In this document: positions 1 through 64,000 of the stretch, one piece after another
Position numbering within the stretch: position 1 is the stretch's first letter
How the letters are laid out: each line of letters opens with the position of its first letter
NCBI GenBank assembly: GCA_037308085.1
Contig: CP147779.1
Span: 2,304,001-2,368,000, forward strand
Direction: 5' to 3'
DNA: 64,000 nucleotides
DNA from: Promethearchaeati archaeon SRVP18_Atabeyarchaeia-1
Lineage (GTDB): Archaea > Asgardarchaeota > Atabeyarchaeia > Atabeyarchaeales > Atabeyarchaeaceae
The notes under the pieces: model-generated
Database searches by the model: none
Seen by the model: the letters and a program-made list of their open reading frames with translations, nothing else
What the model was told of the DNA's origin: nothing
Program-made: the position numbers and the translations under genes

Positions 1-315
1 CTCCGCTGAGGTCGTTAGTAGATAGAGTTCTTTTACTCCAACCAGTTCAGCGTTCTCTGTGAGCTCATGAACAAGCGCTTTACCGTAGCCTTTTCCACGA
101 ATCGACTCCTCGACTACCACCGAGCGAAGGAGACCCACGTTCCCGTATACCTCCAATCCACCTATTCCTATAACCTTGGAATGAGCGTATGCAACAAACA
201 TTGAACCAGCTTTCTGGGAGATATCTTCGAACGGCAGATTGCTGGATTTGAGTAGCTCCTTAATCATAGGAAGATCCAGCCCAGTCGCCTGCCTTAGCCT
301 TATTTCAACGCTCAT
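1..315 (-). CDS. GNAT family N-acetyltransferase (ArsN2/ArgA-like), 3' end outside window
   Basis: Translated by hand from ATG at 315: MSVEIRLRQAT...GLLRSVVVEESIRGKGYGKALV...ELYLLTTSAE, with the acetyl-CoA binding R-GxG-G motif. Not in the ORF track because it runs off the window edge. Confidence 0.85.
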   Translation of the reverse strand, partial: MSVEIRLRQATGLDLPMIKELLKSSNLPFEDISQKAGSMFVAYAHSKVIGIGGLEVYGNVGLLRSVVVEESIRGKGYGKALVHELTENAELVGVKELYLLTTSAE

Positions 316-512
316 ACCTTGCACGCTCCTTCCGCCAAGATGCCTACGGTGAGAACTTGGACGCAATAGTGTGATCATGGTAGATAAGGGATTTGCTCAA
401 CAAAGTGAGTGCGGGTCACTTGGGAACAACAATATCCAACGGTAAGCATGTACTGGGAGACAGAACCCTAAAATACACCTTCTCTAGTGCCTATAATGCT
501 AGAGGAGATCCC

Positions 513-950
513 ATGAAAGCAGAAAAGATGACGGAAACAGAGCTACTCAAGAAATACTTCATGCACGGAATATTCTTCTCGGTTCTAATGGACGTCATAG
601 CAATCGGATGGGTTGTCCTCCTGGTCTTTCTAGTAGGCTTTGGCTTCTATATCGGTTTGACAATAGGGTTAGCCTTGCTCTTCATCTTCATGGGTGCAGT
701 AAACGCCTTCGTAACAAGCAACGTCTGGAATGTCCGTATGCACGCAAACTGGGGATCAGACCTTGTGCATGGCTTCTTTCTTTTCCTCGTATTGTTCGTC
801 ATATCTCTGCCAGCTACAGCCATAGGCAATTTCCTCTTGCCATCCACCAACCCCGCTTCAGTGTTTGTCAAATTCGCTGTTCAGACGATAATTCTGGCAT
901 TTGTCTACGGCTTTGCGGCCAAGGCAGTGGCCGGCACTTGGATCGAATAA
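513..950 (+). CDS. Hypothetical multi-pass membrane protein
   Basis: About four hydrophobic segments. ATG at 513 follows GGAG, so it is preferred over the ORF-track start at 393. Confidence 0.7.
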   Translation: MKAEKMTETELLKKYFMHGIFFSVLMDVIAIGWVVLLVFLVGFGFYIGLTIGLALLFIFMGAVNAFVTSNVWNVRMHANWGSDLVHGFFLFLVLFVISLPATAIGNFLLPSTNPASVFVKFAVQTIILAFVYGFAAKAVAGTWIE

Positions 951-1198
951 GGCAATGCCCCGTTCTCGTACCAGGGGCGTAAGCTGCAGACTAGACCCCT
1001 TAGAGCGACAGATCCCCCCAGACAGGAAGGTTGAGTAAGAAAGAAGACAGTTAATCTTAGTCCCAGCATGTAATTGTGCCAGTTTATTGTCTCTATTGAG
1101 GCACTCGGTTTAGGCAATCCGATGAGCCAGCATGGCAACAGGGCCATGGAGAAACTCCCAGCGCTGGGCATGGCGCGTCTATTCGGAGACCCCACTTT

Positions 1199-2896
1199 TC
1201 AGATTATCTCCGGTGCCCTGTACTCTCCATAGACCTCCCTGAGGGCGTCGCATATTTCTCCATTTGTTGCGCACTTTCTTACCGCTTCAATGATTGCAGG
1301 CATTAGATTTTCGTTGCCCTGCGCCAGTTCCCGTATCTTCTCGAGGGCCTTTTTAGCCTCTTCGTTGTGTCGTTTGGCTTTGAAAGCTTTTAGTCTCTTC
1401 TTCTGTCGTTCCTCCACTTCAGGCTTGACGCGGAGCACCTCCCACGAGAGTTCTTCCTCGATTGCATACTCATTCACGCCGACAATAATGCGGCCCTTGC
1501 TCTCAACTTCCTTCTGGAACCTGTATGCGCTGCTGAGGATCTCCTTCTGCGGATATCCCCTCTCGATGGCCGGAATCATTCCACCCATGTCGTCGATCTT
1601 CTTCATGTAGTCCATTGCCTGACTCTCAATTTCGTTTGTCAAGCTTTCGATGTAGAATGATCCTGCCAGTGGATCAATGGTATTTGTGACTCCGCCTTCG
1701 CTAGCAATTATCTGCTGTGTTCTCAGAGCTATTCTGACTGCTTTTTCAGATGGCAATGCGAGGGCTTCGTCCATAGAGTTGGTATGCAGCGATTGTGTCC
1801 CTCCGAGAACGGATGCCAGCGCTTGAAGTGTTACGCGAACTATGTTGTTCTCCGGTTGCTGCGCCGTGAGGGTCACACCACCCGTCTGTGTGTGGAATCG
1901 GAGCATCATTGACTCGGGGTTCTGTGCCTTAAACCTCTCTTTCATGATCTTAGCCCAAAGCCTTCTCGCGGCTCGGAACTTCGCGACCTCCTCAAGGAGG
2001 TCCATGTGTGATGCGAAGAAGAATGATAATCTCGGCGCGAAAGTGTCAACTTTCAGACCTCGTGATGTGGCGGCATCGACGTAGGCTATTCCATCCGCCA
2101 AGGTGAATGCAACTTCCTGAACCGCTGTCGCGCCAGCTTCGCGAATATGGTAGCCGCTGATGCTTATGGTATTCCATTTTGGCACGTGCTTGAAGCAGTA
2201 ATCAACTATGTCTATTGCGAGTCTCATGGAAGGCTTAGGCGGGAAAATATACGTTCCCCTTGCGATATATTCCTTGAGGACATCGTTCTGAACTGTTCCT
2301 TGAAGAACAGATTCGTCTGCGCCCTGTTTCTCAGCCGTAACTATGTAGAGGGCAAGGATCACGGGAGCCGAGGAATTGATGGTCATGGATGTGCTGACTT
2401 TGCTCAGAGGAATTCCATTGAAAAGGGTCTCCATATCCTCGATGCTGTTTATGGATACGCCTACCTTGCCTACCTCACCGTACGAGAGTTCGTGATCCGA
2501 GTCGTAACCTATCTGGGTTGGAAGGTCAAAAGCCACGCTAAGCCCTGTCTGCCCTTCCTTCAGCAGGTATTTGAATCGCTGGTTTGTCTCCTCAGCCGAC
2601 CCGAAGCCGGCGTATTGCCGCATAGTCCAAAAGCGGCCCCTATACATTGTTGGGTAAACACCTCGGGTTGCCGGGAATTCTCCGGGAAACCCAAGTTCAT
2701 GTATGTAATCGGTGCTCCCGACATCCGAGAGAGTATACAGCCTCTTGACGGGTATGTTCGAGGATGATAGGAACTCTTTCTTGCGCTCAGGCGCTTTCTT
2801 CGTGTACTTTGAGAGGGTTGTCTGCTCCCACTTCTTCCGAGCCGCTTCAGTCTCATCGACTTTCTTCTCGTCGTACAAGTGCATTGTTCCCTCCAA
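1199..2896 (-). CDS. mcmA1: Methylmalonyl-CoA mutase, large (substrate-binding) subunit
   Basis: [51 protein letters not shown] and QSLHTN motifs. Tyr in RQYAG and Arg in ARGT favour methylmalonyl-CoA over isobutyryl-CoA specificity. Confidence 0.92.
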
Positions 2897-2903
2897 GAGA
2901 CTG

Positions 2904-3320
2904 CTATTCTCCTTTCCTGATCCTTTTCCTTAGGTACTCAACGAGGGTGCTCGTTGGTGTCCCTGGCCCAAACACCTCGTCGACGCCCATCTTCTTCAGC
3001 TCTGGGATGTCACTCTTGGGTATGATCCCTCCTCCCCATACCAGCATGTCTCCAGCGCCCTCCTTTCTCAGGAGCTCTATGACCTTCTTGAAGTAGTGTT
3101 TGTGGGTGCCGGAGAGTATGCTTAACCCTATAGCGTCAACGTCTTCTTGAACCGCGGATTTGACGATCTTCTCTGGTGTCTGCCTTATTCCAGTGTAGAT
3201 GACCTCCATTCCCGCGTCTCTGAGAGCGAGGGACACAACCTTGGCTCCCCGATCGTGACCATCCAAACCGGGTTTTGCTATCAGGACTCTAATCTTTGCC
3301 TTATTTGCGCTTTCGGCCAT
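2904..3320 (-). CDS. mcmA2: Methylmalonyl-CoA mutase cobalamin-binding subunit
   Basis: [10 protein letters not shown] (DxHxxG) base-off motif, SILSG and GGIIP; lies directly upstream of the large subunit. Confidence 0.93.
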
Positions 3321-3469
3321 GCTGATCAGCCTCAACGACAATCATGATCCTATCTTCGCTTCAACTTGCATATCTGAATTTTGGTGGACCAAAGATTTTC
3401 TGGGGAGATGCCGTTGATTTGCCCAGACTCATAAGAGGCAGGCGCTTTGTTTGCAGGGCTAGACTCCCT

Positions 3470-4768
3470 TCAATGACCCAAGTCACCCAATGAGAGTAGC
3501 GGTTCTCCTATTCCCTCTTGATTCTGCCTCTCTTTCTCTATTGCCTTGCGCAGGTTTGTATTCCCGCCATAGTTGAAGATGCCGAGTAATTTGATTGCGT
3601 TCCGATACTCTTCCTCGGCCTGTTTATCATTTCCCGAGAGTCTCATTAGTCGGGCAATGTTTATGTAGCTCATTATATTGTCCCTGAACAGGAGTATTGA
3701 ATTCCTGAACCTCTCAAGCGCGTTCTCTTTGTTTCCCAGATTGAACTCCTTTCCCCCCTGGCAGAAAAGGCGATCTGACAGTCTCTTTAGAACTTCCTCC
3801 GAAAATGATCCTGCCTCTTCTTCTCCAGCAGCTTCTCTGCTCTGCGTAGATTCTCCGGAAAGAGTATCGAGGATAGATTTTCCTTTTGATGAAATGGCTT
3901 TGTATAGTGCCTGTTTCCCCATATCGCGGACGAGTCTGAATGTCTCTTTCTGTTTTCCTGGCATCACTGGCATTGTTTTGAATACTCTGACCATTTTCCC
4001 TGTGAAGCCGGCCTTTTCGATTTCAGTGAAGACTTCGTGCAAGTTGGGGAACCTTTGCAATAGTCCGATGAGACAGAGCGCAACTCGGGGGCTGTAAACT
4101 CCGAGTTCGACTGCAACTTCTGCTGCCTCTATTTCTGTAATATCCCCAAGACTATTGTGTTCGACCATCTTGGAGGTCAAGAAGTCGATCGAATTCTCTA
4201 AATCGAGTGTCTCATTCTCGTTTGAGACGTCGATGGCGCACTCCCTATTAAGATTCTTTCTGAAAGATGCCATAAACTGAAGTGGCCAATATCGCTCTGG
4301 TTTAATAGAAGTGACTCTAAGAGTGGGTCGGTTCTTTTCCACCGTGAATGATTCTTGTCTGATGTTTTCAAAGCCGGTTTTTCTCAAGAGGTCTACAATC
4401 AGGTTTCTCGGAAAGCAAAAAATGTGCCTCATGCCAATAGAGCCCAGTCCGTATATCCACACTAGGAGATCGCTCTTGTCTTTCTCGCCGGCTTTGGTGA
4501 AAAGCCTAAAGGCGGCTTCAATGTCAGGAGTTTCTACTAGGAGGCAGCCGCTTGGCTTCAGAACTCTGAACCATTCGCTTAGCGCGTAAATCGACTTGGC
4601 GAATCCCAGATGCTCGATTACTTGGCATGCATCAATTCTTTCGACACTATTGTCCTGGTACCTGAGGTCTGCTGCGTCCTGTATCTCGTCAGCAACGATG
4701 TCGTCGTATGCATCCACATTGACGTAGCCCTTCTTGTATACCCTGCCACAGCCCAAGTTGATTCTCAT
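3470..4768 (-). CDS. Class I SAM-dependent methyltransferase with C-terminal TPR-like helices
   Basis: N-terminal INLGCG SAM motif, VIEHL and RVLKPSG; C-terminal helical TPR-like pair. Confidence 0.75.
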   Translation of the reverse strand: MRINLGCGRVYKKGYVNVDAYDDIVADEIQDAADLRYQDNSVERIDACQVIEHLGFAKSIYALSEWFRVLKPSGCLLVETPDIEAAFRLFTKAGEKDKSDLLVWIYGLGSIGMRHIFCFPRNLIVDLLRKTGFENIRQESFTVEKNRPTLRVTSIKPERYWPLQFMASFRKNLNRECAIDVSNENETLDLENSIDFLTSKMVEHNSLGDITEIEAAEVAVELGVYSPRVALCLIGLLQRFPNLHEVFTEIEKAGFTGKMVRVFKTMPVMPGKQKETFRLVRDMGKQALYKAISSKGKSILDTLSGESTQSREAAGEEEAGSFSEEVLKRLSDRLFCQGGKEFNLGNKENALERFRNSILLFRDNIMSYINIARLMRLSGNDKQAEEEYRNAIKLLGIFNYGGNTNLRKAIEKERQNQEGIGEPLLSLGDLGH

Positions 4769-4783
4769 GGATCAAGCTATGTC

Positions 4784-5140
4784 TCAGGAACGAAATATCC
4801 TTTTCTTCAAGTCTCTCTTGGTCGTAACACTGTACATCGGCTGTACTCCTCCAGGGGGAATGGGGTGACCGTAAAGGCCAGATGGTTGTGTAGGGGGATT
4901 GCCAGTCAGAAGGAAGAGAAATAGCGCCGCGATGAAGATCTCGACGGGGAAGAAGATGTACCAGTACTTCGTGACCAGAAGCTTCACGCCTGAAGAAGTT
5001 CCTCTCCTGTAAAGCCTTTCAACGTCATTCTTGTCAAGTCCTATAAGGCTGCCCGCAGCATAGATATCAGAAAGATCCGGTTTCTCGGGAGCCGCGTTTT
5101 CCTTCAGCAACTCCTTCATAACTCGCGCATATACACCCAT
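4784..5140 (-). CDS. Small single-TM protein, paralog of 5198-5548; candidate radical-SAM substrate
   Basis: Shares EKPDxxxIxAAGSLxGLDKxDxxR and a C-terminal Y-x6-DLKK with its neighbour; Pro-rich tail containing GLYG and QPMYS. Confidence 0.75.
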   Translation of the reverse strand: MGVYARVMKELLKENAAPEKPDLSDIYAAGSLIGLDKNDVERLYRRGTSSGVKLLVTKYWYIFFPVEIFIAALFLFLLTGNPPTQPSGLYGHPIPPGGVQPMYSVTTKRDLKKRIFRS

Positions 5141-5197
5141 TTAGTACCCTCACCTGCTGATTGTTCATACGGATTCGCTTCGCCCTCTTAGCAACTA

Positions 5198-5548
5198 TCA
5201 AGTTAAGAGAGATTTCTTCTTGAGGTCTGCTCTGCTAATAACATTGTACCTTGCGCCAGAGGGGTATACCTGAGACGGATTAGATGGAGGGCTTCCAGAT
5301 AACGCGTACGCAAGCAAAATAGCGAGGGCGGCTACGACGATTATGATCGGCAGGAAAATCCACGGTCGCTTGGCAAGAACGGTTCTCACCCTCGAAGAAG
5401 CAGGTCCCCGGTGGATTCTGGCTATGTCTTCCTTGTCTAGACCTAGTAGGCTCCCAGCGGCACTGATTTCTGCAATGTCGGGTTTTTCAATTGGCTTGGA
5501 ACCCGAAAGGATTTCCCCTAAAATGTGCTTGCTGCTGTTCAAACTCAA
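5198..5548 (-). CDS. Small single-TM protein, paralog of 4784-5140; candidate radical-SAM substrate
   Basis: Same layout of conserved N-terminal segment, TM helix and Pro/Tyr tail; TTG start after GAGG. Confidence 0.75.
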   Translation of the reverse strand: MSLNSSKHILGEILSGSKPIEKPDIAEISAAGSLLGLDKEDIARIHRGPASSRVRTVLAKRPWIFLPIIIVVAALAILLAYALSGSPPSNPSQVYPSGARYNVISRADLKKKSLLT

Positions 5549-5581
5549 CCCTCCTCAAACCTAATTGCGGTCAGACCGTAT

Positions 5582-6625
5582 TTAGCCCTTTCTCATGTCC
5601 GACTCTATCCTATAGTAACAGTAGGCATTCTCCCTTCTCTTTGCAGTATTGTACGCCACTGAGAGGCAGCCTCCCCTGCAGATCGCTGCATGGGGACATG
5701 TGCGACAGAAACCAGACAGGGAGGATTCTTTGAACCGCCGGTTGTAGGCGAAGGAATCTGCGTCATTCCAGAGGTTGACAAGTCCCCGCTCCCTGACATT
5801 CCCCTCGATGAAGTCGTCAGGCAATGCGAGGCAGCCCTTTACATTTCCGTTGCTTTGAATGCCTAAGTTTGTGATTCCTGCCTGGCAGCCATTCCAGTCG
5901 CCGACTCCTCGGAATGGTATCACGCTCGAGTAGTAGCCAGAGTCGTGAGCGCCTGCCACTGGCATATCTTTTAAGCTATGCTTCTTTCTCAGCGATGCCA
6001 TGAACAAGCCGACAGAGTAGAATTCCAGTGGGGACAACATGTACTCCTCGCTGAATCTGCCAAAAGGTGATGCCATTTGAATCTGCCAGACAATATCCTT
6101 TTTCAGTATCATGTGCCCGATCTCGGGAAGTTCCCTGAAGTTGAGTTTGTGTACTGCCGTGATAATACTCACTGGTAGCTTCTTGTCCTTTAGTAAGCTA
6201 AGGGCTTTGACAGATTTTGTGAATGATCCCTTCGCACTCCGTATGTGGTCGTGTGTGCCCGGGTTTGAGCCATCAATGCTTATTCCTACTGCGTCCGGTT
6301 CGAGCTTTGATATTTGAGTCGCCATTCTCTCATCGATCATAAGTCCATTCGAGACGATTGAGAGGCTCATCCGCAGCCGCTTAACCTCTTCAGCAATTTC
6401 AAACCAGTCGTCTCGAAGGAAAACCTCTCCGCCAATTAACGCGACTCCTCCACAACCGATCTTCTTAAGGTCGCTACACAGCCTTATCGATTCCTCCGTC
6501 GTCAGTTCATCTGGTCTCGCTTTTCCAGCGGAGGAACCGCAGTGGAGGCATCTCATGTTACACTTCAGGGTTACCTCCCAGACTGCACAAGCAGGAGCGT
6601 ACACGTTCCCTCTCTCCATCTTCAT
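5582..6625 (-). CDS. Radical SAM/SPASM domain peptide or protein maturase
   Basis: VWEVTLKCNMRCLHCGS (CxxxCxxC), GGE, CQAG...G.VKGC and SPASM CxxCxxxxxCxxxC...C. Start probably at Met 6625 or 6619. Confidence 0.9.
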   Translation of the reverse strand: MKMERGNVYAPACAVWEVTLKCNMRCLHCGSSAGKARPDELTTEESIRLCSDLKKIGCGGVALIGGEVFLRDDWFEIAEEVKRLRMSLSIVSNGLMIDERMATQISKLEPDAVGISIDGSNPGTHDHIRSAKGSFTKSVKALSLLKDKKLPVSIITAVHKLNFRELPEIGHMILKKDIVWQIQMASPFGRFSEEYMLSPLEFYSVGLFMASLRKKHSLKDMPVAGAHDSGYYSSVIPFRGVGDWNGCQAGITNLGIQSNGNVKGCLALPDDFIEGNVRERGLVNLWNDADSFAYNRRFKESSLSGFCRTCPHAAICRGGCLSVAYNTAKRRENAYCYYRIESDMRKG

Positions 6626-6789
6626 GAATCTGAAACAAGCAGACGGTACCTTATCTCCTTTTTGGGGAACAGAGATCTGAGCGACTCTGTCTCTTACTTG
6701 GAGAAAGAGATATAGATAGATATTTGTCGTGTACGTGAGCATATCTATACTGGCGTTCCGGATTGTGGGATCTCGAGGTGACGGGTTGA

Positions 6790-7233
6790 ATGTTGTGGGT
6801 CACTAGGAAGCAGCCTCATGTCGATCGGTGCGCCTCAGCATGGCTCATCAGAAGGTGGATCGATAAGGAGGCGGAGTTCGAGTTCATCTCAAGGGATGAG
6901 CCAATACCGAAGGGCTCGATCGCTTTTACGCTGCCGAAGGCCGAGATTAAGCCAGTCGAGGGCAAGACGACGACGTTCGACGCTCTGGCGAAGAGATACG
7001 GCGTTCAGGATGCGGTTGCCCTGAAGGTGGGCACCTTCATACACGATTTCGAAGTAGACGCCGAGGAGAACCCGAGTAGAGTCAGGTTTAAGGAGACCCT
7101 CGGGCTATGCTACGTACTTAAAGGTCTAGAGAAGGTATCCAGAACCGATCATGAAACGATCGAGAAAGCAATGGCCGTTGTAGATGCTTTCTTCGCTTCA
7201 TTGAAAGAGGCACTGTCATCTGAATCCCCGTGA
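6790..7233 (+). CDS. Chromate resistance protein ChrB-like domain
   Basis: WVTR..PHVDRCASAWLIRRWID.EAEFEF motif. Confidence 0.8.
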   Translation: MLWVTRKQPHVDRCASAWLIRRWIDKEAEFEFISRDEPIPKGSIAFTLPKAEIKPVEGKTTTFDALAKRYGVQDAVALKVGTFIHDFEVDAEENPSRVRFKETLGLCYVLKGLEKVSRTDHETIEKAMAVVDAFFASLKEALSSESP

Positions 7234-7242
7234 ACTTGGTGA

Positions 7243-7869
7243 GTGGATTTGATACTTGGCATATGTGGAAGCCCCAGGAAAAAGGCAACGGACTATGTCC
7301 TCAGGGAAACTCTCAAGATGGTTGAAGCGGCGGGTCACGAAACGGAGTTCTTTGGAGTTCTGGGCAGGAATATGTCGCCTTGCCTGCACTGCGACTACTG
7401 CCTTAAGAATAAGAAATGCAAAGTCGAGGACGACATGCAACATCTCTATCCTCTCCTGAGAACCGCCCAGGGAATTATCATCGCAACTCCAGTCTACATG
7501 GGAGGAGTCAGCGCGCAGACGAAGATTGCTATGGACAGATGCAGAGCGCTATTTGCCGCGGACAGAGACGTTCTCAGAGGGAAGGTTGGCATGGCGATTG
7601 CTGTGGGTGGTGATCGTGTGGGAGGACAAGAGTTGGCAATACAGCAGATAATGACATTCTACATTATCAATGGGGTGACTCCTATAAGCGGAGGCTCTTT
7701 TGGAGCCAACCTCGGTGCGACATTTTGGTCGAAAGACACGCTCGACGGAGTCAAGGAAGATGAGGAGGGTTTTAGAACTCTGAAGAAGACAGTTAAGAAA
7801 TTCACAAGTGCACTGAGCGAACCAAGCGCAAGGAAGGATGCCGCAGTTCGGACAATCCCTTCAACTTGA
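7243..7869 (+). CDS. Iron-sulfur flavoprotein (flavodoxin-like, Isf family)
   Basis: GSPRK, CxxCxxCx5C cluster motif, DDM, ATPVY. Confidence 0.88.
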   Translation: MDLILGICGSPRKKATDYVLRETLKMVEAAGHETEFFGVLGRNMSPCLHCDYCLKNKKCKVEDDMQHLYPLLRTAQGIIIATPVYMGGVSAQTKIAMDRCRALFAADRDVLRGKVGMAIAVGGDRVGGQELAIQQIMTFYIINGVTPISGGSFGANLGATFWSKDTLDGVKEDEEGFRTLKKTVKKFTSALSEPSARKDAAVRTIPST

Positions 7870-7882
7870 GGTGAGATTAGGA

Positions 7883-8461
7883 GTGAATGAGGGGAAGAAA
7901 CGCATGGATAGGAGAAAGGTGGCTTGGGGCATCACGGGGAGCGGGGAGAAACTACCTGAGACCGTGAATGTCATGAAGGTGGTCAAGCAGGAGTTCGAGG
8001 ACAGAGTTGATCTGCGAGTCTACGCGTCAAAAGCTGGTGATCAGGTTCTTAAGTACTATAAGTTGACTCAATACGTGGAGGGCAACTTCGGGAGAGTCTG
8101 GGTCGAGATCAACTCTAACTCGCCTTTTCTCGCCGGGCAGCTGCAGTCGGGCAAGTTCGAGTTTCTGGTGATCGCTCCCACGACCTCTAACACCGTGGCG
8201 AAGATTGCAGTGGGATTGGGGGACAGCATGCTCTCCAACTCAGCCATCATGAGCCTCAAAGCCTCGGTTCCTGTCTACTTGATGCCTTCGGATCAGTTAG
8301 AAGGGACTTTGAGTACTATACTCCCCAGCGGAAAAAGCCTACTACTGAAGATAAGAAAGGAAGATGCGGATAACGTTAGAAAACTGGCGGCAATGGAAAG
8401 CATGCACATACTTGAGAAGCCCGAAGACATTCTGCATGTCTTTAGAAGACACTTTGGCTGA
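7883..8461 (+). CDS. afpA: Archaeal flavoprotein AfpA family (HFCD flavoprotein)
   Basis: KVAWGITGSG, NSPFLAGQLQ.G, APTTSNTVAKIA. GTG at 7883 after GAGGTGA, or ATG at 7904. Confidence 0.8.
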   Translation: MNEGKKRMDRRKVAWGITGSGEKLPETVNVMKVVKQEFEDRVDLRVYASKAGDQVLKYYKLTQYVEGNFGRVWVEINSNSPFLAGQLQSGKFEFLVIAPTTSNTVAKIAVGLGDSMLSNSAIMSLKASVPVYLMPSDQLEGTLSTILPSGKSLLLKIRKEDADNVRKLAAMESMHILEKPEDILHVFRRHFG

Positions 8462-8479
8462 TGGGTGAACCGTTGGACG

Positions 8480-9181
8480 CTAATTGGTTTTCCGCTTCAG
8501 CTTCTCTTTGGTCAGTCTTCTATTGTCCTCAGCCAGTTTGAATGCGGGATCCATCTTCAGCGCGTTGTCATAGCACCGTATTGCCTCACTGAGATCACCG
8601 AGTTCGTCAAAGGCAACACCCATATTGTACCAAGCGTTGCTGTCTTGAGGCTCTATTTTGAGGGATTCATAGAGACTACTCGTTGCCTCTTTGAACCTGC
8701 CTAGCTTGTTGAGGAGCAGACCCCTGTCACGCCAGGCGTCGGCATTCTTTGGCTGCATTCTAGTCGCTTGGTCTAAACTTTCCATCGCTTGATCATACCA
8801 GCCAAGGCTAAACAGGGCACTGCCTTTGCCGTACAATGCTTTATCGTCTTTCGGGTTTGCTTTGAGCATGTGGTCGTAACACTCTAGTGCTTCGTTGAAG
8901 GAGCCACGCATAGCAAAGGCGACACCTTTGTTGTACCATGCGTCCTTGTTTTCCGGTTCTATTCTCAGCACTTGGTTGAAGCTGGCTATGGCTTCTTTCG
9001 TCATGCCAAGCTTCATGAGAGCAAGGCCTCTATGGTGCCAAGTGGTCGCGTCCACCGCCCTCAATTTGAGAGATCTGTCGAAGCATTCCAAGGCTTCTTT
9101 GAACCTGCCGAGTTTGCTGAACTCTATGCCATTCTTAAGCCACTCGGTAGCCTCTTTCTCCTGTCTGGACGATTCTGGCAA
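8480..9181 (-). CDS. Tetratricopeptide repeat protein
   Basis: About six 34-aa repeats (AWYNKG...EAL.C.D); TTG start at 9181 after GGAGG. Confidence 0.88.
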   Translation of the reverse strand: MPESSRQEKEATEWLKNGIEFSKLGRFKEALECFDRSLKLRAVDATTWHHRGLALMKLGMTKEAIASFNQVLRIEPENKDAWYNKGVAFAMRGSFNEALECYDHMLKANPKDDKALYGKGSALFSLGWYDQAMESLDQATRMQPKNADAWRDRGLLLNKLGRFKEATSSLYESLKIEPQDSNAWYNMGVAFDELGDLSEAIRCYDNALKMDPAFKLAEDNRRLTKEKLKRKTN

Positions 9182-9272
9182 GAATGCGCCTCCTGTAATT
9201 CGAGATCTTGTTGGGGTTCGCACTATCTCTGTATTGATGCCGTCGGCGAAGAGAATATTAATTAGTAGAGAA

Positions 9273-9800
9273 TCAGTCCTTAGTCTTGCGGGCTTTCTTA
9301 ATGCCTTCCCCCTGGTACCTTCCATTGTAGGCTGAACTCGCTTCCATCGCGTCTGTGACGACAAATTGGAACCAGCGCTCATTTTCCGCAATTCTCAGTT
9401 CCTTTATCGGTATGTAGACCGTCTGCACTCCGATGCCTTCGTAGCCGGGGTCGAAGACCGCCGTCTCAGACTTTATGACTCCAAGCCGGTTCAATGTGCT
9501 TCTCGGAAAGGAGAGCCCTATTGCATTGATCGGTATCCTGACGGCAACGTTGAGGCGAGCCTCATATACGCCTCGTTTGAGTGAGTACAACCCGTTCTGC
9601 GGCTTGCATGAGATTTTCGGCATATCCAGTTCTCTGCGCTCACCATCAAGTGTGGCGGTAGCATTGTCTTCTATTCGATCAACATTTGAGACCCCAATGT
9701 CGACTCCACAAGGGTTTATCTTTATTCCTTGCAGGCGATCCCTGTTCGCCTCTACCACCTTCAGAACCTCTTTGTAGATCCTTTGACCTGACCAGAACAT
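9273..9800 (-). CDS. dut: Archaeal-type trimeric dUTPase / dCTP deaminase family
   Basis: GVD, PRSTLNR, DPGYEG and YNGRYQG motifs. Confidence 0.8.
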   Translation of the reverse strand: MFWSGQRIYKEVLKVVEANRDRLQGIKINPCGVDIGVSNVDRIEDNATATLDGERRELDMPKISCKPQNGLYSLKRGVYEARLNVAVRIPINAIGLSFPRSTLNRLGVIKSETAVFDPGYEGIGVQTVYIPIKELRIAENERWFQFVVTDAMEASSAYNGRYQGEGIKKARKTKD

Positions 9801-9954
9801 TTGTAAGCATCTCCGTAGTATTCGCGGAAACTTTTCTGGGATATGTATTAACTTGATTACAGATAAATCCTTAGAAGGTATACTTTAATATGCCAAATAT
9901 AATCTATGGAGCGTAGATAAGACTCAGCATCATGAAGCTGGGGGTGCGGACTAA

Positions 9955-10896
9955 TTGGGTTTTACTGCCAGTTTGACGATCAAGGACTTAGATGTTCATG
10001 TGACATTTCCATGGGGAATCAGTATTGTAAGCAATATGGCTTTCCCTGACATGGTGCAAGGGGACGACAAATACCTCAACGCCATGAAGATAATCGGAGA
10101 GGATCCGTTCTTTGACGGAATCGAAATCCCGAAGCCTTCCGACCATCTATGGGATAAGATTGAGGACATGCTTGAAGAACAAGACAAGGTTGCGATTCTG
10201 GGTGCTCAGACCGAGGTCATCACCCACGGGCTGAATATCAGCGCGCTGGGAGAAGAGGAACGCAAGAAGGCGGTTGAAGGACTAGGCAAGATAATCGAGG
10301 ATGCCGGGGGTCATGGCATCTGGATAGTCGCTCTGTGCTCTGGTCCTGACCCTGGACCAAGCAATAGAAAAGAGTCGACAGGCAAGCTTGTCGAATCTCT
10401 CAACGAGCTTTGCCAAAAAGCGGAGGACTGCGGAGTCAACCTTCTTCTGGAAACCTTCGACAGAACCATGGATAAGAAGCTGTTGATAGGACCGATGGAC
10501 GAAGCCATCAAGGTAGTATCGGAAGTCAGGGAGAACCACGATGATCTTGGCTTAATGTGGGATCTCAGCCACGGCCCACTCCTAAATGAGAAACCGGAAG
10601 TCCTAAGGAAAACCGGTGAACTACTCGAACACGTACACATAGGCTGCTCTAAGAAGGTGGATAATGGGGGGCTACTCGACCATCACCCCGGCTTCTACAG
10701 CAAGAACTCCATCAACAATGAAGATGACGTTGCGGACCTGCTTGAAGAACTCCAAGCCATAGACTACTTTGGGTTCGTGGGTTTTGAAGTCAAGCCTCAG
10801 GAGTTTCAATCAAGCAGAGAAGTAATAAGCACCGCCAAGAGTGTTTTGGTCGAAGCTTTTGAGAAAACAGTCCCAAGAATATTCGCAAAAAGATGA
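9955..10896 (+). CDS. Sugar phosphate isomerase/epimerase (xylose isomerase-like TIM barrel)
   Basis: LLETFDR, WDLSH, HVHIG and GFE metal-binding pattern. Confidence 0.8.
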   Translation: MGFTASLTIKDLDVHVTFPWGISIVSNMAFPDMVQGDDKYLNAMKIIGEDPFFDGIEIPKPSDHLWDKIEDMLEEQDKVAILGAQTEVITHGLNISALGEEERKKAVEGLGKIIEDAGGHGIWIVALCSGPDPGPSNRKESTGKLVESLNELCQKAEDCGVNLLLETFDRTMDKKLLIGPMDEAIKVVSEVRENHDDLGLMWDLSHGPLLNEKPEVLRKTGELLEHVHIGCSKKVDNGGLLDHHPGFYSKNSINNEDDVADLLEELQAIDYFGFVGFEVKPQEFQSSREVISTAKSVLVEAFEKTVPRIFAKR

Positions 10897-10971
10897 ACTT
10901 ACCGGTGACTGATCAGGCAACTTGTGGCGCCTTTTTCGACCTTAAGAGATGACTGGAGAAGTGAGGTCTAA

Positions 10972-11856
10972 ATGAAAGTTGAAGGATGTGTTACCCCGGT
11001 GGTCACCCCGTTTGACTCTGAGGAGGAAGTAGATGAAGAGTCCCTCAAGGAGATAGTTGACTATTTGGTGGATGGAGGAGCCAGCGGCCTATTCGCTGCT
11101 GGAACCGCGGGAGCATTCTATTTGATGACCCCTGAAGAACGGAAACGGGTAACGAGCATCGTGGTAGAGAAGTCGAACGGAAGAGTCCCAGTCTACGCCG
11201 GAACAGGTGGGATAACCGTCAGAGAAAACTTGGACATCGCAAAGCATGCTAAGGACGTTGGCGCTGATGCTGCAGTAATACTTACACCTTACTACGTTAA
11301 GGTCGAAGATGAGGAGCTCTTTCAATACTTTACGACCTTCGCCAATGCCGTTGACATGGAAGTCATACTCTACAATAATCCATCAAGAGCGGGGAACAAC
11401 ATATCACCAGCGCTGCTTGAGCGAATTGTCAACGAGAACAGCAATGTAATTGCCCTCAAAGACAGTAGCGGAGACCTTGCTCAGTACGGCGAGTACGTGA
11501 TGAGGATGAAGGATAAGATCTCCTTGGTGAGTGGCAAGGACGAGCTAATGCTGGCATCCTTAGCTATGGGCGGGAACGGAGTTGTAAGCGCTGTAAGCAA
11601 CATCGTTCCTGAACTCGTATCACAGATCTTTGCTTCGTTCGAGAGGGGTGACATAAGGAAAGCTCAGGAAATACAGAGCAAGTGCTCCACACTGAAGAAG
11701 TCCTTCGGTGGAGCAGCTTACCCAGCACCAATCCTTGCGGCTCTAGATCTCCTAGGAATGAGGGCTGGCAGACCAAGATCGCCAGTGCTGCCCTTGAAAA
11801 ATGAACAAAAAGAAAATATCAGGCAGGCGCTGAAGAGCATCGGAAAGCTACATTGA
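10972..11856 (+). CDS. dapA: DapA/NAL family aldolase (dihydrodipicolinate synthase-like)
   Basis: VTPF, GTAG, LTPYY, LYNNP and LKDSSG (Schiff-base Lys). Exact substrate uncertain; the upstream sugar isomerase suggests a sugar-acid aldolase is possible. Confidence 0.75.
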   Translation: MKVEGCVTPVVTPFDSEEEVDEESLKEIVDYLVDGGASGLFAAGTAGAFYLMTPEERKRVTSIVVEKSNGRVPVYAGTGGITVRENLDIAKHAKDVGADAAVILTPYYVKVEDEELFQYFTTFANAVDMEVILYNNPSRAGNNISPALLERIVNENSNVIALKDSSGDLAQYGEYVMRMKDKISLVSGKDELMLASLAMGGNGVVSAVSNIVPELVSQIFASFERGDIRKAQEIQSKCSTLKKSFGGAAYPAPILAALDLLGMRAGRPRSPVLPLKNEQKENIRQALKSIGKLH

Positions 11857-12037
11857 GAGCCCACAATGCGATCGGGTTAAGAGAGCTTCTTCAGGAAGCT
11901 AAGCAACGACCTGCGAAACTGATCCGTTGCGTCAAACCGGATGCCGTGCTCATTATCTGGCGAGAGCATCAAGAATTCAGAGTTCTGCGCATCAATTGCG
12001 TTCTTGGTGGTGTGCGCCATCCCTAGTCACGCGCGCG

Positions 12038-12799
12038 TCAGGATTCCAGCGATGAAGGCAAGGACGCTCCTCTTGCTGGTATCACATTTATTCCTTTTTC
12101 AGTGATTACCATGGGACTTGTCTTGGACTCATGAAGAGTTCCTCTCATCTTGACCACTGTAAGTCCTCGTTCAAACTTTCCACCGTGCCTTATCTGTTCC
12201 AGAAAGATCACGCCATCAGATATGAACTCCTCCACGTCATAGCGGCTTATCTGCCCCTTCCCGCGCCCCTCCGATATCAGGAGGGTTGTGCAACCGAGTT
12301 CTTTCAACGTGGCGATCAGCCGGTGGATGGCGTGCCGTATCGCGCCAGGTTCTTCGATGACGAGTTCAAGCCCAGGTATTGAGTCGAGTACTGCCCTCTT
12401 AGCATTCGTCGTTTTCTGGAGTTGGCTTATAGCCAACAGTAGAGTGTTCATGTTCAGGAGGCGGGTGACTTCGTCTCTGCCAGCATATGGAACCCTCGAC
12501 TTGGGCGAAGCAATATCTATTATCCCCAGTTTGCCATCTTTCTCCAGCTTCTCCAGATCCCACCCAAAACCTTTCATATCAGCTCTGACTGCTGAAGGTG
12601 ACTCTTCAGTTGTAATAAGAATACCATTCTCTCCGAACTTAGTGACACCTTCGACCAAGAATTGGATGCCCAAAATACTCTTTCCCGTGCCACATCCTCC
12701 AGTGACCAGAATGCACCTTCCTCTTGGAAACCCCCCGTGCAGGAGTTCATCGAGTTGCCCGATTCCAGAAGAAACCAAATTGCCTACCGGTTCACTCAT
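12038..12799 (-). CDS. KaiC-like (RAD55) single-domain ATPase
   Basis: SSGIGQLDELLHGG, Walker A GGCGTGKS, TEE, VLDS, VEEFISDG, KMRG. Confidence 0.92.
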   Translation of the reverse strand: MSEPVGNLVSSGIGQLDELLHGGFPRGRCILVTGGCGTGKSILGIQFLVEGVTKFGENGILITTEESPSAVRADMKGFGWDLEKLEKDGKLGIIDIASPKSRVPYAGRDEVTRLLNMNTLLLAISQLQKTTNAKRAVLDSIPGLELVIEEPGAIRHAIHRLIATLKELGCTTLLISEGRGKGQISRYDVEEFISDGVIFLEQIRHGGKFERGLTVVKMRGTLHESKTSPMVITEKGINVIPARGASLPSSLES

Positions 12800-13152
12800 T
12801 GCTCGCACCTTCTGCCATAACACCTAATACTCGAAGCCCAGCGCCAAGGGAATACTCTCCTGACGCAGGCGAGTCCAGAATCTGTCAAAGAGCTCCTTTT
12901 TTCTGATTCTCCGCTGAAAGACATAATGGGGCAATCCCATATTTAAGCTGTGAATCGTTTTCAACGCCTCTCCTCCTAGCAACGAGGAGCCGGCGCGAAT
13001 ATTATTCGAAACCAGCCAGTTGCTGTTCCACACCTCGATTCCCATCATCTGGCGTATCCCACATATTTTGGCTTTCTTTCCTCATTTCATGTCAAGTTGC
13101 GCCATCGTTATTCTACTCGGTCGCCCTGTACTCGTCTCAGACTTATCGTGTT

Positions 13153-13869
13153 TCACTCCGTAGCCGGTTGTGAGAGCCCCTCTGTTCGCTGGATCTCGAA
13201 CAACAGATCACGCAAACTTGTAGAAGAGTAAGGTAGATTCAGACTGGTAGCGACAAGATTCAGACGGTCTAACAATACTTTCAGATTATGGGCTAGCGGG
13301 ATATCCAGCGCTTCGATAGTTTTCAGATCCATTTCGACAACCGGTTTCATCGCACCAACTATTTTCATGATCAAGTTATCTTGCTCTGATATAAGTGTAC
13401 CTTCCTGGGCGCTTTGCCCGCTATCTAGGTCCAGCAGCCTGCATGTCTCCGCAAAGATCTCCTTCGCGAAAGAATCATCAGGATTACAGCTATCTGCAAG
13501 TTTCGCGTTGAAGCCTGCTAAGAAATCTACTATCTCGTCGATCTTGTCAGACACTAGTTTTGGCGCTCTTATACTAAAGAAGACAATGAATGAATAGTAC
13601 CCGAGAGCCGGTAGGCTCCCAAGGGTTCCGAAGCCTATGGCCTCTATTTCGTCCATTGTTATCACTATGCCGGCTGTCTTTCCCTTCGTTGTGTTGAGTT
13701 GTATCATGGACTGCATTGCCAGCTGATTGGCTTGCGCCTCAGCGAGGAAACCTGCAGGGTACCTTGTTATAGGCGTCGGCCCAGATGAGAGGTCGAACCT
13801 GGAAATGAATACCCCTTTGACATATCTTGATGGGATCATGTTGGACGAGCTTGCTGCCAATTCCCTCAT
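13153..13869 (-). CDS. uDENN/longin-like domain protein
   Basis: N-terminal VFISRFDLSSGPTP..YP matches the F-D-x3-GP-x5-P start of uDENN longins. Confidence 0.6.
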   Translation of the reverse strand: MRELAASSSNMIPSRYVKGVFISRFDLSSGPTPITRYPAGFLAEAQANQLAMQSMIQLNTTKGKTAGIVITMDEIEAIGFGTLGSLPALGYYSFIVFFSIRAPKLVSDKIDEIVDFLAGFNAKLADSCNPDDSFAKEIFAETCRLLDLDSGQSAQEGTLISEQDNLIMKIVGAMKPVVEMDLKTIEALDIPLAHNLKVLLDRLNLVATSLNLPYSSTSLRDLLFEIQRTEGLSQPATE

Positions 13870-13968
13870 AACCTCTCATTTTTCATTGTGCATAATTCAT
13901 AACTGCCGTGAGCTTCTCTATCTTCCGAACGCGGGATTCTGCGTGGATCACTTTTCCCCTCGGCATTG

Positions 13969-14580
13969 TCAGTACTTTAGTTGAGCCTTTGACTCCTGAA
14001 GCACGGTTAGGAGCTGGGCGATTCGAGCCTTAGTCCCAGGCGCCACAAGTTCCAGTCTATTAAGATGTCCAGACTCAATGAAGGAGCTGATTGCAAGTAT
14101 CGTTTTGTCAGCAACCGCTTCTAACTTGTCACCGGGTTCGTTAAGAGCTTCCTCTTCATGAGACTTCTCGCAAACCCTTCGCACTCCTTCGAATAGCCTA
14201 AGTGCGGCATCTCCAGGGTGTCGCCTCACATTCTGCAACTCGCTTATTATGAGGCTTCTAATAAGGGGATACGTCTCCCAGATCATCGATTTAGCTTCTT
14301 CCCCAAACATCACTATTATCCCGGTAGCACCTTCAACGCTACTCCCCTCGGTCCCAACCACACCAACTTTGCCTATTTGGGAAAAAGACATAATTGAGCA
14401 GAGAGCCTCTTTCTTCCCTGTTGAGAGTAGCAACATGGCGTCCTCGGCGACATCCTTTAGCCCTTCGCCCGCGATGAATCCCTGTGGGTAGATAAAAGCC
14501 GGAGCTGGGCCCAGGAGCATGTCAAATCTGGTCACAATCACTCCCTCGAAAAGTAATCGCTCTGGTGACCTGCGCGACAA
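13969..14580 (-). CDS. uDENN/longin-like domain protein, paralog of 13153-13869
   Basis: VIVTRFDMLLGPAPAFIYP start, with a similar beta-alpha-beta order. Confidence 0.6.
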   Translation of the reverse strand: MSRRSPERLLFEGVIVTRFDMLLGPAPAFIYPQGFIAGEGLKDVAEDAMLLLSTGKKEALCSIMSFSQIGKVGVVGTEGSSVEGATGIIVMFGEEAKSMIWETYPLIRSLIISELQNVRRHPGDAALRLFEGVRRVCEKSHEEEALNEPGDKLEAVADKTILAISSFIESGHLNRLELVAPGTKARIAQLLTVLQESKAQLKY

Positions 14581-15005
14581 TCTGGTTAACCCCCATTACC
14601 CCATCGTGCGTGCACTGCTCGAACACCGTGTTCAGCTAGTAGAGTAGTTGAAGTTCCTTTTATTTTCTTCTTACTTATCTTCTACACAGAATTGTCTCTC
14701 CGGGCTCCCTCGATGGTTAAGCGCTGACACCGAGACTCAACCATAGAACACCACATCCGCGATAGCCCTTTTCTCGCCTCGACTAGAGAAATTGGAGTCT
14801 GGCAAACAAGCTCTGGCCTGACTTGGGTCGGGAAAGGCACATCAAGCGCTAGGATGACTATGCGCATTATTAAGTTCATTTGCCTATGAACATTGTGAGC
14901 ATCGAAAGCGAGGTACGTTGATAGACTGTGCCCTGCAGAAATGACAACATTTATGATGCAGTGCGTGGTTAGCAGAAACTGACATGAGGGGGTGTTCTTC
15001 TGTAA

Positions 15006-15539
15006 ATGCCCATAATCAAAATTCTGATAATGGGTCTGCCAGCGTCCGGCAAGACAACTTTCGTCAAGCATGTCTTTGAAGGAAAGGAATTGAACGATCT
15101 GAAGGACTACATTCCGACATATGGCGTGAATATAGCATTGTATAACTACAAGGGCTCGGAGGACATTAAGATCTCAACCTTCGATTGTGGTGGTCAGACA
15201 AGTTTTATCGACACCTATTTGACTGATCAATGGGTTCCCAGACTCTTCGCGGAAGTCTCGGCTCTTTTCTTCGTGGTAGATTCGTCATCGAAGAAGACTC
15301 TCAAGGATGCCAACAAGCTTTTCCACAAGTACCTTGAGAACGTATACAAGTATTCTGAAGACGTAGTGATCCATGTACTGGCATCAAAATGGGACAAACA
15401 TACCATCACAAGAGATGAACTCAAGGAAGCATTCTCGGATCTCGACGTTCGTCCCATATCCGTCGTCGACGGTTCAGCCAGACAGGTTACGCAGGCGATA
15501 ATGGACAGGCTAATCAGCGAAAGGAAGACGAAAAAGTGA
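15006..15539 (+). CDS. Small Ras-superfamily GTPase, Rag/Gtr1-like (Arf-related)
   Basis: G1 GLPASGKTT, G2 PT.G, G3 DCGGQ, G4 SKWD, G5 ISV. Confidence 0.85.
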   Translation: MPIIKILIMGLPASGKTTFVKHVFEGKELNDLKDYIPTYGVNIALYNYKGSEDIKISTFDCGGQTSFIDTYLTDQWVPRLFAEVSALFFVVDSSSKKTLKDANKLFHKYLENVYKYSEDVVIHVLASKWDKHTITRDELKEAFSDLDVRPISVVDGSARQVTQAIMDRLISERKTKK

Positions 15540-15609
15540 CTCCCCTGCTTCTCCCATCTGCCAGCAATCATCGCTACGAGCAGGACTAGCAGGCTCTTGA
15601 CCTCCGCAA

Positions 15610-16362
15610 TTACCTTCGTCCCACCGTGAGCCTGCCAGTTCCACCGTTCCTCGATACTGGAATCCATTTGGACTCGAAGTTGGTCCTTCTCATCTTGGAT
15701 ATGCAGATCTCCTTGCTTATGAAGCCCTGTTGCTCTGCGTTTCTGAAGAGTATGACGGAATCGAGCAACTGCTGAAGAGAGGCCACAGTCTGCACGTCAT
15801 GCATTCCCTCCGTCAATATGAAGATCGAGGTTGAGTTTGACTCCTTGAGCTTGGCAACCATCACGGAAGCTAGTTGATAGACAGACTGGGGAGCCGCATT
15901 CATGAGCAATGACGACAGAATATCGACTGAAACCCTTATCCGCCTACCCCCTATCTTTTCGGTCGCTGTCGATACCGCGGCCGCTACGTGATTCAAATCC
16001 ATTGATGATCTTACAACCTTATCAATCACCTGAGGATAGGGAACATCAGTTGTCCGCCAACTGTAGCAATCAACGAACATTAGGCTGGACCTCTGCTCCT
16101 GCGTCAACTCGTCAAAGTCGAGGCCCACTTCCTGCCAACTCTCCTTGACTTCGTCAACAGATTCGTTTGAGAGAACCATCACTCCACCTTCACCAGCCCT
16201 CAACCCATCGGCTATGAATTGCAGGCAGAAAATGTGTTTCCAGCTTCCTGGAGGCCCGTACAGAAGAGTCGATGAACCCTGAGGTATTCCCCCCTCGATC
16301 AATGCATCAAGTCCTTCTATTCCTGAACTCATTCTTCTGCTCATTTCTCGCAGCTCCTCCAA
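15610..16362 (-). CDS. KaiC-like ATPase with degenerate Walker A
   Basis: SSGIEGLDALIEGG, GPPGSWKH in place of GxxGxGK[ST], KMRR. Confidence 0.85.
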   Translation of the reverse strand: MEELREMSRRMSSGIEGLDALIEGGIPQGSSTLLYGPPGSWKHIFCLQFIADGLRAGEGGVMVLSNESVDEVKESWQEVGLDFDELTQEQRSSLMFVDCYSWRTTDVPYPQVIDKVVRSSMDLNHVAAAVSTATEKIGGRRIRVSVDILSSLLMNAAPQSVYQLASVMVAKLKESNSTSIFILTEGMHDVQTVASLQQLLDSVILFRNAEQQGFISKEICISKMRRTNFESKWIPVSRNGGTGRLTVGRR

Positions 16363-16372
16363 GAGTTCCCTG

Positions 16373-16990
16373 CTAATGCTCCCATTCGTGTCCTGTCATT
16401 TCCAAGTTGTACCTAAACTCGCAGCATGAATCACCTTTCGCGGTGCACTTCGATTCGACGAAGCCCACCTTTCTTCCTAGGGAATGCTCCAAGGCACCCG
16501 CAATTACTCCTCCAGTAAAATAGCAGATACTCACTCCTATGTCCATAATCCCGCAACAGTCGGCACACTCTTCGACCTGATAAACCAACAGCTTGCCTTT
16601 CTCGAATTCAGTCAACGTCAAGAGACCGGTGCCAGTCGATTTGAATCCTGTCTGTAGCGCAGAGTACCCGGTTGAGAGTCTTGCCTCCTTGAGATTCTCA
16701 GCTTCAGCAAAATCACGGTAACCTGGGAGTTTCTGAAGCATTGGCATGCCTCCTTCTGTAAGTCCAATCCCAGTCTGCCTTCCAGCCTCGAAAAGCACGT
16801 GACCCATAGACTCAGCCAAGACCAGGGCTGCAAGCACTGGCCTCTGGTAAGTCAGTAGGTCAACTGAATCCCCAAGTTTCTCTCGGATCCTATCCTTGTA
16901 TCCTGGCGTGTGAAGCATTCTCTCAAGTTGCGCTTTCGTGAGTTCTCTAATGATCTCCTTCTCTCTCACAACACGTGCTCTCGTCGACAT
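16373..16990 (-). CDS. V4R domain protein (Bet3/TRAPP-like fold)
   Basis: REKLG, ECADC...C.F.GG.IAG and ESKC.AKGD.CCEF. Confidence 0.85.
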   Translation of the reverse strand: MSTRARVVREKEIIRELTKAQLERMLHTPGYKDRIREKLGDSVDLLTYQRPVLAALVLAESMGHVLFEAGRQTGIGLTEGGMPMLQKLPGYRDFAEAENLKEARLSTGYSALQTGFKSTGTGLLTLTEFEKGKLLVYQVEECADCCGIMDIGVSICYFTGGVIAGALEHSLGRKVGFVESKCTAKGDSCCEFRYNLEMTGHEWEH

Positions 16991-17040
16991 CTCTTAACTT
17001 TCTCCTCGCGCTCTCCTTTATTTCTTTCTTCATTGACAGA

Positions 17041-17634
17041 CTATACTGTATATCTGAATTCACAGTTTGGGTCACCTTTTGCGCAACACTTCGATTCAAC
17101 AAATCCTACTTTTCTGCCAAGAACGCCTTCTAGAGTGCCAGCGATATTTCCACCAAGGAAGTAACATACACTCTGTCCCAAGTCTCCGACTCCATAGCAT
17201 ATGGCACACTCTTCAACCTGAACCACAATCAGCTTGTTCTTCTCAAATTCGCTTAACGTTAGGAGACCCTGGCGAGTTGTTTCTGCAAAAATCTGAAGAG
17301 TCGTAAACTCATCTGAAAGCCTAGCCTCCTCCAAGTTATTGGCATCAGCAATGCTACGAAAACCCGGTTGTTTCCGTACCTCGGGCCACATTTCCTCGAG
17401 CATGTAGGTTGCGGGTCTCCTGCCTGCCTCAAAAAGGATTGGTCCCATAGACCTGCTGAGAGACAAGGCACCAAGCATGCGTTCCTGGTAGGATAATAGG
17501 TCAACCGAGTCCCCAAGTTTTTCACGAATTCCGATCTTGCTAGGTGAACTTAGCAATTTCTCAAACTGCATTCTTGCCATGGCCTTGAGGACCTTCTCGG
17601 CGATCGTGAGCAGACAACCTCCCCCAATAATCAA
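17041..17634 (-). CDS. V4R domain protein (Bet3/TRAPP-like fold)
   Basis: Paralog of its neighbours: ECAIC...CYFLGG.IAG and ESKCCAKGDPNCEF. Confidence 0.85.
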   Translation of the reverse strand: MIIGGGCLLTIAEKVLKAMARMQFEKLLSSPSKIGIREKLGDSVDLLSYQERMLGALSLSRSMGPILFEAGRRPATYMLEEMWPEVRKQPGFRSIADANNLEEARLSDEFTTLQIFAETTRQGLLTLSEFEKNKLIVVQVEECAICYGVGDLGQSVCYFLGGNIAGTLEGVLGRKVGFVESKCCAKGDPNCEFRYTV

Positions 17635-17663
17635 TCCAATCGATTAGCTATTAGCGTTGTATT

Positions 17664-18245
17664 TCATGAAATGCTACACCTGAATTCACAATAGGAATCT
17701 CCTTTAGCTTGGCATAGTGATTCGACGAAGCCGACGTTTTTTCCAATTACGACCTCCATTGCGCCAGCGAGCTGACCTCCGAGATAGTAACATACGCTTT
17801 CTCCGAGGTTAGGGAGCCCAGTGCAGGACACACATTCTTCAACTTGGAAAATGAGGAGTTTCCCTTTTTCGTATCTGACCATGTTTATAATCCCCGTACC
17901 AGTCATCTGATACATTGCTTGAACAATCGACCACTCAGTAGAGCGTTGGGCTTCCTGCAGCGTACTAGACTTATTGATACTCTGATAGTTTGGCAGCTTC
18001 TGTATCATGGATAGGGATTTCGTGGAGAGAGCCCTTCCAACTTTCTTTCCAGCTTCTGCTAGTACCGGTCCCATGGATTTGCTTAGAGCGAGTACTCCTA
18101 TCACGCGTTCTTGGTATGCCCACATGTCTATGAAATTGCCGAGCCTTTTGCGGAGCCTAGCGTTGACCTTTGGGTTCTCTATCAGTCTTTCAAACTGCCT
18201 TTCAGCTAACGCATCTAGAATATCGTCCGCTTTCAATTGAACCAC
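17664..18245 (-). CDS. V4R domain protein (Bet3/TRAPP-like fold)
   Basis: ECVSC...CYYLGG.LAG and ESLCQAKGDSYCEF. Confidence 0.85.
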   Translation of the reverse strand: MVQLKADDILDALAERQFERLIENPKVNARLRKRLGNFIDMWAYQERVIGVLALSKSMGPVLAEAGKKVGRALSTKSLSMIQKLPNYQSINKSSTLQEAQRSTEWSIVQAMYQMTGTGIINMVRYEKGKLLIFQVEECVSCTGLPNLGESVCYYLGGQLAGAMEVVIGKNVGFVESLCQAKGDSYCEFRCSIS

Positions 18246-18281
18246 GTCACTCCTTCCATGTTTTGATGTCCTTCCCTACTT

Positions 18282-18866
18282 CTAGCTTTCCCTAATCAAT
18301 CTGTTTAGATTCTCGATTTCCCTTCTATACTTGGTCCGCAGTTCTGGATCGTCTGCAAGATGTCCCCTGTTCTCGGCAGCTTTATTGATTAGATTAGTGA
18401 GTGAATCCTTCCGAGTCGTGAGTTCCGACGCGAGGAGTTTCGTTAGTCTCTGGCCCAGTCTTATGGGCGTCCTCACCGCGTCTTGGGTTTTGACTGGGGC
18501 GTAAGGTGGCTCACTGCTCTTCTGCGAGATAGGATCATCTTCACAAATCGCGGAATTTGGGAACTTGTCCATGTCGTTTTCAGCGAATGCATTCCTCACG
18601 TTCTCATGGAACCCCGAAGTACTATCCTCGTCGTGAGAAGCATCGACCAAAGCCGCGAAGATCAGTGATGGAGATTCGTTGAAGGCAGACTTTGAGGTTC
18701 CTGATGCCATGATTCTTATGTCAACGCCGCGAATCTCTTTCATGAACGCGATCATCGCCTTGAGGAGACCACTAACAAGGTAGCAGTTCACAAGTGTCGT
18801 CCTGAAACCCTCATGGTAGATGCAGATTCCATTCTTCTCTGAGACAACGCATGGTCCATGGGTCAT
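18282..18866 (-). CDS. Longin-like domain protein
   Basis: G.CIY followed by the LVSGLL.A...F..EI helix typical of Asgard-type longins. Confidence 0.55.
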   Translation of the reverse strand: MTHGPCVVSEKNGICIYHEGFRTTLVNCYLVSGLLKAMIAFMKEIRGVDIRIMASGTSKSAFNESPSLIFAALVDASHDEDSTSGFHENVRNAFAENDMDKFPNSAICEDDPISQKSSEPPYAPVKTQDAVRTPIRLGQRLTKLLASELTTRKDSLTNLINKAAENRGHLADDPELRTKYRREIENLNRLIRES

Positions 18867-19197
18867 ATATTATCACGACACAGTGATCTTAGCGATCATA
18901 CAGCAATCGCGATTTACCCCCCCAAGACTTCCTTACCCATGCAAAGTGGCCCGGTGCCGAGGGAAAACTACAGGAAGTAGCATCTACCTGGTAACAATAG
19001 GCAGAAGCAACGATAAAAACGTTGCGAGGTCATTGTGAGATCCACAATCTCCCCCATGATATTGTGGGATAAGCAGCATAGTTCACCTGCCCTTTTATCG
19101 GAATTGGTAGCATGGATGCTGCTTGGGCCCTCATCTTCGTACTTGAGGCTGGTGGGCGCAAAGCATGGACCAATAACGAGGAAGGGATTAAGAGGTA

Positions 19198-19471
19198 ATG
19201 AACAAACCGAAATACGGTGAGAAGGTCTCCACCGGGATTCCTGGGCTGGACGAACTCATCGAAGGCGGGTTCACGGAGACCGCCGAAGGGTCGTCAGATC
19301 TCAGCGGGCCTGGCGTCGAGAAATTTCTAGCCACTGGCATAGTTTCTCCAACATTAGAATCTAGGGGCAATGAACTCCAGAAAGATCGCAATACGGAAGA
19401 TGAGAGCGGTCACGCACAGCTTGAAGGAATTTGAGCTGTTCATCACTGAACTGGGGATTGCCGTTATGCCA
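19198..19471 (+). pseudogene. Internally deleted, frameshifted KaiC-like ATPase remnant
   Basis: KVSTGIPGLDELIEGGF is joined almost directly to GVEKFLATGIV; KIAIRKMRAVTHS...FITELGIAV then follows in another frame. The P-loop core is missing. Confidence 0.8.
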
Positions 19472-19693
19472 ATTCAAGGAATTACATTAATCATCCTTTT
19501 CATGGATCTTCTTCAGGGGTTCTCTGCCAAACGTGAAGAGGTTGCCGATATCGGTCGAGTTGCGACAGTCGCACGAGGACCGGAGATTCATGCGCCGAAT
19601 AAGAATAGACCTTTAGTCGACTGCGACCACTATGGTAATTAGTGCCGTGGGCAATGGAGTCGTCTCACTAGCAGGCAGGAGCATCTGGCTAGG

Positions 19694-20509
19694 ATGATAA
19701 AAGCGGTTTGGATCCTATTGGACATCGGCCCGTGCCTGTACAGGTACGCTGCAGAGAAGCGATTCCAGGAGACAGATGAGAATCTCTTCTCAGGTTTCTT
19801 TGTTGCTTTGGAGACCTTCGCAAAAAGCATTGGCAGCGAGGAAGTCTTGAGAGTCGAACTGAGAGACTTGGCTCTTTGGTTCATGAAGGAAGCCAACGTC
19901 GTCTTCGTTGTGGCATCCGACAGAAGCGAGGATATGACTGAGATTCTGTTGAAGGTCAGTCGAGTGTTCAGTGAGGCTGCTCCAGATCTCCGTGCCCCTT
20001 TCTATAATCCACTTATCTCATCTGATGTGGCGGCACTCGAACAGAGGATTGATTCCAAAATCAGGGAGGTAATTCTATCACCAGTACCACCAGTTGGGGG
20101 GCTTGCCGAACAACTTGCCAAGGTAAAGGATGCGGTGACTTCGGCACTGCGCAAACCTCGCCCAGCCAAGCAGTCTGTCATAGCTGTGCAGGCTATCAGG
20201 CCAATTGAGGAGACAATTCCAGAACCCACTGAACCCAAGACAACTCAGCAACATGTTAGAGTGACGGGGGAGATGATTCCGAAACTGGAAAGGCCCCTAA
20301 CAGATGTTCTTAGAGAGAGGGAAAGACTCGTCAAGCGCTTCGGGGTTGCAGCGGTAGACATATTACATCATGCTGATGGCAAAATGACAGTGAGCGAAAT
20401 AGTAGCGGCGTCGAAGGCAGAGAAGAGTACGATTGAGGACGTTCTGAGTTTTGCTCAGAAGTTGGGGATTGTTGAATTCAAACAGAAAAAGCAGTATGCA
20501 AGCCCCTGA
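19694..20509 (+). CDS. Longin domain protein with C-terminal winged helix
   Basis: MIKAVWIL..G.CLY...DENLFSGFF.A..F longin, Pro-rich linker, then ILHHADGKMTVSEIV...LGIV wHTH. Confidence 0.7.
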   Translation: MIKAVWILLDIGPCLYRYAAEKRFQETDENLFSGFFVALETFAKSIGSEEVLRVELRDLALWFMKEANVVFVVASDRSEDMTEILLKVSRVFSEAAPDLRAPFYNPLISSDVAALEQRIDSKIREVILSPVPPVGGLAEQLAKVKDAVTSALRKPRPAKQSVIAVQAIRPIEETIPEPTEPKTTQQHVRVTGEMIPKLERPLTDVLRERERLVKRFGVAAVDILHHADGKMTVSEIVAASKAEKSTIEDVLSFAQKLGIVEFKQKKQYASP

Positions 20510-20930
20510 GAGAACGAGCCCAGGGTTTTTTGCCCAGCCTTATGATCTTACGAGTCATGCTTGGCGTCGTTACTTCTAGTCCACAGAGTTATACAAGCTG
20601 CAGGCCTTGCCAGCACCTTTGTTGGGAGAGGGCACTGCTAGTAGCAGTCTAAACTCTGAGATCAGGTTGCCGAGGTCATCAACTGAAGGAATCCGAAAGC
20701 GGGGAGGGGCATGAAGAGGTCATACATTGGGGTCTTCAGAGTTCTCACGAGAGTCTTCCCTTGGGTTTGGGACGGACTAGAAATAGAGGGTTCGGATCCT
20801 GGGCACTTTGCTCGGAACCTGTGGGAACCCTTTTCATTCATCTTACTTCAGCCATCGACTCGGATCCAGAGCACTTAAGCGAGTTCCTGTAACTCTTCCC
20901 TTTTTCTTGATTTTCTTGGACTTCTATGTC

Positions 20931-21914
20931 TCATGCCTTCCATTTCTTTATGGTTACCCTTGTTCCTCTGCCGACCTCAGTTTCGATGCTGAACTCATCC
21001 ATGAGACGCTTCGCGCCACCAAGCCCTATTCCCAGACCCCTCTTGGTGCTGAAACCACCTTCGAGGGCCTTCTCAACATCTGCGATCCCAGGTCCGCTAT
21101 CGTCTGCAATTATCACGATGCCCACTCTGTCACCCTCCTCAATGGGTTTAATGGCTATCCTACCGGCTCCATGAGCATGAGCCACGATGTTCTTTGCGAG
21201 TTCAGAAGTCGAGATTGCAATCTTGCTTTGGTCGGCTTCCGAGAAGCCTAGTTTCTTCGCCAGGTCCTCCGCTTTCTCAGCCGCGGTCATTGCACGGGCA
21301 TCACTTGAGGCATCCACCCCTTCAACAATGGATCCGAATTCCTCCTCGTTCTCAACCGCGATGGCTATGGTGGCATCATCGTTTCTATTCCCCCATTCGT
21401 CCAGGATTCTTTCAGCAACGAATTGTGGTTGTTCGTAGGCCAGGGGATAATCGGATAAACTAAACCGCCCGGAAACCCCATCTGAATAAAGAACTACCGC
21501 TCTGAGTGTGTCGTATGTGTATCCGAATTTCATAATCTTCCTAGCATTTACTCCGAGTATACCATCTAGCGAGGTAGGATGCATCGGGGGCTCGGCAACT
21601 ATTGATACATCGACATTCCCAATGCCACAAAAAATGAGTCGGTGTGCAGTTCTATCAATCCTTACTGCCCCTGCGACCACGCCTCTCGTCCCACGTAAAT
21701 GGGTATGAAGACTTGAAACGATCTGTTCGACGTCTCTCGTGTGATTCTCTAACACATATTGTCTTGCCTTAGTAGACGCAACCGCTGCTTCTTCCCCGTG
21801 ACCGAGTCCGTCTATTACGACGAGAAGCGTCTGCCCATTCCATTCCTTTACGAGATAATCGTCACCATTTGTATTCTGGTCTAATGCCGGTCTGGATGCA
21901 ATACCTAATTTCAA
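20931..21914 (-). CDS. rsbX: RsbX-like PP2C phosphatase fused to a C-terminal RsbT-like kinase
   Basis: NGD, IDGLGHG, GIGN, SDG and DDAT phosphatase motifs, followed by ELAKN, DSGPGI and GLGIGL GHKL kinase motifs. Confidence 0.85.
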   Translation of the reverse strand: MKLGIASRPALDQNTNGDDYLVKEWNGQTLLVVIDGLGHGEEAAVASTKARQYVLENHTRDVEQIVSSLHTHLRGTRGVVAGAVRIDRTAHRLIFCGIGNVDVSIVAEPPMHPTSLDGILGVNARKIMKFGYTYDTLRAVVLYSDGVSGRFSLSDYPLAYEQPQFVAERILDEWGNRNDDATIAIAVENEEEFGSIVEGVDASSDARAMTAAEKAEDLAKKLGFSEADQSKIAISTSELAKNIVAHAHGAGRIAIKPIEEGDRVGIVIIADDSGPGIADVEKALEGGFSTKRGLGIGLGGAKRLMDEFSIETEVGRGTRVTIKKWKA

Positions 21915-22117
21915 GCGTTCTTCACACCCACTACGAGTTTCCTGCCGTCGGACGAGCTCATTCCTAAACTGTCACCTGTATTGTTGCCTGCTTACGAGAA
22001 TGGGTTCTGGATTCCATACCTCAAGTCCATGATCCCTGTCAATTATCTTTTACCGGGGTGAAGAGGAGATCTCTCGGCTTCCGAGCTCGAAGGAAGTTAT
22101 CTCCAGCTCTCCCTACT

Positions 22118-23074
22118 CTATTGTTTCTTGCTCAGCCTCAGCCCGAGTTTCTCGTACGCGTATTCTAGTCCTTCTCGCAACGTCCTGCGTGTCACGATGC
22201 CCTGCAGTTCCACACCGAGCTCCACTAGCGTAGCTGCCACATCCGGCCTAACCCCCGCGATGATCATCTCTGAGCCCATCAACCTCACGGCTTGGATCGT
22301 GCGCAGAATATGATTGGCTGCCTTCGTGTCAATCGCTGCGATGCCGCTAATATCCATAATGACGATCTCACTCTTAGCTCGTACAATGTACTCCAAGACA
22401 GATTCAGTGAACTGCCTCGCACGAGCAGAATCAAGAATACCTATCAGCGGCAGCATCACAATGCTCTCCCAGACCTCAACGATAGGAGTAGAGAGTCTTC
22501 TGATCATCTCGTCCCTTTCCTTGAGTTCATCCATGTTCCTTTTGGCTTTAATCTCCATCCGATTGCGCATTAACGCTTCGACGATGCTCACGGAGAGGGT
22601 CTCCACAGCCCCCTGATCAGTGGGATCATAGCCTGACTCCTTGTTGGCCAAAGCAATCATACCGATCGTCTTACCAGCATATTTCAACGGGACGCCCAGG
22701 AAAGAGGCTATCGGTGGATGCCCTTTAGGAGTTCCAACCCAATCGGGGTGTGTCGAAGGGTCATTGGTTATCATAGATCTCTCATCTTTCAGTACTCTCC
22801 CCCAGATCCCCCGGATCTCCAAGTTCCTAAGCAACCTCGCGGCTTCCGATCCCGGCATCCTACACTCAGCCCAACCTGGGTCACTCAAAGCAATACAGTC
22901 ATAACGACCAACTTGATTCACTTCACCTATGAAACCGAACTTGCTACCGGTCAAGCTCTCGGCAACGGCAAGGCAGGTCTTGCAGAGTTGCTCTTCTGTT
23001 TCACATGTCAACGTTTCCCTGAGAATCCTGTTTACCCCCTCCAGAATGTCGCTCCTATCAATGTCTTTTCTCAC
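22118..23074 (-). CDS. GAF-STAS protein (RsbR paralog)
   Basis: GAF domain (P.GHPPI..FLGVPL, LANK) plus STAS domain (LSTPI, PLIGILDS.RA, DISG...IDT). Confidence 0.88.
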   Translation of the reverse strand: MRKDIDRSDILEGVNRILRETLTCETEEQLCKTCLAVAESLTGSKFGFIGEVNQVGRYDCIALSDPGWAECRMPGSEAARLLRNLEIRGIWGRVLKDERSMITNDPSTHPDWVGTPKGHPPIASFLGVPLKYAGKTIGMIALANKESGYDPTDQGAVETLSVSIVEALMRNRMEIKAKRNMDELKERDEMIRRLSTPIVEVWESIVMLPLIGILDSARARQFTESVLEYIVRAKSEIVIMDISGIAAIDTKAANHILRTIQAVRLMGSEMIIAGVRPDVAATLVELGVELQGIVTRRTLREGLEYAYEKLGLRLSKKQ

Positions 23075-23204
23075 CTCTTTCTCACCACCCTAGTTCTATC
23101 AGAAATCCGGTCTGAGAAACAATCCAAGCTTCTTTCCATAATCAGATCACGTTGCCACAAAACCGCGACAGAAGTCTGGGAGCAGTATGAAATCCGAAGC
23201 ACCC

Positions 23205-23609
23205 TCATAACCACTTTCTTATCGTTACTTCAGTACCTTCTCCGACCTTGGTCTTGATGTCGAACTCATTCATTAGTTTCTTGCTGCCTGAGAGGCCCAT
23301 GCCCAGCCCTCTGCTTGTGCTGTGACCCCCTTTCAGGGCCGATTCGAGATCTCTTATACCAGGTCCGTGATCCTCGACAACAATCTCTATTCCACGTCTT
23401 CCTTGTCTGTCGACCGGTCTGATCGTCACCATCCCCTTGCCTGCGTACTGGAAGGCGTTTCTGGCAAGCTCGGATACTGCGGTTGCTATCCTCGTTTGGT
23501 CCATGTAGTTGAACCCCATGGCTTCCGCTATCGCCTTCGCCTTGACTCTAGCTATCACTATATCAGCCTCGCTCGTGACTTCTAAGGCCACAATCGACAC
23601 CTGCACCAT
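23205..23609 (-). CDS. rsbT: Stressosome serine/threonine kinase RsbT
   Basis: DIVIAR, ATAVSELARN, D.GPGI, GLGMGLSG.KKLM.EF, KW. Confidence 0.92.
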   Translation of the reverse strand: MVQVSIVALEVTSEADIVIARVKAKAIAEAMGFNYMDQTRIATAVSELARNAFQYAGKGMVTIRPVDRQGRRGIEIVVEDHGPGIRDLESALKGGHSTSRGLGMGLSGSKKLMNEFDIKTKVGEGTEVTIRKWL

Positions 23610-23611
23610 AG

Positions 23612-23986
23612 TTACGGTCTCCCTGCCTGACGAAGGATCTCCATACCTTTCTCAAGATCTCTCGCTGTGTGAACTTTTTCTAGCGAGAACCCCATTTCCA
23701 CCAGCGTCATCGCAACGTCGGGTCTTAGACCGGTAATTACAACTTGGGCGCCCATTATATTCGCAGCTGTCGCGATCTCACCTATTTGTCGCACAAGGAA
23801 GCTGTCCACAATATCTATCGCGCTCACGTCGAGGACAAGCCCTTTCGCCTTCGTTTCGACGATTCTCTGAAGTATTTCATCTTTGTACTTCACAGCCAGT
23901 CTGTCATGGAGCGGCACCTGCGGAGAGGTGATTAGAAATTCTCCTGACTTCAAGATTGGAATGGTAACTTTCTCCAAACCTATCAT
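23612..23986 (-). CDS. rsbS: Stressosome STAS protein RsbS
   Basis: IPILK, LHD, IVDSF (phospho-Ser site), G.RP.VA.TLVEMG. Confidence 0.92.
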   Translation of the reverse strand: MIGLEKVTIPILKSGEFLITSPQVPLHDRLAVKYKDEILQRIVETKAKGLVLDVSAIDIVDSFLVRQIGEIATAANIMGAQVVITGLRPDVAMTLVEMGFSLEKVHTARDLEKGMEILRQAGRP

Positions 23987-24828
23987 CTCGCACTAGTCCT
24001 AGTCAGTTTCAATCCCAGCTTCGCGTATGCATACTCAAGCCCATCTCTCAACGTGCTACGCGAAACGATGCCCGATAAGTCGATGCCAAGCGTCACGAGA
24101 GTTACTGCGACATCAGGTCTAATACCAGTAACCACGACCTCTGAACCCATTAGTCTCACAGCTTGTATTGTCCGAAGGATGTGACTGGCCACCTTTGTAT
24201 CGATCGCGGTGATGCCACTGATGTCCATGACGACGACTTCTGTCTTTGATCGCATTATGTTCTCCAGAATCAACTCAGTGAGCTGCTTTGCACGAGAAGA
24301 ATCAAGAATCCCTATCAGAGGTACCATCGCGATGCCTTCCCAAGCGCTGACGATAGGTATGAGCAGTCTCAGGCCCATCTCTTGTTGCTTGATGACGGAT
24401 TCCTTTTCGGTGACGAATGCGGAGGCTACAATGTTCAGGATTTTGCGTGCCACTGGCTCGTAGACGGCAATAACCGCACTGCACGTTTCTGGGTCTTTAT
24501 AGTTATTTTCAAAGATGAACCGACCGTACAGGTCTCTCAGAATCAGGAAGCCTGCGATTATCTGCTCAACCGTCATCGATGCCAGAACTCCTTTCTTAGC
24601 AACATTCGCTGCATATCTTTGGGCTGATTCGTATGATCCAGTCTTCAAGCACAATAGGCATTCGTTGTAGATCGCTCTCGACTCCTCCTCTATCTCCCTG
24701 GGGGAGAGGGACACGAGTAGACCAGATTGTCGCATTTCATTGATCCACCGCGACCTGATCTCGTCTGCATTCTGCTCCAGCAGATTACTTAAAGTCCTTA
24801 CAAGTTCCTGGCTATTCTTCTTCGACAT
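23983..24828 (-). CDS. rsbR: Stressosome sensor/co-antagonist RsbR
   Basis: Helical N-terminal domain plus STAS domain with LDS.RA and IDT.VA phosphosites; overlaps the rsbS start. Confidence 0.9.
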   Translation of the reverse strand: MSKKNSQELVRTLSNLLEQNADEIRSRWINEMRQSGLLVSLSPREIEEESRAIYNECLLCLKTGSYESAQRYAANVAKKGVLASMTVEQIIAGFLILRDLYGRFIFENNYKDPETCSAVIAVYEPVARKILNIVASAFVTEKESVIKQQEMGLRLLIPIVSAWEGIAMVPLIGILDSSRAKQLTELILENIMRSKTEVVVMDISGITAIDTKVASHILRTIQAVRLMGSEVVVTGIRPDVAVTLVTLGIDLSGIVSRSTLRDGLEYAYAKLGLKLTRTSAR

Positions 24829-24980
24829 CCCACTCTCATCTCCATAGTCATTTGCGTCATAATCACTTTAGAACCTTTTACATTCCTTTCTGCGTGGAAA
24901 GAAATCCTTGAAAACCTGAATAATATAGGCAATTTCTCCACTCCTGCTCCATCTGTGCCTAGAACAAGCCTGGTTGTCCT

Positions 24981-25544
24981 TCATAGTCTGATCACCTCAT
25001 CGCAGAATTGTCTTACCGTCGAGAGGACATTCCCTTCAACTGAACCCTCAACCGCGAAAATCGCACCGTCAAACCCGAGAACCCTAAGACGGCCAACCAG
25101 GAAGTGAAGGAAATGAAGCAGCGCGCCCGAGCTATTGTAGACTAATAGAGTTGAGAGTGAGTCGATTAATAGCCATGAGTCATCTCTCTTGCAGTTTAGT
25201 AGTTCGACAGCCTTCTCGAAAGCCATCTGCGTGGCTGACAACTCAGAGGGTGATGCTACGTTGAGGCTACCTTTCACCTCACTAGACCCGACACTCTTCG
25301 ACACGAGATCTATGACGTAGGTTTTCTCAGTCTCAAGAGACTCTCTTAGGTCAAACCCGTAGACCCTCAGCTTTTCGACAAGATCCTTTGTCGACCTATT
25401 TGAGGAGACGTAGATCCCTTTATCATCCTGCCTATACCTTAAGAAGTCTGCCACAATCTTCATCGGGTTCTCACTGACAGGAACCTCCAGTAGCACGACG
25501 GACTTGGGCACAACGCGTTTAAGCCTGTCCTCAAGTTTCACCAT
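24981..25544 (-). CDS. Inactive KaiC/RecA-fold protein
   Basis: Lacks Walker A but keeps GIYVS, ID.VS, LIDSLSTLL.YN and FCDEVI. Confidence 0.75.
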   Translation of the reverse strand: MVKLEDRLKRVVPKSVVLLEVPVSENPMKIVADFLRYRQDDKGIYVSSNRSTKDLVEKLRVYGFDLRESLETEKTYVIDLVSKSVGSSEVKGSLNVASPSELSATQMAFEKAVELLNCKRDDSWLLIDSLSTLLVYNSSGALLHFLHFLVGRLRVLGFDGAIFAVEGSVEGNVLSTVRQFCDEVIRL

Positions 25545-25563
25545 TTGAATATCGTACCTCGTG

Positions 25564-25881
25564 TCAAATCATTGATCTCTTCTTAATCTCCTCAATAGCG
25601 GTTTGCAACTCCATATCCTTGAGAAGAGCGTAATCCACATTTAGCTTATCACACAATGTCTTCAGAACCAGTCCGTCTATGACTTTGGCCCCCAGCTTGA
25701 AGATGTCTTTGATCGCTGTGGCAAAGTCTTCAAGCCTTTTCGGGATCTGGTCCTTCCTAAGTGAGAGGGCGGCCGCCAGGTAAGTGTACAGGAGCGATCT
25801 AGTACTCTCACCCAAATTCAACATCGCATCGTCTATTGAACTGAGCAGGAGTTCCTCAAAGCTATTTGGTTCGCTACTCAA
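25564..25881 (-). CDS. Small helical KaiC-associated output protein (DUF3227/NitrOD5-like)
   Basis: SID..L..LGES....Y.YL....IP...E.F...I..IF..GA..I pattern; lies between KaiC-like genes. Confidence 0.6.
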   Translation of the reverse strand: MSSEPNSFEELLLSSIDDAMLNLGESTRSLLYTYLAAALSLRKDQIPKRLEDFATAIKDIFKLGAKVIDGLVLKTLCDKLNVDYALLKDMELQTAIEEIKKRSMI

Positions 25882-25935
25882 CTAGCTACCTCCCTACGTT
25901 CGCTGCTTGAAGATACGATAGATTAAACCAGATTA

Positions 25936-26640
25936 TCATCTACTGGCAGCGGGAATTGAGGACACGCTTATGCCTTCGGACGTGATATAGAAGTCGTGGC
26001 AATCCAATGAATGGTCGACGCCACGCATCTTTGGAATGTAGATCCTTCTCCTAACCTTGTTTTCCTCCAAACTCGATTCGAGGATGATTAGTCCGTCAGC
26101 TAGGAATTCCTCAAATCCCATTCCTATCTCCCTCTTGCCCCAGGGAATCTCCAAGATGAGGAGGGTTGTGCACCCAGTATTCGAAAGCAACTTGCTCATC
26201 ATTGAGATGAAGCTGCGGGCCTCAGACCTTGTGTGGACATAAGTCATGATAGCGGAGAGGCTGTCGACCACGAGTCGCTTGGCACCAAGTTCCGTGATGG
26301 AAGAGATCAGCTCTGCGAGGTTCGCTTCGACGCCTCTGTCGCTTGCCGACTGTACAAGGTCTAGAACGCTGAGCTTTCCTCCTTGCCCCAGCTTGTCCAG
26401 ATCCCAGCCAAGTCTGAGCATATCTCGCTTGAGCTTGGCGGCGCTCTCAACAAAGGATGCATAGATCCCCGGCTCATTCAGCAGCGATACACCGTTATAA
26501 ATGAACTGCATACCAAGAGTACTTTTCCCGGCGCCAGGCTGACCCGCTACCAGAATCACGTCTCCCTCATTGAAGCCACCGTCAATTATCCTATCCAGGG
26601 AAGGGATCCCCGAAGACAACACGTTTCTTCTCAATCTCAA
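25936..26640 (-). CDS. KaiC-like (RAD55) single-domain ATPase
   Basis: SSGIPSLD, GQPGAGKS, VVDS, EEFLADG, KMRG; TTG start at about 26640. Confidence 0.92.
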   Translation of the reverse strand: MRLRRNVLSSGIPSLDRIIDGGFNEGDVILVAGQPGAGKSTLGMQFIYNGVSLLNEPGIYASFVESAAKLKRDMLRLGWDLDKLGQGGKLSVLDLVQSASDRGVEANLAELISSITELGAKRLVVDSLSAIMTYVHTRSEARSFISMMSKLLSNTGCTTLLILEIPWGKREIGMGFEEFLADGLIILESSLEENKVRRRIYIPKMRGVDHSLDCHDFYITSEGISVSSIPAASR

Positions 26641-26886
26641 TATCCCCCTGCATGATCGTCCCACCTTAATGGATACGGAAATGATTACCGCTGAACCTTA
26701 AAAGGATTTGACCGAGCACCGCATTACCGATGCTCCCTGGTGCGAGATTCGCATCGCACGTCCCCCCTCCCCCTCGGAGCGTTTGGTGTTGAGTCTTTCA
26801 CATCCCGCTTCACCGATGCGCTCCACAACATTTCCGACGGAGTTGCTTGGATATCATAAAAAGGGAGTGAACTCACTTCCATAGAC

Positions 26887-29800
26887 TCACTTTTCAGATT
26901 TCTTTGGAGCCGTTTGCGGCTTGGCAGATTCCTTTAGGTCATAGGATGATCCCAGCAGAGCTGGTGTTAGTATCTTCTCAAATAGCTCGATGTAGGGCTC
27001 CCCTATGCTCACGAGACCAACAAGCTCAGTGTCCTTTTGCGCCATCGGTGCGAAAAGTATCTCTTCAGAGTCCTTTGAACACCCGTAGCACGATAGATCT
27101 GCAGATGCTCTGAGGCTAACGTTTCCCATCTTAGCTATCTCTGCCAGTGTCTGCATCTCCTTTTCGTCACCTTTTGTTTCTCCAACGACCAGTGTTACTC
27201 TCGTCGCCTTCTTGACTTTGGGGATTTCTTCCAAGGGTGCCTCTGACACTGTTGGAAGCATGATCATTATGTGGCTCTTCGTCCGCTTTATCATATCCTG
27301 TACGTGTGACATCAGTGCCACTTTCGTCACCACAGGCCAACTCTTCTCGCCTCCAAACATCGGGCTCTTCTCAAGTTCCATCCAGGCGCTTTGGAGGACC
27401 CATTCAACGCTGGCGGATGTCTTCCTCAGCTTATCGATGCTCTCACTGAGGTTCGCCAGAGACTTCCTAGTCTCCTCTTTAAGTAGCGCTTCATTTTTGT
27501 CTATGTAGCCGATGAGAGTCGAGTCAGTGTTGGTCATGGAGTTCTCGAATCTGGTTTGGTGGGTCAGCATAGTCTCTTGGAGGTTCTTTTCGTTTACCAT
27601 TGATATCTCTCTGTATCTTTCGTAGGACCTCGATAGGAGGTATCCACATGTGCCAGCAGCACCAAATGCCTCTTGCTCGTAGTCCTGCAGGTGCGATGAG
27701 ATCACTCTTTGGAACCTCTCCTTTGCGCCGGCAGCTTCTGACTTGAACTCTCCAAGTGAAGTATTTGTCAGCTTGGTCAATGACGTGCAAATTGTAGATG
27801 TGGTGTCGACCATTGTGTTGATCTGTTTGTTTGAGACATCATTGAGTTCTTTCACAGTTTTGCCCGTGAGCTGCTCAATTTGTCCGGAGAGGTTCTCTTT
27901 CGACTCTGAGACTCTAGTCGTGGATGCTTCCACGAGGTTCTTGATTTCCTCCATTGCCTGTCCACTGAAGCTGGTAAGATCCCTCTGTAAAGCTGCAGCC
28001 AAGTTGTCGAACTCACCCGTGACGGCCGCCATCGCTCCCCGAATAGAGTTGGTCGTAGTCTCAGTAATCTCCTTACTCGTGGCGAAAGTAGAGCTAACCA
28101 GTTTGTTGACGTTAGATTGAATTAATGATCTTGCTCCATCAGAGTTCTTCGATGTCTGCACAACAAGCTGCTGCAGATTGGACTTGCCCCGTTGGATGTG
28201 CCCATCCAGCTGGTCGAGGTGCTTGGCCAGAGCCGCTTCTAGGGAAGCATGCGTTTCTGCGGCTAGATCACTAATTTCCTTTGTATGCAAAGCGTGTTGA
28301 GCATTCGCGCTTTCAATCAGCTGCTTCTGGATCCTAGTCAGAGACGCAATCTGTTTTGCATAAAGGTCAGCCAAAGCCTTTCTTGCAATCTCGCTCTCGC
28401 CAGCGTACTGCTTCGCTGAAACATCAATCATGTCCAGCACCAGATTCTCGAAGCTCCCGACCGATGAAGAGTAATCTGCAAATCTTGGCAGCAGGCTTGC
28501 TGCGACCACTTCACCCTTCTGTAGCTCGAGTCTTGCGTTCTTGATATTTGTGGATGGTGCCGCAACGACATCCGTTTGGATCCCTGTGATTTCTTCCTCG
28601 AAAGAACGGTGCGCAGTCGCAACTTCCTCCTTCAAGTATTTCCTCAATTCGTCAGTCACTCTCTTCTCAAAACCTTTCAGCACCTCCCTGACCTCTGAAG
28701 TAATGGAGGTCTTTCTTGCGGCTCCTGGTGACTTCTTGGTTGAAACTCTTGCGGGGTTCTCAGCGATTGGGATTGAAGGAACCGATGCAAGAATTCTTTC
28801 AACTATGCCATTCATCTCCTTCTCTAGGGCTGGGAAGTAGGAGGAAACTTTGCTCTCTGCTTTCTGAGACAGTCCTGACAACAGGGCGTCATTCTTCTTA
28901 CCCAGTGCGATGCTCATCTTCTGCAGATTCCTCTCAATGTCAGATACAACGGTTCCCAAGGCGTTGTTGCAGCCGGGGATTATTGTCGAGAGAATCGACT
29001 CTAGAAATGATGTTGTCAGCTGACATGATGAGATATGCGACGTAATGGTGCCGCTTAAGGTGCCTTTTATCGCTGAAGCAGCTCCAGTCAGATTGGCAAG
29101 TCCGCTTGAGTATACTTCTTCAACCCTCGCTCTTAGTTCCTCGAAAGAGGGCTTTGTTTTCGCAGCGACAGACTCAACCATCGTTTGAGCTGTCGAGCTG
29201 ATCTTGTCACCTTCGCGGATTGCGCTATTCACTAATATATCCAAGCTTCTGGAGACGAGCTGAGCTGATTCATTTACATCTGCCTTGTACATGAACCACC
29301 ATTTGCCAACAGATGTTGCGGTCTTCTCCTTGAATTCTGCTAGAAGTCTAGTCAGTTCTGCCGTGAAACTCTTCGTCGTCTCGTCAACTGAGGACTTCAA
29401 CTTGCTTAGGTTGGAGGAAGCCGACTTCATGAAACGATCTGTCACTTCTCTGATGTTGGACTGAACTTCCAGTGACTTCTCGCCAAAGGTTTTTCTCTGA
29501 TTCTCCAACGTTTCGGAACTCCGTGCCTTAACAGCAACTATAGTGGCTCTCTCTTTTTCCTCAAGTTTGCCCTGAATTGAGGCGATCTCGTTCTCAAGGA
29601 GAGTTAGGTTTTCTCTGCTCTGTGTTTTGTACTCTTGTAGGTCCGTGTTCACTGTCCCTAGGAACGTCTGAACCCCACCCTTGTAGCTCTCAAGGAAAGA
29701 CGAAGTCACGTCTGTTGCTTCCTTCAGATAATTCTTGGCAGCCGTATCGAACTTTGTCGTGACGTTGCCTATTCCTGAAGCCAGCTCCGCCTCTGCTTCA

Positions 29801-30375
29801 TTTGATTTCGCCTTATGCGTGTCGACGTGCTTCTTAATTGCGTCCGTAATCATGTTCTTCGTAACTTCGGTTTCCTGCTTGAGTTTCTCCAGCATCTCAG
29901 CGATGCTCTTCGAAGAGTTCTGCTCGTATAGCTCTATTTCACCTTTTGTTTGACCCACGCTTGATCTTGCAGTTTGCAGGGCCTCTTTCTTCCACTCCTC
30001 GCAGTTCTGGCTAACAGCTGCCAAGGTGGAATCAATAGTGCTTGTTGTGTTCGCCCCTATGTTCTTGGCAATCTTCTGAAAGTCCTTAAGAAAAGCCACG
30101 AACCCCGCATAAGGAGGTATGGCTGCATATCGGTCGACCACACTGGGGATCCGCCTGATCAACCGCTCATTTTCTAACTCAACCATCGCTTTCGATGTCA
30201 ACACGAAACCCAAACCACTCTTAGTTGAGATCTCTCCGGCTGTCATAGGACCGATGCTGAGAAGAACCCTGAGCGCATCTGTCGCCGGGTCGGAGATGCC
30301 CATTGCTTCCTTCAAGATCTGATTAAATAACACGCCTTCTTCTCCAACAGTCTTTGCCTGCGTCTCCTTTGCCAT
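26887..30375 (-). CDS. TrmB-like wHTH, ~900-aa amphipathic helical region and TrmB-type C-terminal domain
   Basis: N-terminal GPMTAGEIS..SG...L...RLI...RY.AIPP; long low-Pro helical middle; C-terminal D.EEILFAP. Confidence 0.75.
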   Translation of the reverse strand: MAKETQAKTVGEEGVLFNQILKEAMGISDPATDALRVLLSIGPMTAGEISTKSGLGFVLTSKAMVELENERLIRRIPSVVDRYAAIPPYAGFVAFLKDFQKIAKNIGANTTSTIDSTLAAVSQNCEEWKKEALQTARSSVGQTKGEIELYEQNSSKSIAEMLEKLKQETEVTKNMITDAIKKHVDTHKAKSNEAEAELASGIGNVTTKFDTAAKNYLKEATDVTSSFLESYKGGVQTFLGTVNTDLQEYKTQSRENLTLLENEIASIQGKLEEKERATIVAVKARSSETLENQRKTFGEKSLEVQSNIREVTDRFMKSASSNLSKLKSSVDETTKSFTAELTRLLAEFKEKTATSVGKWWFMYKADVNESAQLVSRSLDILVNSAIREGDKISSTAQTMVESVAAKTKPSFEELRARVEEVYSSGLANLTGAASAIKGTLSGTITSHISSCQLTTSFLESILSTIIPGCNNALGTVVSDIERNLQKMSIALGKKNDALLSGLSQKAESKVSSYFPALEKEMNGIVERILASVPSIPIAENPARVSTKKSPGAARKTSITSEVREVLKGFEKRVTDELRKYLKEEVATAHRSFEEEITGIQTDVVAAPSTNIKNARLELQKGEVVAASLLPRFADYSSSVGSFENLVLDMIDVSAKQYAGESEIARKALADLYAKQIASLTRIQKQLIESANAQHALHTKEISDLAAETHASLEAALAKHLDQLDGHIQRGKSNLQQLVVQTSKNSDGARSLIQSNVNKLVSSTFATSKEITETTTNSIRGAMAAVTGEFDNLAAALQRDLTSFSGQAMEEIKNLVEASTTRVSESKENLSGQIEQLTGKTVKELNDVSNKQINTMVDTTSTICTSLTKLTNTSLGEFKSEAAGAKERFQRVISSHLQDYEQEAFGAAGTCGYLLSRSYERYREISMVNEKNLQETMLTHQTRFENSMTNTDSTLIGYIDKNEALLKEETRKSLANLSESIDKLRKTSASVEWVLQSAWMELEKSPMFGGEKSWPVVTKVALMSHVQDMIKRTKSHIMIMLPTVSEAPLEEIPKVKKATRVTLVVGETKGDEKEMQTLAEIAKMGNVSLRASADLSCYGCSKDSEEILFAPMAQKDTELVGLVSIGEPYIELFEKILTPALLGSSYDLKESAKPQTAPKKSEK

Positions 30376-30440
30376 CCTATCATTCCACTCCTTAAGATGA
30401 CTCTTTTAGATTATTCACGAAAATGCGAATCATTGCTCAA

Positions 30441-31301
30441 TTATGAATCCGACTTCCGGAGCTTCCTAAACTCCGTCAGGAATTCCCTGTTCAGCTCCAT
30501 AAGTTTGGAGGGGACGCCAGATGATGGCGAGCTAGGAACCCTCAAGATCTTCTCCCTCACAGCCGGGGCTTCAAAGGCATTCGATGCTTCTGGCACTGGG
30601 GTCGGTCCCATTTCTACAGCGGCGGATCTTCTCCCGACTATGCCCGCATTAGTCTTCGACTGAGATGACTTCGCAGAGGAAAGCACGCTCTTCAGCTCAT
30701 CTATCATCGCTCTTCTTGTATCCGACGGACCGCCCGGCTGGCCGAATTCCCTTCTTGGACCTCTCGGTGCCGTAGTTGCGGGTTGTCCAAGGTTCGTTGC
30801 TCGCTGAGAGTCTGCTTCATGCTCAGCGCTTACTCTGCCTGGAGCCCTGGAGTCAACAGTCTTAGGTTGTGCAACTGCTTCGCTCAGCTCATTCATCATT
30901 TTCAGTCTCGCGGGAGGCTCGGAGAATGTGGGGAACTCTTGATGCCACTTTGACTGCCTCTGCTCAATCACAGACAGTTTCTCAACGTACACGTCCCTGA
31001 GTCTTTCGTAGACTTTCGGGCCGACTATTCCCTCTTTCTTAGCTTTTTCGAGTGAGTTCAACGCTGCTTCAGCTGCTGCTTTTTCCACACCTAGCTTGAA
31101 GGCCTCCTCCCACCATGGGTCAGTCGGAAGCCCGATTGTGCTTCTGCTCCTCGTAGTAGGATGAGTTGAGCCTCTGGCTCCCATTTTCTCTCGCCGTTTT
31201 ACCCTGCCTTTCCCGTCTTTCTTCTTTCCCAACTGCACCAGCCTCAGTCTTTTGCTTCGAAGGACTCGTGACAAGGACATACTCGGTGATTGAATGGACA
31301 A
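30441..31301 (-). CDS. Hypothetical protein with short coiled coil and Pro-rich disordered tail
   Basis: Long ORF co-oriented with the TrmB-like gene; G.V...Y..L...Y helix; start uncertain. Confidence 0.6.
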   Translation of the reverse strand: MSIQSPSMSLSRVLRSKRLRLVQLGKKKDGKGRVKRREKMGARGSTHPTTRSRSTIGLPTDPWWEEAFKLGVEKAAAEAALNSLEKAKKEGIVGPKVYERLRDVYVEKLSVIEQRQSKWHQEFPTFSEPPARLKMMNELSEAVAQPKTVDSRAPGRVSAEHEADSQRATNLGQPATTAPRGPRREFGQPGGPSDTRRAMIDELKSVLSSAKSSQSKTNAGIVGRRSAAVEMGPTPVPEASNAFEAPAVREKILRVPSSPSSGVPSKLMELNREFLTEFRKLRKSDS

Positions 31302-31533
31302 GCTATCGAGACCGGACAGGATGATGTGATGAATGGGCTACGGTATCACTGCCAGCCTTGCTTGGATCGGACCCCCTTGCCAATCTTCGCAGAGATCTTC
31401 GTAACCTGTCCGGTGGACACTAATCAATTTCGAGTATAACTTATATAGATGTTTCTGGCATGTTGTATCTTACCCAACAATTCCTCGCCTTTTTTTGCGA
31501 GAGCCGCAAAAGCAGGGGGATGTGTAACCTACA

Positions 31534-31953
31534 ATGTCTCAAGATGTGACATTTGCTAAGATGGTAAAGCTCTCTGATGAGCCGATAGTTCTGCCAAGCA
31601 TGTTTCAAAAGGTCTTGGGGGAAAACAAACATGCGCTAATGATCCTCGCGGTCTCCACCAAGACAATCCGGTTGATTCCCACGGCAAGCCCAGAAGTGGT
31701 GAAGGTTGGTATTGAGATCAAGCAGTTGACCCCAGAATACCTCAAGAATATGAGTGAAGCATTCGTTAAGCATGACCTGAAGGTTGTTTACTCTACTGGA
31801 TTCTGCTACAAGGGTGAAAAGTGCATTTACGAAGCATACTTTGATCCTACAGAGATCAAGATGGACGACGACAAGCTCAGGGAGATAATTCAGTCACTGG
31901 AGGGCACTACGAGGATCGAAGTCACAAGGATCAATACAGAATCTTCTTCCTAG
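31534..31953 (+). CDS. Hypothetical protein, possible ACT-like domain
   Basis: Alternating beta/alpha pattern with YSTGFC...C.YE.YF. Confidence 0.55.
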   Translation: MSQDVTFAKMVKLSDEPIVLPSMFQKVLGENKHALMILAVSTKTIRLIPTASPEVVKVGIEIKQLTPEYLKNMSEAFVKHDLKVVYSTGFCYKGEKCIYEAYFDPTEIKMDDDKLREIIQSLEGTTRIEVTRINTESSS

Positions 31954-31988
31954 TCAGGAATCAGAGACTGGAGCTTAATCAATCACTT

Positions 31989-32291
31989 GTGAAGCGTGGT
32001 TTCATGATCGTCTTGGACAGCCTTGCTACTGGGGGTTTGCGTTTGGAAGACATCGGAACCATTGATGCGACCTTAGGAGAGGTCGGAGAGGCTACGTTGC
32101 TGGCTCTAAAAGATGGGGCTAGAACTCCTGAGGAGATACGGGCATTGACGGGCCTTGTTCCAAAGTTGATTTCGGCTCGCTTGCGCGTGCTGGTTGACTT
32201 GAAGTTGGCAACAGTGGGCTCTGATGGATATCTCCTGACCGAACAAGGTCTGGAACTAGCCAAGCTTGTCGCAGAGAGAAGGAATGCATAG
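31989..32291 (+). CDS. Winged helix-turn-helix protein
   Basis: T..EI...TGL....I..RL..L....L......Y.LT..G. Confidence 0.7.
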   Translation: MKRGFMIVLDSLATGGLRLEDIGTIDATLGEVGEATLLALKDGARTPEEIRALTGLVPKLISARLRVLVDLKLATVGSDGYLLTEQGLELAKLVAERRNA

Positions 32292-32400
32292 AAGCCTCTT
32301 GTATGGGGGAGAAATCACCCCCTTCACAGAGGAAAGTCGAGGGATTTGGGTTTGGAGGACCCATTAGAACCTGTTAAGTTCTGCAAGGGAGTGGATCTGC

Positions 32401-32859
32401 GTGTCAAAGAAAGGCGCTGATGAGAAATCAGACAAGAGGGGTGGAGTTACCTATCTTCTGTGTGTAGCGATTATTGGATACGATGAGCAAAATGATAAGC
32501 CTGTGTTAAAGGCAAGCTACCCTGAATTTGATCTCAGTGAAGGCACCCTAAGCGGCGTATATTCTCTCTCATCTTTCACCGGAAACGAGCCAGGCTTCAT
32601 CTCGCTTGGGGTTGACGAAGGCGTAGTGATGAGTTATTACACTGGCGTCCTAGAGCCTATGCGCTGCCGGCCTCATTGTCTGGTTCTCTTCCTCGATAAA
32701 CCAGACAAACCCGAAAGATACAGGCAACTTCTGACTAAGCTGGGGTCTGTAGTCTTTCCCCTTCTCTGTGATAGAGACTTCAAGGAGTTTGTTAGGAAAC
32801 TCTACGAGGCGGCGTCACTGACAGGTGAACTCAGATCAAAGCGTTCCTATTACGCATGA
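32401..32859 (+). CDS. uDENN/longin-like domain protein
   Basis: AIIGYDEQNDKPVLKASYP start, with YYTG and a following hydrophobic strand. Confidence 0.5.
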   Translation: MSKKGADEKSDKRGGVTYLLCVAIIGYDEQNDKPVLKASYPEFDLSEGTLSGVYSLSSFTGNEPGFISLGVDEGVVMSYYTGVLEPMRCRPHCLVLFLDKPDKPERYRQLLTKLGSVVFPLLCDRDFKEFVRKLYEAASLTGELRSKRSYYA

Positions 32860-32994
32860 ACTGGCAGATTCAACTCTTGGGCGGCTGCGCCGTAACGGGT
32901 TTGAGCCAAGAGAAACGAAAAACTGAGGAGAGACCGAGCTGAATTCGCTCTCCACGGAGATTGCCTCAGAGAATGAGTTCAGAAGGGGGATCTG

Positions 32995-33303
32995 ATGCAA
33001 ACGACGATAAGGTTCTTCACATCCAAGCACTGTGGCTTCTGCCGAGCAGCAAAAACAATACTAGACGGAATCAAGCAGAGCTTCGGCGAGAGCATGAGGG
33101 TAGAGGAGGTAGACATTGACGAGAATCCCCGAGCCGCAATCGAAGAAGGAATACTCGCACTCCCAGTTATCATCGTAGGTTCTTGGAAGTTCGTGGGGGT
33201 TCCTGACAAGGATGACATCATGACAGCAGTACTTAATTCCTTTGGCGGCCAAACGATCACTGCTTCAGAAAACAACAGAGAGATTCTCCAGGAGGGCAGA
33301 TAG
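32995..33303 (+). CDS. Thioredoxin-fold protein, KaiB-like, directly upstream of KaiC
   Basis: CGFC active site, VDIDENP..A...GILALP, G.P. Confidence 0.8.
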   Translation: MQTTIRFFTSKHCGFCRAAKTILDGIKQSFGESMRVEEVDIDENPRAAIEEGILALPVIIVGSWKFVGVPDKDDIMTAVLNSFGGQTITASENNREILQEGR

Positions 33304-33307
33304 CACA

Positions 33308-34048
33308 ATGGATAGAACACCTTCAGGCATAACGAATCTCGACAAGCTAATAGAAGGAGGATTCCCAAAGGGGAGGACGATGCTTGTAGCAGGGGGGGCA
33401 GGGTGTGGGAAGACCATTTTCTCGTTGCAGTTCGTGTACTCGGGTGCAGTGCTTTACGATGAACCGGGGGTCTATGTCTCATTTGAGCAGCCTGTTGACG
33501 AAGTAGTTAGGGACGCGCAGAGATTCGGGTGGGACTTCGAGGAGATTCAGCGAAACAAGAAACTCGCACTCCTAGATTACTCCGCTGCGAAGACAAGAAC
33601 AACGGAGGTAGTCGTCGAGAGCCCAGAGTTCAACCTAAACCCTCTGATCAAAGCCATCGAGTTCACAGCCAAGGAAGTGGGCGCCAAGAGAGTCGTACTT
33701 GATTCCATTACTGCACTCCTCTTGCAGTTCCGGCACACGGACATTGTTCGTAGGGAACTGCAGCGTGTTAGTTCAGCTTTGAAGAGGATTGGATGCACCA
33801 CGGTCTTAACCTCGGAAGTGCCCAGAGGCCAGGTTGGATTCGGTAGGTTTGGTGTAGAGGAGTTCGTCGTAGATGGGGTAATCGTTCTCCAAGTCATTCA
33901 GAAGGGACTGCTGAGATTTAGGTGCATTGAGATAACTAAGATGAGAGGCACGAAAGCCGAGCTTGGGCTGAGAGCCTTAGGCATCACTGAAAGTGGGATG
34001 ATAGTATACCCAGAGAAGGTGTACACGATCGAGCAACTAGTCGTGTGA
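33308..34048 (+). CDS. KaiC-like (RAD55) single-domain ATPase
   Basis: PSGITNLD, GGAGCGKT, SFEQ, VLDS, VEEFVVDG, KMRG; ATG at 33308, 4 nt after the thioredoxin stop. Confidence 0.93.
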   Translation: MDRTPSGITNLDKLIEGGFPKGRTMLVAGGAGCGKTIFSLQFVYSGAVLYDEPGVYVSFEQPVDEVVRDAQRFGWDFEEIQRNKKLALLDYSAAKTRTTEVVVESPEFNLNPLIKAIEFTAKEVGAKRVVLDSITALLLQFRHTDIVRRELQRVSSALKRIGCTTVLTSEVPRGQVGFGRFGVEEFVVDGVIVLQVIQKGLLRFRCIEITKMRGTKAELGLRALGITESGMIVYPEKVYTIEQLVV

Positions 34049-34173
34049 GAATTACCGATCACTTCTAAGCTCAGGGAGGAAAGATTATTAGCAAGAATCG
34101 TCTGCTCAATGCATGTCAACAATGAGATCAAATCGAGCCACCTAAGTATCGCTAGTCGGGTGCTAATCGAAAA

Positions 34174-34713
34174 ATGCCTACTATAATCAAACTAATAATA
34201 ATGGGTCTACCGTCGTCGGGGAAGACAACGTTCGTCAAACACATATTCGAAGAGAAGGAATTCAAGGGGATCGAAGACTACAAGCCGACGTTTGGCGTAG
34301 GCATATCTCTTTACGAGTATAAGGGTTCAGAAGGCATGATGGTCTCCACGTTTGACTGTGGGGGTCAGACAAGTTTCATTGACACATATATGACTGACCA
34401 ATGGGTTCCGACCCTCTTCGGAAAAGTCGCCATATTCTTTTTCCTTGTCGACTCCTCAGCAAGAGATAACCTGGATAGTGCCGCTAAGCTCTTTCGCAAG
34501 TACTATGAGAATCTTAGGAGGAATTCAAGCGCCGCAAAGGCATATGTACTGGCATCAAAATGGGACAAGCATCAAGTCATGCTTGACGAGTTGAGTCCGT
34601 TTTTCAAAGAGATCGACATATACCCAGTATCGGTCATAGACGGATCAGCTCGGAAAGTGTTCGAAGAGATAATGCATAACCTAATAGAGGAAAGAAAAGC
34701 GCAAGCAGATTAG
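34174..34713 (+). CDS. Small Ras-superfamily GTPase, Rag/Gtr1-like; close paralog of 15006-15539
   Basis: GLPSSGKTT, FDCGGQTSFIDTY.TDQWVP, SKWD. Confidence 0.85.
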   Translation: MPTIIKLIIMGLPSSGKTTFVKHIFEEKEFKGIEDYKPTFGVGISLYEYKGSEGMMVSTFDCGGQTSFIDTYMTDQWVPTLFGKVAIFFFLVDSSARDNLDSAAKLFRKYYENLRRNSSAAKAYVLASKWDKHQVMLDELSPFFKEIDIYPVSVIDGSARKVFEEIMHNLIEERKAQAD

Positions 34714-34828
34714 GTTAGCGTCAGAAATGTCATGATTCTGGAATCAACCGCAAACGTCGACGTCGGAAGACCCGTGGAGCGGGAATGGAACGAGTCGCGG
34801 ATCGGATCCTGCGAATCATAGGATCATC

Positions 34829-36133
34829 CTATTGATTCTCGCTCAACCTGTTCTCTGCGATTCTTCTATGTTCCTTTGCAGCAACAAAGGTTGGATCCAA
34901 TTCCAAAGTCCGGTCATAACATTCAATCGCCTTCCTAAGCACACCCATTTTTGATAGGGCTTCACCCGTCCTGAACCATGCTGAAGGGAATTTCGGTCTT
35001 AGTCTTGTCACTTGGTCATAGCACTCAATGGCCTGCTCAAATCGTCCCAGTTCGTAAAGGGCAGTACCTTTGTTATTGAATGCTTCGAAATGCTCTGGAT
35101 CTATTCTGATCGCTTGGTTGTAGCATTCTATTTCCTGCTCAAACCTGCGAAGTTCATGCAGGGCAAGACCCTTATTGAACCAAGCTTCGGCGTTCCTCGA
35201 ATCCACCTCAATCGCCCGATCATAGCACCTCACGGCTTCTTCAAATCTGCCGAGGTTATAGAGAGCGACTCCTCTGCTGTTCCATGCCCAATCATGCTTC
35301 GGGTTTATTCTTAGGGCCTCATCGTAGCATGCTACCGCGTCGTCGAATCGCCCGAGTCTATAGAGAACGAGACCTCTATCGTTCCATGCGGAGAGAAGTC
35401 TCGGATTCAATCTCACCACCTCGTCGTAGCACTCAAGTGCCTCACCAAGCATGCCTCGCTTCGCCAGCGCTAGGCCCTTATTGTGCCATGCTTCAGCATC
35501 CTTTCGGTCTATTTTCGTTGCCTTGTCGTAGCATCTTATTGCCTCCTCGACGTCTCCGAGCGCAAGTAGAGCTAGACCTTTGTGGTTCCAAGCTGCAGCA
35601 TGCCCTGAATCTATTCTGATCACTTGGTTGTAGCATTCCATTTCCTGCTCAAACCTGCCAAGTTCGTGCAGGGCAAGACCCTTATTGAACCAAGCTTCGG
35701 CGTTCCTCGAATCCACCTCAATCGCCCGATCATAGCAGATCAGAGCCTCGTTGAGCCTGTTGAGATCGTGCAATTCCAGACCTTTGCCTACCCAGGCTGG
35801 GATGAGCTTCGGATTCAGTCCTAGCGCCCGACTATAGGACTCTGCTGCCTCATCGTGTCTTTTCAGGCGCCCGAGGGCGATGCCCCTGTGATACCAGACC
35901 TCAGTACTATCTGAATGTATTTTGAGAGACTGATCTAAGGATTCTAGAGCTTCACTATACATGCCAAGCTTGATCAGAGCCAGGCCCCTGCCGCTCCATG
36001 CAACAGCGGATGCTGGGTTAGCATTTATCTCCTTGTTGTAATATCCCATTGCCTCCTCGTATCTGCCAAGCTCGAAGAGCTTCACGCCCTTACTGATCCA
36101 TTCTGAGGTCTTCTGCCCAGATTGTACTGGCAC
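34829..36133 (-). CDS. Tetratricopeptide repeat protein (~12 repeats)
   Basis: Regular 34-aa AWxNKG.AL..LGR.EEA..CYD repeats. Confidence 0.92.
   Translation of the reverse strand: MPVQSGQKTSEWISKGVKLFELGRYEEAMGYYNKEINANPASAVAWSGRGLALIKLGMYSEALESLDQSLKIHSDSTEVWYHRGIALGRLKRHDEAAESYSRALGLNPKLIPAWVGKGLELHDLNRLNEALICYDRAIEVDSRNAEAWFNKGLALHELGRFEQEMECYNQVIRIDSGHAAAWNHKGLALLALGDVEEAIRCYDKATKIDRKDAEAWHNKGLALAKRGMLGEALECYDEVVRLNPRLLSAWNDRGLVLYRLGRFDDAVACYDEALRINPKHDWAWNSRGVALYNLGRFEEAVRCYDRAIEVDSRNAEAWFNKGLALHELRRFEQEIECYNQAIRIDPEHFEAFNNKGTALYELGRFEQAIECYDQVTRLRPKFPSAWFRTGEALSKMGVLRKAIECYDRTLELDPTFVAAKEHRRIAENRLSENQ
35101..35737. repeat. 127-nt direct repeat inside the TPR gene (35101-35227 and 35611-35737)
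   Basis: Four mismatches in 127 nt; offset of 510 nt equals five TPR units. Confidence 0.9.
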
Positions 36134-36297
36134 CGTTTCGAGCTCCCTCCCAGTGATCCTTACGTCTGACCTTGCTCACAATTGAGCACTCATCATCTTA
36201 AGAGTTTTGACAAGTCAAGGTTTGGAACACAGGATCTACCAACTTGGCAAGAGAGATGCAACAGTCGTTCCCTTCTAAATAGCCTGCCGCTCGAGAC

Positions 36298-37092
36298 TCA
36301 CGTATCTGAGATGCTTGAATTTATTTGGAAGAAGATCGAATCACCAAAAAACTTCCTTGCATTTCCTACGATTGTAGTTCCCACTTTCTCCGGGTCGATG
36401 TTCTTCAGATCGGCTATTTTCTCAATAACCTTCACGATGTTAGCCGGCTCGTTTCTCTCCTTTGGATCTATTCCAAGCTGCGGCGAATCCGTTTCTGTGA
36501 GAAGGTCTTCCAGCGATAGTTCTCTCACTTGTCGCTGTTTTGCTTTATTCCTATATAAGTTGGGCGCGACTGAGACAAGGTGCCCCATGTTGTCTGGTTC
36601 GCTGAACCCGTGAAGGATTATTCCGAGCTTAGGATATTCTCGCAGAATGGCTAGCGTATCCCTGGCAGCATCCCGGGAGTGGGTTATTACGGGGAGATCC
36701 AGCTCTTCCGCGAGGTTGAGCATTCTTCTGAGGAGCTTCTTCTGTCTCTCCCTTTGACTCCCCTCCTTGACCCAGTAAAAGTCTAGACCTATCTCAGAGA
36801 TGGCTACAATGCGCTTGCTCTGCTTTCTTATCCATCCGATCTCGTCCTCTATCAGAGCGTCGCTGAATCTGGCGATAAATTCGGGATGCAGGCCCAGACA
36901 GGCCTTGACATTCGGGTATTTTCCTGCCATCTCAAGTGTCTTTCTATTGCTTGGAGGATCAACGCCTGCGTTCAGTATGACGACATCACTAGCCCTCTTG
37001 ATCACTTCATCTCTGTCATCGTCGAAAGCCTGATCGTCGATATGGCAATGAACGTCAACAAGCAACCTGCGTTCGCCACTTTCGTATCTCAT
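36298..37092 (-). CDS. tatD: TatD family hydrolase
   Basis: DVHCH, GLHP, EIGLD, HSR, ETDSP. Confidence 0.92.
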   Translation of the reverse strand: MRYESGERRLLVDVHCHIDDQAFDDDRDEVIKRASDVVILNAGVDPPSNRKTLEMAGKYPNVKACLGLHPEFIARFSDALIEDEIGWIRKQSKRIVAISEIGLDFYWVKEGSQRERQKKLLRRMLNLAEELDLPVITHSRDAARDTLAILREYPKLGIILHGFSEPDNMGHLVSVAPNLYRNKAKQRQVRELSLEDLLTETDSPQLGIDPKERNEPANIVKVIEKIADLKNIDPEKVGTTIVGNARKFFGDSIFFQINSSISDT

Positions 37093-37213
37093 TTCCTCTA
37101 GACCGAAAGATGATAAGAATGAGTCCATCTTTCCAATCGAATATTAAAGCATTATTGCAGAAAAAGCAAAACAGTCCCGTTGGGGCTATTTCTCTCTCCG
37201 ATCAGAGAGAAGA

Positions 37214-38119
37214 TCAGGGTACCGCTTTGTATTTTCCTTCTTTTACCTTCTCCACATCACCCATTTCCACCAGGCGATCCAAATGCTTCTCTAGCATAAG
37301 AGTCTCAAAGAAGCGGTACATGTTGACCGGCTCATTAAACTTCTTGTATATCACTCCTTTTCCGACAAGCTCGGCTATGGATTTTTCTGCTTTGAGTAGG
37401 TCAAGTATTCTTTCTTCCCGCTGGTAGATTATGTCTATGTACTTCTCAAACATGAGGTCGATCTTGTCCTTGCCTTCAAATGGTCCGCTGTGGCTCGTAA
37501 CTACGAGTCTAGGTCTGAGCTTGTGAAGAGATTCAATTGAGCTAATGAAGTCATCAAGATCTGAGGCGGCATTTCCATACCACGGGCCAAAAGGTGTCAG
37601 GTCTATGTCTGTTGAGAAGAGTAGCTTGTTCTTCGGTTCGTAGAAACACGAATGCCCGGGAGTGTGCCCTGGGGAGGGGATTACCTGTAGAACTGTCTCT
37701 CCAAAATCAAATTCATAACTGTTTCTGAATCTCACCTTGACCTTGACTTTCTCTCTCTTGTCGAAGAGTTCTTTTTTTTCCTTTTCGAAGTAGCGGAGCA
37801 ACTCAGGGCTCTTGTTGAATCCCGTCATCTCGAGGAACTTCTCATACGAGTCTATTGCAGGCGAATCTTTGAAGGGTGCATAGAGAGAAGCATTTGGAAA
37901 GATCCAGTTTCCACGGACATGGTCAATATGATAGTGCGAGTTGATGAGGATCTTGATATCCGTTTCGCGTGCGAGTTTCTTGAGTTGGCCGGAGTTGACC
38001 CCGGTGTCCACGAGTCCCTTTACCTCATCATCAATGAAAAGAGAGCTGGAATATGGAAAGGACTTGGAGTCGTCTGGTGTTATTAGAAACAAATGCCCAG
38101 CGAGACTGACCTTTGGCAT
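37214..38119 (-). CDS. MBL-fold metallo-hydrolase with C-terminal wHTH
   Basis: SHYHIDH, PGHTPGH, STD, SH. Confidence 0.88.
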   Translation of the reverse strand: MPKVSLAGHLFLITPDDSKSFPYSSSLFIDDEVKGLVDTGVNSGQLKKLARETDIKILINSHYHIDHVRGNWIFPNASLYAPFKDSPAIDSYEKFLEMTGFNKSPELLRYFEKEKKELFDKREKVKVKVRFRNSYEFDFGETVLQVIPSPGHTPGHSCFYEPKNKLLFSTDIDLTPFGPWYGNAASDLDDFISSIESLHKLRPRLVVTSHSGPFEGKDKIDLMFEKYIDIIYQREERILDLLKAEKSIAELVGKGVIYKKFNEPVNMYRFFETLMLEKHLDRLVEMGDVEKVKEGKYKAVP

Positions 38120-38848
38120 GGCTTCCCTCCTGACCTTTCCTTCGCCGCTCCTTCCCTACTAGCTCCCCGCAGCAACAGGACAACGTTGATTAGGGATCAA
38201 CTTATGGTGACGATGATCCTCTTAACCATAACGGATAATTCAGTCACAGCAAACGATTGAAACTTTTCTTATCGGTGATGCAGCTCTCTCATAGTGGAAA
38301 TTGTGCGCGACTTCTATGCGGATGATGCAACATAGTAACATGAAGAGTTGCTCTGGCCAGTTGCCACAGCATGCGCAAAATGTGGCTAGCATTGCCGCGC
38401 AGTTGAGGACTATACGGTCTAATCAAGTATTTGAGTCTAGCGATTTTCTCGTTGAACATCACCGGCCAGATTCGCGAACTGACTCCGAGTTAGTCACTTC
38501 TTGCTCTCCCGATCGATAATTGCGTCCGGTTGACAACTGAATTTCGAGATCGTACCTCATCTGAATTTCATGCGAGATATGTCGAGAATTCTTGCGCACA
38601 ACCCGCTAACTGTGCACAACCTTCGCAAAAGATTCGTAGATGAGCTGCAGCCTTAAGAGTCCCTCGACTGTCTTGGCAACTCTTGAACGCAGCTCACCAC
38701 CACGCGGATGCCCGCTGCAAATGGTTGCCACAAGCATGGATCTCGTGCTAGAAAACAGCGTCGGATATCTCCAGAGCGAAGGTCATCCGTCCCCCTCATT
38801 GAAAGGGCGACGGACAACCTAGTCAGAGTCCAGTAACCACGTACCGCT

Positions 38849-39061
38849 CTAGGCCTTGTGTGCGATGTACACCGCGGCGCCTAAGGCCCCTACTACAATC
38901 GTGACGAGTATGACAGCGGCGAATAGGATACGCCCTGCCGAAATATCCGCTGCCTCGGTGGGGTTGTAGAAGCCGTATACCAGAAATGAGACTATGACCA
39001 TCACTGACGCGATTGCTCCCCACAGAAGTAGCAGAAGGCTGAATCTACCTGGTATAGACAT
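38849..39061 (-). CDS. Small two-TM membrane protein
   Basis: GGAGG before the ATG; two hydrophobic helices. Confidence 0.55.
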   Translation of the reverse strand: MSIPGRFSLLLLLWGAIASVMVIVSFLVYGFYNPTEAADISAGRILFAAVILVTIVVGALGAAVYIAHKA

Positions 39062-39280
39062 TCCCTCCTTTCCGCTTCGTAGAAGGCGGTTTGTTCTCTT
39101 GTAGAGTTTTGGTTAGACATGCCTTAAATACTTTATCAAAAGGATTAAGAAAATCCGTCCCAATCGGCGCCCAATGCTCTATGTTTCGCTTTGCCCTCTG
39201 AGGGTCATCCATCACTAGGAACAGATCTTCACCTTTGTCTAGGTATGGCTCGGGCAGGGTTCGTGCCCGCTTGAAGGTTT

Positions 39281-39703
39281 CTAGCGTTTGTCCAACTTGT
39301 AGAATGCTGGGAAGTACCATTTCTCTATGTTTCTTGGTTCTATGACTCTCTTTGCTATGCCCGTGTGCTCCAGTCTCTCGAGCGCGGTGTCAACTACCTC
39401 CTTTGGCAACTTGACTTTCTTGATCAGTTCTGCGGCTGTGGTTACCCCGGTTGAAGAGACGGAGCTTGGTATCTTGCCCAAGTCTTTTGAGAGTTCTATC
39501 GGTTTAACCTCAATGATCTTAATCCCTGATGAGAGTTGTTTTGCCCCTCCGATTAGTCCTTTCTCGCAGAGGATGTTGACCGCTTCCTCGATCGAGTCGA
39601 CCAGTGTTTTTGCCGCCCCTTCTCTCTTCTTCACCTCAAGGCAGAGGTCGGCGAAAGATACTATTCCACCCTTGTTGCTGGACATCTCGTCTGCTATCTT
39701 CAA
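39281..39703 (-). CDS. ESCRT-II Vps22/Vps36 (EAP30)-like tandem winged-helix protein, N-terminally truncated
   Basis: GGIVS..DL, I..A...L, P.ELS.D, G.T...L......AL..LE..G and terminal WYFP. Similarity continues upstream (KLGELV) to an in-frame TAG. Confidence 0.65.
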   Translation of the reverse strand: MKIADEMSSNKGGIVSFADLCLEVKKREGAAKTLVDSIEEAVNILCEKGLIGGAKQLSSGIKIIEVKPIELSKDLGKIPSSVSSTGVTTAAELIKKVKLPKEVVDTALERLEHTGIAKRVIEPRNIEKWYFPAFYKLDKR

Positions 39704-40233
39704 TACTAGCTCGCCTAGCTTCTAACTCCAGACGATTTGTCTGGTGTCGTTTGTACTATCGCTTTGTTTATACTACGAATCTGCCAAACCAACAATCCTA
39801 ACGATACCAAATAAAGATCAACGCTGAGACGAAGACAGTGGAACATTCAGTCTACGCGCTGAGTCTGTCAATCACATCAAGACAATTAGGTTCGCAACAC
39901 CCGAAGAGACCGATACGCCTGCATCATTTACGTTAGTGATGAGGTGGCGTAGCAAAGGAACAGGAGATGCAAAAGAGGAGACGAACTGGGCACATTTTCT
40001 TGTTATTCCAAAGAATTGGAAACTGCGACCCGGAATGCAAATTGTGCCCTAGCTGATTGTGGAAAAAGTCTTAAATCGCTGAGGCTATCGATCTGCCCGC
40101 GGGATGCCAATATCAAGCGTTCTTTGACCTTTTCTAACGCTTGCCCATAAAATCTATGCTTTTTTTCGCCTTCTAGATATGGCAATATGCTGGAGGGAGA
40201 AAGGATGGTTGAAGGCGTCACCGGCACCAAGTT

Positions 40234-41544
40234 CTATTCCTTAGTCGCGATCTCCCATTCAACAGGTGTTATTTCCCTGAGGCATTGTTGGACTAACTGG
40301 TCGACGCCCAGATGTTTCTCGAGTTCCTCCACCACTTGAATGTCCCCCCGGATTTGCGGGTGATCCGGCACACCCCAGCACGGTAATAAGGTGATGGAGG
40401 CCGCGGGCGCGGTGCCGATCTGGCGTGCGAGCGCTACGACCTCCTCCTTGTCGAATCCAAACAAGGGGCGGTGCACCGGGATGGTAACCACGCTATTCAG
40501 GACCATGAGGTTTTGGGCGGTCTGACTAGCCTGCTCCCCGAGGATCTCCCCTGTCACGATCCCCTTCGCCCCGTACATGTGCGCAACCTGTTCCGCGACG
40601 CGATACATCATGCGCTTGCATAACAGACACGTCACGCCCGCCCGCGCCCCTTGGGACGTGAGGGCGGTCAGGACCTTGCCATAGGGCATCACGAAAACGA
40701 GCGGTTTCGCAGATTGGCCGCGCATGTATTCCACTATGACTGCTACTTCCTTCAAGGCATTTGAGCGCACGGATCCTTCGGACTCCCCACCGCTGGCCTC
40801 CTCCTGGGCCGGGTTCATTATGACGAAGATGAGGGGCGCGCCGCGGCGCATCGCCATCCACGCGGCGACCGGGGAGTCGAAGCCCCCGCTGACGAGGGCA
40901 ACCAATGGATCTTCCAGTCCCAATGGGAATCCCCCGGGCGCTTTAATCCGTTCCGCGGAGATAAAGGCCGCGTTCTCGAACACCTCGATCTCGAGCTGTT
41001 TCTCCCGCTGGCACGCCCACGGCCCCATGGTCCAGCGCTCTTCCGCCCGAAAGCGTTTCTTTGAAAGGTCCTTTTTCCCCTTGGCAGGGTCGTTTTCTTC
41101 TTGGGAAAATTTGTCGCACAAGGCGAGAATCTCTGCCTTCCACTGCTTTTCATCAACGGGGGAGGAATCGATGGCCCGAATGGCGATTTTTTTCGTGCGG
41201 GGGTATAACCCGTGGGCAAGCATGAGCTTGGCTGGTACGGTGCGCGTGGAGGTCTTGTCGCTCAGCGGCGTGTGGAAGCACGGAGAGATGGTAGAAATTC
41301 CAAAGGTCCGCCCGACGACGGAGACGATGGCGGGCACGTCCGCTTCGACCGGTTGCCGGGGCACGAGGTAATAGCGGCCGGGGCGCATGATAATTTGGAG
41401 GCGTTTGAGCATGTCCCCGTTCCCGGTCGCCGTGAAGGCGTTCTGGATGTTCCGCCGGAGCAATGACTCGAGTAGATCCTGCGTTTGGGGGGACTTGATC
41501 CCAAATTCACCGGTGAACCGAACGAGCACGCTATTGTAGATCAT
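40234..41544 (-). CDS. thiI: tRNA 4-thiouridine synthase ThiI (archaeal type, no rhodanese domain)
   Basis: GEFGIKS, GGFPLG, SGGFDSPVAAW PP-loop, CLLCKR, TGE.LG..ASQT, RPL. Confidence 0.88.
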   Translation of the reverse strand: MIYNSVLVRFTGEFGIKSPQTQDLLESLLRRNIQNAFTATGNGDMLKRLQIIMRPGRYYLVPRQPVEADVPAIVSVVGRTFGISTISPCFHTPLSDKTSTRTVPAKLMLAHGLYPRTKKIAIRAIDSSPVDEKQWKAEILALCDKFSQEENDPAKGKKDLSKKRFRAEERWTMGPWACQREKQLEIEVFENAAFISAERIKAPGGFPLGLEDPLVALVSGGFDSPVAAWMAMRRGAPLIFVIMNPAQEEASGGESEGSVRSNALKEVAVIVEYMRGQSAKPLVFVMPYGKVLTALTSQGARAGVTCLLCKRMMYRVAEQVAHMYGAKGIVTGEILGEQASQTAQNLMVLNSVVTIPVHRPLFGFDKEEVVALARQIGTAPAASITLLPCWGVPDHPQIRGDIQVVEELEKHLGVDQLVQQCLREITPVEWEIATKE

Positions 41545-41769
41545 GATACCTATCCCTTAGGAGAATGAATCCTTTAAGTCCTTTGTGCTAAATGGCCCTT
41601 TTTGCGGCGGTTTTTGGGATCACTCTTCGGGTACCCATATTCATTTAGGTATGACCTGATGAAGAAACCGCAAAAGAACTTTCCGCGGTGGGGTCGAGCA
41701 TTGGAGTCCCCTGTCATCAAATGCTGGCAGAAGGCAAAAAAAAGAGGAAATGGAGGTTTTTAAAGTCCA

Positions 41770-42121
41770 CATACCTATGTCTTTAATACTTTATCAGGCG
41801 AATCAAGGAAATCCGCGGGATGCGGTCTGAAATCATCGAGGATTTGGGCTGACGGCGCAAAGCAGTAACAGCTTTAGAGGACTTCCTGCAAGGGCGCGCA
41901 GAATTGAGTCTGCTAGACAATACTCCCTTTTTGATACCAACCTTGACGGCAGGCACAAATCCCGGATCCAAACACCGCGATTCTGTGGCGCAAAGCTACG
42001 TATTCTTCAATAGGGATCTAACTTACTAGGGGCGAGGAACGAACCAACCGGCCGTCTTGCGAAAACCAGACAAAAGAGGGGGGAGTTCTTGAAGAACGCA
42101 TACCTATGCCTTTAATACTTT
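41770..42121. repeat. 23-nt direct repeat CATACCTATG(T/C)CTTTAATACTTT at 41770-41792 and 42099-42121
   Basis: One mismatch; the minus strand reads AAAGTATTAAAG (BRE/TATA-like). Confidence 0.8.
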
Positions 42122-42171
42122 GTTGAGATCGGTGCTGTCACATCTGCGGTTGGCATGCTTTCATATGGAAG

Positions 42172-42350
42172 GTTCTTATGCGCACGCGTGACCTACCAAC
42201 CCCTCAAAGGGTGTTGGCTTCCTGGTTCATGGACCGAGCTTGCCTCGACGTGTGGCGGCCGTTGAGGCACCTCAGAGGCGCCGGGGTAGAGGCTTCGATC
42301 TCCGCAGGCGTAGATTCGGCGCGCACCATACCTATTGCCGAGACCGATGC
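42172..42350 (-). ncRNA. Putative TnpB omega/reRNA scaffold plus flank-derived guide
   Basis: Retained tnpB 3' region and right-end hairpin ending in TCAC; the guide would be the flanking GCGTGCGCATAAGAAC. 5' boundary approximate. Confidence 0.45.
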
Positions 42351-42418
42351 ATGTTCCTCTATTTGAACCCGCGATTCACCCCACCCCTCAAAGGGTGTGG
42401 GCTTCCTGGCCCGCGTTC
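42188..42418 (-). mobile_element. Non-autonomous IS200/IS605-family element (231 bp, PATE/MITE-like)
   Basis: Twin subterminal hairpins CC(C/A)AC-A-CCCT-TTG-AGGG-GT(G/T)GG at 42380-42401 and 42196-42217, each preceded by GAAG. TTAC lies 5' of the left end and TCAC marks the right end. The interior resembles a tnpB 3' tail (RAESTP.E...SMNQEA). Boundaries are supported by an empty homologous site at 61279-61361. Confidence 0.85.
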
Positions 42419-42480
42419 GTAACAGAACCTTGAGATCAGCACCTGCAGAGTCTGAGAAGCTATTTGGAGTCGTCGCGAAT

Positions 42481-43062
42481 TTGGCAAAGAAGAATTTTGG
42501 AAGCAAACCGCTTCTTCTCCCATTTCCAGTCACTATTGTGGGGGCAGAAGTTGATGGAAAACCTAACTTCATGGCGATCGGTTACATCGGGATAATCGAT
42601 GACACGCCATCGATGGTCGCACTGGGATCGCTGAAGACCCATTACACGAATAGAGGTATTATTGAGAACAAGACGTTCTCTGTAAACATACCTTCGGAAG
42701 AGATGATTCAGATCACTGACTACGTGGGGGTGGTTAGCGGAGAGAAGACAGACAAGTCGAAGCTATTTGATGTTTTCTACGGGAAGCTGAAGAATGCGCC
42801 GATGATACAGCAGTGTCCACTCAACCTTGAGTGCAAGGTTCTCGATATTCTGGAGAAAGGGGGTACGTACTACAACATCATTGGCGAGATTGTCGAATCT
42901 TACGTCGACGAGGAGTGCATGGTTGGCAAGTACCCGGACCTGGAGAAGGTGAAACCTATGGTCTTTTCGGTGGTTGGTGGCAAGTACTACTCAGTCGGGA
43001 AGTATCTTGGCGCGATGGGGAAAGCGAGCAAGGATTTCAAGTATAATGGCAGAGAACAGTAA
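42481..43062 (+). CDS. Flavin reductase-like (flavoredoxin) protein
   Basis: P.PVTIVGA..DGKPNFM, FSVNIPS, SG...DKS, P.NLEC, GEI; TTG start at 42481. Confidence 0.88.
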   Translation: MAKKNFGSKPLLLPFPVTIVGAEVDGKPNFMAIGYIGIIDDTPSMVALGSLKTHYTNRGIIENKTFSVNIPSEEMIQITDYVGVVSGEKTDKSKLFDVFYGKLKNAPMIQQCPLNLECKVLDILEKGGTYYNIIGEIVESYVDEECMVGKYPDLEKVKPMVFSVVGGKYYSVGKYLGAMGKASKDFKYNGREQ

Positions 43063-43262
43063 ATCGTAGCTGCAGCTGCGCCGTTGCGACGCCAACCTTT
43101 AGCTTTGGCCCTTCGCCAATCCATGAATGAGTTCGGCTCAGATTCGGGTTCCAGTTGCCGAATGTGAGTGAGGGCTCATCCCCAATTGACCGTAAGCTGT
43201 AAATAAATCGTAGAGTCGTAGAGATTAACTAATCAAGCAAGAGCGATCCGGAGGCGTCGGGA

Positions 43263-44417
43263 ATGTTCAAATGCCCTCAGATATACTACGGAACCGGTTC
43301 ACTCGACAGGGTTGCATCCCTCAAGGGAGACCGCGTTCTAATAGTGACGGACAGGAAGATAGAGGAACTGGGACTGGTCGAAGAGGTGCGAAAGCGCCTG
43401 AAAGAGAAAGGCGCAGAAGTGCACGTTTTTGATGATGTGGAACCTGATCCGAAGGACTCGACCGTCGCCGCTTGTGCTAAGGTTGCGTCGGAGTTCAATC
43501 CTGATCTGATTATAGGACTCGGCGGGGGATCCTCGATGGATGTCGCTAAGGGTGCATTCTTTCAGTACGAGCGACCAGATGTCAAGCTCTGTGACATGAG
43601 TGCCTTGGAGAGCTATGGGCTAAGGAGGAAAGCGAGCTTGGCAATGATACCGACGACTTCAGGAACCGGCTCGGAGGCATCGGTTGGATGCGTAATAACT
43701 GATTCGGAAACAGGCAGGAAACTCTCTCTGGCGTGCTTCGAACTGACTCCTGACGTTGCAATCCTGGATCCGTCACTAGCCTTCAAGATGCCGCCCAAGC
43801 TAAGGGCGTGCACAGGAATTGATGTTCTCGTTCACGCGGTTGAGGCTTATGTTGCTAGTATGCACAATTTCTTCGCCGATGCGCTAGCCCTCAAGGCGAT
43901 TCAGACGGTGTTCCAGTACCTTGAGAAGTCCGTCAGGACGGGTGACCAAGAGGCTATGGAAAAGATGCACTATGCTGCAACTCTTGGAGGAATATCAATG
44001 ACCAACTCCGGCCTGGGCCTAGCACATGGAATAGGACACAGTATCGGGGCGCTCTTCCATATACCTCACGGAGCAGCAGTCGGCTTCGCCCTCCCTTACA
44101 TAATTGAGTTTTGTTCACAAACATCTAGGAATAGGTTCCTAGAAATACTTGGATCCCTCGGGGTCACCGGTGTTGATTCCGACAACGCGGCGAAGAGGCT
44201 TTCAAGCATTGTCAAGGAATTGATGATCAAGATTCAGATCCCACCAACACTGAAGGGCATAGGCGTCAGCGAAGACAAGTTCAGGAAGATGATACCCAAG
44301 CTCGTGGAGTTCTCGGAGAATGATGTCACGTCAATTACTAGCCCAAGAAACGCCACCACGGAAGACTTCCAGAAAATCCTAGAATACATGCTCAAGAACA
44401 AAACCGTCGACTTCTAG
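43263..44417 (+). CDS. Iron-containing alcohol dehydrogenase
   Basis: GGGSSMD, PTTSGTGSE, D...H..E, GLAH..GH, HG. Confidence 0.93.
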   Translation: MFKCPQIYYGTGSLDRVASLKGDRVLIVTDRKIEELGLVEEVRKRLKEKGAEVHVFDDVEPDPKDSTVAACAKVASEFNPDLIIGLGGGSSMDVAKGAFFQYERPDVKLCDMSALESYGLRRKASLAMIPTTSGTGSEASVGCVITDSETGRKLSLACFELTPDVAILDPSLAFKMPPKLRACTGIDVLVHAVEAYVASMHNFFADALALKAIQTVFQYLEKSVRTGDQEAMEKMHYAATLGGISMTNSGLGLAHGIGHSIGALFHIPHGAAVGFALPYIIEFCSQTSRNRFLEILGSLGVTGVDSDNAAKRLSSIVKELMIKIQIPPTLKGIGVSEDKFRKMIPKLVEFSENDVTSITSPRNATTEDFQKILEYMLKNKTVDF

Positions 44418-44585
44418 CGGGGGGGATCAGCCACACACTTACTTTCCTCTTCCCTTTCTTTGACGGCAACTATATCATCATTGTAGAATCAAATCAGTAT
44501 TCACGTTGGAAAGTGCGGAATGCCACGTGGCAAAGTCGCTTTGAGAGTCTCTTCAAAAGTGGAATGGGCAAGGAGGCCGAAGGTT

Positions 44586-47456
44586 ATGGCTCGAGTATCC
44601 AAGAATGTATCACGAATAGAAGGGTTCCCTTATCCGAAAGATGCTAAACTTGCAGGGAAGTTTCTCACTGACTTCTTCGAGCTGTTGGGTAAGAACAAGG
44701 AGATTCTGAGATCATGGGTGGAACTAAGAGCCCTGTTTCAGATCCACGTCGAGTCCCCTGAAGTCCTTGTGTCAATTGACACTCTAAGTGGAAAAGGCAT
44801 GCGAGTGTCTCTCGGAGAAGCCAAAGGAACTCCTAACGTGATCATGACTCTAAATGCTAATACATTTCATGAACTATATTCCGGCAAATTGAGCACTTTT
44901 CAGGCGTTCGGATCAGAAGCAGTGAGAACTGATGGCGACCGGAGTCTCGTAACAAGAATGACTAAGACTCTGCCACAGAGCATCAAGGCATATACGGATT
45001 ACTGCAAGGGGCTTGGGATTCATGTCGAATCGCTAGAGAGTGAAGCCACCTCCAAGGCAGCTTTGGAGGAGAGAGCCAAGGCCGTAACCCAAGGATCGCG
45101 AACCGAACGACTCAAGAAACTATTTCTACGTCGGCAGAGGGAGATCTGTGTCGAAAGAGCGCGTTACTACACAGAGTCGTACAGAAGTACTGAGGGAGAA
45201 CCAGCGGTTATTCGCCAAGCCAAGGCACTGAGAAACGTGCTTGACAATCTCCCAGTACACATCTACGAGGACGAGATGATAGTTGGCAACATTTCGAGCA
45301 AGCCTCTGGGAGCGGGGGTCTATCCTGAGACAGTGCTGGGTCCTAGAATAGAGGGCGAACTCAATAGGATAAGCCAAAGAAGCACAAACCCCTTCACCAT
45401 AGGTGCGGGAGAAAAGCGCGAACTCCAAGAGAGTATATTCCCCTATTGGCGGGGAAAAACCATCATCGACCTAGCTAGGAAGTATTGGTCCAAGGAAGTT
45501 GCCGATCTTTTTGACAGACTGGGAGTCTTCATTTTCACCGAGATTGGTGGCATAGGACATATGCTGATAAACCACGAGCGCGTTCTCAGAATCGGACTCA
45601 ACGGAATAATCGCGGAAGCTAACAGACGCAGAAAGGGGCTCCTGAAAGAGGACATGTCCGGAGATCCAGGGAAACAACAACAACTCGAATTCCTTGAAGC
45701 CGTTGAGATCGCGTGTAAGAGCGTGATCGACTTCGCAAGGAGATACGGCGGGCTAGCGGAAGAGCTTGCTGGAACCGAAAAAGATCCTGCGAGGCGTGGA
45801 GAACTCGAGGAGATCGCCAGAATATGTCTAAAGGTGCCAGAGAACCCAGCAGACACTATCCACGAATGCTTGCAGGCGATGTTCTTCACCCATATTGCAT
45901 GTCAAGTCGAGAGTTGGGAGTCAGCCATCTCAGTCGGAAGACTAGATCAGTTCCTAAAACCGTACTACGAGGCAGATCGACAAGCTGGAAGAACGGACGA
46001 AGTGAAAGCCCAAGAATTGTTTGAATGCTTCTTCTTGAAGCTTTCCTCGGTGATACCATTATTTGACGCGGATGCCTCCATAGCATTCGCCGGATTGACA
46101 GCCTTCGCAAATGTCGTCATTGGAGGAGTCGACAAGGATGGAAACGACGCTACAAATGATCTGTCCTATGTAATCCTGAATGCCGTGAAAAGGATGAAGA
46201 CCCCGCAGCCAAACTTTGGAATTCGAGTTCACGAGACTTCGCCCGAAAGACTTCTGACTGAGGTCTGCCGCGCTGCCTTAGAAATGGGAACTCTACCTCA
46301 TGTTTTCAACGACAGGTTGGTCATCAAGTCGATGGTCAACAGGGGGATACCGATAGAAGAGGCGAGAAATTACGGGATCATCGGCTGCGTAGAACCCGCC
46401 GTTCCAGGCAGGAGCTTCACCTCATCAGACGCGGCGCTCTTCAACCTTGGACTCTGCCTTGAACTCGCCTTGAACGATGGCAAAGCAAGATTGATGTCAG
46501 GGCAGATAGGACCACAGACGGGTAGCCCCGCGTCATTCACCTCGATGGAAGGCGTCTTGAATGCATTTGCCCAGCAGGTTCAGTACCTTATCAGGAAAAT
46601 GGTTGAAGGACTCGATGTACTAGCCAGAATCCATGCCGAGGTGAAGCCTACACCCTTGGCCTCATCATTGACCGATAATTGCCTAGCGAGCGGCAAAGAT
46701 CTCACCCGCGGGGGCGCAGTCTACAACTTCACCGGACCACAGGGAGTTGGACTCGCGACGGTTGCGGATTCGCTTGCGGCAATCGATCAACTTGTCTTCA
46801 GAGACAAGAAGGCAACCATGGATGAAATCTCGAAAGCTCTAAGTAAGAACTTCGCAGGTTACGAGCCACTAAGGCAGATGCTGATCAACTCGGCGCCGAA
46901 GTATGGGACGGATAACGACCTCGCGGATACATATGCCCGCCAAGTGGGCGAGATCTTCTGCAAGGAGATTGAGAAGTACCAAAACCCTAGAAATGGGCGG
47001 TATCAGCCGGGCTTGTACTCGGTGACGATGCACTTGACGTTTGGTATGCTGACAGGAGCACTGCCGAACGGGCGCAAAGCAAGCAAACCGCTGTCGTGCG
47101 GGGTAACACCCGAACCTGGAACAGCTTCTTTCGGACCGACTGCGCTGCTCAGGTCGGCGGCGAAGTTGAATTACGAGCTTGTGTCAAACGGCGCCGTGTT
47201 GGGTCTAAAGTTCAGTCCGAGCACGTTCCGCGGTGACGAGGGCCTACGAAATCTTGGATCTTTAGTTGAGTCCTTCTTCAGGCTCGGTGGAATGCATATC
47301 CAAGCCAACTTCGTAGGCCGCGAAACTCTACTCGCAGCGCAGAAGTGTCCTGACGAATATCGCGACCTAGTTGTTCGAGTTGCAGGATATAGCGCGCTGT
47401 TCACCGATCTCGACAGACTGGTACAGGATGAGATTATTGCGCGAACCGAATTCTAG
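44586..47456 (+). CDS. Glycyl radical enzyme (PFL2/PflD-like) with N-terminal SCP2-like domain
   Basis: IIGCVEP active-site Cys and RVAGYSA glycyl motif; N-terminal F...SGKL....AF....VR.DGD SCP2 signature; ATG at 44586 after GGAGG. Confidence 0.88.
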   Translation: MARVSKNVSRIEGFPYPKDAKLAGKFLTDFFELLGKNKEILRSWVELRALFQIHVESPEVLVSIDTLSGKGMRVSLGEAKGTPNVIMTLNANTFHELYSGKLSTFQAFGSEAVRTDGDRSLVTRMTKTLPQSIKAYTDYCKGLGIHVESLESEATSKAALEERAKAVTQGSRTERLKKLFLRRQREICVERARYYTESYRSTEGEPAVIRQAKALRNVLDNLPVHIYEDEMIVGNISSKPLGAGVYPETVLGPRIEGELNRISQRSTNPFTIGAGEKRELQESIFPYWRGKTIIDLARKYWSKEVADLFDRLGVFIFTEIGGIGHMLINHERVLRIGLNGIIAEANRRRKGLLKEDMSGDPGKQQQLEFLEAVEIACKSVIDFARRYGGLAEELAGTEKDPARRGELEEIARICLKVPENPADTIHECLQAMFFTHIACQVESWESAISVGRLDQFLKPYYEADRQAGRTDEVKAQELFECFFLKLSSVIPLFDADASIAFAGLTAFANVVIGGVDKDGNDATNDLSYVILNAVKRMKTPQPNFGIRVHETSPERLLTEVCRAALEMGTLPHVFNDRLVIKSMVNRGIPIEEARNYGIIGCVEPAVPGRSFTSSDAALFNLGLCLELALNDGKARLMSGQIGPQTGSPASFTSMEGVLNAFAQQVQYLIRKMVEGLDVLARIHAEVKPTPLASSLTDNCLASGKDLTRGGAVYNFTGPQGVGLATVADSLAAIDQLVFRDKKATMDEISKALSKNFAGYEPLRQMLINSAPKYGTDNDLADTYARQVGEIFCKEIEKYQNPRNGRYQPGLYSVTMHLTFGMLTGALPNGRKASKPLSCGVTPEPGTASFGPTALLRSAAKLNYELVSNGAVLGLKFSPSTFRGDEGLRNLGSLVESFFRLGGMHIQANFVGRETLLAAQKCPDEYRDLVVRVAGYSALFTDLDRLVQDEIIARTEF

Positions 47457-47513
47457 CTCTCCCTGATGATCCTCTTTGAACCTTCAAATGATAACGAAGA
47501 GGGGCACAGATTC

Positions 47514-47861
47514 ATGAAGATCCGGCTGGAGGAGGGAAAGGTCAAGGACACGATCGAACATGTGGACAAACCTTCCTTCACCGTCCTTGACTTCATCGAA
47601 ATGTTCAAAGCTCTACATCCAGATGACTGGGATCAGCTTGCAAAGAGATTCGGTGGATTTGGCGAGAAACGGAGATATACGGTCAATACCTATTTCTCCA
47701 ATCGACTCGACGCGTACTCGCAAAAGCCTACCTCGCTTCTGGTTCCTTTTGTAAGGTACAAGCAGGGGGGATTCAATGACTATAGGAGGACGACGGAGGA
47801 GGAGAGGAAAGTCTTTGGTAGTCCTTGGATAGCCATGTTCAATAAGAGGGAAAAGGCGTGA
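47514..47861 (+). CDS. Hypothetical protein
   Basis: Clean ORF with GAGGGG before the ATG; no recognised motif. Confidence 0.6.
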   Translation: MKIRLEEGKVKDTIEHVDKPSFTVLDFIEMFKALHPDDWDQLAKRFGGFGEKRRYTVNTYFSNRLDAYSQKPTSLLVPFVRYKQGGFNDYRRTTEEERKVFGSPWIAMFNKREKA

Positions 47862-47878
47862 GTAGCTAGGACATGCAA

Positions 47879-50800
47879 TTACAGAGTTGTCACTTGAATC
47901 GGTACCGCGACGCCGATCATGGTCACATCGTACATGTCGTACATGATGGTGTAGAGCTTGCACCGTCCCTTGGCAGTAGCCAGTATATCTAGAACTATGC
48001 CACCATCGGTAAGGGGTTTTGAGATTGTCTGAATGTTTACACCGCCCTCGAGAAAAGCCATGTTTGCCGCTAGAAATACCTTCGCTATAGGACATATCGA
48101 GTGATCCTTTGGCACAAGTGATAGTTGTACTCGCTCCCCCAGCTTCAGTGTAGTCTTGGGAAGTTTTGCTTCGAAGTTGAACATGGACTTTATCTTCTTG
48201 TAGTCTATTGTTTCCACTCCATCGAGCCTGACTAGGAGCTTGGTGCCGGCCCGAAGTCTTCTGTTTTCAGATGATTGGTCGCTGCCAGCCTCGTCATCAA
48301 GCGCGATTGTTCTGGCTACATTCCGTGAATCCAACCCGTAGTCTTTCTCTGTCAGCGTGACTGCTCTTGTCGGATCATCTTTTGTATGCGTGAAGTAGGC
48401 GAATTTGGGCATACTATCGAAGCCCTCCATTGTGGCGAAGAGTTCGATTAGTGCGCGCGTATCAGCCGTAGAATTCAGCCTGCCTGCTACGAGCCTCTTG
48501 GCGACGAACTTGAATCCCTTCTTAAACAGCATCTGGTGTCTGACGTCATTCGAAGGGCCAAGCACACGAAGTGCCGTCGCTGTCGTCTCGAGACTTCCTC
48601 CCCAAGTCGATTGGGACGCTTCCCAGTGGACTTCACTTCCCCCTGCTCCTTCGATGGCTCTTGATTCGATCAGCTTGAGTGCATCCTTCCGCTTTCCCTT
48701 GTCGCCTACATGTAGCGCTATGTTTGCCGCGTCCTCCACAGTCGACATCGGAGCCGCGAACTTTTCATTGAGTGGGAGAAGTGCGTTATCATGTACGTCT
48801 CTCTTCACAAGTTCCTGTATCGGCCTCTCAACAAGTGGAGCCGTATCCATCTTGAACTTCTCTACCTCCATGAGGGGAGCGAGGTTCTTCAATACTTTTC
48901 TTGTGACGTCGGGAGAACCATCCTTGGCACCCTCCCAGAGGGAATACATGCCATCTTGCTGGAGGAACTTCGCCATTCTTGAGAGACCAGAACTGATCAT
49001 TTGTGTTATTTCCTGTGATGTTTCGCCGAATTTCCATGCGACGGCGAGTCCACACAGCTTTGCACTTGTCTGCTCGGCGCATCCATATGGATACTGAACA
49101 AGGGCTCTAACCGAATCTGTGAGTATCGCTTTCACAGATCCATACACGAAGACTCTCTTTCCAGCGCCGATCTGTAGCTCTTCATTCTCTTCCAGCATGC
49201 TGAGAGCGGAAACCGTTACTCGCTCACTAGCTTGTGCATTGACTTCTTTTGTCATCAGGTCGCTGCCAATCGTCGATGTTAGCTCGGCCTCGACAACCCC
49301 AGGTCCGGGCAGCTTGAAGTCCCTGATGCCGTCACCCTCGACTTCGCCTTCGTAGGAGCTTCCGTCAGGGAGCCTAATTCGCAGACTTCCTTTTCCTTCG
49401 GCAAGGTGGTAGATTGCTTTCCCATAGTATTCGTCGCCATAATCTATCATCGAAGGTATGTCTAAATCAACCACGACACTCTTGTCGGCTTCCACGCTGG
49501 CAGACTTTGAGATATAGTCGACGCCGGTGAATGCGTAGACTTGCACCTTCCAGCGTGTTATCGTGTCTCCGAGCTTGATGCGCTCCTCGTGAACACCATC
49601 CATCTCGATGAGCTTGTATGCTAGTAGCTTAGGGAACCAAGCTCTTCTTGGCGTTACAGTCATTGCCGCCTGCACCGTTGTGGTAATGACAGTTGTCAAT
49701 TTGTCTCTATCTGCCATGTTGTAAGCGCCGACACCCACGGCCATCAGTTTCGCCGGGGTGGGTGATCTGGCAGAAAATGAAGGTGGTGGCGCGGCCATCT
49801 TTGCCATTGGTGCACCCGCGGCCATCATGTGAGCCAAGGGACGTACCGCTTCTTCTGCTTCAACCTCATGTACCTCTTTGCGTTCGATGAATTGCTCCAT
49901 CAGCTCCTGGATGCTTGGAAGCGCCCGTAAATGGTTGTAGATGTCTTTTCCGAGCTTTCCTGTAATATTCTCGGTGTCGAGTCTCTCGTCGAATACCATG
50001 AGAAGGCACTCAGCCTTTCTGTTTGATTCGAGAGTTATCGTCACCTCTTCGCCTGGCTCCGCTTTCTCAGGAGCCCTGATCTGCAGTTTGAGAGTCTCGG
50101 GGTGAAACACGACACTTCTCCCTTCAAACAAAGTGCTCTCATCGGCGTTGATCATGCATCCGACGAAGACAATCTGGTATGGAGCGCTATTATCAAACGA
50201 TAATTCTAGACCCTCTTTTGCAGAAGCCTTAGATGCTTGCCTAGCCTCACCGGTGAAGGGGTTAACGGTGTATACTGAGAGGTAGTCGAGGTTTCTAGTC
50301 ACCTGAACCTCGATCTTCTCCGACTCGGCGTTCCTGACTATGACAGGCGTCGTCGAGGCACCTCGTGGTGCCCAGTTGATCCCGCGAAGACTCCTCCCAT
50401 CAGGAATCGGGACTAGCGCCATATTCACGATCTCACCCAGGTTGCCGACCTGGATCTCCTGGCGTTCCTCGACTCTTGTGGACTGAAGCGTGACGGAAGC
50501 TGTGTTCCCGTCCGGAGTGGAGAATTCCAGTCTGAACGGTCCAGTGTGTCCACTTAGGCGCCATTGGAACCCAAGCGATCCGTTTTTGGCGTCGAAGGAC
50601 TTCTCCTCAACGACGACTTTGCAAAACTCGCAGTATAGTCCGATTCTAACGGAACCAGTGTAGGGCTGGTTGAGAACAGTCATCTCGAACTCCGCATCTA
50701 GGGCGTCACCACTGATAACTTGCTTCTTGATCTGGGCCAGCATGGGGCTGAGGGTGTGCTGGGCTATTGTGAAGTCACAGCTGAAGGTCTTCCTCTCCGC

Positions 50801-51241
50801 CTCAGTTGCCTTGCCAATCTTCCGCTCTGACGTAGTGGTTACTGCCGCAGTGTATTCACCCGTTTCCTCCGCGCCTCTTAGCTCATAGACATATACTCCA
50901 TAGTCGTCGAGCGTGAAGTCGTCGCTCGTCATAGCACGCTTGCCTGCAAACATGACCTCCAAGTGGGCAGTGTTGCGCCCACAGCCCGGCGATGCAATAA
51001 GCAGCCTCACGACGTCACCAGGATTGTAGACTCTCCTGTCCGATACGACTGCACCGAAGGCAAGAGGACCAATCTTGGCGGGCGCATAGGTCTGCCCCTT
51101 GATCTTCAGATCCTTGCCTAGCTCCCCTATTCTCGGGTATATGACCCGATCATCCAGGTCATAAATGAAATAATGCCCGACCTTAACTCCTTTCGCTGCA
51201 CCACCACTTTCTCTCAACAGTATCACGCTCCGCATTATCAC
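47879..51241 (-). CDS. Alpha-2-macroglobulin-like thioester protein
   Basis: DRRVY.PG (MG2), low-complexity bait-like region, R..FP, D.IT.W, YPYGCAEQ thioester (49070-49084), Q.DG..S.W, ST.DT..A. Confidence 0.85.
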   Translation of the reverse strand: MIMRSVILLRESGGAAKGVKVGHYFIYDLDDRVIYPRIGELGKDLKIKGQTYAPAKIGPLAFGAVVSDRRVYNPGDVVRLLIASPGCGRNTAHLEVMFAGKRAMTSDDFTLDDYGVYVYELRGAEETGEYTAAVTTTSERKIGKATEAERKTFSCDFTIAQHTLSPMLAQIKKQVISGDALDAEFEMTVLNQPYTGSVRIGLYCEFCKVVVEEKSFDAKNGSLGFQWRLSGHTGPFRLEFSTPDGNTASVTLQSTRVEERQEIQVGNLGEIVNMALVPIPDGRSLRGINWAPRGASTTPVIVRNAESEKIEVQVTRNLDYLSVYTVNPFTGEARQASKASAKEGLELSFDNSAPYQIVFVGCMINADESTLFEGRSVVFHPETLKLQIRAPEKAEPGEEVTITLESNRKAECLLMVFDERLDTENITGKLGKDIYNHLRALPSIQELMEQFIERKEVHEVEAEEAVRPLAHMMAAGAPMAKMAAPPPSFSARSPTPAKLMAVGVGAYNMADRDKLTTVITTTVQAAMTVTPRRAWFPKLLAYKLIEMDGVHEERIKLGDTITRWKVQVYAFTGVDYISKSASVEADKSVVVDLDIPSMIDYGDEYYGKAIYHLAEGKGSLRIRLPDGSSYEGEVEGDGIRDFKLPGPGVVEAELTSTIGSDLMTKEVNAQASERVTVSALSMLEENEELQIGAGKRVFVYGSVKAILTDSVRALVQYPYGCAEQTSAKLCGLAVAWKFGETSQEITQMISSGLSRMAKFLQQDGMYSLWEGAKDGSPDVTRKVLKNLAPLMEVEKFKMDTAPLVERPIQELVKRDVHDNALLPLNEKFAAPMSTVEDAANIALHVGDKGKRKDALKLIESRAIEGAGGSEVHWEASQSTWGGSLETTATALRVLGPSNDVRHQMLFKKGFKFVAKRLVAGRLNSTADTRALIELFATMEGFDSMPKFAYFTHTKDDPTRAVTLTEKDYGLDSRNVARTIALDDEAGSDQSSENRRLRAGTKLLVRLDGVETIDYKKIKSMFNFEAKLPKTTLKLGERVQLSLVPKDHSICPIAKVFLAANMAFLEGGVNIQTISKPLTDGGIVLDILATAKGRCKLYTIMYDMYDVTMIGVAVPIQVTTL

Positions 51242-51501
51242 AAATAGAACAGAAATCCGCCAATACCGACTTCGATGGAGTCGGAGTCATTGTAGCATCC
51301 TGAGAACCTGACCCCATTACACTGTTGGTGGGATCAGCAGTTTGCCAAATAAACTCTTCGAAAAAGAAATCGCCTCAAAGCGCCACAGTCTGAGATATAT
51401 GTGGATTGCTTGCGAGTTATGAAAACGCTTATATCCGAAAATCTGACATAGACTAGACAGGGTTCTGGCCATCCGAGAGCAGACGGACGTCCGCTCCGGC
51501 G

Positions 51502-53682
51502 ATGCAGAGGGGGACAATAGTGAAGAGAGGAAAATGCCTCTTCTCAACCGTCATTATTCTCTTTATTCTAGTCACAGTGGTGTCGCCCATGGCGGGCGAA
51601 ACCAACCCTGTGACCGGGAAATCACAAGCGGCGTCTGGGAAGACAGGGCAGGACCCAGCAGGGTTCGGCGCGGGGGTGCCCGCCCAAAGAGATCCGGCAA
51701 CTCCCGTGGGCTCTGACACTAATTGGTTCGGAGTGACTTTCCCAAGTGGGCACTACTACAGCTTTTACCAGATTCAGACGCCATACGGTGTAGGTCAACA
51801 TATCGACACCGTAGGAACCAGCGATTATAACTACACCTTTATGGGTTGCACGACGGCAAACTATACGGTCGACTCCAGTGGGAGCATACAAGTAACTGGC
51901 TGGTTCAGGCAGTACGATATACTACCTCCCGATGCACTCGACCACAGAGTGCTGGACATCTACGTGCTGGATGCAGGCACTCTTGCTCATATCCTGAACC
52001 AGCACATCCTTAACGGCACTGATGGGACTGGGTGGGTATACAAGAACGTGACAGTAGATGGGTTGACCCCTGGAGTGACGGTGAAGATAGGATTCGGTAT
52101 GGGAAAATGGTGGACTGCAGACTGGCAACTAACACGTGAATGGGTAATGCTTAGTAACGCCAGTAACGGCACCGTAGTGTCCGGAAATGCTTCTTGGACA
52201 GGAACGACGAACCCGGGTGGCTACCACTACAACTTATATCAGGTCCCAACGCCCTACGGCCAAGGCTGTCACATCGACAGCGCGGGTAGCAGCAGTGTAC
52301 CAGCCCAAGGCGGATACGACTTCTTCGCCTTCAGCAATGTGAGCTACCCGGTCGGTAGCGACGGAGGCATAGAGGTGCGAGGCTACTTCAGGCAGAGTGA
52401 CATATTTGATTCCTTCACGATGCCTGGAAGGAGAGAAGTGAGAATATTCATTATGTATTCAAACGATAATGCCACGATCGTCAAGCAGCTGCCAGTCATC
52501 AGTTACACCTACGGTACTGGCTGGGTGCACAGAGAAGTAATGGTTACTGGGTTAAGCCCTGGAAGCCTTGTCAAGATAGGCGTTGGAAGACACGACGGCT
52601 GGTCCACCGACTGGCAATTGACGGCCGAATGGGCGGCAATAGAGGTCGTAGGCAATGTCTCCTGGAGTAACATGACAGGATCAGGCCCGCAAGTGACCAG
52701 TCCAGTAGGTAACTACTGTAACTTCTATCCGATCATAACGCCGTATGGTCCGGGCCACCATATTGACACTAATGGGAGTGGCGGCAACCCCAACAACTAT
52801 GCCTTCTACGGCTGCACTCTTGCAGACTACCCTGTCGGCAACGATGGAAGTCTAGAGGTTAAGGGACACTTCAGGCAAGATGATTCGCTGGCGCCGCTCC
52901 TTTTCCCCCAAAGGAGACTTCTCTGGGTTTTCATCATGTACTCTGGTGACAACTACACGATAGTACGCGAACAGATAGTCCTCAACTATACTGATGGAAC
53001 AGGCTGGTTGTACAGAGATATTACCATCAACGGTTTGACGCCAGGGAGTTTCGTCAGGATAGGGTTTGGCAGGTACAACTGCTGGTCAACCGACTACAAG
53101 TTGGTAGTGGAGTGGGCAGGAGTAGAGATTAGCAGCCCAACTTGGGGTCCCTTTGGCGCCGGTGGAGGAGGAGGTGGAGGAGGCGGACTGGGCGGCCCTG
53201 ATTTCACGCCAAATCTCGTTTTGATCATTGCATCAGGTGGCACGTTGATAACGGTCCTGGGCATTCTCGTCGTTGTATCCAGACGCAGAGCAGGAGCGTC
53301 ACATCGCGAAAATGCGCCTCAGAGAGATTTGCGAATGCGGATAGAGCCACAGGAGACTCGCGCCGTTCTCGTCCCTCCTTCAATGAGGTGTCCAAGTTGT
53401 GGTGGCGCCATCGAGCCTCCAGATTCAGCGTATTGCGTACACTGCGGCACAAAGCTTCAAGCACCCGCTGCAGGGAACGTGACCGCCCGACAGAGTGAGA
53501 CCTCAAGCACCCTCAAGGGCTGCATGATTTGCGGAATGCAAATCAAGGGGAGTGATATAGCAGTAAGGTGTCCCTACTGTGGAAATAGGGCGCACAGGAT
53601 TCATATGCTCGAGTGGCTTCATGTGAAAGATTACTGCCCAGTGTGCCAAAGGCACCTCGATGAACAGGAATTCGGAGAATAG
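51502..53682 (+). CDS. Type I membrane protein: three extracellular beta repeats, TM, zinc ribbon and C-terminal RING-type domain
   Basis: Signal peptide; three TPYG.G.HID...FRQ.D...GTGW...GLxPG repeats with many NxS/T sequons; Gly9 linker; TM followed by RRR; CPSC..CVHC; C-x2-C-x12-C-x2-C-x4-H-x2-H..EW..CPVC. Confidence 0.85.
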   Translation: MQRGTIVKRGKCLFSTVIILFILVTVVSPMAGETNPVTGKSQAASGKTGQDPAGFGAGVPAQRDPATPVGSDTNWFGVTFPSGHYYSFYQIQTPYGVGQHIDTVGTSDYNYTFMGCTTANYTVDSSGSIQVTGWFRQYDILPPDALDHRVLDIYVLDAGTLAHILNQHILNGTDGTGWVYKNVTVDGLTPGVTVKIGFGMGKWWTADWQLTREWVMLSNASNGTVVSGNASWTGTTNPGGYHYNLYQVPTPYGQGCHIDSAGSSSVPAQGGYDFFAFSNVSYPVGSDGGIEVRGYFRQSDIFDSFTMPGRREVRIFIMYSNDNATIVKQLPVISYTYGTGWVHREVMVTGLSPGSLVKIGVGRHDGWSTDWQLTAEWAAIEVVGNVSWSNMTGSGPQVTSPVGNYCNFYPIITPYGPGHHIDTNGSGGNPNNYAFYGCTLADYPVGNDGSLEVKGHFRQDDSLAPLLFPQRRLLWVFIMYSGDNYTIVREQIVLNYTDGTGWLYRDITINGLTPGSFVRIGFGRYNCWSTDYKLVVEWAGVEISSPTWGPFGAGGGGGGGGGLGGPDFTPNLVLIIASGGTLITVLGILVVVSRRRAGASHRENAPQRDLRMRIEPQETRAVLVPPSMRCPSCGGAIEPPDSAYCVHCGTKLQAPAAGNVTARQSETSSTLKGCMICGMQIKGSDIAVRCPYCGNRAHRIHMLEWLHVKDYCPVCQRHLDEQEFGE

Positions 53683-53715
53683 TCCCCAAGAAACACTTTT
53701 CCCTGAGTGCCTTCG

Positions 53716-54177
53716 CTACGCGGGCAGGGCATGAAGTAGAGTGAGTTTCAGGTTCTTTACTCCTTTTTTGCTTATCATCGTTTCGGAGACTTTCTTGAGT
53801 TCCTTTGCCTTGCCCTCCATGGCTATGATCTCCATGCAGTTATGCTCGTCGAGGTGAAGATGAAGCGATGCCTTCACCGCTACCGCTGAGTCGTGCTGAA
53901 TGTCAATGAGCTTGTCAACCAGAGACCTAACCGCGTGATCGTAAACCATTGAAATCGTCCCCACCAATATGGCATCCTCATCAGTGGTCCACTTGCTTTC
54001 CAGAATGAAGTTTCTGAGGGCCTCCCTGATTGCTTCTGACCTCTTGAAGTACCCCTTCTTCCTTGACGTCTCGTCGAAGCTGACCAGCAGGTCTTCAGGG
54101 AGACTCATGCTTATTCGAGTGATCTCCTCCTCCGAACTTCCCTTTTCGTTTCTCGAGGCGAACATCCTTCCACTCAA
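53716..54177 (-). CDS. nikR: Nickel-responsive regulator NikR
   Basis: RISMSLP..L...FD, RSEAIR.A.R, YDH, QH, HLHLD..NC.E. Confidence 0.93.
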   Translation of the reverse strand: MSGRMFASRNEKGSSEEEITRISMSLPEDLLVSFDETSRKKGYFKRSEAIREALRNFILESKWTTDEDAILVGTISMVYDHAVRSLVDKLIDIQHDSAVAVKASLHLHLDEHNCMEIIAMEGKAKELKKVSETMISKKGVKNLKLTLLHALPA

Positions 54178-54356
54178 ACCCCCATCAGCGTGAAAAGGCA
54201 GCGAGCTTCTCTCTTAGGTCTTCACGATGGAGTAATATTATCTTGCATGTATTTATGTGACTAGTATTACAAACATCAGGAGTCTTATTACTGGCTTCGA
54301 CGGGAGTCTCAAGACATTCAATGACCTTCCATTTGGCGATGCCATTATGGACGCCG

Positions 54357-55427
54357 CTACTCTGGCGTGCTGCCTCTCTTGGCGACAACAATTTGATCAG
54401 TGTTCAAGTTCATTACTATCTCAGCTATGTCGCTTGCGTATTCAGCTGCCCTTATTATGCTCTCAATCATCAGTGTGAGCCCTGCCACTTCTTGGATGTG
54501 AGTCTCGGCAAGGACCGAGTCCATTAACTCCTTCTTCAGCGAGGCCACTTTCTTTGCTTTCCGAACTACTTCTTCGGCAAACCTGAAGTCTCTTTTGAAT
54601 AGGGATTCTATTGACTCGTCGAATGCGGAGACTGCTGCCAGACTTGTCGACTCAATCTTCTTGAACATCTGACCATCTAAGAAGTGTTCCAATATCGTGA
54701 TGTTCCTCGCTATTTCGACTGCGTGATCAGCTGTTCTCTCTACAAATTTCGTTATTAACCTGTACGCGAGACACTCCTTACCTGTGGTCAGACCGATCCC
54801 CCGAAGTACGTTCATATCTTCGACTGCTGCCTTCAGTTGACGGACAATGTACAGGCCAAAGCGGTCGACTTCGTCGTCTCTGTCGATAACGTCTTTGGCG
54901 GATTCTCTATCGAGTTCCTTCAAGGCAGATAGCGCATCCTTGTGCATCGAAGATGCGATGAGACTCATTCTTCTGAGAGCACTTTGGACCGAAAGCTCCG
55001 TATAGCTAAGCAGCACTTTGATGGTGATCTCATTCTGGGAATCAGCAATGATCTCTGTGCCCATCAGCTTTCTTCTAGCGACGTCTTTTATTGCATTTCT
55101 TTGACCCGGGGGCAGCCGGTGTTTCTCTTCCCTAACGCTAATCGCGTTGTAGCCTACTAAGTAAAGGGAGATGATCTTTCTCATGATTGATTCAGGGTCA
55201 TCTGTCGCCTCGACTCCGACCAAGGCATCCATAGGACCTCCGGGTTTCCTCAGCCCTTCTGGGACTATCGATAAGCTGTTATCATTTTGAGTTATCAAAG
55301 CTACTTGGCTCCCTTTCTGTAAGCCCATCTGAGTGACCCATTTCTTTGGCAGGGAGAGAATGAACGTTGAGTCTCCTGTGACTTGGAGTTTCCTTACTTC
55401 TCTTTTCTCAGTCCATACTTCATTCAT
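54357..55427 (-). CDS. AbrB-PhoU phosphate uptake regulator
   Basis: RKLQ.TG.ST..SLPK.W AbrB domain plus PhoU repeats (D.EVDR, ER.ADH); divergent from pstS. Confidence 0.9.
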   Translation of the reverse strand: MNEVWTEKREVRKLQVTGDSTFILSLPKKWVTQMGLQKGSQVALITQNDNSLSIVPEGLRKPGGPMDALVGVEATDDPESIMRKIISLYLVGYNAISVREEKHRLPPGQRNAIKDVARRKLMGTEIIADSQNEITIKVLLSYTELSVQSALRRMSLIASSMHKDALSALKELDRESAKDVIDRDDEVDRFGLYIVRQLKAAVEDMNVLRGIGLTTGKECLAYRLITKFVERTADHAVEIARNITILEHFLDGQMFKKIESTSLAAVSAFDESIESLFKRDFRFAEEVVRKAKKVASLKKELMDSVLAETHIQEVAGLTLMIESIIRAAEYASDIAEIVMNLNTDQIVVAKRGSTPE

Positions 55428-55467
55428 TTCATTCTCACCGCTTCGTTGGTTAACAGGTTTTACAGCA

Positions 55468-55523
55468 TATATATTATCAATAGTCTTCCATAGTCGTCTA
55501 TATTCTACCTGGATTTCCTATAT
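55468..55523. promoter_or_regulatory. 10-bp-phased C(T/C/A)ATA(G/T) repeats in the regulator-pstS intergenic region; candidate phosphate operator
   Basis: TATATA at 55468, CAATAG at 55478, CCATAG at 55488, CTATAT at 55498 and CTATAT at 55518. Confidence 0.45.
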
Positions 55524-55577
55524 AAGGCTGTCTCCATCTATGTTCATGCGTAAGAAAACAAGTAGGAGAAAAGAGAG

Positions 55578-56705
55578 ATGAACTACAAGAAGATAGCCAT
55601 CATTGAAGTGTTTGCAATAGTAGCAGTAATAGGCGTCGCATCATTCGTCATTGTAAACTCTGGAGCACCCGCACCCGTTAACATAAGCGGAGCAGGAGCA
55701 ACATTCCCAGCACCGTTGTATCAAGAGTGGAGTCAACAGTATCAGAGTCTTACAGGCGTTAAAGTAAACTACCAAGGTATCGGAAGCGGAGGCGGCATAA
55801 CACAGTTCAAGGCTAAGACTGTCGACTTTGGGGCAACTGATCCTCCGATGGGAGCACCTGACTGGGCCGCCGGAGATTTGCACGTCCCGACAGCCATCGG
55901 CGGTGTCGTGATAATCTACCATATCTCAGGACTACTACCAAGTGCGAGTGCTAAACTAAACTTCACTGGAGCGATCATATCTGCCATTTACGAGCAAAAC
56001 ATAACGCACTGGAACGACGCGGCACTCACAGCGATCAATCCAGGTCTAACACTGCCCAATACGTTGATAGTGCCAGTCCACAGATCAGATTCAAGCGGCA
56101 CAACCCAAGTCTTCACCAGCTTCCTCTCCAACGAGAGCTCAAACTGGAAGACTCACTACGGTGCGGGCAAAGTCATTAGCTGGCCATCGTCCGGAGAAGT
56201 GGGTGGATCAGGAAACCCAGGCGTTGCCGCAGGCGTGCAACAAAACGATAATTCTGTGGGCTACGTTGAACTCACATACGCGCTGTCAAACTCTATCAGC
56301 TATGGCAAAGTGCAGAACGCCGCAGGAAAGTTCATTGATCCGAGCCTGGCGAGCCTCCAAGCAGCTGCTAACGCATGGTCCTTCAATCTTCCTCCTGGAA
56401 ATGAGAGCTGGGCAAACGTACCATCCTTCTTCAGCTTGAGAGCCACAGGAGTTGTCCCAGACGATGCGTACCCAATAACTAACCCCACGTACATCATTGT
56501 CTACAAAGACCTCAGCGTCGTACCTGGCATGACCCTAGCCAAAGCCAAGGCTCTGGCATACTTCCTCTGGTGGGGAGTACACGATGGACAAAACTACTGT
56601 GCAGGTCTTTCATACGTCAAGCTGCCGGCAAGCGTCGTACAATTAGACGAGGCAACGCTTCAAATGATGACCTTCGGCGGAACACCGCTTCTTCCGTGGT
56701 CCTAA
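55578..56705 (+). CDS. pstS: Phosphate ABC transporter substrate-binding protein
   Basis: GAGATFPAPLY, GSGGGI, DFGATD, HRSDSSGTT, GYVE, YPI. Confidence 0.95.
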   Translation: MNYKKIAIIEVFAIVAVIGVASFVIVNSGAPAPVNISGAGATFPAPLYQEWSQQYQSLTGVKVNYQGIGSGGGITQFKAKTVDFGATDPPMGAPDWAAGDLHVPTAIGGVVIIYHISGLLPSASAKLNFTGAIISAIYEQNITHWNDAALTAINPGLTLPNTLIVPVHRSDSSGTTQVFTSFLSNESSNWKTHYGAGKVISWPSSGEVGGSGNPGVAAGVQQNDNSVGYVELTYALSNSISYGKVQNAAGKFIDPSLASLQAAANAWSFNLPPGNESWANVPSFFSLRATGVVPDDAYPITNPTYIIVYKDLSVVPGMTLAKAKALAYFLWWGVHDGQNYCAGLSYVKLPASVVQLDEATLQMMTFGGTPLLPWS

Positions 56706-56808
56706 CAGACCCAAATTCCTCATTTTTTGCTTCTTGAATTCAAACTAAGCTAATGAATGGGTGTTAGCCAAGTCTTAAACGATTATTCGGAATTGGGAGA
56801 CGAGACGA

Positions 56809-57849
56809 TTGGAGAAAGGGAAGGATACCAGAAATTTCCGTTCTCGATTGCGTCGTGCATCCAGTTTATTTTCGAGAGAGAGAATCAAGGGAGTCTTCTC
56901 CAAGGGGCAACTCAGAGGAGGTCATCTATTCAGAAACTTAGTTGCCCTAATGGCATGCAATGTCTTCCTAATTCTGGGCATCATGCTCTACAAGTTTGTG
57001 GGTGGAGCTTGGTTGTCAATCACCTCCTATGGATTAGGGTTCCTCGGGGGTACGACATGGCAGCCGTTTCCACCTAATCAGCTGGCTGCCCCGGTTTTCG
57101 GAGCGCTGCCCCTCATTTATGGCACCCTTGTCACGTCTTTGATAGCCCTCATCATTGCGGTGCCATTGAGCTTGGGTATAGCATTGGCGCTTTCGGAGTT
57201 CGCTCCGAAGCGATTCAGTTATGTAATCTCGTTTCTTGTGGAGCTTCTAGCCGCAATCCCAAGCGTCATCTACGGTCTCTGGGGGATTTTCATCCTCATT
57301 CCGTTTCTGCAGCAGGATGTGTACCCTCAGCTCCAGTCGGTTCTTGGTTTTCTCCCATTCTTCCAGGGGCCGATACTAGGCTCCAATGTGTTGACTGGCA
57401 GCATTGTACTGGCGATAATGATTATACCCACCATATCCGCAGTATCAAGAGACGTTTTTGCCGCAGTTCCTGGCAGCCAGCGGGAAGCAGTAATCGCGCT
57501 GGGCGCTACAAGATGGGAAGCCGCGAAAATTGTGGTCAGCTACGGTCGCTCTGGCATCGTCGGTGCGATTATTCTAGGTTTGGGCAGGGCGGTTGGGGAG
57601 ACAATGGCGATCACAATGGTAATTGGTAATTCATTCAATATGTTCAGCTCGCTTTTCCAGCCTGGCTACACTCTGTCGTCAATCATAGCAAACGAGTTTA
57701 GAGAGGCGAGTTCTCCACCAGTCTATATTTCGGCACTGATAGAAGTGGGCCTTGTGTTGTTTGCCCTCGCTTTGGTCATTAACATACTGGCTAGGATAGT
57801 TATTAGGGGTACAATGAAAAGAATCGGAGGAGCTGAGAACTTAAGATGA
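56809..57849 (+). CDS. pstC: Phosphate ABC transporter permease PstC
   Basis: ELLAAIPSVIYGLWG, REA..ALGATRWE, GRAVGETMA. Confidence 0.95.
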   Translation: MEKGKDTRNFRSRLRRASSLFSRERIKGVFSKGQLRGGHLFRNLVALMACNVFLILGIMLYKFVGGAWLSITSYGLGFLGGTTWQPFPPNQLAAPVFGALPLIYGTLVTSLIALIIAVPLSLGIALALSEFAPKRFSYVISFLVELLAAIPSVIYGLWGIFILIPFLQQDVYPQLQSVLGFLPFFQGPILGSNVLTGSIVLAIMIIPTISAVSRDVFAAVPGSQREAVIALGATRWEAAKIVVSYGRSGIVGAIILGLGRAVGETMAITMVIGNSFNMFSSLFQPGYTLSSIIANEFREASSPPVYISALIEVGLVLFALALVINILARIVIRGTMKRIGGAENLR

Positions 57850-58691
57850 ATCGCAAAGCGTTCAGAAGAATCAAGAATCTAATGATGATTTCACTCTGCT
57901 TTCTCGCTCTTATAATCGCACTAATTCCGCTTATCAGCATTCTATGGGAGACCGTTACGAGAGGAGCCCCAGCGCTGAACCTGAACTTCATCTTTCAGGA
58001 GCTACCGCCTCTAGGTCAGGCAGGCGGCGGAATCGGTCCGGCAATTGAGGGAACGCTGGTAATCGTAGGGCTCGCCTCCCTGATCGGCGTACCCATCGGA
58101 GTTGTATCTGGTATATTCCTAGCAGAATTTCCCAACAATAGGCTTGCGTCGGTCGCGAGATTCTTTACTGATGTCCTAACTAACATGCCTTCCATAGTCA
58201 TCGGCATACTTGGATGGGCACTCATAGTAATCGTAATTGGGTGGTCTGTGCTTGCAGGTGCCGTTGCCCTGGCAATAATGATGATTCCAATAGTAACAAG
58301 AACTACGGAAGAAGCAATCAAACTGGTCCCTGCCTCTATGAGGGAAGCAGCAATAGCACTGGGCATCCCGCAATGGAAGGCCTCAACGACCGTCGTCTTG
58401 AGTAGCGCTAAGAAGGGGATAGCAACGGGCGCTCTGCTTGCCGTTGCGAGGATTTCCGGTGAGACTGCTCCACTCCTCTTGACCATTCTGGGAAGTAGAT
58501 TCTGGCTTAGCGGGCTTACTGAACCTGCTACAGCTTTACCGCTAGCAATATACAACTTTTCAGGATCCCCCTACGGGGTTGACTTGGCGAGAGCATGGGG
58601 TGCGTCTCTGATCCTGATACTAATCGTTCTCTCAATCAGCGTCGTCGTGAGATACTTCACAAGAGAAAAATATGGAGGAGCAAACAGATGA
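57846..58691 (+). CDS. pstA: Phosphate ABC transporter permease PstA
   Basis: GGIG.AI.GT, PSIV.G, REAA.ALG...W, AR..GETAPL. Confidence 0.95.
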
Positions 58692-59446
58692 GTTACAAGG
58701 TTGAAATCCAAGCCTTAAGTGCTTGGTTTGGGGAGCACAAGGTTCTAAAAGACGTGAACATGAGCGTGAGAGCAAACGCCGTCACAGCCATAATAGGTCC
58801 TTCCGGATGTGGGAAAACCACTTTCATAAGGTGCCTAAACAGAATGCATGAGCTTGTCCCAGGAGCGCGGGTCTCCGGAGCAGTTCTTCTGGACGGCGAA
58901 GACATCTATAGCAATGGCACGGACCCTGTCACAATAAGAAGAAGGGTCGGGATGGTTTTCCAGAAGCCAAATCCATTCCCCATGATGTCTGTCTACGACA
59001 ACGTCGCTGCTGGCTTGAAGCTGAACGGAGTGGGTGACAAGAAGAGGCTGGATCGGATAGTTGAGAGAACTCTTAAGCTGGCAAATCTCTGGGATGAGGT
59101 CAAGGATGAATTAGAGAAATCGGGCGCCAGTCTATCCGGTGGACAGCAACAGAGACTGTGCATTGCAAGAGCGCTGGCCGTGGAGCCGGAACTCCTCCTG
59201 ATGGATGAGCCATGTTCAGCTCTTGACCCTTCTGCGACCTCAAGAATAGAGAACCTGATACGCCAGCTCAGAAAGAACTACACTGTAGTCATAGTCACGC
59301 ACAATATGCAGCAAGCTGCCCGAGTGTCTGACTTCACAGGTTTTCTCTATTTGGGAAAACTCGTCGAGTACGGAGATACAAGAATGATCTTCGAGAACCC
59401 CAAGAACAAACTTACAGAGAATTATATCACGGGGAGATTCGGTTAG
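58688..59446 (+). CDS. pstB: Phosphate ABC transporter ATP-binding protein
   Basis: [40 protein letters not shown]; ATG at 58688. Confidence 0.96.
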
Positions 59447-59456
59447 GTGAGAAAAT

Positions 59457-60098
59457 ATGAGCAGACTAATCGACGATGGATTGAAACAACTCTCCAATCT
59501 CCTAGGCAAGATGGGTGAGTTGACCGAAAAGACAGTCTCACTTTCATTCGACGTAAGCACAAGAGGAGTAGACTCCGCTGATAGGGTTAGGGTGTACTCT
59601 GAAACGCTAATCTCCTCAAGCGAAGAGATCGAGGAGAAGTCGACCGAAGTTATTGCGAGATATCAACCCGTGGCCTCTGATCTGAGAACCATAAGGGCTT
59701 ACATGAAGATCGCATACGACCTTGCTAGAATCGGCAGATATGCATGGGACATATCATTCATCTACAAGAGATTCAACATTAGCTTCGAAGAGTGTTCACT
59801 TCCCTGGTTACCCTTGACGGAAATGATGAAAGAAGCGCAGAAGATAATTCAAATGAGCGTCGAGGCGATTACAAGAAAGGACTTGAAGCTCGCTAGGAAA
59901 ATAGGCGAAATTGAGAGCGGAATTGATAAGATGTATATCGACTCCCTGAACAAGCTTGTTGATCAAGCACCAATCAAAACCAAATGCGTAGTCGCAAATC
60001 TCCTATTCGTGCGGCATCTTGAGAGAATCGCTGACCACGCGGCTTACATAGGGGAATCAGTAATATATCTCGTTACGGGTGAACGCGCCAACTTGTGA
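59457..60098 (+). CDS. phoU: Phosphate signalling protein PhoU
   Basis: QPVASDLR, L.RIG.YA, LERIADHA. Confidence 0.93.
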   Translation: MSRLIDDGLKQLSNLLGKMGELTEKTVSLSFDVSTRGVDSADRVRVYSETLISSSEEIEEKSTEVIARYQPVASDLRTIRAYMKIAYDLARIGRYAWDISFIYKRFNISFEECSLPWLPLTEMMKEAQKIIQMSVEAITRKDLKLARKIGEIESGIDKMYIDSLNKLVDQAPIKTKCVVANLLFVRHLERIADHAAYIGESVIYLVTGERANL

Positions 60099-60832
60099 CG
60101 GAACCTAGAGCTGGAAAAGCTGCCATCAGAAAGCATGGGGTGTTTCACTTGAAGTATGAAGCCATAATCTTGTGTGGTGGAGAAGGCTGGAGACTGAAGC
60201 CAGATGAATGGACGCCCAAGCCTTTGCTGAAAATCACCGAAACCGAGAGTCTGTTGGACATGCAGGTGCGCTGGCTCGTAGATAATGGATTCGACAACAT
60301 TGTGCTTGCATCAAATCGCTCCTTTCCAGAGTCAGATATGTTCACGAGCCGAAAGGTTCAGATGTGCACAGAGCGGAAAAAGCTGGGGACTGGAGGCGCG
60401 GTAAAGAGGGCAGCCGTTCTCATCGACACCGACAGATTCTATGTGATGAACGTTGATGACGTGGCTTTCTATGACCCGAGAACGCTCTATGACAGGGCTA
60501 CGACTGGCGCTGCAATACTCTTGGCAAAACCTAGGCTGCCCTTCGGGAAGGTAACTCTACAAGGAGACGACATAGTTAAAGGCTTTGAGCACCGCCCTAT
60601 TCTCGACATGTGGGTCAGCGCAGGGCACTACGTCTTCTCCAGCGGAATAGTGGAAAAGTACTTCCCCGCCTATGGAGACTTTGAGCACACGGCAATGCAG
60701 CAGATTGCAGGAGATAATCTTCTGCGGGGCCTCAAGTACCCGGGAGACTGGCTGACCCTAAACACTGCAAAAGACCTGATCGCAATCCAGGAATACATGA
60801 AGAATATGAAGGTCTCAAGGAAGCATGGATGA
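60095..60832 (+). CDS. Sugar-phosphate nucleotidyltransferase family protein
   Basis: ILCGG.G.RL.P...PKPLL, LGTGGA, N.DD. Confidence 0.88.
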   Translation: MTEPRAGKAAIRKHGVFHLKYEAIILCGGEGWRLKPDEWTPKPLLKITETESLLDMQVRWLVDNGFDNIVLASNRSFPESDMFTSRKVQMCTERKKLGTGGAVKRAAVLIDTDRFYVMNVDDVAFYDPRTLYDRATTGAAILLAKPRLPFGKVTLQGDDIVKGFEHRPILDMWVSAGHYVFSSGIVEKYFPAYGDFEHTAMQQIAGDNLLRGLKYPGDWLTLNTAKDLIAIQEYMKNMKVSRKHG

Positions 60833-60838
60833 AAAAAC

Positions 60839-61210
60839 TCAAGTCACGTATGATTCTATGAGTGGCTTTCCGCCCTTTCTTCTCCGCTCCCTCTCGCGTT
60901 CTTCTGAGTCGATATACGCCTTCAGTTCTACCATAATCCCCTCAACGATCTTCTCTAAGCGCTCGTGATTCTTCTCTTTCTCATCCTTGAGTACCTTCCC
61001 CAGATCCTCGCAAGGGTACTCGGCGCCCCCAGCGAGAGCAAAGATCTGCCTGAATCTAAGAAGCAAGTAGTCTTCAATACGCTTTCGCATATGAGGCTCA
61101 AGGTCCTCAATTCTCTCTGCAAAGAAGATGGAGGTGTACTTGTTGATCAGATCACCTATAACAAGAAGAGACTCGTTACTCAAGGCTCCTCTGTCCTCTC
61201 TCTCCCACAC
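60839..61210 (-). CDS. Hypothetical helical protein
   Basis: ORF preceded by a TATA-like ATATATA; no recognised motif. Confidence 0.55.
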   Translation of the reverse strand: MWEREDRGALSNESLLVIGDLINKYTSIFFAERIEDLEPHMRKRIEDYLLLRFRQIFALAGGAEYPCEDLGKVLKDEKEKNHERLEKIVEGIMVELKAYIDSEERERERRRKGGKPLIESYVT

Positions 61211-61278
61211 GGGAATGCTATCAGGAAAAGATCACTCTACTCTAATATTAGCTAGAGTTCAGATATATATCTGCCGAG

Positions 61279-61361
61279 AAGGTTCCGTTAGGCGCACACA
61301 TAAGAACCTTCCATATGAAAACGTGCCAACCGCAAAGGTAACAGTTCCGCCGAGAACAAAG
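61279..61361. repeat. 83-bp element homologous (inverted) to the IS-interrupted site at 42118-42187 plus 42419-42431
   Basis: 66/83 identities ungapped after removing the IS; contains AAGGTTC-N18-GAACCTT. Confidence 0.85.
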
Positions 61362-61517
61362 CCACGCGTAGGGTCCCAGGGGCACGCTTTCTCTCAGCCC
61401 TCCCACCCCGTTGCACAAGTTGAGGCAGACAAGAGAGTTGCCACAGAACCGGAACTGATAAGAATGTGAAAAACCTGGATCATCCGGTTACCGAGTGTTC
61501 CAGGGGATATGTCTACT

Positions 61518-62291
61518 TCAGGTGAGCGTTTTCGTCAATCTCACCTTATCCGAGCCTTCCCTGGCGATTATCCCTTTTTGTTCAAGGGACAGAATCGTCC
61601 TGACTGCCAGCGCCGGTGGAACTTTCGTGGCTTTCTTGAGTTCCTCGATGGAGGCGACGCCGTCTCCTTTGACCAATCCAGCGATTATGGAGATCTCTGC
61701 CGGCTCCTGTGTTGCTTCAGTAAGCAGAAATTCAGCTACTGGTTCCCTCTCGACCAGCTCCTTTATCTTCTTTTGAGCCTCCTCGAATCCCGCTCTTCTT
61801 TCTTGAAATTCCTTCTCGTTGGACGCTCTTGTCTTCTCGATGCCAGTTTCAACTTCATTGATGGCGCTTTCCAGTTTTTCGCTTTCCAGTTTCACGGTTT
61901 CCATCTTGGCCTTGTATTGCTTGAGCGTATCCTCTGTCCTCAACAGCTCCTTTGAGGTGGAACTATTCTCTGAGGTCAGTGAGGATATCTTTCTCTCCAG
62001 CTCCTTTACTTGTTGCTCAGACGAGTTTATGATCGATCTTAGACTCTGCTTCTTCTCCTCAAGTTTGGCAATGCTCTCATCATGTGTAGCTATTCTCCGG
62101 TCAGCCTCCTGTAATTGGACATCAATCTTCTCAGCTGTCTCGAGTATGGTCTTGGACTCCTCAGAGAATGAATAAACGACCGCCTCTATTGATTTAGTCA
62201 GCTCAGCTATCCTTGACTCGTTCTGCTGAATGACCTCTTTCAATCTTTCAGTTTCGGACATTTTAGTGTAGCCTCCGACGTTTATTCTCAT
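61518..62291 (-). CDS. Long coiled coil with C-terminal winged helix
   Basis: About 190 aa of heptad repeats, then EI.II..L......SIEELK......A...I..L.QKGII. Confidence 0.75.
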   Translation of the reverse strand: MRINVGGYTKMSETERLKEVIQQNESRIAELTKSIEAVVYSFSEESKTILETAEKIDVQLQEADRRIATHDESIAKLEEKKQSLRSIINSSEQQVKELERKISSLTSENSSTSKELLRTEDTLKQYKAKMETVKLESEKLESAINEVETGIEKTRASNEKEFQERRAGFEEAQKKIKELVEREPVAEFLLTEATQEPAEISIIAGLVKGDGVASIEELKKATKVPPALAVRTILSLEQKGIIAREGSDKVRLTKTLT

Positions 62292-63055
62292 ATTTCCAAG
62301 GGGCGAAGGACTCTCACCTCGCCTGACGTGGAGTCGTATGAAAGCACCCCTCTTCTGACGAGATTCCTTACTGTGTTCTCAATCTCGACGAGTCTCGATT
62401 GAGTCATTCTCTGAAGATGCTCCATATTCGTTGACGGCTGGCCCTCAAGGATCTCTAAGATCTTTAGTTCTGGCAGAGCTATCACCTTCTCTCTGACAAG
62501 CAGCCGCAGAGCCTTGTGATGAGCCTCCATTGCTGAGAGTTTGGTCAATGCTTCTTCGTGTGACTTTCTTAGTGAGTCTATCTCGAATTGATGCTTCTTT
62601 GCCATCGACTGCAGGTCCTGTCTGAGCTTCTCAACCTGGCGTTTCTTCTCGCCAACAGAATCTTCCAGTCCGACTAGCGCGCTGACATCTTCCGATGCCT
62701 CATTCTTCTTTTCCGCTAGCGTTTGCCTAAGCTCTTCGACTCTTGAAGACATCTGTGCGGCGTTGGAGTTCCTCTCAGAAATAGTGGACTCAAGCTGTGA
62801 GCTTCGCTTCTCGAGTTCAGCGACGTCGCCTTCAAGCTGTGCAATCTTTTTCTGCCCGTCCTCCTCGGTCTTGCCTTTGTCTTTAAGCCTGCCTTCAAGG
62901 CGTTTCACGAAATTTAATGCAGAATCTACTCCCAGCGATATGCCGGACGCCTCCCTGTCCACAAGGGCGGATAGCTCCTTCAGCAAGATCTTCTCCTTGC
63001 TAAGGGAAACTGCTAGGCTTGAACCCTCGGTCAAGATTGATCCACTCCCATTCAA
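62288..63055 (-). CDS. Long coiled coil with C-terminal winged helix (partner of 61518-62291)
   Basis: Same architecture: ELKIL..L.......L.......I...V..L..RGVL.YD; 4-nt overlap with the next gene. Confidence 0.75.
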   Translation of the reverse strand: MNGSGSILTEGSSLAVSLSKEKILLKELSALVDREASGISLGVDSALNFVKRLEGRLKDKGKTEEDGQKKIAQLEGDVAELEKRSSQLESTISERNSNAAQMSSRVEELRQTLAEKKNEASEDVSALVGLEDSVGEKKRQVEKLRQDLQSMAKKHQFEIDSLRKSHEEALTKLSAMEAHHKALRLLVREKVIALPELKILEILEGQPSTNMEHLQRMTQSRLVEIENTVRNLVRRGVLSYDSTSGEVRVLRPLEI

Positions 63056-63067
63056 GAATTAGAAATT

Positions 63068-63088
63068 CATCTGATAAGCTATCAGATG
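63068..63088. promoter_or_regulatory. Perfect inverted repeat CATCTGATA-AGC-TATCAGATG; candidate operator
   Basis: Lies between a minus-strand TTAAATAT box (~63098-63105) and the start at 63055. Confidence 0.5.
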
Positions 63089-63240
63089 GCAAGACTGATA
63101 TTTAAGACGCGAAGCCACGTCGGCGCGCTCGGTGTTTACCATTGCGCTTGTCGCAATCTGAGGAGTCTTCTGCTCCAGCAGAGTCACAAATGTGGTTTCG
63201 GTGTCAAAATAGAAAGAGGATTATTGGCTGACCACCCTGT

Positions 63241-63474
63241 CTAGAAGGGAACCCATTTGCTCATTAAGACACCTATGGCCCACAATACAAATGGCACTGG
63301 GAAGAGAGAGGCGATCGTAGTATTGACTTGCCCTATGGGGCTTTCACCTGCACTGATTATTGCCGCGGCAACGCTCGGGGTCGTGATGGAGATGTAAACG
63401 ACAAGGTAAGTCACCGCATAGTAAACAAGTAGTCCCAGCGTGAGTACGACCACGTGTTTCAACCACACGTTCAT
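63241..63474 (-). CDS. Small two-TM membrane protein
   Basis: GGTGA before the ATG; two hydrophobic helices. Confidence 0.6.
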   Translation of the reverse strand: MNVWLKHVVVLTLGLLVYYAVTYLVVYISITTPSVAAAIISAGESPIGQVNTTIASLFPVPFVLWAIGVLMSKWVPF

Positions 63475-63731
63475 AGCTAGTTTTCACCAACTTTCTTCTT
63501 ACTGCTTAACCTCTTACCCTTGGTATCTCCAATGATATAAGTATGTTACGTATCATCTATTTAACGGCAACGCAAGGCTTGGCATCGGTCCCTAAGTGCT
63601 CGGGTATCCGGATATGTGCCATTACGTCTTGGGACGGATTTGGGAAAGACTTATATTGTTGCGCCCCTATAAATTTCCTGTGAAGCAATCGGTTACATCC
63701 ACTGCAATTAGTGAACGGATGGTAGATTGAG

Positions 63732-64000
63732 ATGGCAACTAAACCGCTGGTCATGACAATAGCAATTGGATTCATCAGCGTCCTACTGTTCATGATGCTC
63801 CTTACCCTGATCCAATACGTGGCCAGCGTAGGGTTTCACAGCATCTTTGAAACTCTTCCAAACGAAACAATTGAAGCGTTCTTCAGCTCGCAGGCCTTCG
63901 CGAACATCATACTCTTTGCAATCGCCTTTACTCTCATGATAGGTGTGCTTGCCCTGCTAACCCACGGAGCAATGATCAAGGCCGCAAAGAAGTTCGTCGC
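63732..64000 (+). CDS. Membrane protein, 3' end outside window
   Basis: Hand translation MATKPLVMTIAIGFISVLLFMM... stays open to the window end. Confidence 0.65.
   Translation, partial: MATKPLVMTIAIGFISVLLFMMLLTLIQYVASVGFHSIFETLPNETIEAFFSSQAFANIILFAIAFTLMIGVLALLTHGAMIKAAKKFV

Follow-up and report, generated by a model that had tools for sequence, protein, structure and literature searches.

A chromosomal cluster of four candidate KaiC–longin signalling modules in an Atabeyarchaeia genome

We describe a 23-kb span on an Atabeyarchaeia (Asgard) chromosome, positions 12038-34713 of the window (the whole 64,000-nucleotide stretch of DNA that was analysed), that holds four signalling gene modules. 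Comparison with relatives showed that the four are separately conserved, and a KaiC-type ATPase is the core of each. M1 comprises a longin (LonC), three V4R proteins and a dead KaiC (iKaiC_B); M2 comprises KaiC_A, two GP-motif longin paralogs (LonA and LonB) and GTPase1; M3 consists of a giant wHTH coiled-coil protein followed by a wHTH protein, a longin (LonE), a thioredoxin, KaiC_E and GTPase2; and M4 contains KaiC_D, a small protein (unk105), a dead KaiC (iKaiC_C) and a stressosome. We put at roughly six in ten the probability that this is a real, chromosomal, Atabeyarchaeia-specific cluster of four separately inherited KaiC–longin signalling modules that work as proposed below.

Clustering and separability of the modules

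The genome (2.81 Mb) has ~22 KaiC-like loci, and six of them lie within the 0.8% of it that the island occupies, as do the full set of three close V4R paralogs and the genome's only stressosome. The binomial probability is 2e-8, or ~2e-6 with window correction. Since the closest paralogs of the island KaiCs are not one another, the island is not a tandem duplication. Nor is it a misassembly, since the module junctions at 20509/20931, 24828/24981 and 26664/26887 are bridged by contigs from an independent study; a single contig from the probable source run also covers 15000-34900. The context is chromosomal: relatives conserve the housekeeping flanks, and no defence or mobile-element signal was found.

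An earlier, sequence-only reading had listed three intact and two degenerate KaiC-like ATPases and one remnant, all borne out here by Pfam, Walker motifs and a pseudogene alignment. Its three V4R proteins and two small GTPases were recovered by Pfam (V4R; Gtr1_RagA), and its five Rsb genes correspond to RsbR, RsbS, RsbT, GAF-STAS and a PP2C~HATPase_c_2 fusion. Five longin/uDENN-like proteins had also been named, among which LonA and LonE are now backed by models and LonB by homology, and LonC and LonD stand as leads. The parts list therefore holds, but the statement that signalling components make up almost all of the genes went too far, as unk105, big1162, unk286, unk139 and a small putative wHTH gene are of unknown role. 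Three ORFs, at 14682-15071(-), 15227-15667(-) and 32979-33482(-), are unlikely to be genes.

In close relatives the modules are contiguous. All four also co-occur in the sister genome G002 (Atabeyarchaeia-2), where they are found at four sites (1.59, 2.066, 2.107-2.116 and 2.285 Mb) spread over ~700 kb. Among the closest relatives, L009 and L013 carry a PAS-fused RsbT-like kinase in place of the stressosome; in L011 the entire kinase slot is gone and the longin, GTPase and V4R parts remain. We conclude from the layout in G002 and from the swap or loss of the stressosome that the modules are separable. Because the comparison genomes are all close kin, conserved adjacency has limited independent weight; the evidence for a network shared by the modules is their linkage, which makes it plausible.

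Longin, KaiC and GTPase genes of M2 and M3

KaiC_A (12038-12823, minus strand) is an intact single-domain KaiC-like ATPase (Pfam KaiC, PF06745, 1.5e-71) with recognisable Walker A, TEES and Walker B in its sequence, and its orthologs (71-95% identity) come after the longin pair in L009, L010, L011, L013 and G002. LonA (13153-13869, minus) has a GP-motif longin domain and a C-terminal helical bundle. Its AF2 model (pLDDT 77.6, topology bb-a-bbb-a) aligned with the Loki Roadblock-Longin 8yqg (VIA-align Z 12.8), Lst4 (11.5), SMCR8 and FNIP2 (11.1) and a GATOR1 chain (10.8); LonA gave no match to Pfam, and its family comprises only 13 representative clusters. G27 and P28 of LonA are nearly invariant and lie in the loop preceding strand 2, and the strand3-strand4 loop is acidic. 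The paralog LonB (13969-14580, minus), a GP-motif longin identified by homology (hhalign 99%, E 8.6e-18 against the LonA family), adjoins LonA in every relative's neighbourhood examined; its motif R-F-D-x-x-x-G is invariant and the P that follows nearly so. The LonA model and the alignments of both proteins place the GP motif in the b1-b2 hairpin. GTPase1 (15006-15539, plus), divergent from LonB with 425 bp between them, is a Rag/Gtr-like small GTPase of 177 aa that consists of the G domain only, without a C-terminal roadblock domain. Its best Pfam match is Gtr1_RagA (4e-22; Arf 2.7e-17), its top PDB matches are Gtr1, Arl1 and RagA, its switch II reads DCGGQ, and its G4 motif is SKWD.

The large protein of M3, big1162 (26887-30375, minus), has an N-terminal wHTH, ~900 aa of helical repeats and a C-terminal domain, and is paired with unk286 (30441-31301, minus); Pfam matches in this region were TrmB (5.5e-4) and Apolipoprotein-like helices. 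The pair is kept beside M3 in L011, L026 and L030, and a GTPase1 ortholog adjoins big1162 in L026, L030, L031 and L033. At the head of M3, unk139 (31534-31953, plus) and the small putative wHTH gene (31989-32291, plus; E only ~0.07-0.1 against wHTH families) have orthologs at 61-72% identity in L026, L030 and L031. LonE (32401-32859, plus) is an NPRL2/3-like longin with K-P in place of G-P. Its AF2 model (pLDDT 76.8) gave Z scores of 12.1 to 8yqg (Loki longin), 12.0 to GATOR1 8fw5_B and 11.3 to SEA complex 8adl_S, and its ESM features led to NPR2, C9orf72 and DENND11 clusters. The CGFC thioredoxin (32995-33303, plus), 4 bp upstream of KaiC_E, had been read as KaiB-like; we reassign it as an MJ0307-type CxxC thioredoxin, since redox_disulf_1 (MJ0307 family) matches best (5.7e-18; Glutaredoxin 1e-6, Thioredoxin 2e-6) and KaiB, at 18 bits, stayed below its cutoff of 27. 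KaiC_E (33308-34048, plus; Pfam KaiC 1.7e-69), for which the ATG at 33308 is a likelier start than the TTG ORF start at 33242, has orthologs at 77-82% identity in L026, L030 and L032; it and KaiC_A, like KaiC_D, have Walker A, catalytic Glu and Walker B all intact. GTPase2 (34174-34713, plus; Gtr1_RagA best, 1.3e-17) ends M3 and is a paralog of GTPase1 (60% identity). The order LonE, thioredoxin, KaiC_E, GTPase2 is retained in G002, L030 and L032.

V4R and stressosome genes of M1 and M4

LonC (18282-18866, minus) heads the M1 operon and, as its orthologs do in L009, L013 and G002, precedes the V4R genes. Its N-domain is Fuz/Mon1-type longin-like and is followed by a coiled-coil tail: by ESM Atlas features, Asgard clusters bearing the name 'First Longin domain of FUZ/MON1/HPS1' scored 0.90, and the Atlas structure gave TM 0.72 (by row) to a cluster with Fuz_longin_1 in 35% of members. 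The three V4R paralogs (17664-18245, 17041-17634 and 16373-16990, minus; Pfam V4R 5.5e-12 to 2.5e-14, 46-53 bits with the cutoff at 31) share 43-56% pairwise identity and retain the Cys cluster; relatives have two to four copies. The final gene of the operon, iKaiC_B (15610-16362, minus), starts 10 bp past V4R_1 and is KaiC-like (Pfam KaiC 5e-33, DUF7504 8e-13, MEDS 5e-6) with a degenerate P-loop, G-P-P-G-S-W-K-H, in which the GK[ST] motif is replaced. On the plus strand, a KaiC pseudogene (approximately 19198-19642) lacks residues 26-176 of the intact L013 and L009 orthologs, so that residues 1-25 are fused to ~177-213 ahead of a frameshift and Walker A and B are gone. It is followed by LonD (19694-20509, plus), with a longin-like N-domain and a C-terminal winged helix (weak TrmB, HTH_5 and HTH_47 matches). 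The Atlas structure of LonD gave TM 0.82 (by row) to an Asgard cluster with Fuz_longin_1 in 35% of members and 0.75 to TRAPP Sybindin, G12 of its GP is invariant and P13 nearly so, and hhalign (86%) relates it to LonC. A homolog of the LonD N-domain only comes after KaiC_A in L010 and G001. For LonC and LonD the longin fold, taken from Atlas look-alikes, is a lead.

In M4, KaiC_D (25936-26664, minus; Pfam KaiC 1.4e-60; P-loop GQPGAGKST) and iKaiC_C (24981-25544, minus; DUF7504 5.9e-8, KaiC 5.3e-8; no P-loop) lie on either side of unk105 (25564-25881, minus). The latter matched no family in profile searches, and its orthologs in L009, L011 and G002 (68-86% identity) occupy the corresponding place. 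The stressosome core consists of rsbR (23983-24828; full-length match to Listeria RsbR, 1.5e-32), rsbS (23612-23986; B. subtilis RsbS 6e-30, with the phospho-Ser aligned) and rsbT (23205-23609), all on the minus strand with gaps of -4 and 2 bp and with G002 orthologs at 87-94% identity. GAF-STAS (22118-23074, minus; GAF_2 7.6e-24, STAS 1.5e-14) is an RsbR paralog with a GAF sensor, its C-terminal 175 aa being 57% identical to RsbR; it is missing from G002, where a 1.27-kb DNA-alignment gap falls exactly at the gene. Strain variants were seen at 22917/22954, within GAF-STAS. The fusion of a PP2C (RsbX-like) with an HATPase_c_2 kinase (20931-21914, minus; SpoIIE 3.4e-6, 27.6 bits against a cutoff of 25; HATPase_c_2 8e-11) has a kinase half 49% identical to RsbT and a G002 ortholog at 87% identity.

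Links between the genes and proposed signal flow

KaiC genes repeatedly pair with longins in the island: KaiC_A with LonA/LonB, iKaiC_B with LonC, KaiC_E with LonE, and the KaiC pseudogene, whose orthologs in relatives are intact, with LonD; in L010 and G001 KaiC_A is paired with the LonD-N-like protein. In G000 and G002 the stressosome comes after KaiC_D, unk105 and iKaiC_C, and in L009 a PAS~HATPase_c_2 protein takes its place behind this trio; such a protein also follows at least iKaiC_C in G001, and in L013 a fusion of this type lies at the end of the stretch compared. The kinase domains of these fusions are 60-72% identical to RsbT. An RsbT-type kinase stands beside the trio in five genomes or contigs (in G001 beside at least iKaiC_C), and directly adjoins iKaiC_C in G000, G002, L009 and G001. 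What is exchanged is the sensor, the kinase and the KaiC genes next to it being retained, and this conserved adjacency supports a putative RsbT-kinase-to-KaiC link.

Conserved adjacency likewise supports a candidate longin-to-GTPase link. The genome holds two paralogous longin, KaiC and GTPase sets, and in three other assemblies too the GP-longin pair neighbours a GTPase1 ortholog, in two arrangements (divergent in L011 and L013 as in G000, convergent in G001). The adjacency is frequent, not obligatory, since L009 keeps LonB, LonA and KaiC_A without an adjoining GTPase1, and in G002 GTPase1 neighbours big1162 and is 40 kb away from the longin pair. Outside the family, the closest relatives of the GTPases (35-47% identity, ~308 aa) had no KaiC and no recognisable island longins near them.

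From the gene identities, folds, motifs and adjacencies observed, we infer all protein–protein steps and the direction of signal flow as follows. The repeating unit would be a KaiC-type ATPase, active or dead, with a longin-fold protein. In both M2 and M3 the KaiC ATPase, as a hexamer, would be a switch driven by nucleotide or phosphorylation. It would determine the state of a longin platform, formed by the LonA/LonB heterodimer in M2 and by LonE in M3, and this platform would in turn control the GTP cycle of the neighbouring CRD-less Rag/Gtr-like GTPase. In M3 the CxxC thioredoxin may provide redox input and the small wHTH protein a transcriptional output. In M4 the stressosome (RsbR, GAF-RsbR and RsbS) would hold and release the RsbT serine kinase, whose downstream partner in this lineage would be the adjacent KaiC_D/unk105/dead-KaiC trio rather than a sigma-factor cascade. 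In M1 the three V4R small-molecule-sensor-like proteins, the longin and the dead KaiC may form a ligand-sensing scaffold. Crosstalk probably occurs through hetero-oligomers of KaiC and dead KaiC, a mechanism put forward for archaeal KaiC hubs, and the modules would not form an obligate linear chain. The sequence-only reading had drawn one path from stress sensor through KaiC switch to longin-controlled GTPase; its longin–GTPase pairing and stressosome–KaiC link are supported, but a single linear pathway is not, as the modules are separable.

Given the GP motif, the longin platform would most likely act as a GAP. An Arg finger equivalent to that of NPRL2, FLCN or SMCR8 was not identified in LonA, LonB or LonE, the comparison being based on what we take to be the catalytic positions of these eukaryotic proteins. 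No DENN domain follows the island longins. The GP motif has been reported to be specific to GAP-type longins and to occur in Asgard longins, whose GTPase partner was left an open question (PMC12290439). The island offers a rare gene-order clue to the GTPase targets of these eukaryote-like "GAP-type" longins of Asgard archaea.

Signalling proteins of the island

KaiC domains (PF06745) were detected in five proteins of the ~23-kb island at window positions 12038–34713, with scores of 33–241 bits (cutoff 26.6). As read from sequence, KaiC_A, KaiC_D and KaiC_E retain the Walker A GK[ST] motif, the catalytic Glu and the Walker B Asp, and in two inactivated KaiC proteins the P-loop is either spoiled (iKaiC_B, reading S-W-K-H) or absent (iKaiC_C, a DUF7504 protein). 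Pfam thus confirmed the KaiC array described in the sequence-only reading, and the remnant noticed there proved to be a true pseudogene (19198–19642), with residues 26–176 deleted and a frameshift compared with the intact orthologs on metagenome contigs L013 and L009. Since this KaiC partner of LonD is intact in L009, L013 and the sister genome Atabeyarchaeia-2 (G002), one KaiC of the set has recently been lost in the present genome (G000). All KaiC-like proteins of the island are single-domain (187–261 aa), and no double-domain CI-CII KaiC, KaiB or KaiA of the circadian KaiABC oscillator was found in it. A thioredoxin-fold protein with a CGFC site, previously taken to be KaiB-like, is matched best by MJ0307-family thioredoxins, its KaiB score of 18.3 bits falling below the cutoff of 27. 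A 167-aa ORF antisense to the thioredoxin and KaiC_E (32979–33482, minus strand) is probably no gene, and its tblastn matches in relatives arise because it shadows these two genes.

The two small GTPases, GTPase1 (15006–15539, plus strand) and GTPase2 (34174–34713), are 60% identical and share a GxxxxGKT motif, an invariant DCGGQ switch II and SKWD. Gtr1_RagA is the top Pfam family of both (79 and 64 bits), in agreement with their earlier description as Rag-like, and the best PDB matches were Gtr1, Arl1 and RagA. At 177 and 179 aa, each consists of the G domain alone; the C-terminal roadblock domain that defines Rag/Gtr dimers is missing from both. The nearest relatives in other Asgard families are ~308 aa long, and those inspected (L039:9320–10246; G019, G239, G296) carry a 140-aa C-terminal extension without a Pfam match, which may correspond to a roadblock domain lost from the island proteins. 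Around the closest GTPase relatives from four further Asgard genomes, the stretches examined contained neither KaiC nor island longins. Two minus-strand ORFs overlapping GTPase1 (14682–15071 and 15227–15667) are probably not genes. Directly after GTPase2, on the opposite strand, lies a gene for a 434-aa protein with ~11 TPR repeats (34829–36133).

Five longin-type proteins, LonA–LonE, had been proposed. None matched Pfam, even at E up to 10, a search in which Folliculin, NPR2, NPR3 and C9orf72-like families were likewise without a match, and profiles of the LonB and LonE families found no longin protein among PDB sequences. LonA (13153–13869) has just 21 word-level homologs, forming 13 representative clusters, among 1.8 billion proteins, and in a comparison of 61 relatives the LonA family occurred only in the host's own family and, weakly, in one other. 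In the AlphaFold model of LonA (pLDDT 77.6), a b-b-a-b-b-b-a domain is followed by a helical bundle; residues 129–226 are all helical and a DENN domain is absent. An exhaustive structural search placed a Lokiarchaeal Roadblock-Longin protein first (Z 12.8), followed by Lst4 (11.5), SMCR8 and FNIP2 (11.1), GATOR1 (10.8), SEA (10.2) and FLCN (9.7), so that longin GAP proteins outranked SNARE, DENND, TRAPP and Roadblock proteins. With Foldseek by itself, nothing matched LonA at E ≤ 0.001, the longin GAPs coming up only at 0.006–0.07. LonE (32401–32859) was also modelled as a longin (pLDDT 76.8), one that stops after the longin domain and has no DENN domain, with a Loki longin (Z 12.1), a GATOR1 chain (12.0) and a SEA chain (11.3) as structural matches. 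LonB (13969–14580) is a paralog of LonA (hhalign 99%). In the ESM Atlas, LonC (18282–18866) and the N-terminus of LonD (19694–20509), which are mutually related (hhalign 86%), come close to Fuz/Mon1-type longin clusters of Asgard archaea and to TRAPP Sybindin, leads according to which both may have a longin fold. Comparisons of LonE with LonA and of LonD with LonE were not significant by hhalign. The proposal of five longins is therefore upheld by models for LonA and LonE and by homology for LonB, and by Atlas leads only for LonC and LonD.

The LonA and LonB families share the motif F-D-x-x-x-G-P, with G-P in the loop preceding strand 2. This GP motif is reported to be a specific mark of catalytic longins (FLCN, NPRL2, SMCR8 and C9orf72) that some Asgard longins also have (PMC12290439). 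It is conserved in LonA (G27, P28), LonB (G24, P25) and LonD (G12, P13) and, from inspection of the sequences, absent from LonE (K-P instead) and LonC. A conserved basic residue precedes F-D in strand 1. In the strand 3–strand 4 loop, where the comparison with the eukaryotic Arg finger was made at sequence level, LonA has no conserved Arg and LonB orthologs have a Lys. The fold and the GP motif speak for placing the island longins in the FLCN/NPRL2/SMCR8 family, and the absence of a DENN domain and of a sequence-profile match speaks against it; membership is not established. Complex prediction with the LonA and LonB longins, GTPase1 and GTP gave ipSAE values of 0.13 and 0.17 (mark 0.32), which are evidence neither way.

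All three V4R proteins exceeded the Pfam cutoff of 31 bits (46–53.5 bits), as anticipated, and a Cys cluster is visible in their sequences; V4R_2 had no match among PDB sequences. The five Rsb genes were likewise confirmed by Pfam. RsbR aligned over residues 12–270 with full-length Listeria RsbR (7b0u; 1.5e-32; STAS 6.8e-13), and RsbS, a single STAS domain, matched B. subtilis RsbS (6jhk) at 6e-30 with the phospho-Ser (D-S-F) aligned. RsbT (HATPase_c_2, 1.5e-13) is encoded 2 bp behind rsbS, GAF-STAS is an RsbR paralog with a GAF sensor, and an RsbX-type PP2C (SpoIIE 27.6 bits, cutoff 25) is fused, as the N-terminal half, to a second HATPase_c_2 kinase. RsbR and RsbS, known here from their genes, would be predicted to form a large stressosome cage that sequesters RsbT. 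Genes for the Bacillus-type output RsbU/RsbV/RsbW/sigma-B were not found within the island; sigma-B output is not needed in the minimal rsbRSTX module (PMC9237108).

Conserved neighbourhoods in related genomes

The window comprises bases 2,304,001–2,368,000 of a single-contig 2.81-Mb genome, a complete Atabeyarchaeia (Asgard) chromosome like those reported earlier (PMC11291895, PMC11529989). For the lineage-specific proteins, the only named relatives were Candidatus Atabeyarchaeum deiterrae (Atabeyarchaeia-2, CP147780) and 'Promethearchaeati archaeon LC30'. A misassembly, named in the sequence-only reading as a refuting case, is argued against by contigs. One contig of the probable source run covers 15000–34900, and the LonD/PP2C, RsbR/iKaiC_C and KaiC_D/big1162 junctions are each crossed by contigs from an independent study. 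The latter contigs are fragmented over the stressosome (20991–24748), with loose ends at 22917 and 22954 within the GAF-STAS gene; alternative sequence joined inside this gene suggests that strain variants of the sensor slot co-exist.

The genes of the island were compared with three metagenome contigs with 60–84% LonA identity (L009, L011 and L013), with G002 and with further loci. L009 carries, in order, big1162 (in the island at 26887–30375, a 1162-aa protein with a wHTH and helical repeats), KaiC_D, unk105 (a protein without a family), iKaiC_C, a PAS domain fused to a HATPase_c_2 kinase, LonD and an intact KaiC (both on the minus strand), LonC, two V4R genes, iKaiC_B, LonB, LonA and KaiC_A; GTPase1 is absent from this cluster. 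L013 has the same order with four V4R genes and GTPase1, and both contigs also include a LonE ortholog. In L011, a deletion has taken KaiC_D, iKaiC_C, the kinase slot, LonD and LonC, and the rest is kept. The G002 counterparts lie at four sites spread over ~700 kb: a KaiC gene with LonC, four V4R genes and iKaiC_B at 1.59 Mb; LonB, LonA and KaiC_A at 2.066 Mb; GTPase2, KaiC_E, thioredoxin, LonE and unk139, followed separately by unk286 with big1162 and by GTPase1, at 2.107–2.116 Mb; and KaiC_D, unk105, iKaiC_C, RsbR, RsbS, RsbT and the PP2C–kinase fusion at 2.285 Mb. All four modules co-occur in this relative; that they never do so in related genomes had been a refuting condition of the sequence-only reading. 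One in-frame TAG each was flagged in the G002 orthologs of GTPase2 (C1:2107570–2108094) and RsbR (2286145–2286981) and may be the terminal stop.

A further relative, G001, encodes LonB, LonA and a minus-strand GTPase on one contig; on another contig iKaiC_C adjoins a PAS–kinase fusion 72% identical to RsbT. In the 94%-complete G001, no RsbR was found, and KaiC_A is followed by a LonD-N-like protein. A protein of this kind also accompanies LonB, LonA and KaiC_A in L010. Contigs L030–L033 repeat the order of the LonE module, with big1162 next to GTPase1. GTPase1 adjoins big1162 in G002, L030, L031 and L033, and the longin pair in G000, L011, L013 and G001. Wider synteny scans returned two loci in genome contigs and four in metagenome contigs.

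From these comparisons we conclude that the island consists of four modules, each conserved inside, which can be unlinked: M1 (LonC, three V4R genes, iKaiC_B), M2 (KaiC_A, LonA, LonB, GTPase1), M3 (big1162/unk286, then unk139, wHTH, LonE, thioredoxin, KaiC_E, GTPase2) and M4 (KaiC_D, unk105, iKaiC_C, stressosome). The KaiC–longin pair is the repeating unit, and two links outlast reshuffling: the longin pair stays with a GTPase, and the KaiC_D/unk105/iKaiC_C trio stays with an RsbT-type kinase. The latter link is kept even where PAS domains fused to the kinase replace the stressosome scaffold.

Several lesser genes were noted alongside. At the head of M3, unk139 (31534–31953) has orthologs 69–72% identical and, by eye, may combine an AbrB-type N-terminus with an ACT-like C-terminus, an assignment that no family search backs. 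The small conserved gene at 31989–32291 (orthologs 61–63% identical) possibly encodes a winged helix, on weak matches only. A full-length paralog of big1162 (25% identity) lies at 1,089,628–1,092,894 of G000, and big1162 homologs occur as tandem copies on either side of the GTPase1 ortholog in L030 (7–1782 and 2742–6203). Outside the island, the window encodes a glycyl-radical (PFL-like) enzyme with an N-terminal SCP2 domain (44520–47456) and, next to it, a 1120-aa alpha-2-macroglobulin-like protein (47879–51241).

The Rsb proteins of G000 and G002 are 87–94% identical, and M4 aligns at the DNA level as one 80% stretch that includes the flanking KaiC genes. Since the alignment is in one piece with its KaiC flanks, the high Rsb identity reflects constraint, and the idea that one of the two Atabeyarchaeia recently passed its stressosome to the other is rejected. 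A clean 1.27-kb gap in the alignment falls at the position of the G000 GAF-STAS gene. RsbT-like kinases were found in 5 of the 301 Asgard genomes sampled. The stressosome of G147 has neither KaiC nor a GTPase nearby. In one of the five, G278 from a different Asgard family (L035:1–1945, L034:7336–19999), genes for one PAS/GAF histidine kinase, three receivers and a pair of hybrid kinases continue from the stressosome operon on its strand. Past one opposite-strand gene there is a 269-aa protein with a weak likeness to LonC in its C-half (hhalign 60%, E 9e-5), and two GTPases come after it, one of Gtr1/RagA type (310 aa) and one Arf-like with an N-terminal extension (344 aa). KaiC does not occur in this neighbourhood. 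G278 provides one independent hint that Asgard stressosomes and Rag-like GTPases can adjoin.

Modular and alternative readings

We favor a modular reading, with a probability of roughly 0.6, in which KaiC–longin switch modules regulate adjacent GTPases and of which we infer every interaction step. The KaiC ATPases would be switches coupled to longin platforms that act on neighbouring Rag-like GTPases, and the action of the longins would more likely be that of GAPs because of the GP motif. RsbT set free by the stressosome would act on the KaiC_D/unk105/iKaiC_C trio, the V4R proteins with LonC and iKaiC_B may constitute a ligand-sensing scaffold, and cross-talk would probably pass through oligomers of KaiC and dead KaiC.

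The sequence-only reading had arranged these parts as one line, running from stress sensing by the stressosome through the action of RsbT on a KaiC switch to longins that, driven by KaiC, would determine the state of the Rag-like GTPases. Its observation was confirmed and parts of its interpretation are supported, but we consider a single linear pathway unlikely. Consistent with it, the modules together form one contiguous block in G000 and in two or more related metagenome lineages (with LonE on L009 and L013), the four are all present in G002, and the G278 stressosome lies near a weakly LonC-like protein and Gtr1/RagA and Arf-like GTPases. The modules of G002 are, however, dispersed, the PAS-kinase stands in for the stressosome in L009, L013 and G001, and L011 is without the whole kinase slot and LonD and still has M1, M2 and M3; KaiC is missing from the neighbourhood in G278 and from that in G147.

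Alternatively, four unrelated signalling operons may have been brought together by local rearrangement, with cross-talk within operons only. The independence of the modules in G002, their variable order and the exchange of big1162 for the longin pair beside GTPase1 would be expected in this case, as would the decay and turnover seen in the KaiC pseudogene, the L011 deletion and the gain or loss of GAF-STAS. Against it stands the composition of the island, which in 0.8% of the genome holds 6 of ~22 KaiC-like loci (some 16 lie elsewhere), all close V4R paralogs and the only stressosome, no second stressosome or other close V4R paralog being found elsewhere in the genome. The binomial probability for the KaiC loci is 2e-8, or ~2e-6 after correction for windows. 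Nor are the KaiCs recent mutual duplicates: the closest paralog of KaiC_A (49% identity) is found outside the island, at 1.118 Mb, and the island is thus not a tandem array. Moreover, the same families recombine repeatedly among themselves and not with unrelated genes. Neutral juxtaposition appears somewhat less probable even than the linear pathway.

That the island is an integrated element, or that its KaiCs, GTPases and kinases serve against viruses, is highly improbable: 14 integrated elements and a strain-variable region with two Arf-like GTPases are known in Atabeyarchaeia-1 (PMC11529989), contigs from independent samples end loosely over the stressosome and big1162 weakly matches ZorA, but no integrase, transposase or other mobile-element gene lies within or beside the island, its GC content is flat (0.48–0.51), its flanks are ordinary metabolic genes retained in relatives (DHDPS, a sugar-phosphate isomerase-like barrel, MM-CoA mutase, TatD, ThiI), the one-piece alignment of M4 and its KaiC neighbours to G002 fits vertical descent, and PADLOC matched only two of ten key proteins, big1162 (ZorA, coiled-coil) and KaiC_D (a 33-residue P-loop). 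The window gave no tRNA or Rfam matches.

A further, more far-reaching reading is doubtful in our view. Here LonA and LonB (and LonE) would be of a prokaryotic forerunner type of the FLCN-FNIP/GATOR1/C9orf72-SMCR8 GAPs, acting on Rag/Gtr-like GTPases that have no C-terminal roadblock domain and gated by KaiC, which would integrate stressosome, thioredoxin redox and V4R inputs. If true, this would amount to an Asgard 'proto-Rag nutrient/stress switch', with a KaiC hub where eukaryotes have Ragulator/TOR-side regulators.

Longin, Roadblock, V4R/TRAPPC3-like and small-GTPase proteins are numerous in Asgard genomes, and the order of genes in MK-D1 does not help to match the regulators to their GTPases (Tran et al. 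2024, PMC10933270). A 2025 survey of longin GAPs raises the question of which GTPases the GP-motif longins of Asgard archaea work with, naming Rag/Gtr and Arf-related ones as possibilities (PMC12290439). In the conserved neighbourhoods described here, a Rag/Gtr-like GTPase and a KaiC accompany both a GP-motif longin pair and an NPRL-like longin; concrete, small, soluble candidate partners are thereby named, turning that question into one of bench-testable proteins from a closed genome. The region also links an imported bacterial sensor, the stressosome, and the archaeal KaiC hub idea to eukaryote-like GTPase regulators within a single organism. Since the RsbT-type kinase stays by KaiC and dead-KaiC genes while the sensor is exchanged, a new stressosome output is suggested.

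Comparison with known systems

Minimal rsbRSTX modules are known from Vibrio vulnificus, Moorella thermoacetica and 'even some archaeal species' (PMC9237108). As in these, the island encodes an RsbR with sensor and STAS domains, an RsbS with the conserved Ser and an RsbT kinase in overlapping or abutting genes, with a PP2C gene downstream and no sigma-B cascade. It differs in its Asgard host, in the fusion of PP2C to a second RsbT-like kinase, in the extra GAF-RsbR paralog and in its conserved neighbours, with KaiC, dead KaiC and a small protein taking the place of two-component or diguanylate-cyclase outputs; close relatives, moreover, swap the scaffold for a PAS domain fused to the kinase.

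In MglA–MglB and Asgard Roadblock-longin systems (PMC10933270; PDB 8yqg, 9m28), dimeric Roadblock or longin platforms control a small Ras-superfamily GTPase, as is proposed for the island, and the Loki Roadblock-Longin protein is the top structural match of both LonA and LonE. Unlike these systems, of which KaiC is not part, the island has separate genes in conserved neighbourhoods, whereas the GTPase genes of MK-D1 generally lie outside operons with Roadblock, longin and TRAPPC3 genes (Tran et al. 2024, PMC10933270). M1 resembles the TRAPP core of Bet3-family and longin subunits (PMC10933270) in that V4R paralogs, of a Bet3/TRAPPC3-related fold, are co-encoded with LonC next to a small GTPase gene, a likeness at the level of genes. 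The M1 V4R proteins, however, retain the Cys cluster of ligand-binding sensors, the operon includes a dead KaiC, and the GTPase adjacency is not kept in G002.

Like FLCN-FNIP (Lst7-Lst4), NPRL2-NPRL3 and C9orf72-SMCR8, LonA and LonB are two paralogous longins, here encoded side by side. The eukaryotic pairs (FLCN-FNIP, NPRL2-NPRL3 of GATOR1 and C9orf72-SMCR8) act on Rag and Arf GTPases, and a Rag/Gtr-like GTPase gene adjoins the island longins. Also shared with the eukaryotic longin GAPs (PMC12290439) is the GP motif before strand 2, and these proteins are themselves among the best structural matches (Z 10.8–11.5). In contrast to them, LonA has a helical bundle where DENN would be, the island longins gave no sequence-family match, an Arg finger was not identifiable from their sequences, and the GTPase is without the roadblock dimerisation domain. 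There is no Ragulator, TOR or lysosome context, and the constant partner is a KaiC ATPase.

The sequence-only reading named V4R proteins and GTPases as companions of the proposed archaeal KaiC hubs. The hub proposal, as described in two later papers, has KaiC-like ATPases and iKaiC proteins clustered with sensors and outputs (Makarova, Galperin & Koonin 2017, mBio 8:e01959-17; via PMC5847659, PMC13700489), and it is the closest framework for the island, which shares with it many single-domain KaiCs and iKaiC/DUF7504/MEDS-like proteins clustered with sensor and output domains. No description of the conserved neighbourhoods was found in the literature searched. Unlike in the hubs, the partner fold is longin, including the GP-motif 'GAP-type', and not Roadblock. 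What sets the island apart from known hubs is the partnership with GAP-type longins and Rag/Gtr-like GTPases, the input from a complete stressosome in one module and the concentration of four such modules within 23 kb.

What the first reader, a model, noticed from the sequence alone, without database searches (positions are those of the whole stretch)
13153..15539. Tandem uDENN pair divergent from a RagA-like GTPase: possible ancestral GAP module
Seen: two paralogs begin with FISRFDLSSGPTP and VTRFDMLLGPAP, head-to-head with a GTPase carrying DCGGQ. Known (from memory): SMCR8, C9orf72, NPRL2 and FLCN begin with a similar F/W-x4-GP strand-turn and work as longin heterodimer GAPs, and WDCGGQ is the RagA/Gtr1 G3 motif. 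Inference: a minimal archaeal GATOR1- or C9orf72-SMCR8-like heterodimer acting on the adjacent GTPase.
Basis: partly seen in the sequence, partly recalled or inferred. Interest (0 to 1): 0.8.

Follow-up and report, generated by a model that had tools for sequence, protein, structure and literature searches.

The report
Paired longins beside Rag-like GTPase
Two adjacent genes of an Asgard archaeon encode paired longin-domain proteins of the same structural class as the eukaryotic Rag/Arf regulators GATOR1, folliculin and C9orf72-SMCR8; they sit beside a Rag-like GTPase and KaiC-type ATPases, but lack the catalytic arginine that makes the eukaryotic complexes GAPs.

Summary
Window 13153-13869(-) (A, 238 aa) and 13969-14580(-) (B, 203 aa) are paralogs that both carry an FDxxxGP motif. 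They lie divergent from a 177-aa GTPase (15006-15539,+) whose best matches are Gtr1/RagA.

Predicted structures show both are longin domains followed by a three-helix bundle. Their closest solved relatives are an Asgard longin and the longins of FNIP/Lst4, FLCN, NPRL2/3 and C9orf72-SMCR8. SNARE, TRAPP and DENN longins score lower.

The GAP reading is not supported. Neither family has an Arg or Lys in the beta4-beta5 loop, where SMCR8 R147 and FLCN R164 sit. Both look like the finger-less, GTPase-holding C9orf72 subunit.

Gene context widens the picture. B and A are adjacent in all 10 loci examined. A KaiC ATPase follows in 9 of 10. V4R genes plus an inactivated KaiC precede in 6. The orthologous GTPase is adjacent in 5, in two different arrangements.

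A second module in the window reads NPR2-like longin, thioredoxin/KaiB-like protein, KaiC, paralogous GTPase.

Asgard GP-motif longins were already published in 2025. What is new here is the tandem finger-less pair, the link to KaiC, and a candidate Rag-like client. No function was tested; the only complex prediction returned no verdict.

The parts
13153..13869 (-). Longin protein A (238 aa). Longin domain at about residues 17-147 with F25-D26...G30-P31, then a three-helix C-terminal bundle (156-231).
   Evidence: ORF; family alignment; AF2 model pLDDT 77.9; VIA Z 13.8 to 8yqg_A, 11.6 to the FLCN complex chain 8dhb_I, 11.3 to Lst4, 11.2 to GATOR1 chain 9o5a_C, 11.1 to C9orf72-SMCR8 chain 7o2w_A; atlas fold hits.
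13969..14580 (-). Longin protein B (203 aa), paralog of A. Longin domain at about residues 11-142 with F19-D20...G24-P25, then a helical C-terminal region.
   Evidence: AF2 model pLDDT 80.3; VIA Z 14.5 to 8yqg_A, 12.5 to Lst4, 11.3 to 7o2w_A, 10.7 to GATOR1, 10.6 to the FLCN complex; Atlas NPR2/C9orf72/Folliculin clusters.
15006..15539 (+). RagGtr-like small GTPase 1 (177 aa, G domain only). P-loop GLPASGKT, G3 DCGGQ, G4 SKWD. No C-terminal roadblock domain.
   Evidence: Pfam Gtr1_RagA 79 bits against Arf 63; PDB Gtr1 48 bits, RagA 42, Arl1 46; invariant motifs in 31 relatives; ortholog beside the pair in L007 at 67% identity.
14867..14874 (+). Conserved TATA-like TTATTAAG, 132 nt upstream of the GTPase ATG.
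   Evidence: Invariant block in the alignment of four divergent spacers; sequence read.
14656..14670 (-). Conserved TATA-like GAAGAAAATAAAAGG, 76 nt upstream of the B start. An SD-like GGGGGT lies at 14589-14594(-).
   Evidence: Invariant blocks; sequence.
12038..12823 (-). KaiC-family ATPase (261 aa, Walker A GGCGTGKS) downstream of A. It is the most constant neighbour of the pair.
   Evidence: Pfam KaiC 241 bits; a KaiC follows A in 9 of 10 loci.
12909..12947 (-). Conserved promoter-like block (CTTAAATAT ... TCAGCGGAG) between A and KaiC. It suggests KaiC has its own promoter.
   Evidence: 0 matches expected by chance.
15610..16362 (-). KaiC-like protein of the DUF7504 type with a degenerate Walker A (GPPGSWKH), probably inactivated.
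   Evidence: Pfam KaiC 115 bits and DUF7504 50 bits; sequence.
16373..18245 (-). Three tandem V4R-domain proteins (16373-16990, 17041-17634, 17664-18245).
   Evidence: Pfam V4R 46-54 bits each; the V4R array upstream of the pair is conserved in L001, L009, L010, L012 and partly in L053.
18282..18866 (-). 194-aa protein heading the V4R array. Its N-terminal ~107 residues are a Fuz/Mon1/HPS1-type longin lead.
   Evidence: Atlas feature score 0.90 and TM about 0.5: a lead only. A counterpart of 196-199 aa is present in L001 and L009.
32401..32859 (+). Second-module longin P0037 (152 aa, NPR2-like), with a conserved Arg in 'LEPxRCxPH'.
   Evidence: Atlas 0.93 to the same NPR2-bearing cluster as B; Arg conserved in 4 orthologs. 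Fold not predicted.
32995..34713 (+). Rest of the second module: thioredoxin/KaiB-like protein 32995-33303, KaiC 33242-34048, paralogous RagGtr-like GTPase 2 at 34174-34713.
   Evidence: the same order is found in L051, L052 and G003.

Best explanation
A and B are a lineage-specific pair of paralogous 'GP-motif' longin proteins. This is the FLCN/NPRL2/C9orf72-SMCR8 structural class, already known to occur in Asgard archaea.

They most likely form a longin-longin heterodimer that acts as a docking platform for the neighbouring RagGtr-like small GTPase. Both subunits resemble the finger-less, GTPase-holding C9orf72 subunit: aromatic-Asp plus Gly-Pro on the beta1-beta2 turn, and no arginine in the beta4-beta5 loop. 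I therefore do not think the pair is an Arg-finger GAP on its own.

The pair belongs to a conserved signalling cluster. Its fixed partner is a KaiC-family ATPase. Its variable partners are V4R sensor-type proteins, an inactivated KaiC and the GTPase. The proposed working model is that the longin dimer couples the nucleotide state of the Rag-like GTPase to a KaiC-based switch.

Shown: the fold, the motifs, the absent finger, paralogy, gene linkage and phyletic co-occurrence.

Inferred: heterodimerisation, GTPase binding, and the direction of regulation.
For: Fold:
- Both AF2 models are beta-beta-alpha-beta-beta-beta-alpha-alpha longins plus a helical bundle.
- Best VIA matches are the Asgard longin 8yqg (Z 13.8-14.5), then Lst4, the FLCN complex, GATOR1 and C9orf72-SMCR8 (Z 10.6-12.5). 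These rank above SNARE longins (9.2 or less), TRAPP (8.8 or less) and DENND1 (8.7 or less).
- Atlas feature and shape hits agree.
- The longin-only profile's best natural PDB hit is NPRL2 residues 7-67, at a weak E of 0.059.

Motif:
- FDxxxGP is conserved in both families. Its spacing matches C9orf72 W33-D34...G38-P39, whose mutation abolishes ARF1 GAP activity (PMC8213707).
- The GP motif is reported as specific to the GAP-type longins (PMC12290439).

Pairing:
- B and A are adjacent in 10 of 10 loci.

Link to the GTPase:
- The orthologous GTPase lies divergent from B in the window, L012, L009 and L053. It lies convergent after A in L007, where it is 67% identical, which is closer than the window's own paralog.
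- Among 31 Asgard genomes, all 5 with this GTPase subfamily also have the longin family.
- Distant family members sit beside Arf/Ras-type GTPases (L016; L048).
- A 341-aa Asgard GTPase family matches A and B over about 170 residues outside its G domain, which points to a fusion.
- The paralogous GTPase 2 follows an NPR2-like longin and KaiC.

Link to KaiC:
- A KaiC follows A in 9 of 10 loci.
- In a distant family a KaiC/GvpD-like ATPase directly precedes a family member.
Against: - No experiment or confident model shows that A binds B, or that either binds the GTPase.
- The GTPase is adjacent in only 5 of 10 loci. In the complete relative genome it lies about 48 kb away. In L001 and L010 the cluster lacks it.
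- KaiC and B each appear to have their own promoter, so co-transcription is not shown.
- The loci are related to one another, so the counts are not independent.
- Sequence-level homology to eukaryotic GAP longins is sub-significant, and Pfam finds nothing for A or B.
- The absence of the finger is read from predicted secondary structure and alignments, not from a solved complex.
Confidence: 0.5

Rival explanations
1. One reading: A-B is a minimal GATOR1 / C9orf72-SMCR8-like heterodimeric GAP that stimulates GTP hydrolysis by the adjacent Rag-like GTPase. The catalytic residue would sit at a non-canonical position, or the mechanism would need no finger, as in MglB.
For: - The closest folds are the GAP-complex longins.
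- The GP motif is reported only in GAP-type longins (PMC12290439).
- The GTPase keeps the catalytic Gln of DCGGQ, invariant in 31 relatives, so it is built for stimulated hydrolysis.
- Conserved basic residues exist elsewhere: A R36, R/K24 and K62/K64; B K71, R128 and K56/K57.
Against: - No Arg or Lys is conserved in the beta4-beta5 loop of either family. This is the position of SMCR8 R147 and FLCN R164 (bioRxiv 10.1101/2020.04.16.045708).
- In every eukaryotic complex one subunit carries the finger.
- The only longin nearby with a conserved Arg in that putative loop is P0037, not A or B.
Confidence: 0.2
2. The pair is primarily an adaptor or regulator of the downstream KaiC-family ATPase, as an input or output module of a KaiC signalling hub. 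The GTPase is a facultative neighbour without direct contact.
For: - A KaiC follows A in 9 of 10 loci, against 5 of 10 for the GTPase.
- In a distant Asgard family a KaiC/GvpD-like ATPase precedes a family member in operon-like fashion.
- The region is rich in KaiC, inactivated KaiC, STAS and thioredoxin/KaiB-like genes.
- KaiC-like ATPases have been proposed as archaeal signalling hubs (Makarova et al. 2017, cited in PMC5847659).
Against: - In L007 the KaiC position is taken by the GTPase ortholog.
- Longin and GTPase co-occur phyletically.
- GTPase-longin fusions exist in Asgard (PMC10933270).
- No longin-KaiC interaction is known.
Confidence: 0.2
3. A TRAPP-like exchange factor: the longins act together with the upstream V4R (Bet3/TRAPPC3-superfamily) proteins as a GEF for the GTPase.
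For: - V4R arrays plus a further longin-like gene precede the pair in 6 of 10 loci.
- A distant family member, P0055, carries a weak V4R-like C-terminus (E 0.06) and abuts GTPases.
- Asgard V4R/TRAPPC3-like and longin proteins form TRAPP-like dimers, and a longin-TRAPPC3 fusion has been reported (PMC10933270).
- Longin platforms are more often GEFs than GAPs.
Against: - TRAPP longins rank below the GAP-type longins (Z 8.1-8.8 against 10.6-12.5).
- The GP motif is reported absent from TRAPP longins (PMC12290439).
- The V4R proteins keep the Cys cluster typical of ligand-binding V4R domains.
- V4R genes are absent from 4 of 10 loci.
Confidence: 0.1

Closest known systems
C9orf72-SMCR8 longin dimer (the CSW complex, an ARF GAP)
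   Same: Longin fold (VIA Z 11.1-11.3 to 7o2w_A). Both subunits carry the GP turn. A and B have aromatic-Asp three residues before GP, like C9orf72 W33-D34...G38-P39. The genes come as a pair of paralogous longins.
   Different: Neither subunit has an SMCR8-type Arg finger. There are no DENN domains and no WDR41; the C-terminus is a helical bundle instead. The candidate client is Rag-like rather than Arf.
GATOR1 NPRL2-NPRL3 and FLCN-FNIP (Lst7-Lst4) Rag GAPs
   Same: Longin fold (Z 10.6-12.5 to GATOR1, the FLCN complex and Lst4). There is weak N-terminal sequence similarity to NPRL2 (E 0.059). A RagGtr-like GTPase is the neighbour.
   Different: No equivalent of Arg78 or Arg164. No DEPDC5, no DENN domain and no Ragulator context. 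The GTPase lacks the roadblock dimerisation domain of Rag/Gtr.
Asgard 'FLCN/SMCR8-type' GP-motif longins (Traffic 2025, PMC12290439) and the Lokiarchaeal roadblock-longin protein 8yqg
   Same: Same class and best structural match (Z 13.8-14.5). The GP motif is present and the taxon is Asgard.
   Different: The published Asgard examples are reported to carry the Arg finger, and A and B do not. A and B are a tandem paralog pair with a helical tail, and they show a conserved link to KaiC. The family is tiny: 25 proteins at E <= 1e-3 among 1.84 billion cluster representatives.
MglB-MglA (a roadblock-dimer GAP of a small GTPase)
   Same: A small dimeric platform of the roadblock/longin superfamily encoded next to its GTPase. 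It acts as a GAP without supplying an Arg finger.
   Different: Roadblock, not longin, topology (Z 7.4-7.6). MglA has an intrinsic arginine. The GTPase here has an invariant Tyr three residues before the switch-I Thr (Y35-x-P-T38), the position where G-alpha proteins carry their intrinsic Arg (from my own knowledge); no alignment to MglA was made.

Membership tests
Longin domain superfamily | beta-beta-alpha-beta-beta-beta-alpha-alpha topology with a five-stranded antiparallel sheet | tested here: met
   DSSP on the AF2 models: A has E17-26, E30-37, H44-60, E66-72, E77-86, E90-99, then helices. B has E11-20, E24-31, H39-54, E60-66, E71-78, E85-93, then helices. VIA Z reaches 14.5 to solved longins.
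GAP-type longins (FLCN / NPRL2 / SMCR8 / C9orf72) | GP motif at the beta1-beta2 turn | tested here: met
   G and P are invariant or nearly so in both families, preceded by F-D. The definition is taken from PMC12290439.
GAP-type longins (FLCN / NPRL2 / SMCR8 / C9orf72) | Catalytic Arg finger in the beta4-beta5 loop of one subunit (SMCR8 R147, FLCN R164, NPRL2 R78) | tested here: not met
   The loop reads P87-A88-L89 in A and G79-G84 (GSSVEG) in B. No conserved Arg or Lys is found there in 19 A-type and 14 B-type sequences. The loop position comes from bioRxiv 10.1101/2020.04.16.045708.
GAP-type longins (FLCN / NPRL2 / SMCR8 / C9orf72) | Longin followed by a DENN-type domain (FLCN, SMCR8, C9orf72, FNIP) | tested here: not met
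   The C-terminal part is an all-helical bundle (A H156-231, B H149-201). Yeast Lst7 also lacks a DENN domain, so this feature is not universal.
GAP-type longins (FLCN / NPRL2 / SMCR8 / C9orf72) | Significant sequence-profile membership (Pfam NPR2, Folliculin, C9orf72-like) | tested here: inconclusive
   No Pfam hit at E <= 1. The longin-only profile hits NPRL2 at E 0.059. The Atlas language-model neighbours carry NPR2 on 19% of members.
GAP-type longins (FLCN / NPRL2 / SMCR8 / C9orf72) | Heterodimer that binds the GTPase and stimulates GTP hydrolysis | not testable with these tools
   This needs biochemistry. Only gene pairing (10 of 10 loci) and neighbourhood are available.
Rag/Gtr GTPases | G domain with DCGGQ and the Rag-type switch II pattern (GGQ..F...Y.T.Q....F..V) | tested here: met
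   Pfam Gtr1_RagA is the top hit (79 bits). PDB Gtr1 and RagA are the top hits. The motifs are invariant in 31 relatives. The margin over Arf is modest.
Rag/Gtr GTPases | C-terminal roadblock domain that mediates Rag heterodimers | tested here: not met
   The protein is 177 aa, so G domain only. More distant orthologs of 308 aa carry a C-terminal extension whose fold was not tested.
KaiC-family ATPase (the neighbour at 12038-12823) | RecA-like KaiC domain with an intact Walker A | tested here: met
   Pfam KaiC 241 bits; GGCGTGKS is read. The neighbour at 15610-16362 has a degenerate Walker A.
TRAPP core | Bet3-family subunits together with Bet5/Trs23-type longins | tested here: inconclusive
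   The neighbours are V4R proteins, not bona fide Bet3. TRAPP longins match at Z 8.1-8.8, below the GAP-type longins.

The most novel reading that the evidence does not exclude
In this Asgard lineage a Rag-type GTPase, NPRL2/C9orf72-type longins and KaiC-family ATPases form one signalling device. A finger-less longin heterodimer (A-B) holds the GTPase. A separate NPR2-like longin with a loop arginine (P0037), or the KaiC partner, sets its nucleotide state. That would be a prokaryotic forerunner of Rag-GATOR1/FLCN nutrient signalling, wired to a KaiC-type ATPase switch rather than to a lysosome.
Probability: 0.2. Interest if true: 0.8.

Novelty: new variant of a known kind. Interest (0 to 1): 0.55.

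Why it matters
Eukaryotic Rag and Arf GTPases are switched off by longin heterodimers (GATOR1, FLCN-FNIP, C9orf72-SMCR8). Where these came from is an open question.

A 2025 survey (PMC12290439) found GP-motif longins in Asgard archaea but could not say which GTPases they serve. A structural study (PMC10933270) noted that, in the cultured Lokiarchaeon, GTPase genes generally do not sit with longin genes. That makes matching regulators to clients difficult.

This locus offers a concrete and testable pairing. It has two finger-less GP-motif longins, a Rag-like G domain and a KaiC ATPase, and the linkage recurs in rearranged form in relatives. A second parallel module lies 17 kb away.

The proteins are small (177-238 aa) and should be easy to express. 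The locus could therefore test directly whether archaeal longin dimers bind Rag-like GTPases, whether they act as GAP, GEF or scaffold, and whether KaiC-type ATPases feed into small-GTPase signalling.

Tried and rejected
- Complex prediction on A + B + GTPase + GTP, with the GTPase as partner, scored 0.08 and 0.16 against a mark of 0.32. The tool gave no verdict, and I use this neither for nor against binding.
- Pfam gave no family for A or B at E <= 1.
- The full-length A/B profile against PDB sequences returned only designed coiled coils and SNAP-25, through the helical tail. These hits are spurious.
- The longin-only profile gave NPRL2 at a sub-significant E of 0.059.
- No RNA holder was listed for the stretch 12000-19000, so I did not use read laying.
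- Rfam found no match in the whole window.
- The ORF 14682-15071(-) in the divergent spacer is rejected as a gene. No gene is called there in L009, L012 or L053.
- I considered an intrinsic arginine in the GTPase, as in MglA or G-alpha proteins. The residue three positions before the switch-I Thr is an invariant Tyr, so I rejected this.
- The Makarova 2017 KaiC paper and the Jansen & Hurley review were not held.
- The V4R similarity of the P0055 C-terminus is only E 0.06 and is kept as a lead.
Full report
**1. What is there**

The window belongs to a 2.81-Mb single-contig Asgard genome. Its nearest named relative found here is Candidatus Atabeyarchaeum deiterrae.

- A: 13153-13869(-), 238 aa.
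- B: 13969-14580(-), 203 aa.
- A small GTPase: 15006-15539(+), 177 aa.

A and B are paralogs, with 31% identity over 102 residues and E 3e-11. The motif FDxxxGP is invariant or nearly so across 29 members of both subfamilies.

The 425-bp divergent spacer carries blocks conserved in four related loci:
- A TATA-like TTATTAAG, 132 nt before the GTPase ATG.
- A TATA-like GAAGAAAATAAAAGG, 76 nt before the B start.
- A GGGGGT nine bases before the B start.

These are real, separately promoted genes.

**2. Fold and class of A and B**

Pfam finds nothing for either protein. AlphaFold2 models built on the family alignments reach pLDDT 77.9 for A and 80.3 for B. Both show the longin topology beta-beta-alpha-beta-beta-beta-alpha-alpha, followed by a three-helix bundle.

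| Structural match (VIA) | Z for A and B |
|---|---|
| Lokiarchaeal longin 8yqg | 13.8-14.5 |
| Lst4, FLCN-FNIP2, GATOR1, C9orf72-SMCR8 longins | 10.6-12.5 |
| SNARE longins | 9.2 or less |
| TRAPP longins | 8.8 or less |
| DENND1 | 8.7 or less |
| Roadblock | 7.9 or less |

The Foldseek E-values are weak (3e-4 to 1e-2), but they name the same families.

The ESM Atlas gives NPR2, C9orf72-like, Folliculin, DENND11 and Avl9 clusters, by features and by shape.

A profile of the longin part alone has human NPRL2 residues 7-67 as its best natural PDB hit. The E-value is 0.059 and the alignment runs through F..LGP....PEDFIS. This is suggestive, not significant.

**3. The motif and the missing finger**

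PMC12290439 reports that the GP motif is found in C9orf72, SMCR8, FLCN and NPRL2. It is not found in FNIP2, NPRL3, TRAPP, adaptin or DENND longins. The same paper reports that Asgard FLCN/SMCR8-type longins share the motif together with an arginine finger.

In C9orf72 the preceding W33-D34 contact ARF1, and the W33G/D34K mutant loses GAP activity (PMC8213707). A (F25-D26...G30-P31) and B (F19-D20...G24-P25) have the same spacing.

The finger of SMCR8 (R147) and FLCN (R164) lies in the beta4-beta5 loop of the longin domain (bioRxiv 10.1101/2020.04.16.045708). In the models that loop is:
- P87-A88-L89 in A.
- G79-S-S-V-E-G84 in B.

Neither family conserves an Arg or Lys there. Both subunits therefore look like the finger-less, GTPase-holding partner.

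**4. The GTPase**

- Pfam Gtr1_RagA is the best hit (79 bits, against Arf 63).
- Among solved structures Gtr1 is best (48 bits), followed by Arl1 (46) and RagA (42).
- GLPASGKT, DCGGQ and SKWD are invariant in 31 relatives.
- A 45-49% identical ortholog from another Asgard family aligns to Gtr1 through the Rag-type switch II pattern.
- The protein has no N-terminal amphipathic extension and no C-terminal roadblock domain.

It fits the 'RagGtr' group of Asgard GTPases (bioRxiv 10.1101/2024.02.28.582541), but as a bare G domain. A 61% identical paralog lies at 34174-34713.

**5. Gene context in relatives**

I examined ten loci: the window, L012, L009, L053, L001, L010, L002, L011, L008 and L007. 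A-protein identity to the window ranges from 84% down to 41%.

| Feature | Loci |
|---|---|
| B directly followed by A | 10 of 10 |
| KaiC-family ATPase following A | 9 of 10 |
| V4R genes plus a DUF7504-type KaiC-like gene (Walker A degenerate in the window copy) preceding B | 6 of 10 |
| GTPase 1 ortholog adjacent | 5 of 10 |

The GTPase adjacency comes in two arrangements. It is divergent from B in the window, L012, L009 and L053. It is convergent after A, in place of KaiC, in L007. There it is 67% identical to the window's GTPase, which is closer than the window's own paralog.

In the complete relative genome the ortholog is about 48 kb from the pair, beside a 1162-aa coiled-coil protein. 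The same neighbour is seen in L054.

A conserved promoter-like block lies between A and KaiC, so an operon is not implied.

**6. Wider support for a longin-GTPase-KaiC theme**

- Among 31 Asgard genomes the A/B family is found in seven, and this GTPase subfamily in five. All five are among the seven. Related genomes are not independent samples.
- In a distant Asgard family one A/B-like gene follows a KaiC/GvpD-like ATPase. Another heads a longin-TrmB-Ras-GTPase string.
- A remote member, P0055, abuts a cluster of Arf-type GTPases.
- A 341-aa Asgard GTPase family matches A and B over about 170 residues. This agrees with the GTPase-longin fusions described in PMC10933270.
- Within the window a second module reads NPR2-like longin (P0037, Atlas 0.93), thioredoxin/KaiB-like protein, KaiC, GTPase 2. 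The same order is conserved in L051, L052 and G003.
- P0037 carries a conserved Arg in a putative beta4-beta5 loop. Its fold was not modelled.

**7. Interpretation**

Best supported (0.5): A-B is a finger-less GP-motif longin heterodimer that docks the Rag-like GTPase inside a KaiC-centred signalling cluster.

Rivals:
- A non-canonical GAP (0.2).
- A KaiC adaptor with no direct GTPase contact (0.2).
- A TRAPP-like GEF acting with the V4R proteins (0.1).

Dimerisation, binding and catalysis are all inferred. The one complex prediction gave no verdict.

**8. Novelty**

Already in the literature:
- Asgard GP-motif longins and the open question of their client GTPases (PMC12290439).
- Asgard Rag-like GTPases and longin fusions (PMC10933270).

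New here:
- A tandem paralog pair in which both subunits lack the finger.
- A helical tail instead of a DENN domain.
- A conserved partnership with KaiC.
- A recurrent, though not universal, adjacency to a specific RagGtr-like GTPase.

The family is very small: 25 proteins at E <= 1e-3 among 1.84 billion cluster representatives. 'Ancestral' is therefore doubtful, and a lineage-specific elaboration is more likely. I file it as a new variant of a known kind, of moderate to good interest because it is directly testable.

Noticed in passing
window 31534-34713 (+): A second co-directional module: a 139-aa protein, a ~100-aa wHTH-like ORF, the NPR2-like longin P0037 (32401-32859) with a conserved Arg in 'LEPxRCxPH', a thioredoxin/KaiB-like 102-aa protein (32995-33303), KaiC (33242-34048), and a paralogous RagGtr-like GTPase (34174-34713). 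The order is conserved in L051, L052 and G003.
   Followed up: partly
window 26887-30375 (-): A 1162-aa protein with a TrmB-like N-terminal wHTH and long coiled-coil (apolipoprotein-like) repeats. Its orthologs lie next to the GTPase 1 ortholog in G003 and L054, and next to the V4R array in L012. It seems to belong to the same rearranging super-cluster.
   Followed up: partly
window 23983-26664 (-): More KaiC-type signalling genes lie in a row: a STAS-domain protein (23983-24828), a DUF7504-type truncated KaiC-like protein (24981-25544) and a KaiC (25936-26664). The window holds at least five KaiC-family genes.
   Followed up: no
window 12909-12947 (-): A conserved block CTTAAATAT(N21)TCAGCGGAG lies between A and KaiC in five loci whose A proteins are 58-100% identical to the window's. 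It is probably the KaiC promoter and leader, so KaiC need not be co-transcribed with B and A.
   Followed up: partly
L049:5321-6247 (-): In another Asgard family the closest relative of this GTPase (45-49% identity) is 308 aa, with a ~135-aa C-terminal extension. If that extension is a roadblock domain, the Atabeyarchaeia proteins are Rag-type GTPases that lost it. The fold was not tested.
   Followed up: no
L048 (G030:C9:478000-496000): Three A/B-like longin genes lie within 5 kb. One sits directly after a KaiC/GvpD-like 468-aa ATPase. One is divergent from it. One heads a longin, TrmB regulator, Ras-family GTPase string with overlapping stop and start.
   Followed up: partly
L016:1390-2319 (+): P0055 is a remote A/B-family longin (309 aa) with a Cys-rich C-terminus. 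It weakly resembles V4R (E 0.06) and has a weak Afi1 hit. It is convergent with three Arf-type GTPase genes, and may be a longin-V4R fusion.
   Followed up: partly
L023-L030 (several Asgard genomes): Searching with P0037 found a widespread family of 360-410-aa proteins. They begin MPKGL..RWDDxLG(P/A), a C9orf72-like WD...GP longin turn, followed by a long C-terminal region.
   Followed up: no
window 18282-18866 (-): A 194-aa protein heads the V4R array. Its first ~107 residues resemble Fuz/Mon1/HPS1-type first longin domains (Atlas 0.90, TM about 0.5). This is a lead only, from a low-confidence Atlas model (pLDDT 0.58).
   Followed up: partly
G001:C1:2107570-2108085 (L014/L046): The GTPase 2 ortholog of the complete relative genome is reported with one in-frame TAG inside the match. 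I did not check whether this is a broken gene or an alignment overhang.
   Followed up: no

Follow-up and report, generated by a model that had tools for sequence, protein, structure and literature searches.

In eukaryotes, lysosomal control of Rag and Arf GTPases is exerted by three longin-based GAP complexes. A GP motif (F/W-x4-GP) has been defined for the GAP longins NPRL2, FLCN, SMCR8, and C9orf72 (PMC12290439). NPRL2-like longins of Asgard archaea were also published previously, and which GTPases the Asgard longins serve was raised as an open question (PMC12290439). In a cultured Lokiarchaeon, GTPase genes are generally found outside the operons of their regulators (PMC10933270). The window analyzed in this study is a stretch of 64,000 nucleotides from the genome of SRVP18_Atabeyarchaeia-1 (contig CP147779.1), which contains two tandem longin genes, referred to as A and B, and a divergent gene for a small GTPase. 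The features identified in this region are as follows (positions are those of the window).

12038–12823, minus strand: KaiC-family ATPase, downstream of A (Pfam KaiC, 1.5e-71), with a canonical Walker A, GGCGTGKS
13153–13869, minus strand: ORF A, 238 amino acid residues, with a predicted GP-motif (NPRL2/C9orf72-like) longin at residues ~14–150 and then a three-helix tail at ~155–231
13969–14580, minus strand: ORF B, 203 amino acid residues, a paralog of A with a predicted GP-motif longin at ~9–142 and a helical tail after it
14581–15005, no strand: divergent spacer of 425 bp between B and the GTPase gene
15006–15539, plus strand: small GTPase, 177 amino acid residues, G domain only (Pfam Gtr1_RagA)
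15610–16362, minus strand: KaiC-like protein (DUF7504; Pfam KaiC, 5e-33; DUF7504, 8e-13), with a degenerate Walker A, GPPGSWKH
16373–16990, 17041–17634, and 17664–18245, minus strand: three tandem V4R (Bet3/TRAPPC3-related) proteins (Pfam V4R, 5e-12 to 3e-14)
18282–18866, minus strand: 194-residue protein whose N-terminal ~107 residues are a lead for a Fuz/Mon1/HPS1-type first longin domain

The gap from B to A is 99 bp. The divergent spacer contains an A-rich box at about 14656–14685 (GTAGAAGATAAGTAAGAAGAAAATAAAAGG in the sense of B), which is located 76–105 nt upstream of the start of B and was kept in the alignment with two related contigs. This box is a candidate promoter element. An Rfam scan of positions 11800–19600 gave no match. 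A 129-residue ORF at 14682–15071 on the minus strand, which overlaps the start of the GTPase gene, had only its openness as support and was taken as spurious. The product of 18282–18866, when compared with archaeal Fuz_longin_1 clusters, had an Atlas feature score of 0.90 and a TM of 0.50, which is a lead only; its orthologs were found in the same place in L001 and L016.

A and B are true paralogs, and were 31% identical across 102 N-terminal residues (BLASTP, E 3e-11). Residues 21–33 of A are FISRFDLSSGPTP and residues 15–26 of B are VTRFDMLLGPAP, in which the GP motif reads F25-D26-x3-G30-P31 and F19-D20-x3-G24-P25, respectively. The motif, which at the β1–β2 turn is the mark of GAP-type longins, was present in both proteins and was aligned with G20-P21 of NPRL2 in a profile match. 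When 32 sequences of both families were aligned, G30, P38, and F41 proved invariant and G19, V20, F25, D26, P31, and P33 were conserved in at least 90% of the sequences; the GP motif of the A and B families is under selection. The original prediction had two paralogs beginning with this motif. The paralogy held, but the motif is 15–20 residues inside the N-termini. B and A were in tandem on one strand in all 8 related contigs, with gaps that ranged from −32 to 192 bp. Moreover, the A clade and the B clade were each monophyletic with long stems in the tree and, as judged from the sequences, the pair is an old duplication.

The AF2 models of A (pLDDT 78; topology bb-a-bbb-aa by DSSP) and B (pLDDT 80; longin topology by DSSP) were moderate in confidence (pTM 0.55–0.63), and both predicted structures displayed the β-β-α-β-β-β-α-α order of the longin superfamily. 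The VIA Z-scores of A were 14.1 to the solved structure of a Lokiarchaeota longin (8yqg) and, among eukaryotic structures, 11.2 to Lst4, 10.9 to FNIP2, 10.9 to a C9orf72-SMCR8 entry, 10.8 to a GATOR1 chain, and 9.5 to FLCN. Those of B were 14.4 to 8yqg, 11.4 to Lst4, 11.3 to 7o2w, 10.1 to NPRL2, and 9.5 to FLCN. The Z-scores of A and B to SNARE, TRAPP, and adaptor longins ranged from 7 to 9.6, below those to Lst4/FNIP2/FLCN, NPRL2, and C9orf72-SMCR8 (9.5–11.4), with margins among longin subfamilies of only about 1–2 units. Foldseek, one of the checks proposed with the original prediction, also matched B to 8yqg (3e-4) and to the C9orf72-SMCR8-WDR41-ARF1 entry (1.5e-3). The Atlas leads for A were NPR2/C9orf72/Folliculin. 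The Atlas TM values were 0.62–0.67 for B against C9orf72, SMCR8, and longin-GTPase fusions, and 0.59–0.65 to C9orf72, SMCR8, NPR2, and a Heimdall folliculin-like cluster.

Sequence profiles pointed to the same subfamily. The trimmed, longin-only profile A5 matched residues 7–72 of human NPRL2 as its sole natural PDB match, with a borderline E of 0.009, and the full-length profiles A1 and A2 yielded only coiled-coil noise against PDB sequences. Distant relatives matched Afi1, which we take to be of a uDENN-related family, weakly (E 0.003). Searches with Pfam and NCBIfam returned no significant family for A, B, or any of the 21 A-family members, and no Pfam DENN, Folliculin, or NPR2 match was found in A or B. 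Only three helices follow the longin in A and B, different from the DENN family, in which the longin is followed by DENN and dDENN. Thus, the longin kinship proposed originally was borne out by the predicted folds, the Atlas matches, the borderline NPRL2 match, and the F/W-x4-GP motif, and A and B are, by predicted structure and motif, members of the GP-motif longins (NPRL2, FLCN, SMCR8, and C9orf72). The label 'uDENN' is a misnomer, as A and B lack the DENN domain.

The arginine finger of catalytic subunits, which is on the β4–β5 loop beside the GP loop, was found in neither protein. In a profile alignment made with hmmalign, the corresponding residue was Ala88 in A; in B it was Val81, and the Glu82 next to it is conserved. 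Across the KaiC-linked family this position varied among A, V, T, H, K, N, and rarely R. The longer Asgard relatives L077, L078, and L081, found by the same profile search, had ARGG/KRGG in this column. Arg78 of NPRL2 is six residues past the aligned stretch, and the equivalence of the column is deduced from the alignment and the numbering. R24 of A and R18 of B in 'RFD', the only conserved basic residue close to the GP loop, were considered as an alternative finger and rejected; relatives have K, M, or S at this position. An arginine-finger GAP was not supported by this alignment, in which the catalytic arginine was missing from both paralogs.

The 177-residue GTPase contains FDCGGQ and has FDCGGQTSFIDTY as its switch II. 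As originally described, B is head-to-head with a DCGGQ-bearing GTPase, the two genes diverging over the 425-bp spacer. The P-loop of the GTPase is GLPASGKT and its G4 is SKWD. The Pfam match to Gtr1_RagA (4e-22, 79 bits, cut-off 22) exceeded that to Arf (2.7e-17, 63 bits) by a modest margin. In PDB, the best match was yeast Gtr1 (1e-11), followed by Arl1 (6.5e-11) and RagA (1e-9). The switch II DCGGQ..F(I/M)(D/E).Y was aligned between the GTPase and Gtr1, and the DCGGQ..F..Y of Rag/Gtr G domains is present. The protein was the top Gtr1_RagA match among the 8 in the genome and was conserved in its family alignment. However, it stops at residue 177, directly past the G domain, without the C-terminal roadblock of Rags. 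The description 'RagA-like' suits the G domain, which is Rag/Gtr-like. In the Asgard families f14 and f7, relatives of the GTPase were 304–308 residues in length with a C-terminal extension. A second Rag-like GTPase (34174–34713), a 60%-identical paralog, is 19 kb off; a KaiC gene precedes it, and the same order is conserved in Atabeyarchaeia-2.

The GTPase gene adjoined the pair in 4 of the 8 related contigs, being divergent in the window, L016, and L017 and convergent in the LC30 MAG. It was not adjacent in L001, L019, L002, and Atabeyarchaeia-2, and in the last a 66%-identical ortholog was ~49 kb from the pair. In Asgard family f7, a search within 8 kb of the GP-longins revealed no small GTPase, and GP-longins were present in f5 and f8 genomes without a relative of this GTPase (E ≤ 1e-10). 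The adjacency of the GTPase is facultative, not universal. Because the genome of 2.8 Mb has only 8 small-GTPase matches, GTPase adjacency within 1 kb has a probability of less than about 1% by chance. In f14, there was a run of GP-longin, TrmB, and Ras-family GTPase. In P0098 and one relative, both encoded beside GTPases, a GP-longin was fused with a C-terminal part that is V4R-like (V4R E 0.061) and has a Cys-rich tail; P0098 adjoined three Arf/Ras GTPases. The GTPases that recur near GP-longins varied in family, being Rag-, Ras-, or Arf-like. In the structural comparison with Atlas, B matched a 341-residue archaeal Arf/Ras cluster best, implying that longin-GTPase fusions exist. Such fusions were also reported previously (PMC10933270; preprint 10.1101/2020.10.19.343400).

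The constant partners of the pair are KaiC-like ATPases (in f1, f7, and f14) and V4R/Bet3-like proteins. A KaiC-like gene was downstream of A in 7 of the 8 related (f1) contigs, and the KaiC gene at 12038–12823 is the most conserved neighbor of the pair. Every f7 locus with sufficient flank, and the f14 loci, likewise had KaiC-like genes beside the GP-longin pairs. The Walker A pattern GxxxxGK[ST] was found in the product of 12038–12823 and not in that of 15610–16362, which, from its sequence, is probably an inactive KaiC-type scaffold; the gene of the latter was syntenic in L001, L016, L017, and L019. In 5 of the 8 related contigs, the pair had two to four V4R genes immediately upstream, and one V4R gene was nearby in Atabeyarchaeia-2. 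V4R genes were not found in the f7 and f14 clusters. Elsewhere in the genome, which has 25 KaiC-like matches, V4R was paired or fused with KaiC, and no longins were found there. These most conserved neighbors had been passed over in the original prediction.

Our results demonstrated the motif, the paralogous relationship of A and B, the conservation of synteny, and, as a prediction, the fold; heterodimerization, GTPase binding, a direction of regulation, and an input from KaiC/V4R are inferred. In the reading that we tentatively favor, and for which we see a little short of an even chance, the longins A and B would offer small GTPases a platform without an arginine finger and would be wired to KaiC/V4R signaling. 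A and B would most likely form a longin-longin heterodimer, for which the unvarying tandem order and the old duplication are indirect support, and its two FD-x3-GP β1–β2 loops would make the face that meets a small GTPase on its nucleotide/switch side. The client here would be the divergent Rag-like GTPase and possibly also its 60%-identical paralog. Because the catalytic arginine is missing in both subunits, a platform is likelier than an arginine-finger GAP. The dimer may be specific for a nucleotide state, acting either as a GEF or as a GAP that repositions Gln64 of the GTPase as roadblock MglB does. The pair would probably be controlled by a prokaryotic cassette of an active KaiC, the Walker-A-degenerate KaiC-like protein, and several Bet3-like, ligand-binding V4R proteins. 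The predicted complex of A, B, GTPase, and GTP, with ipSAE values of 0.23 and 0.12 for the GTPase as partner against a mark of 0.32, was neutral.

In another reading, which is highly improbable, A and B are the GAP proposed originally, a minimal heterodimer similar to GATOR1 or C9orf72-SMCR8, and supply an arginine finger to the neighboring GTPase. This reading draws on the fold class and GP motif common to catalytic longins (PMC12290439), on the Rag-like G domain encoded next door, and on the ARGG/KRGG of L077, L078, and L081, which is as published for the Asgard FLCN/SMCR8-type longins. It is opposed by Ala88 and Val81-Glu82 where these relatives have Arg, in a column that is variable across the KaiC-linked family, and by the replacement of the 'RFD' arginine with K, M, or S in relatives. 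In addition, A and B have only a short helical tail, with no DENN, NPRL2 C-lobe, or DEPDC5-like partner, and the GTPase, which is adjacent in only 4 of the 8 contigs, has no roadblock domain by which Rags dimerize; these points count against the 'minimal GATOR1'. We also consider it quite improbable that the V4R proteins and the longin pair make up a TRAPP-core-like exchange factor for the small GTPase, even though in the TRAPP core, which binds Rab1, Bet3-family subunits flank a longin heterodimer (PMC10933270), V4R genes precede the pair in 5 of the 8 contigs and one lies near it in Atabeyarchaeia-2, GP-longin/V4R-like fusions are found beside GTPases, and the Mon1/Fuz-like lead at 18282–18866 would supply a third longin. 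TRAPP longins were poorer matches (Z 8.4–8.7) than the FLCN/NPRL2/C9orf72 longins and are reported to lack the GP motif (PMC12290439). Moreover, the f7 and f14 clusters are without V4R, and V4R occurs with KaiC but without longins elsewhere in the genome, so V4R may belong to the KaiC side.

The pair could also act with KaiC alone, which is conceivable because KaiC-like ATPases are more constant neighbors than the GTPase. The longins would then be a partner or output module of the KaiC-like ATPases with no action on a GTPase, and the GTPase would be incidental or a client of KaiC. KaiC-like genes beside GP-longins in f1, f7, and f14 and the KaiC gene that precedes the second Rag-like GTPase in both Atabeyarchaeia genomes are consistent with this, as are the proposal that KaiC-family ATPases serve as hubs of signal transduction in archaea (Makarova et al., 2017, as cited in PMC5847659) and the two-component domains that are fused to NPRL2-like longins elsewhere among Asgard archaea (preprint 10.1101/2020.10.19.343400). 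However, all characterized GP-motif longins act on a small GTPase, and longin-GTPase fusions and GTPase neighbors that recur in different arrangements would be hard to explain without the involvement of a GTPase. The 25 KaiC-like matches in the genome also raise the likelihood of chance adjacency. We regard a KaiC-only role as unlikely. In a further extension of the favored platform, which we regard as rather improbable, a V4R ligand signal and a KaiC ATPase/phosphorylation signal would be passed to the longin heterodimer and then to the Rag-like GTPase. Such a prokaryotic switch would represent GTPase control by nutrient sensing from before eukaryotes, and might be ancestral both to the GATOR1/FLCN/CSW GAPs and to TRAPP-like longin/Bet3 assemblies; the catalytic arginine would then have been added later or belong to a sister lineage.

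The genome is complete and small, with only ~8 small GTPases. The candidate partners at the locus make a concrete and short list, namely the longins A and B, the Rag-like GTPase with or without its paralog, the two KaiC-like proteins, and the three V4R proteins, all of which can be expressed jointly.

Similar to NPRL2-NPRL3, the Rag GAP of GATOR1/SEACIT that acts on RagA/Gtr1, A and B are two paralogous subunits of predicted longin fold with an N-terminal F-x4-GP strand-turn followed by P-x-x-F, and a Rag-type GTPase is the candidate client. Different from NPRL2-NPRL3, they have no equivalent of Arg78/Asn79, no NPRL2 C-lobe, and no DEPDC5. The GTPase is without the roadblock domain and a Rag partner, and its context is KaiC/V4R, not a lysosomal scaffold. 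FLCN-FNIP and Lst7-Lst4, the GAPs for RagC/Gtr2, are also longin heterodimers with the GP loop at the GTPase interface, as A and B would be, and the longins of FLCN, FNIP2, and Lst4 were matched with Z-scores of 9.5–11.4. The equivalent of Arg164 and the DENN domain, however, are missing from A and B. In C9orf72, which forms the CSW complex, an Arf GAP, with SMCR8, the [W/F]-D-x3-G-P is equally spaced, as W33-D34...G38-P39 has the spacing of FD-x3-GP in A and B (PMC12290439). Like A and B, C9orf72 has no arginine finger, and it was matched with an Atlas TM of 0.62–0.63 and a Z of about 11. Its partner SMCR8 bears the arginine and C9orf72 itself has a DENN domain, whereas A and B both lack the arginine and the DENN domain.

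Among prokaryotic systems, MglB-MglA is similar in that the small GTPase is encoded beside its regulator, which is, as A-B would be, a dimeric platform of small size from the roadblock/longin superfamily. The structure of Miertzschke et al. from 2011 reportedly showed that the GAP mechanism of MglB requires no arginine from the regulator. MglB is a homodimer of roadblock fold, not of longin topology, and has no GP motif. In the TRAPP core, a Rab GEF with Bet3-family subunits and a Bet5/Trs23 longin heterodimer, proteins of Bet3/V4R type, two longins, and a small GTPase also come together; its longins are without the GP motif and matched more poorly, and KaiC has no counterpart in TRAPP. The published Asgard NPRL2-like and FLCN/SMCR8-type longins belong to the same superfamily and have the GP motif (preprint 10.1101/2020.10.19.343400; PMC12290439). 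The asCOG family cog.006355, 'NPRL2-like longin domain', has a count of 2 in the LC30 MAG, in which relatives of A and B also number exactly two, and the two cog.006355 proteins are presumably these relatives. The arginine finger is described as kept in the published Asgard GP-longins and is missing from the KaiC-linked subfamily described here. The conserved KaiC/V4R/GTPase cassette with its arginine-less tandem pair appears to be undescribed in the literature searched. One whole longin subfamily without the catalytic arginine travels with KaiC-like ATPases, and this association points to a prokaryotic signaling wiring that is missing from the eukaryotic complexes.

The window covers bases 2,304,001–2,368,000 of a single-contig genome (2,808,651 bp). 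Its source, 'SRVP_Atabeyarchaeota_1', is Candidatus Atabeyarchaeum deiterrae, a wetland-soil Asgard archaeon with a published complete genome that is 96.92% complete and 5.08% contaminated (PMC11291895). The closest named relatives of the locus were found in Atabeyarchaeia-2 (CP147780.1) and the MAG LC30. The central features of the locus are:

13153–13869, minus strand: ORF A, 238 aa, carrying FISRFDLSSGPTP
13969–14580, minus strand: ORF B, 203 aa, carrying VTRFDMLLGPAP
14656–14685, divergent spacer: A-rich box containing an imperfect direct repeat (AGAAGATAAGTAAGAAGAAAATAAAAGG in the sense of B), 76–105 nt upstream of B
15006–15539, plus strand: GTPase ORF, 177 aa, carrying FDCGGQ

B and the GTPase gene are divergent with 425 bp between them, and 99 bp separate B from A. 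The A-rich box, which two related contigs retain, may serve as a promoter element. A and B were 31% identical over 102 residues (E 3e-11), and the pair occurs only once in the genome. The ORFs, their motifs, their divergence and the paralogy of A and B thus all agree with the original prediction of paired paralogs lying head-to-head with a DCGGQ GTPase.

Neither A nor B was assigned to a family by Pfam or NCBIfam. AlphaFold2 models built from family alignments (pLDDT 78 and 80, pTM 0.55 and 0.63 for A and B, respectively) predicted a longin topology, beta-beta-alpha-beta-beta-beta-alpha-alpha, followed by a three-helix tail. By exhaustive structural comparison, the top match for both was a solved Lokiarchaeota longin (Z 14.1 for A and 14.4 for B), followed by Lst4 (11.2 and 11.4), a C9orf72-SMCR8 chain (10.9 and 11.3), GATOR1 chains (10.8 for A; 10.1 for B, with the NPRL2 chain), FNIP2 (10.9 and 9.6) and FLCN (9.5 and 9.5). 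SNARE, TRAPP, adaptor and roadblock folds scored Z ~7–9.6. Longin subfamilies are separated by a small margin. Foldseek gave the same picture with weak E-values. In the ESM Atlas, A and B led to archaeal clusters (score 0.93) with Pfam NPR2 in 19% of members, and the structural matches at TM 0.59–0.65 included C9orf72, SMCR8, eukaryotic NPR2, FLCN/SMCR8-type uDENN proteins and a Heimdall folliculin-like cluster. Moreover, the only natural protein in the PDB matched by a trimmed longin-only profile that includes distant relatives was human NPRL2 (residues 7–72, E 0.009), and the NPRL2 segment was aligned opposite the FD-x3-GP...YP..F of the family.

Among 32 aligned sequences of both families, G30, P38 and F41 (numbering of A) were invariant, and G19, V20, F25, D26, P31 and P33 were at least 90% conserved. 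The GP motif is common to C9orf72, SMCR8, FLCN and NPRL2 and is lacking in other longins (PMC12290439). The spacing of W33-D34...G38-P39 in C9orf72 equals that of FD-x3-GP in A and B. Thus, models, structural matches and the NPRL2 match uphold a longin with a GP motif, but 'uDENN' is the wrong name because neither protein has a DENN domain.

The neighboring GTPase had been called RagA-like, and its G domain is so: it scored 79 bits with Pfam Gtr1_RagA vs. 63 bits with Arf, its best solved relatives were Gtr1 (1e-11), Arl1 (6.5e-11) and RagA (1e-9), and its switch II is Rag-like, while its P-loop, GLPASGKT, is nearer the Arf type. Only 8 Gtr1-like matches were present genome-wide, and this GTPase ranked first among them; a published table of ESPs lists two Gtr1/RagA-family GTPases for the genome (PMC11291895). 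Different from Rags, which possess a roadblock domain, it is a bare G domain, as are the Atabeyarchaeia proteins (177–179 aa). Relatives in Asgard families f14 and f7 were 304–308 aa, with a C-terminal extension of ~130 aa after the G domain. The second Rag-like GTPase of the window and the longer relatives are:

34174–34713, plus strand: second Rag-like GTPase (179 aa), a paralog sharing 60% identity with the first; Gtr1_RagA 1.3e-17, second best in the genome
L082 1099–2025, minus strand: longer relative
L083 1027–1941, minus strand: longer relative

A KaiC gene (33242–34048, plus strand) is directly upstream of the second GTPase on the same strand, and an equivalent pair was found in Atabeyarchaeia-2 (L023 1504–3028, minus strand). 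This link between KaiC and a Rag-like GTPase at 33242–34713 is independent of longins. Convergent with the second GTPase is a 434-aa protein (34829–36133, minus strand) in which TPR repeats, in 11 stretches, make up nearly the whole length.

The A/B family is narrow: a set of 1.8 billion representative proteins yielded 25 clusters at E<=1e-3. Gene orders were compared for Asgard family f1 in eight related contigs, and regions of f7 and f14 were also fetched:

Gene order around GP-longins
Window, L016, L017: [longin-like 194 aa] - V4R x1-4 - KaiC-like/DUF7504 - GTPase (opposite strand) - B - A - KaiC
L001, L019: [longin-like 194 aa] - V4R x1-4 - KaiC-like/DUF7504 - B - A - KaiC, without GTPase
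L002: B - A - KaiC
Atabeyarchaeia-2: amino-acid permease - B - A - KaiC - V4R
LC30: B - A, then GTPase, convergent, on the other side
f7: KaiC - KaiC (466 aa) - longin - GNAT - longin
f14: longin (minus) KaiC (minus), divergent from longin (plus), then third longin - TrmB - Ras-family GTPase

The B-A tandem was present in all eight f1 contigs, KaiC was downstream in seven, and the GTPase was adjacent in four, in two different arrangements. In Atabeyarchaeia-2, the GTPase ortholog (66% identical) is ~49 kb distant. No GTPase was found within 8 kb of the longins in the f7 regions. Across 301 Asgard genomes, the profile matched in 100, strongly in f1, f5, f7, f8 and f14, mostly as 2–3 clustered copies. 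In a tree, A and B formed separate, long-stemmed clades, which makes the duplication old; f7 and f14 had paralog clades of their own, although deep joins are unreliable. The constant module is the GP-longin pair with a KaiC-like ATPase, often joined by V4R proteins and by small GTPases whose family varies.

The 194-aa protein at the cluster head (18282–18866, minus strand), whose position is conserved in L001 and L016, gave Atlas leads (0.90; TM 0.50) to archaeal FUZ/MON1/HPS1 first-longin clusters and may be a third longin of the cassette. GATOR1 has an amino-acid-sensing role. Only in that light is the permease (L015 5509–6957, plus strand) directly 5' of B-A-KaiC in Atabeyarchaeia-2 of note, and this single case is suggestive only. 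Of the genome's 25 KaiC-like matches, 7 are located in 46 kb around the locus (genome 2291557–2338018; window 1 to ~34000 plus upstream sequence). The same interval, which looks like a signaling-gene island, also has SpoIIE-HATPase (20931–21914) and GAF-STAS (22118–23074) genes. A 1162-aa ORF is located at 26887–30375 (minus strand); for a protein of equal length on the related contig L017, Pfam gave no more than faint TrmB and weak apolipoprotein-like matches.

The original prediction made A and B a minimal GATOR1- or C9orf72-SMCR8-like GAP. The catalytic subunits of the known complexes employ an arginine: NPRL2 R78 (yeast Npr2 R84, with N85), FLCN R164 and SMCR8 R147 (PMC12999518, PMC9473554, PMC12290439), in the loop preceding the last strand, beside the GP loop. 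When 45 GP-longins of Asgard genomes were aligned to the profile, this column held Ala88 in A and Val81 in B, the latter followed by conserved Glu82, and it varied throughout the KaiC-linked subfamily. Near the loop, the R of 'RFD' is the sole basic residue, and relatives replace it with K, M or S. An arginine-finger GAP is thus unsupported for both paralogs, and we consider it the least probable reading. Longer relatives (275–355 aa; L077, L078 and L081) have ARGG or KRGG in the arginine-finger column, in agreement with published Asgard FLCN/SMCR8-type longins. By motif, both A and B are similar to C9orf72, the arginine-less partner.

Given that chance adjacency of a GTPase within 1 kb is below about 1% (8 GTPase genes, 2.8 Mb) and that the adjacency recurs in rearranged form, the GTPase is retained as the likely client that A and B would bind. 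Our tentative preference, at somewhat less than an even chance, is that A and B would dimerize into a non-arginine platform controlled by KaiC and V4R proteins, which would act as a GEF or as an MglB-like GAP. That A and B are instead KaiC adaptors with no GTPase role is unlikely, and a proto-TRAPP GEF formed by A and B together with V4R proteins is more doubtful still. A more distant relative, P0098 (309 aa; L030 1390–2319, plus strand), is a fusion in which a longin with the GP motif precedes a V4R-like, Cys-rich C-terminus (V4R E 0.061; Afi1 E 0.003), and it neighbors three Arf/Ras GTPases, a convergent one of 174 aa and then two more Arf-like genes. In the Atlas, the structure of B was best matched by an archaeal Arf/Ras cluster of 341 aa, which implies longin-GTPase fusions. 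At two sites outside the window, KaiC matches accompany V4R matches, in one 425-aa open frame (genome 1784253–1785485) and in adjacent genes (genome 2653652–2654643), respectively; KaiC and V4R are thus also coupled without longins in this genome.

In a cultured Lokiarchaeon, gene order was a poor guide for pairing GTPases with regulators (PMC10933270). Asgard 'NPRL2-like longin' asCOGs, two-component-domain fusions and longin-Rag fusions were described in 2020 (preprint 10.1101/2020.10.19.343400), and A and B thus belong to a superfamily that is already known. In the ESP table published with the genome, two 'NPRL2-like longin' proteins (cog.006355) are listed for LC30 and none for Atabeyarchaeia-1 (PMC11291895). 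No mention of KaiC, longin and Asgard together was found in the searchable literature. Compared with these known systems, the tandem pair without the arginine and the conserved KaiC/V4R/GTPase cassette around it appear to be new.
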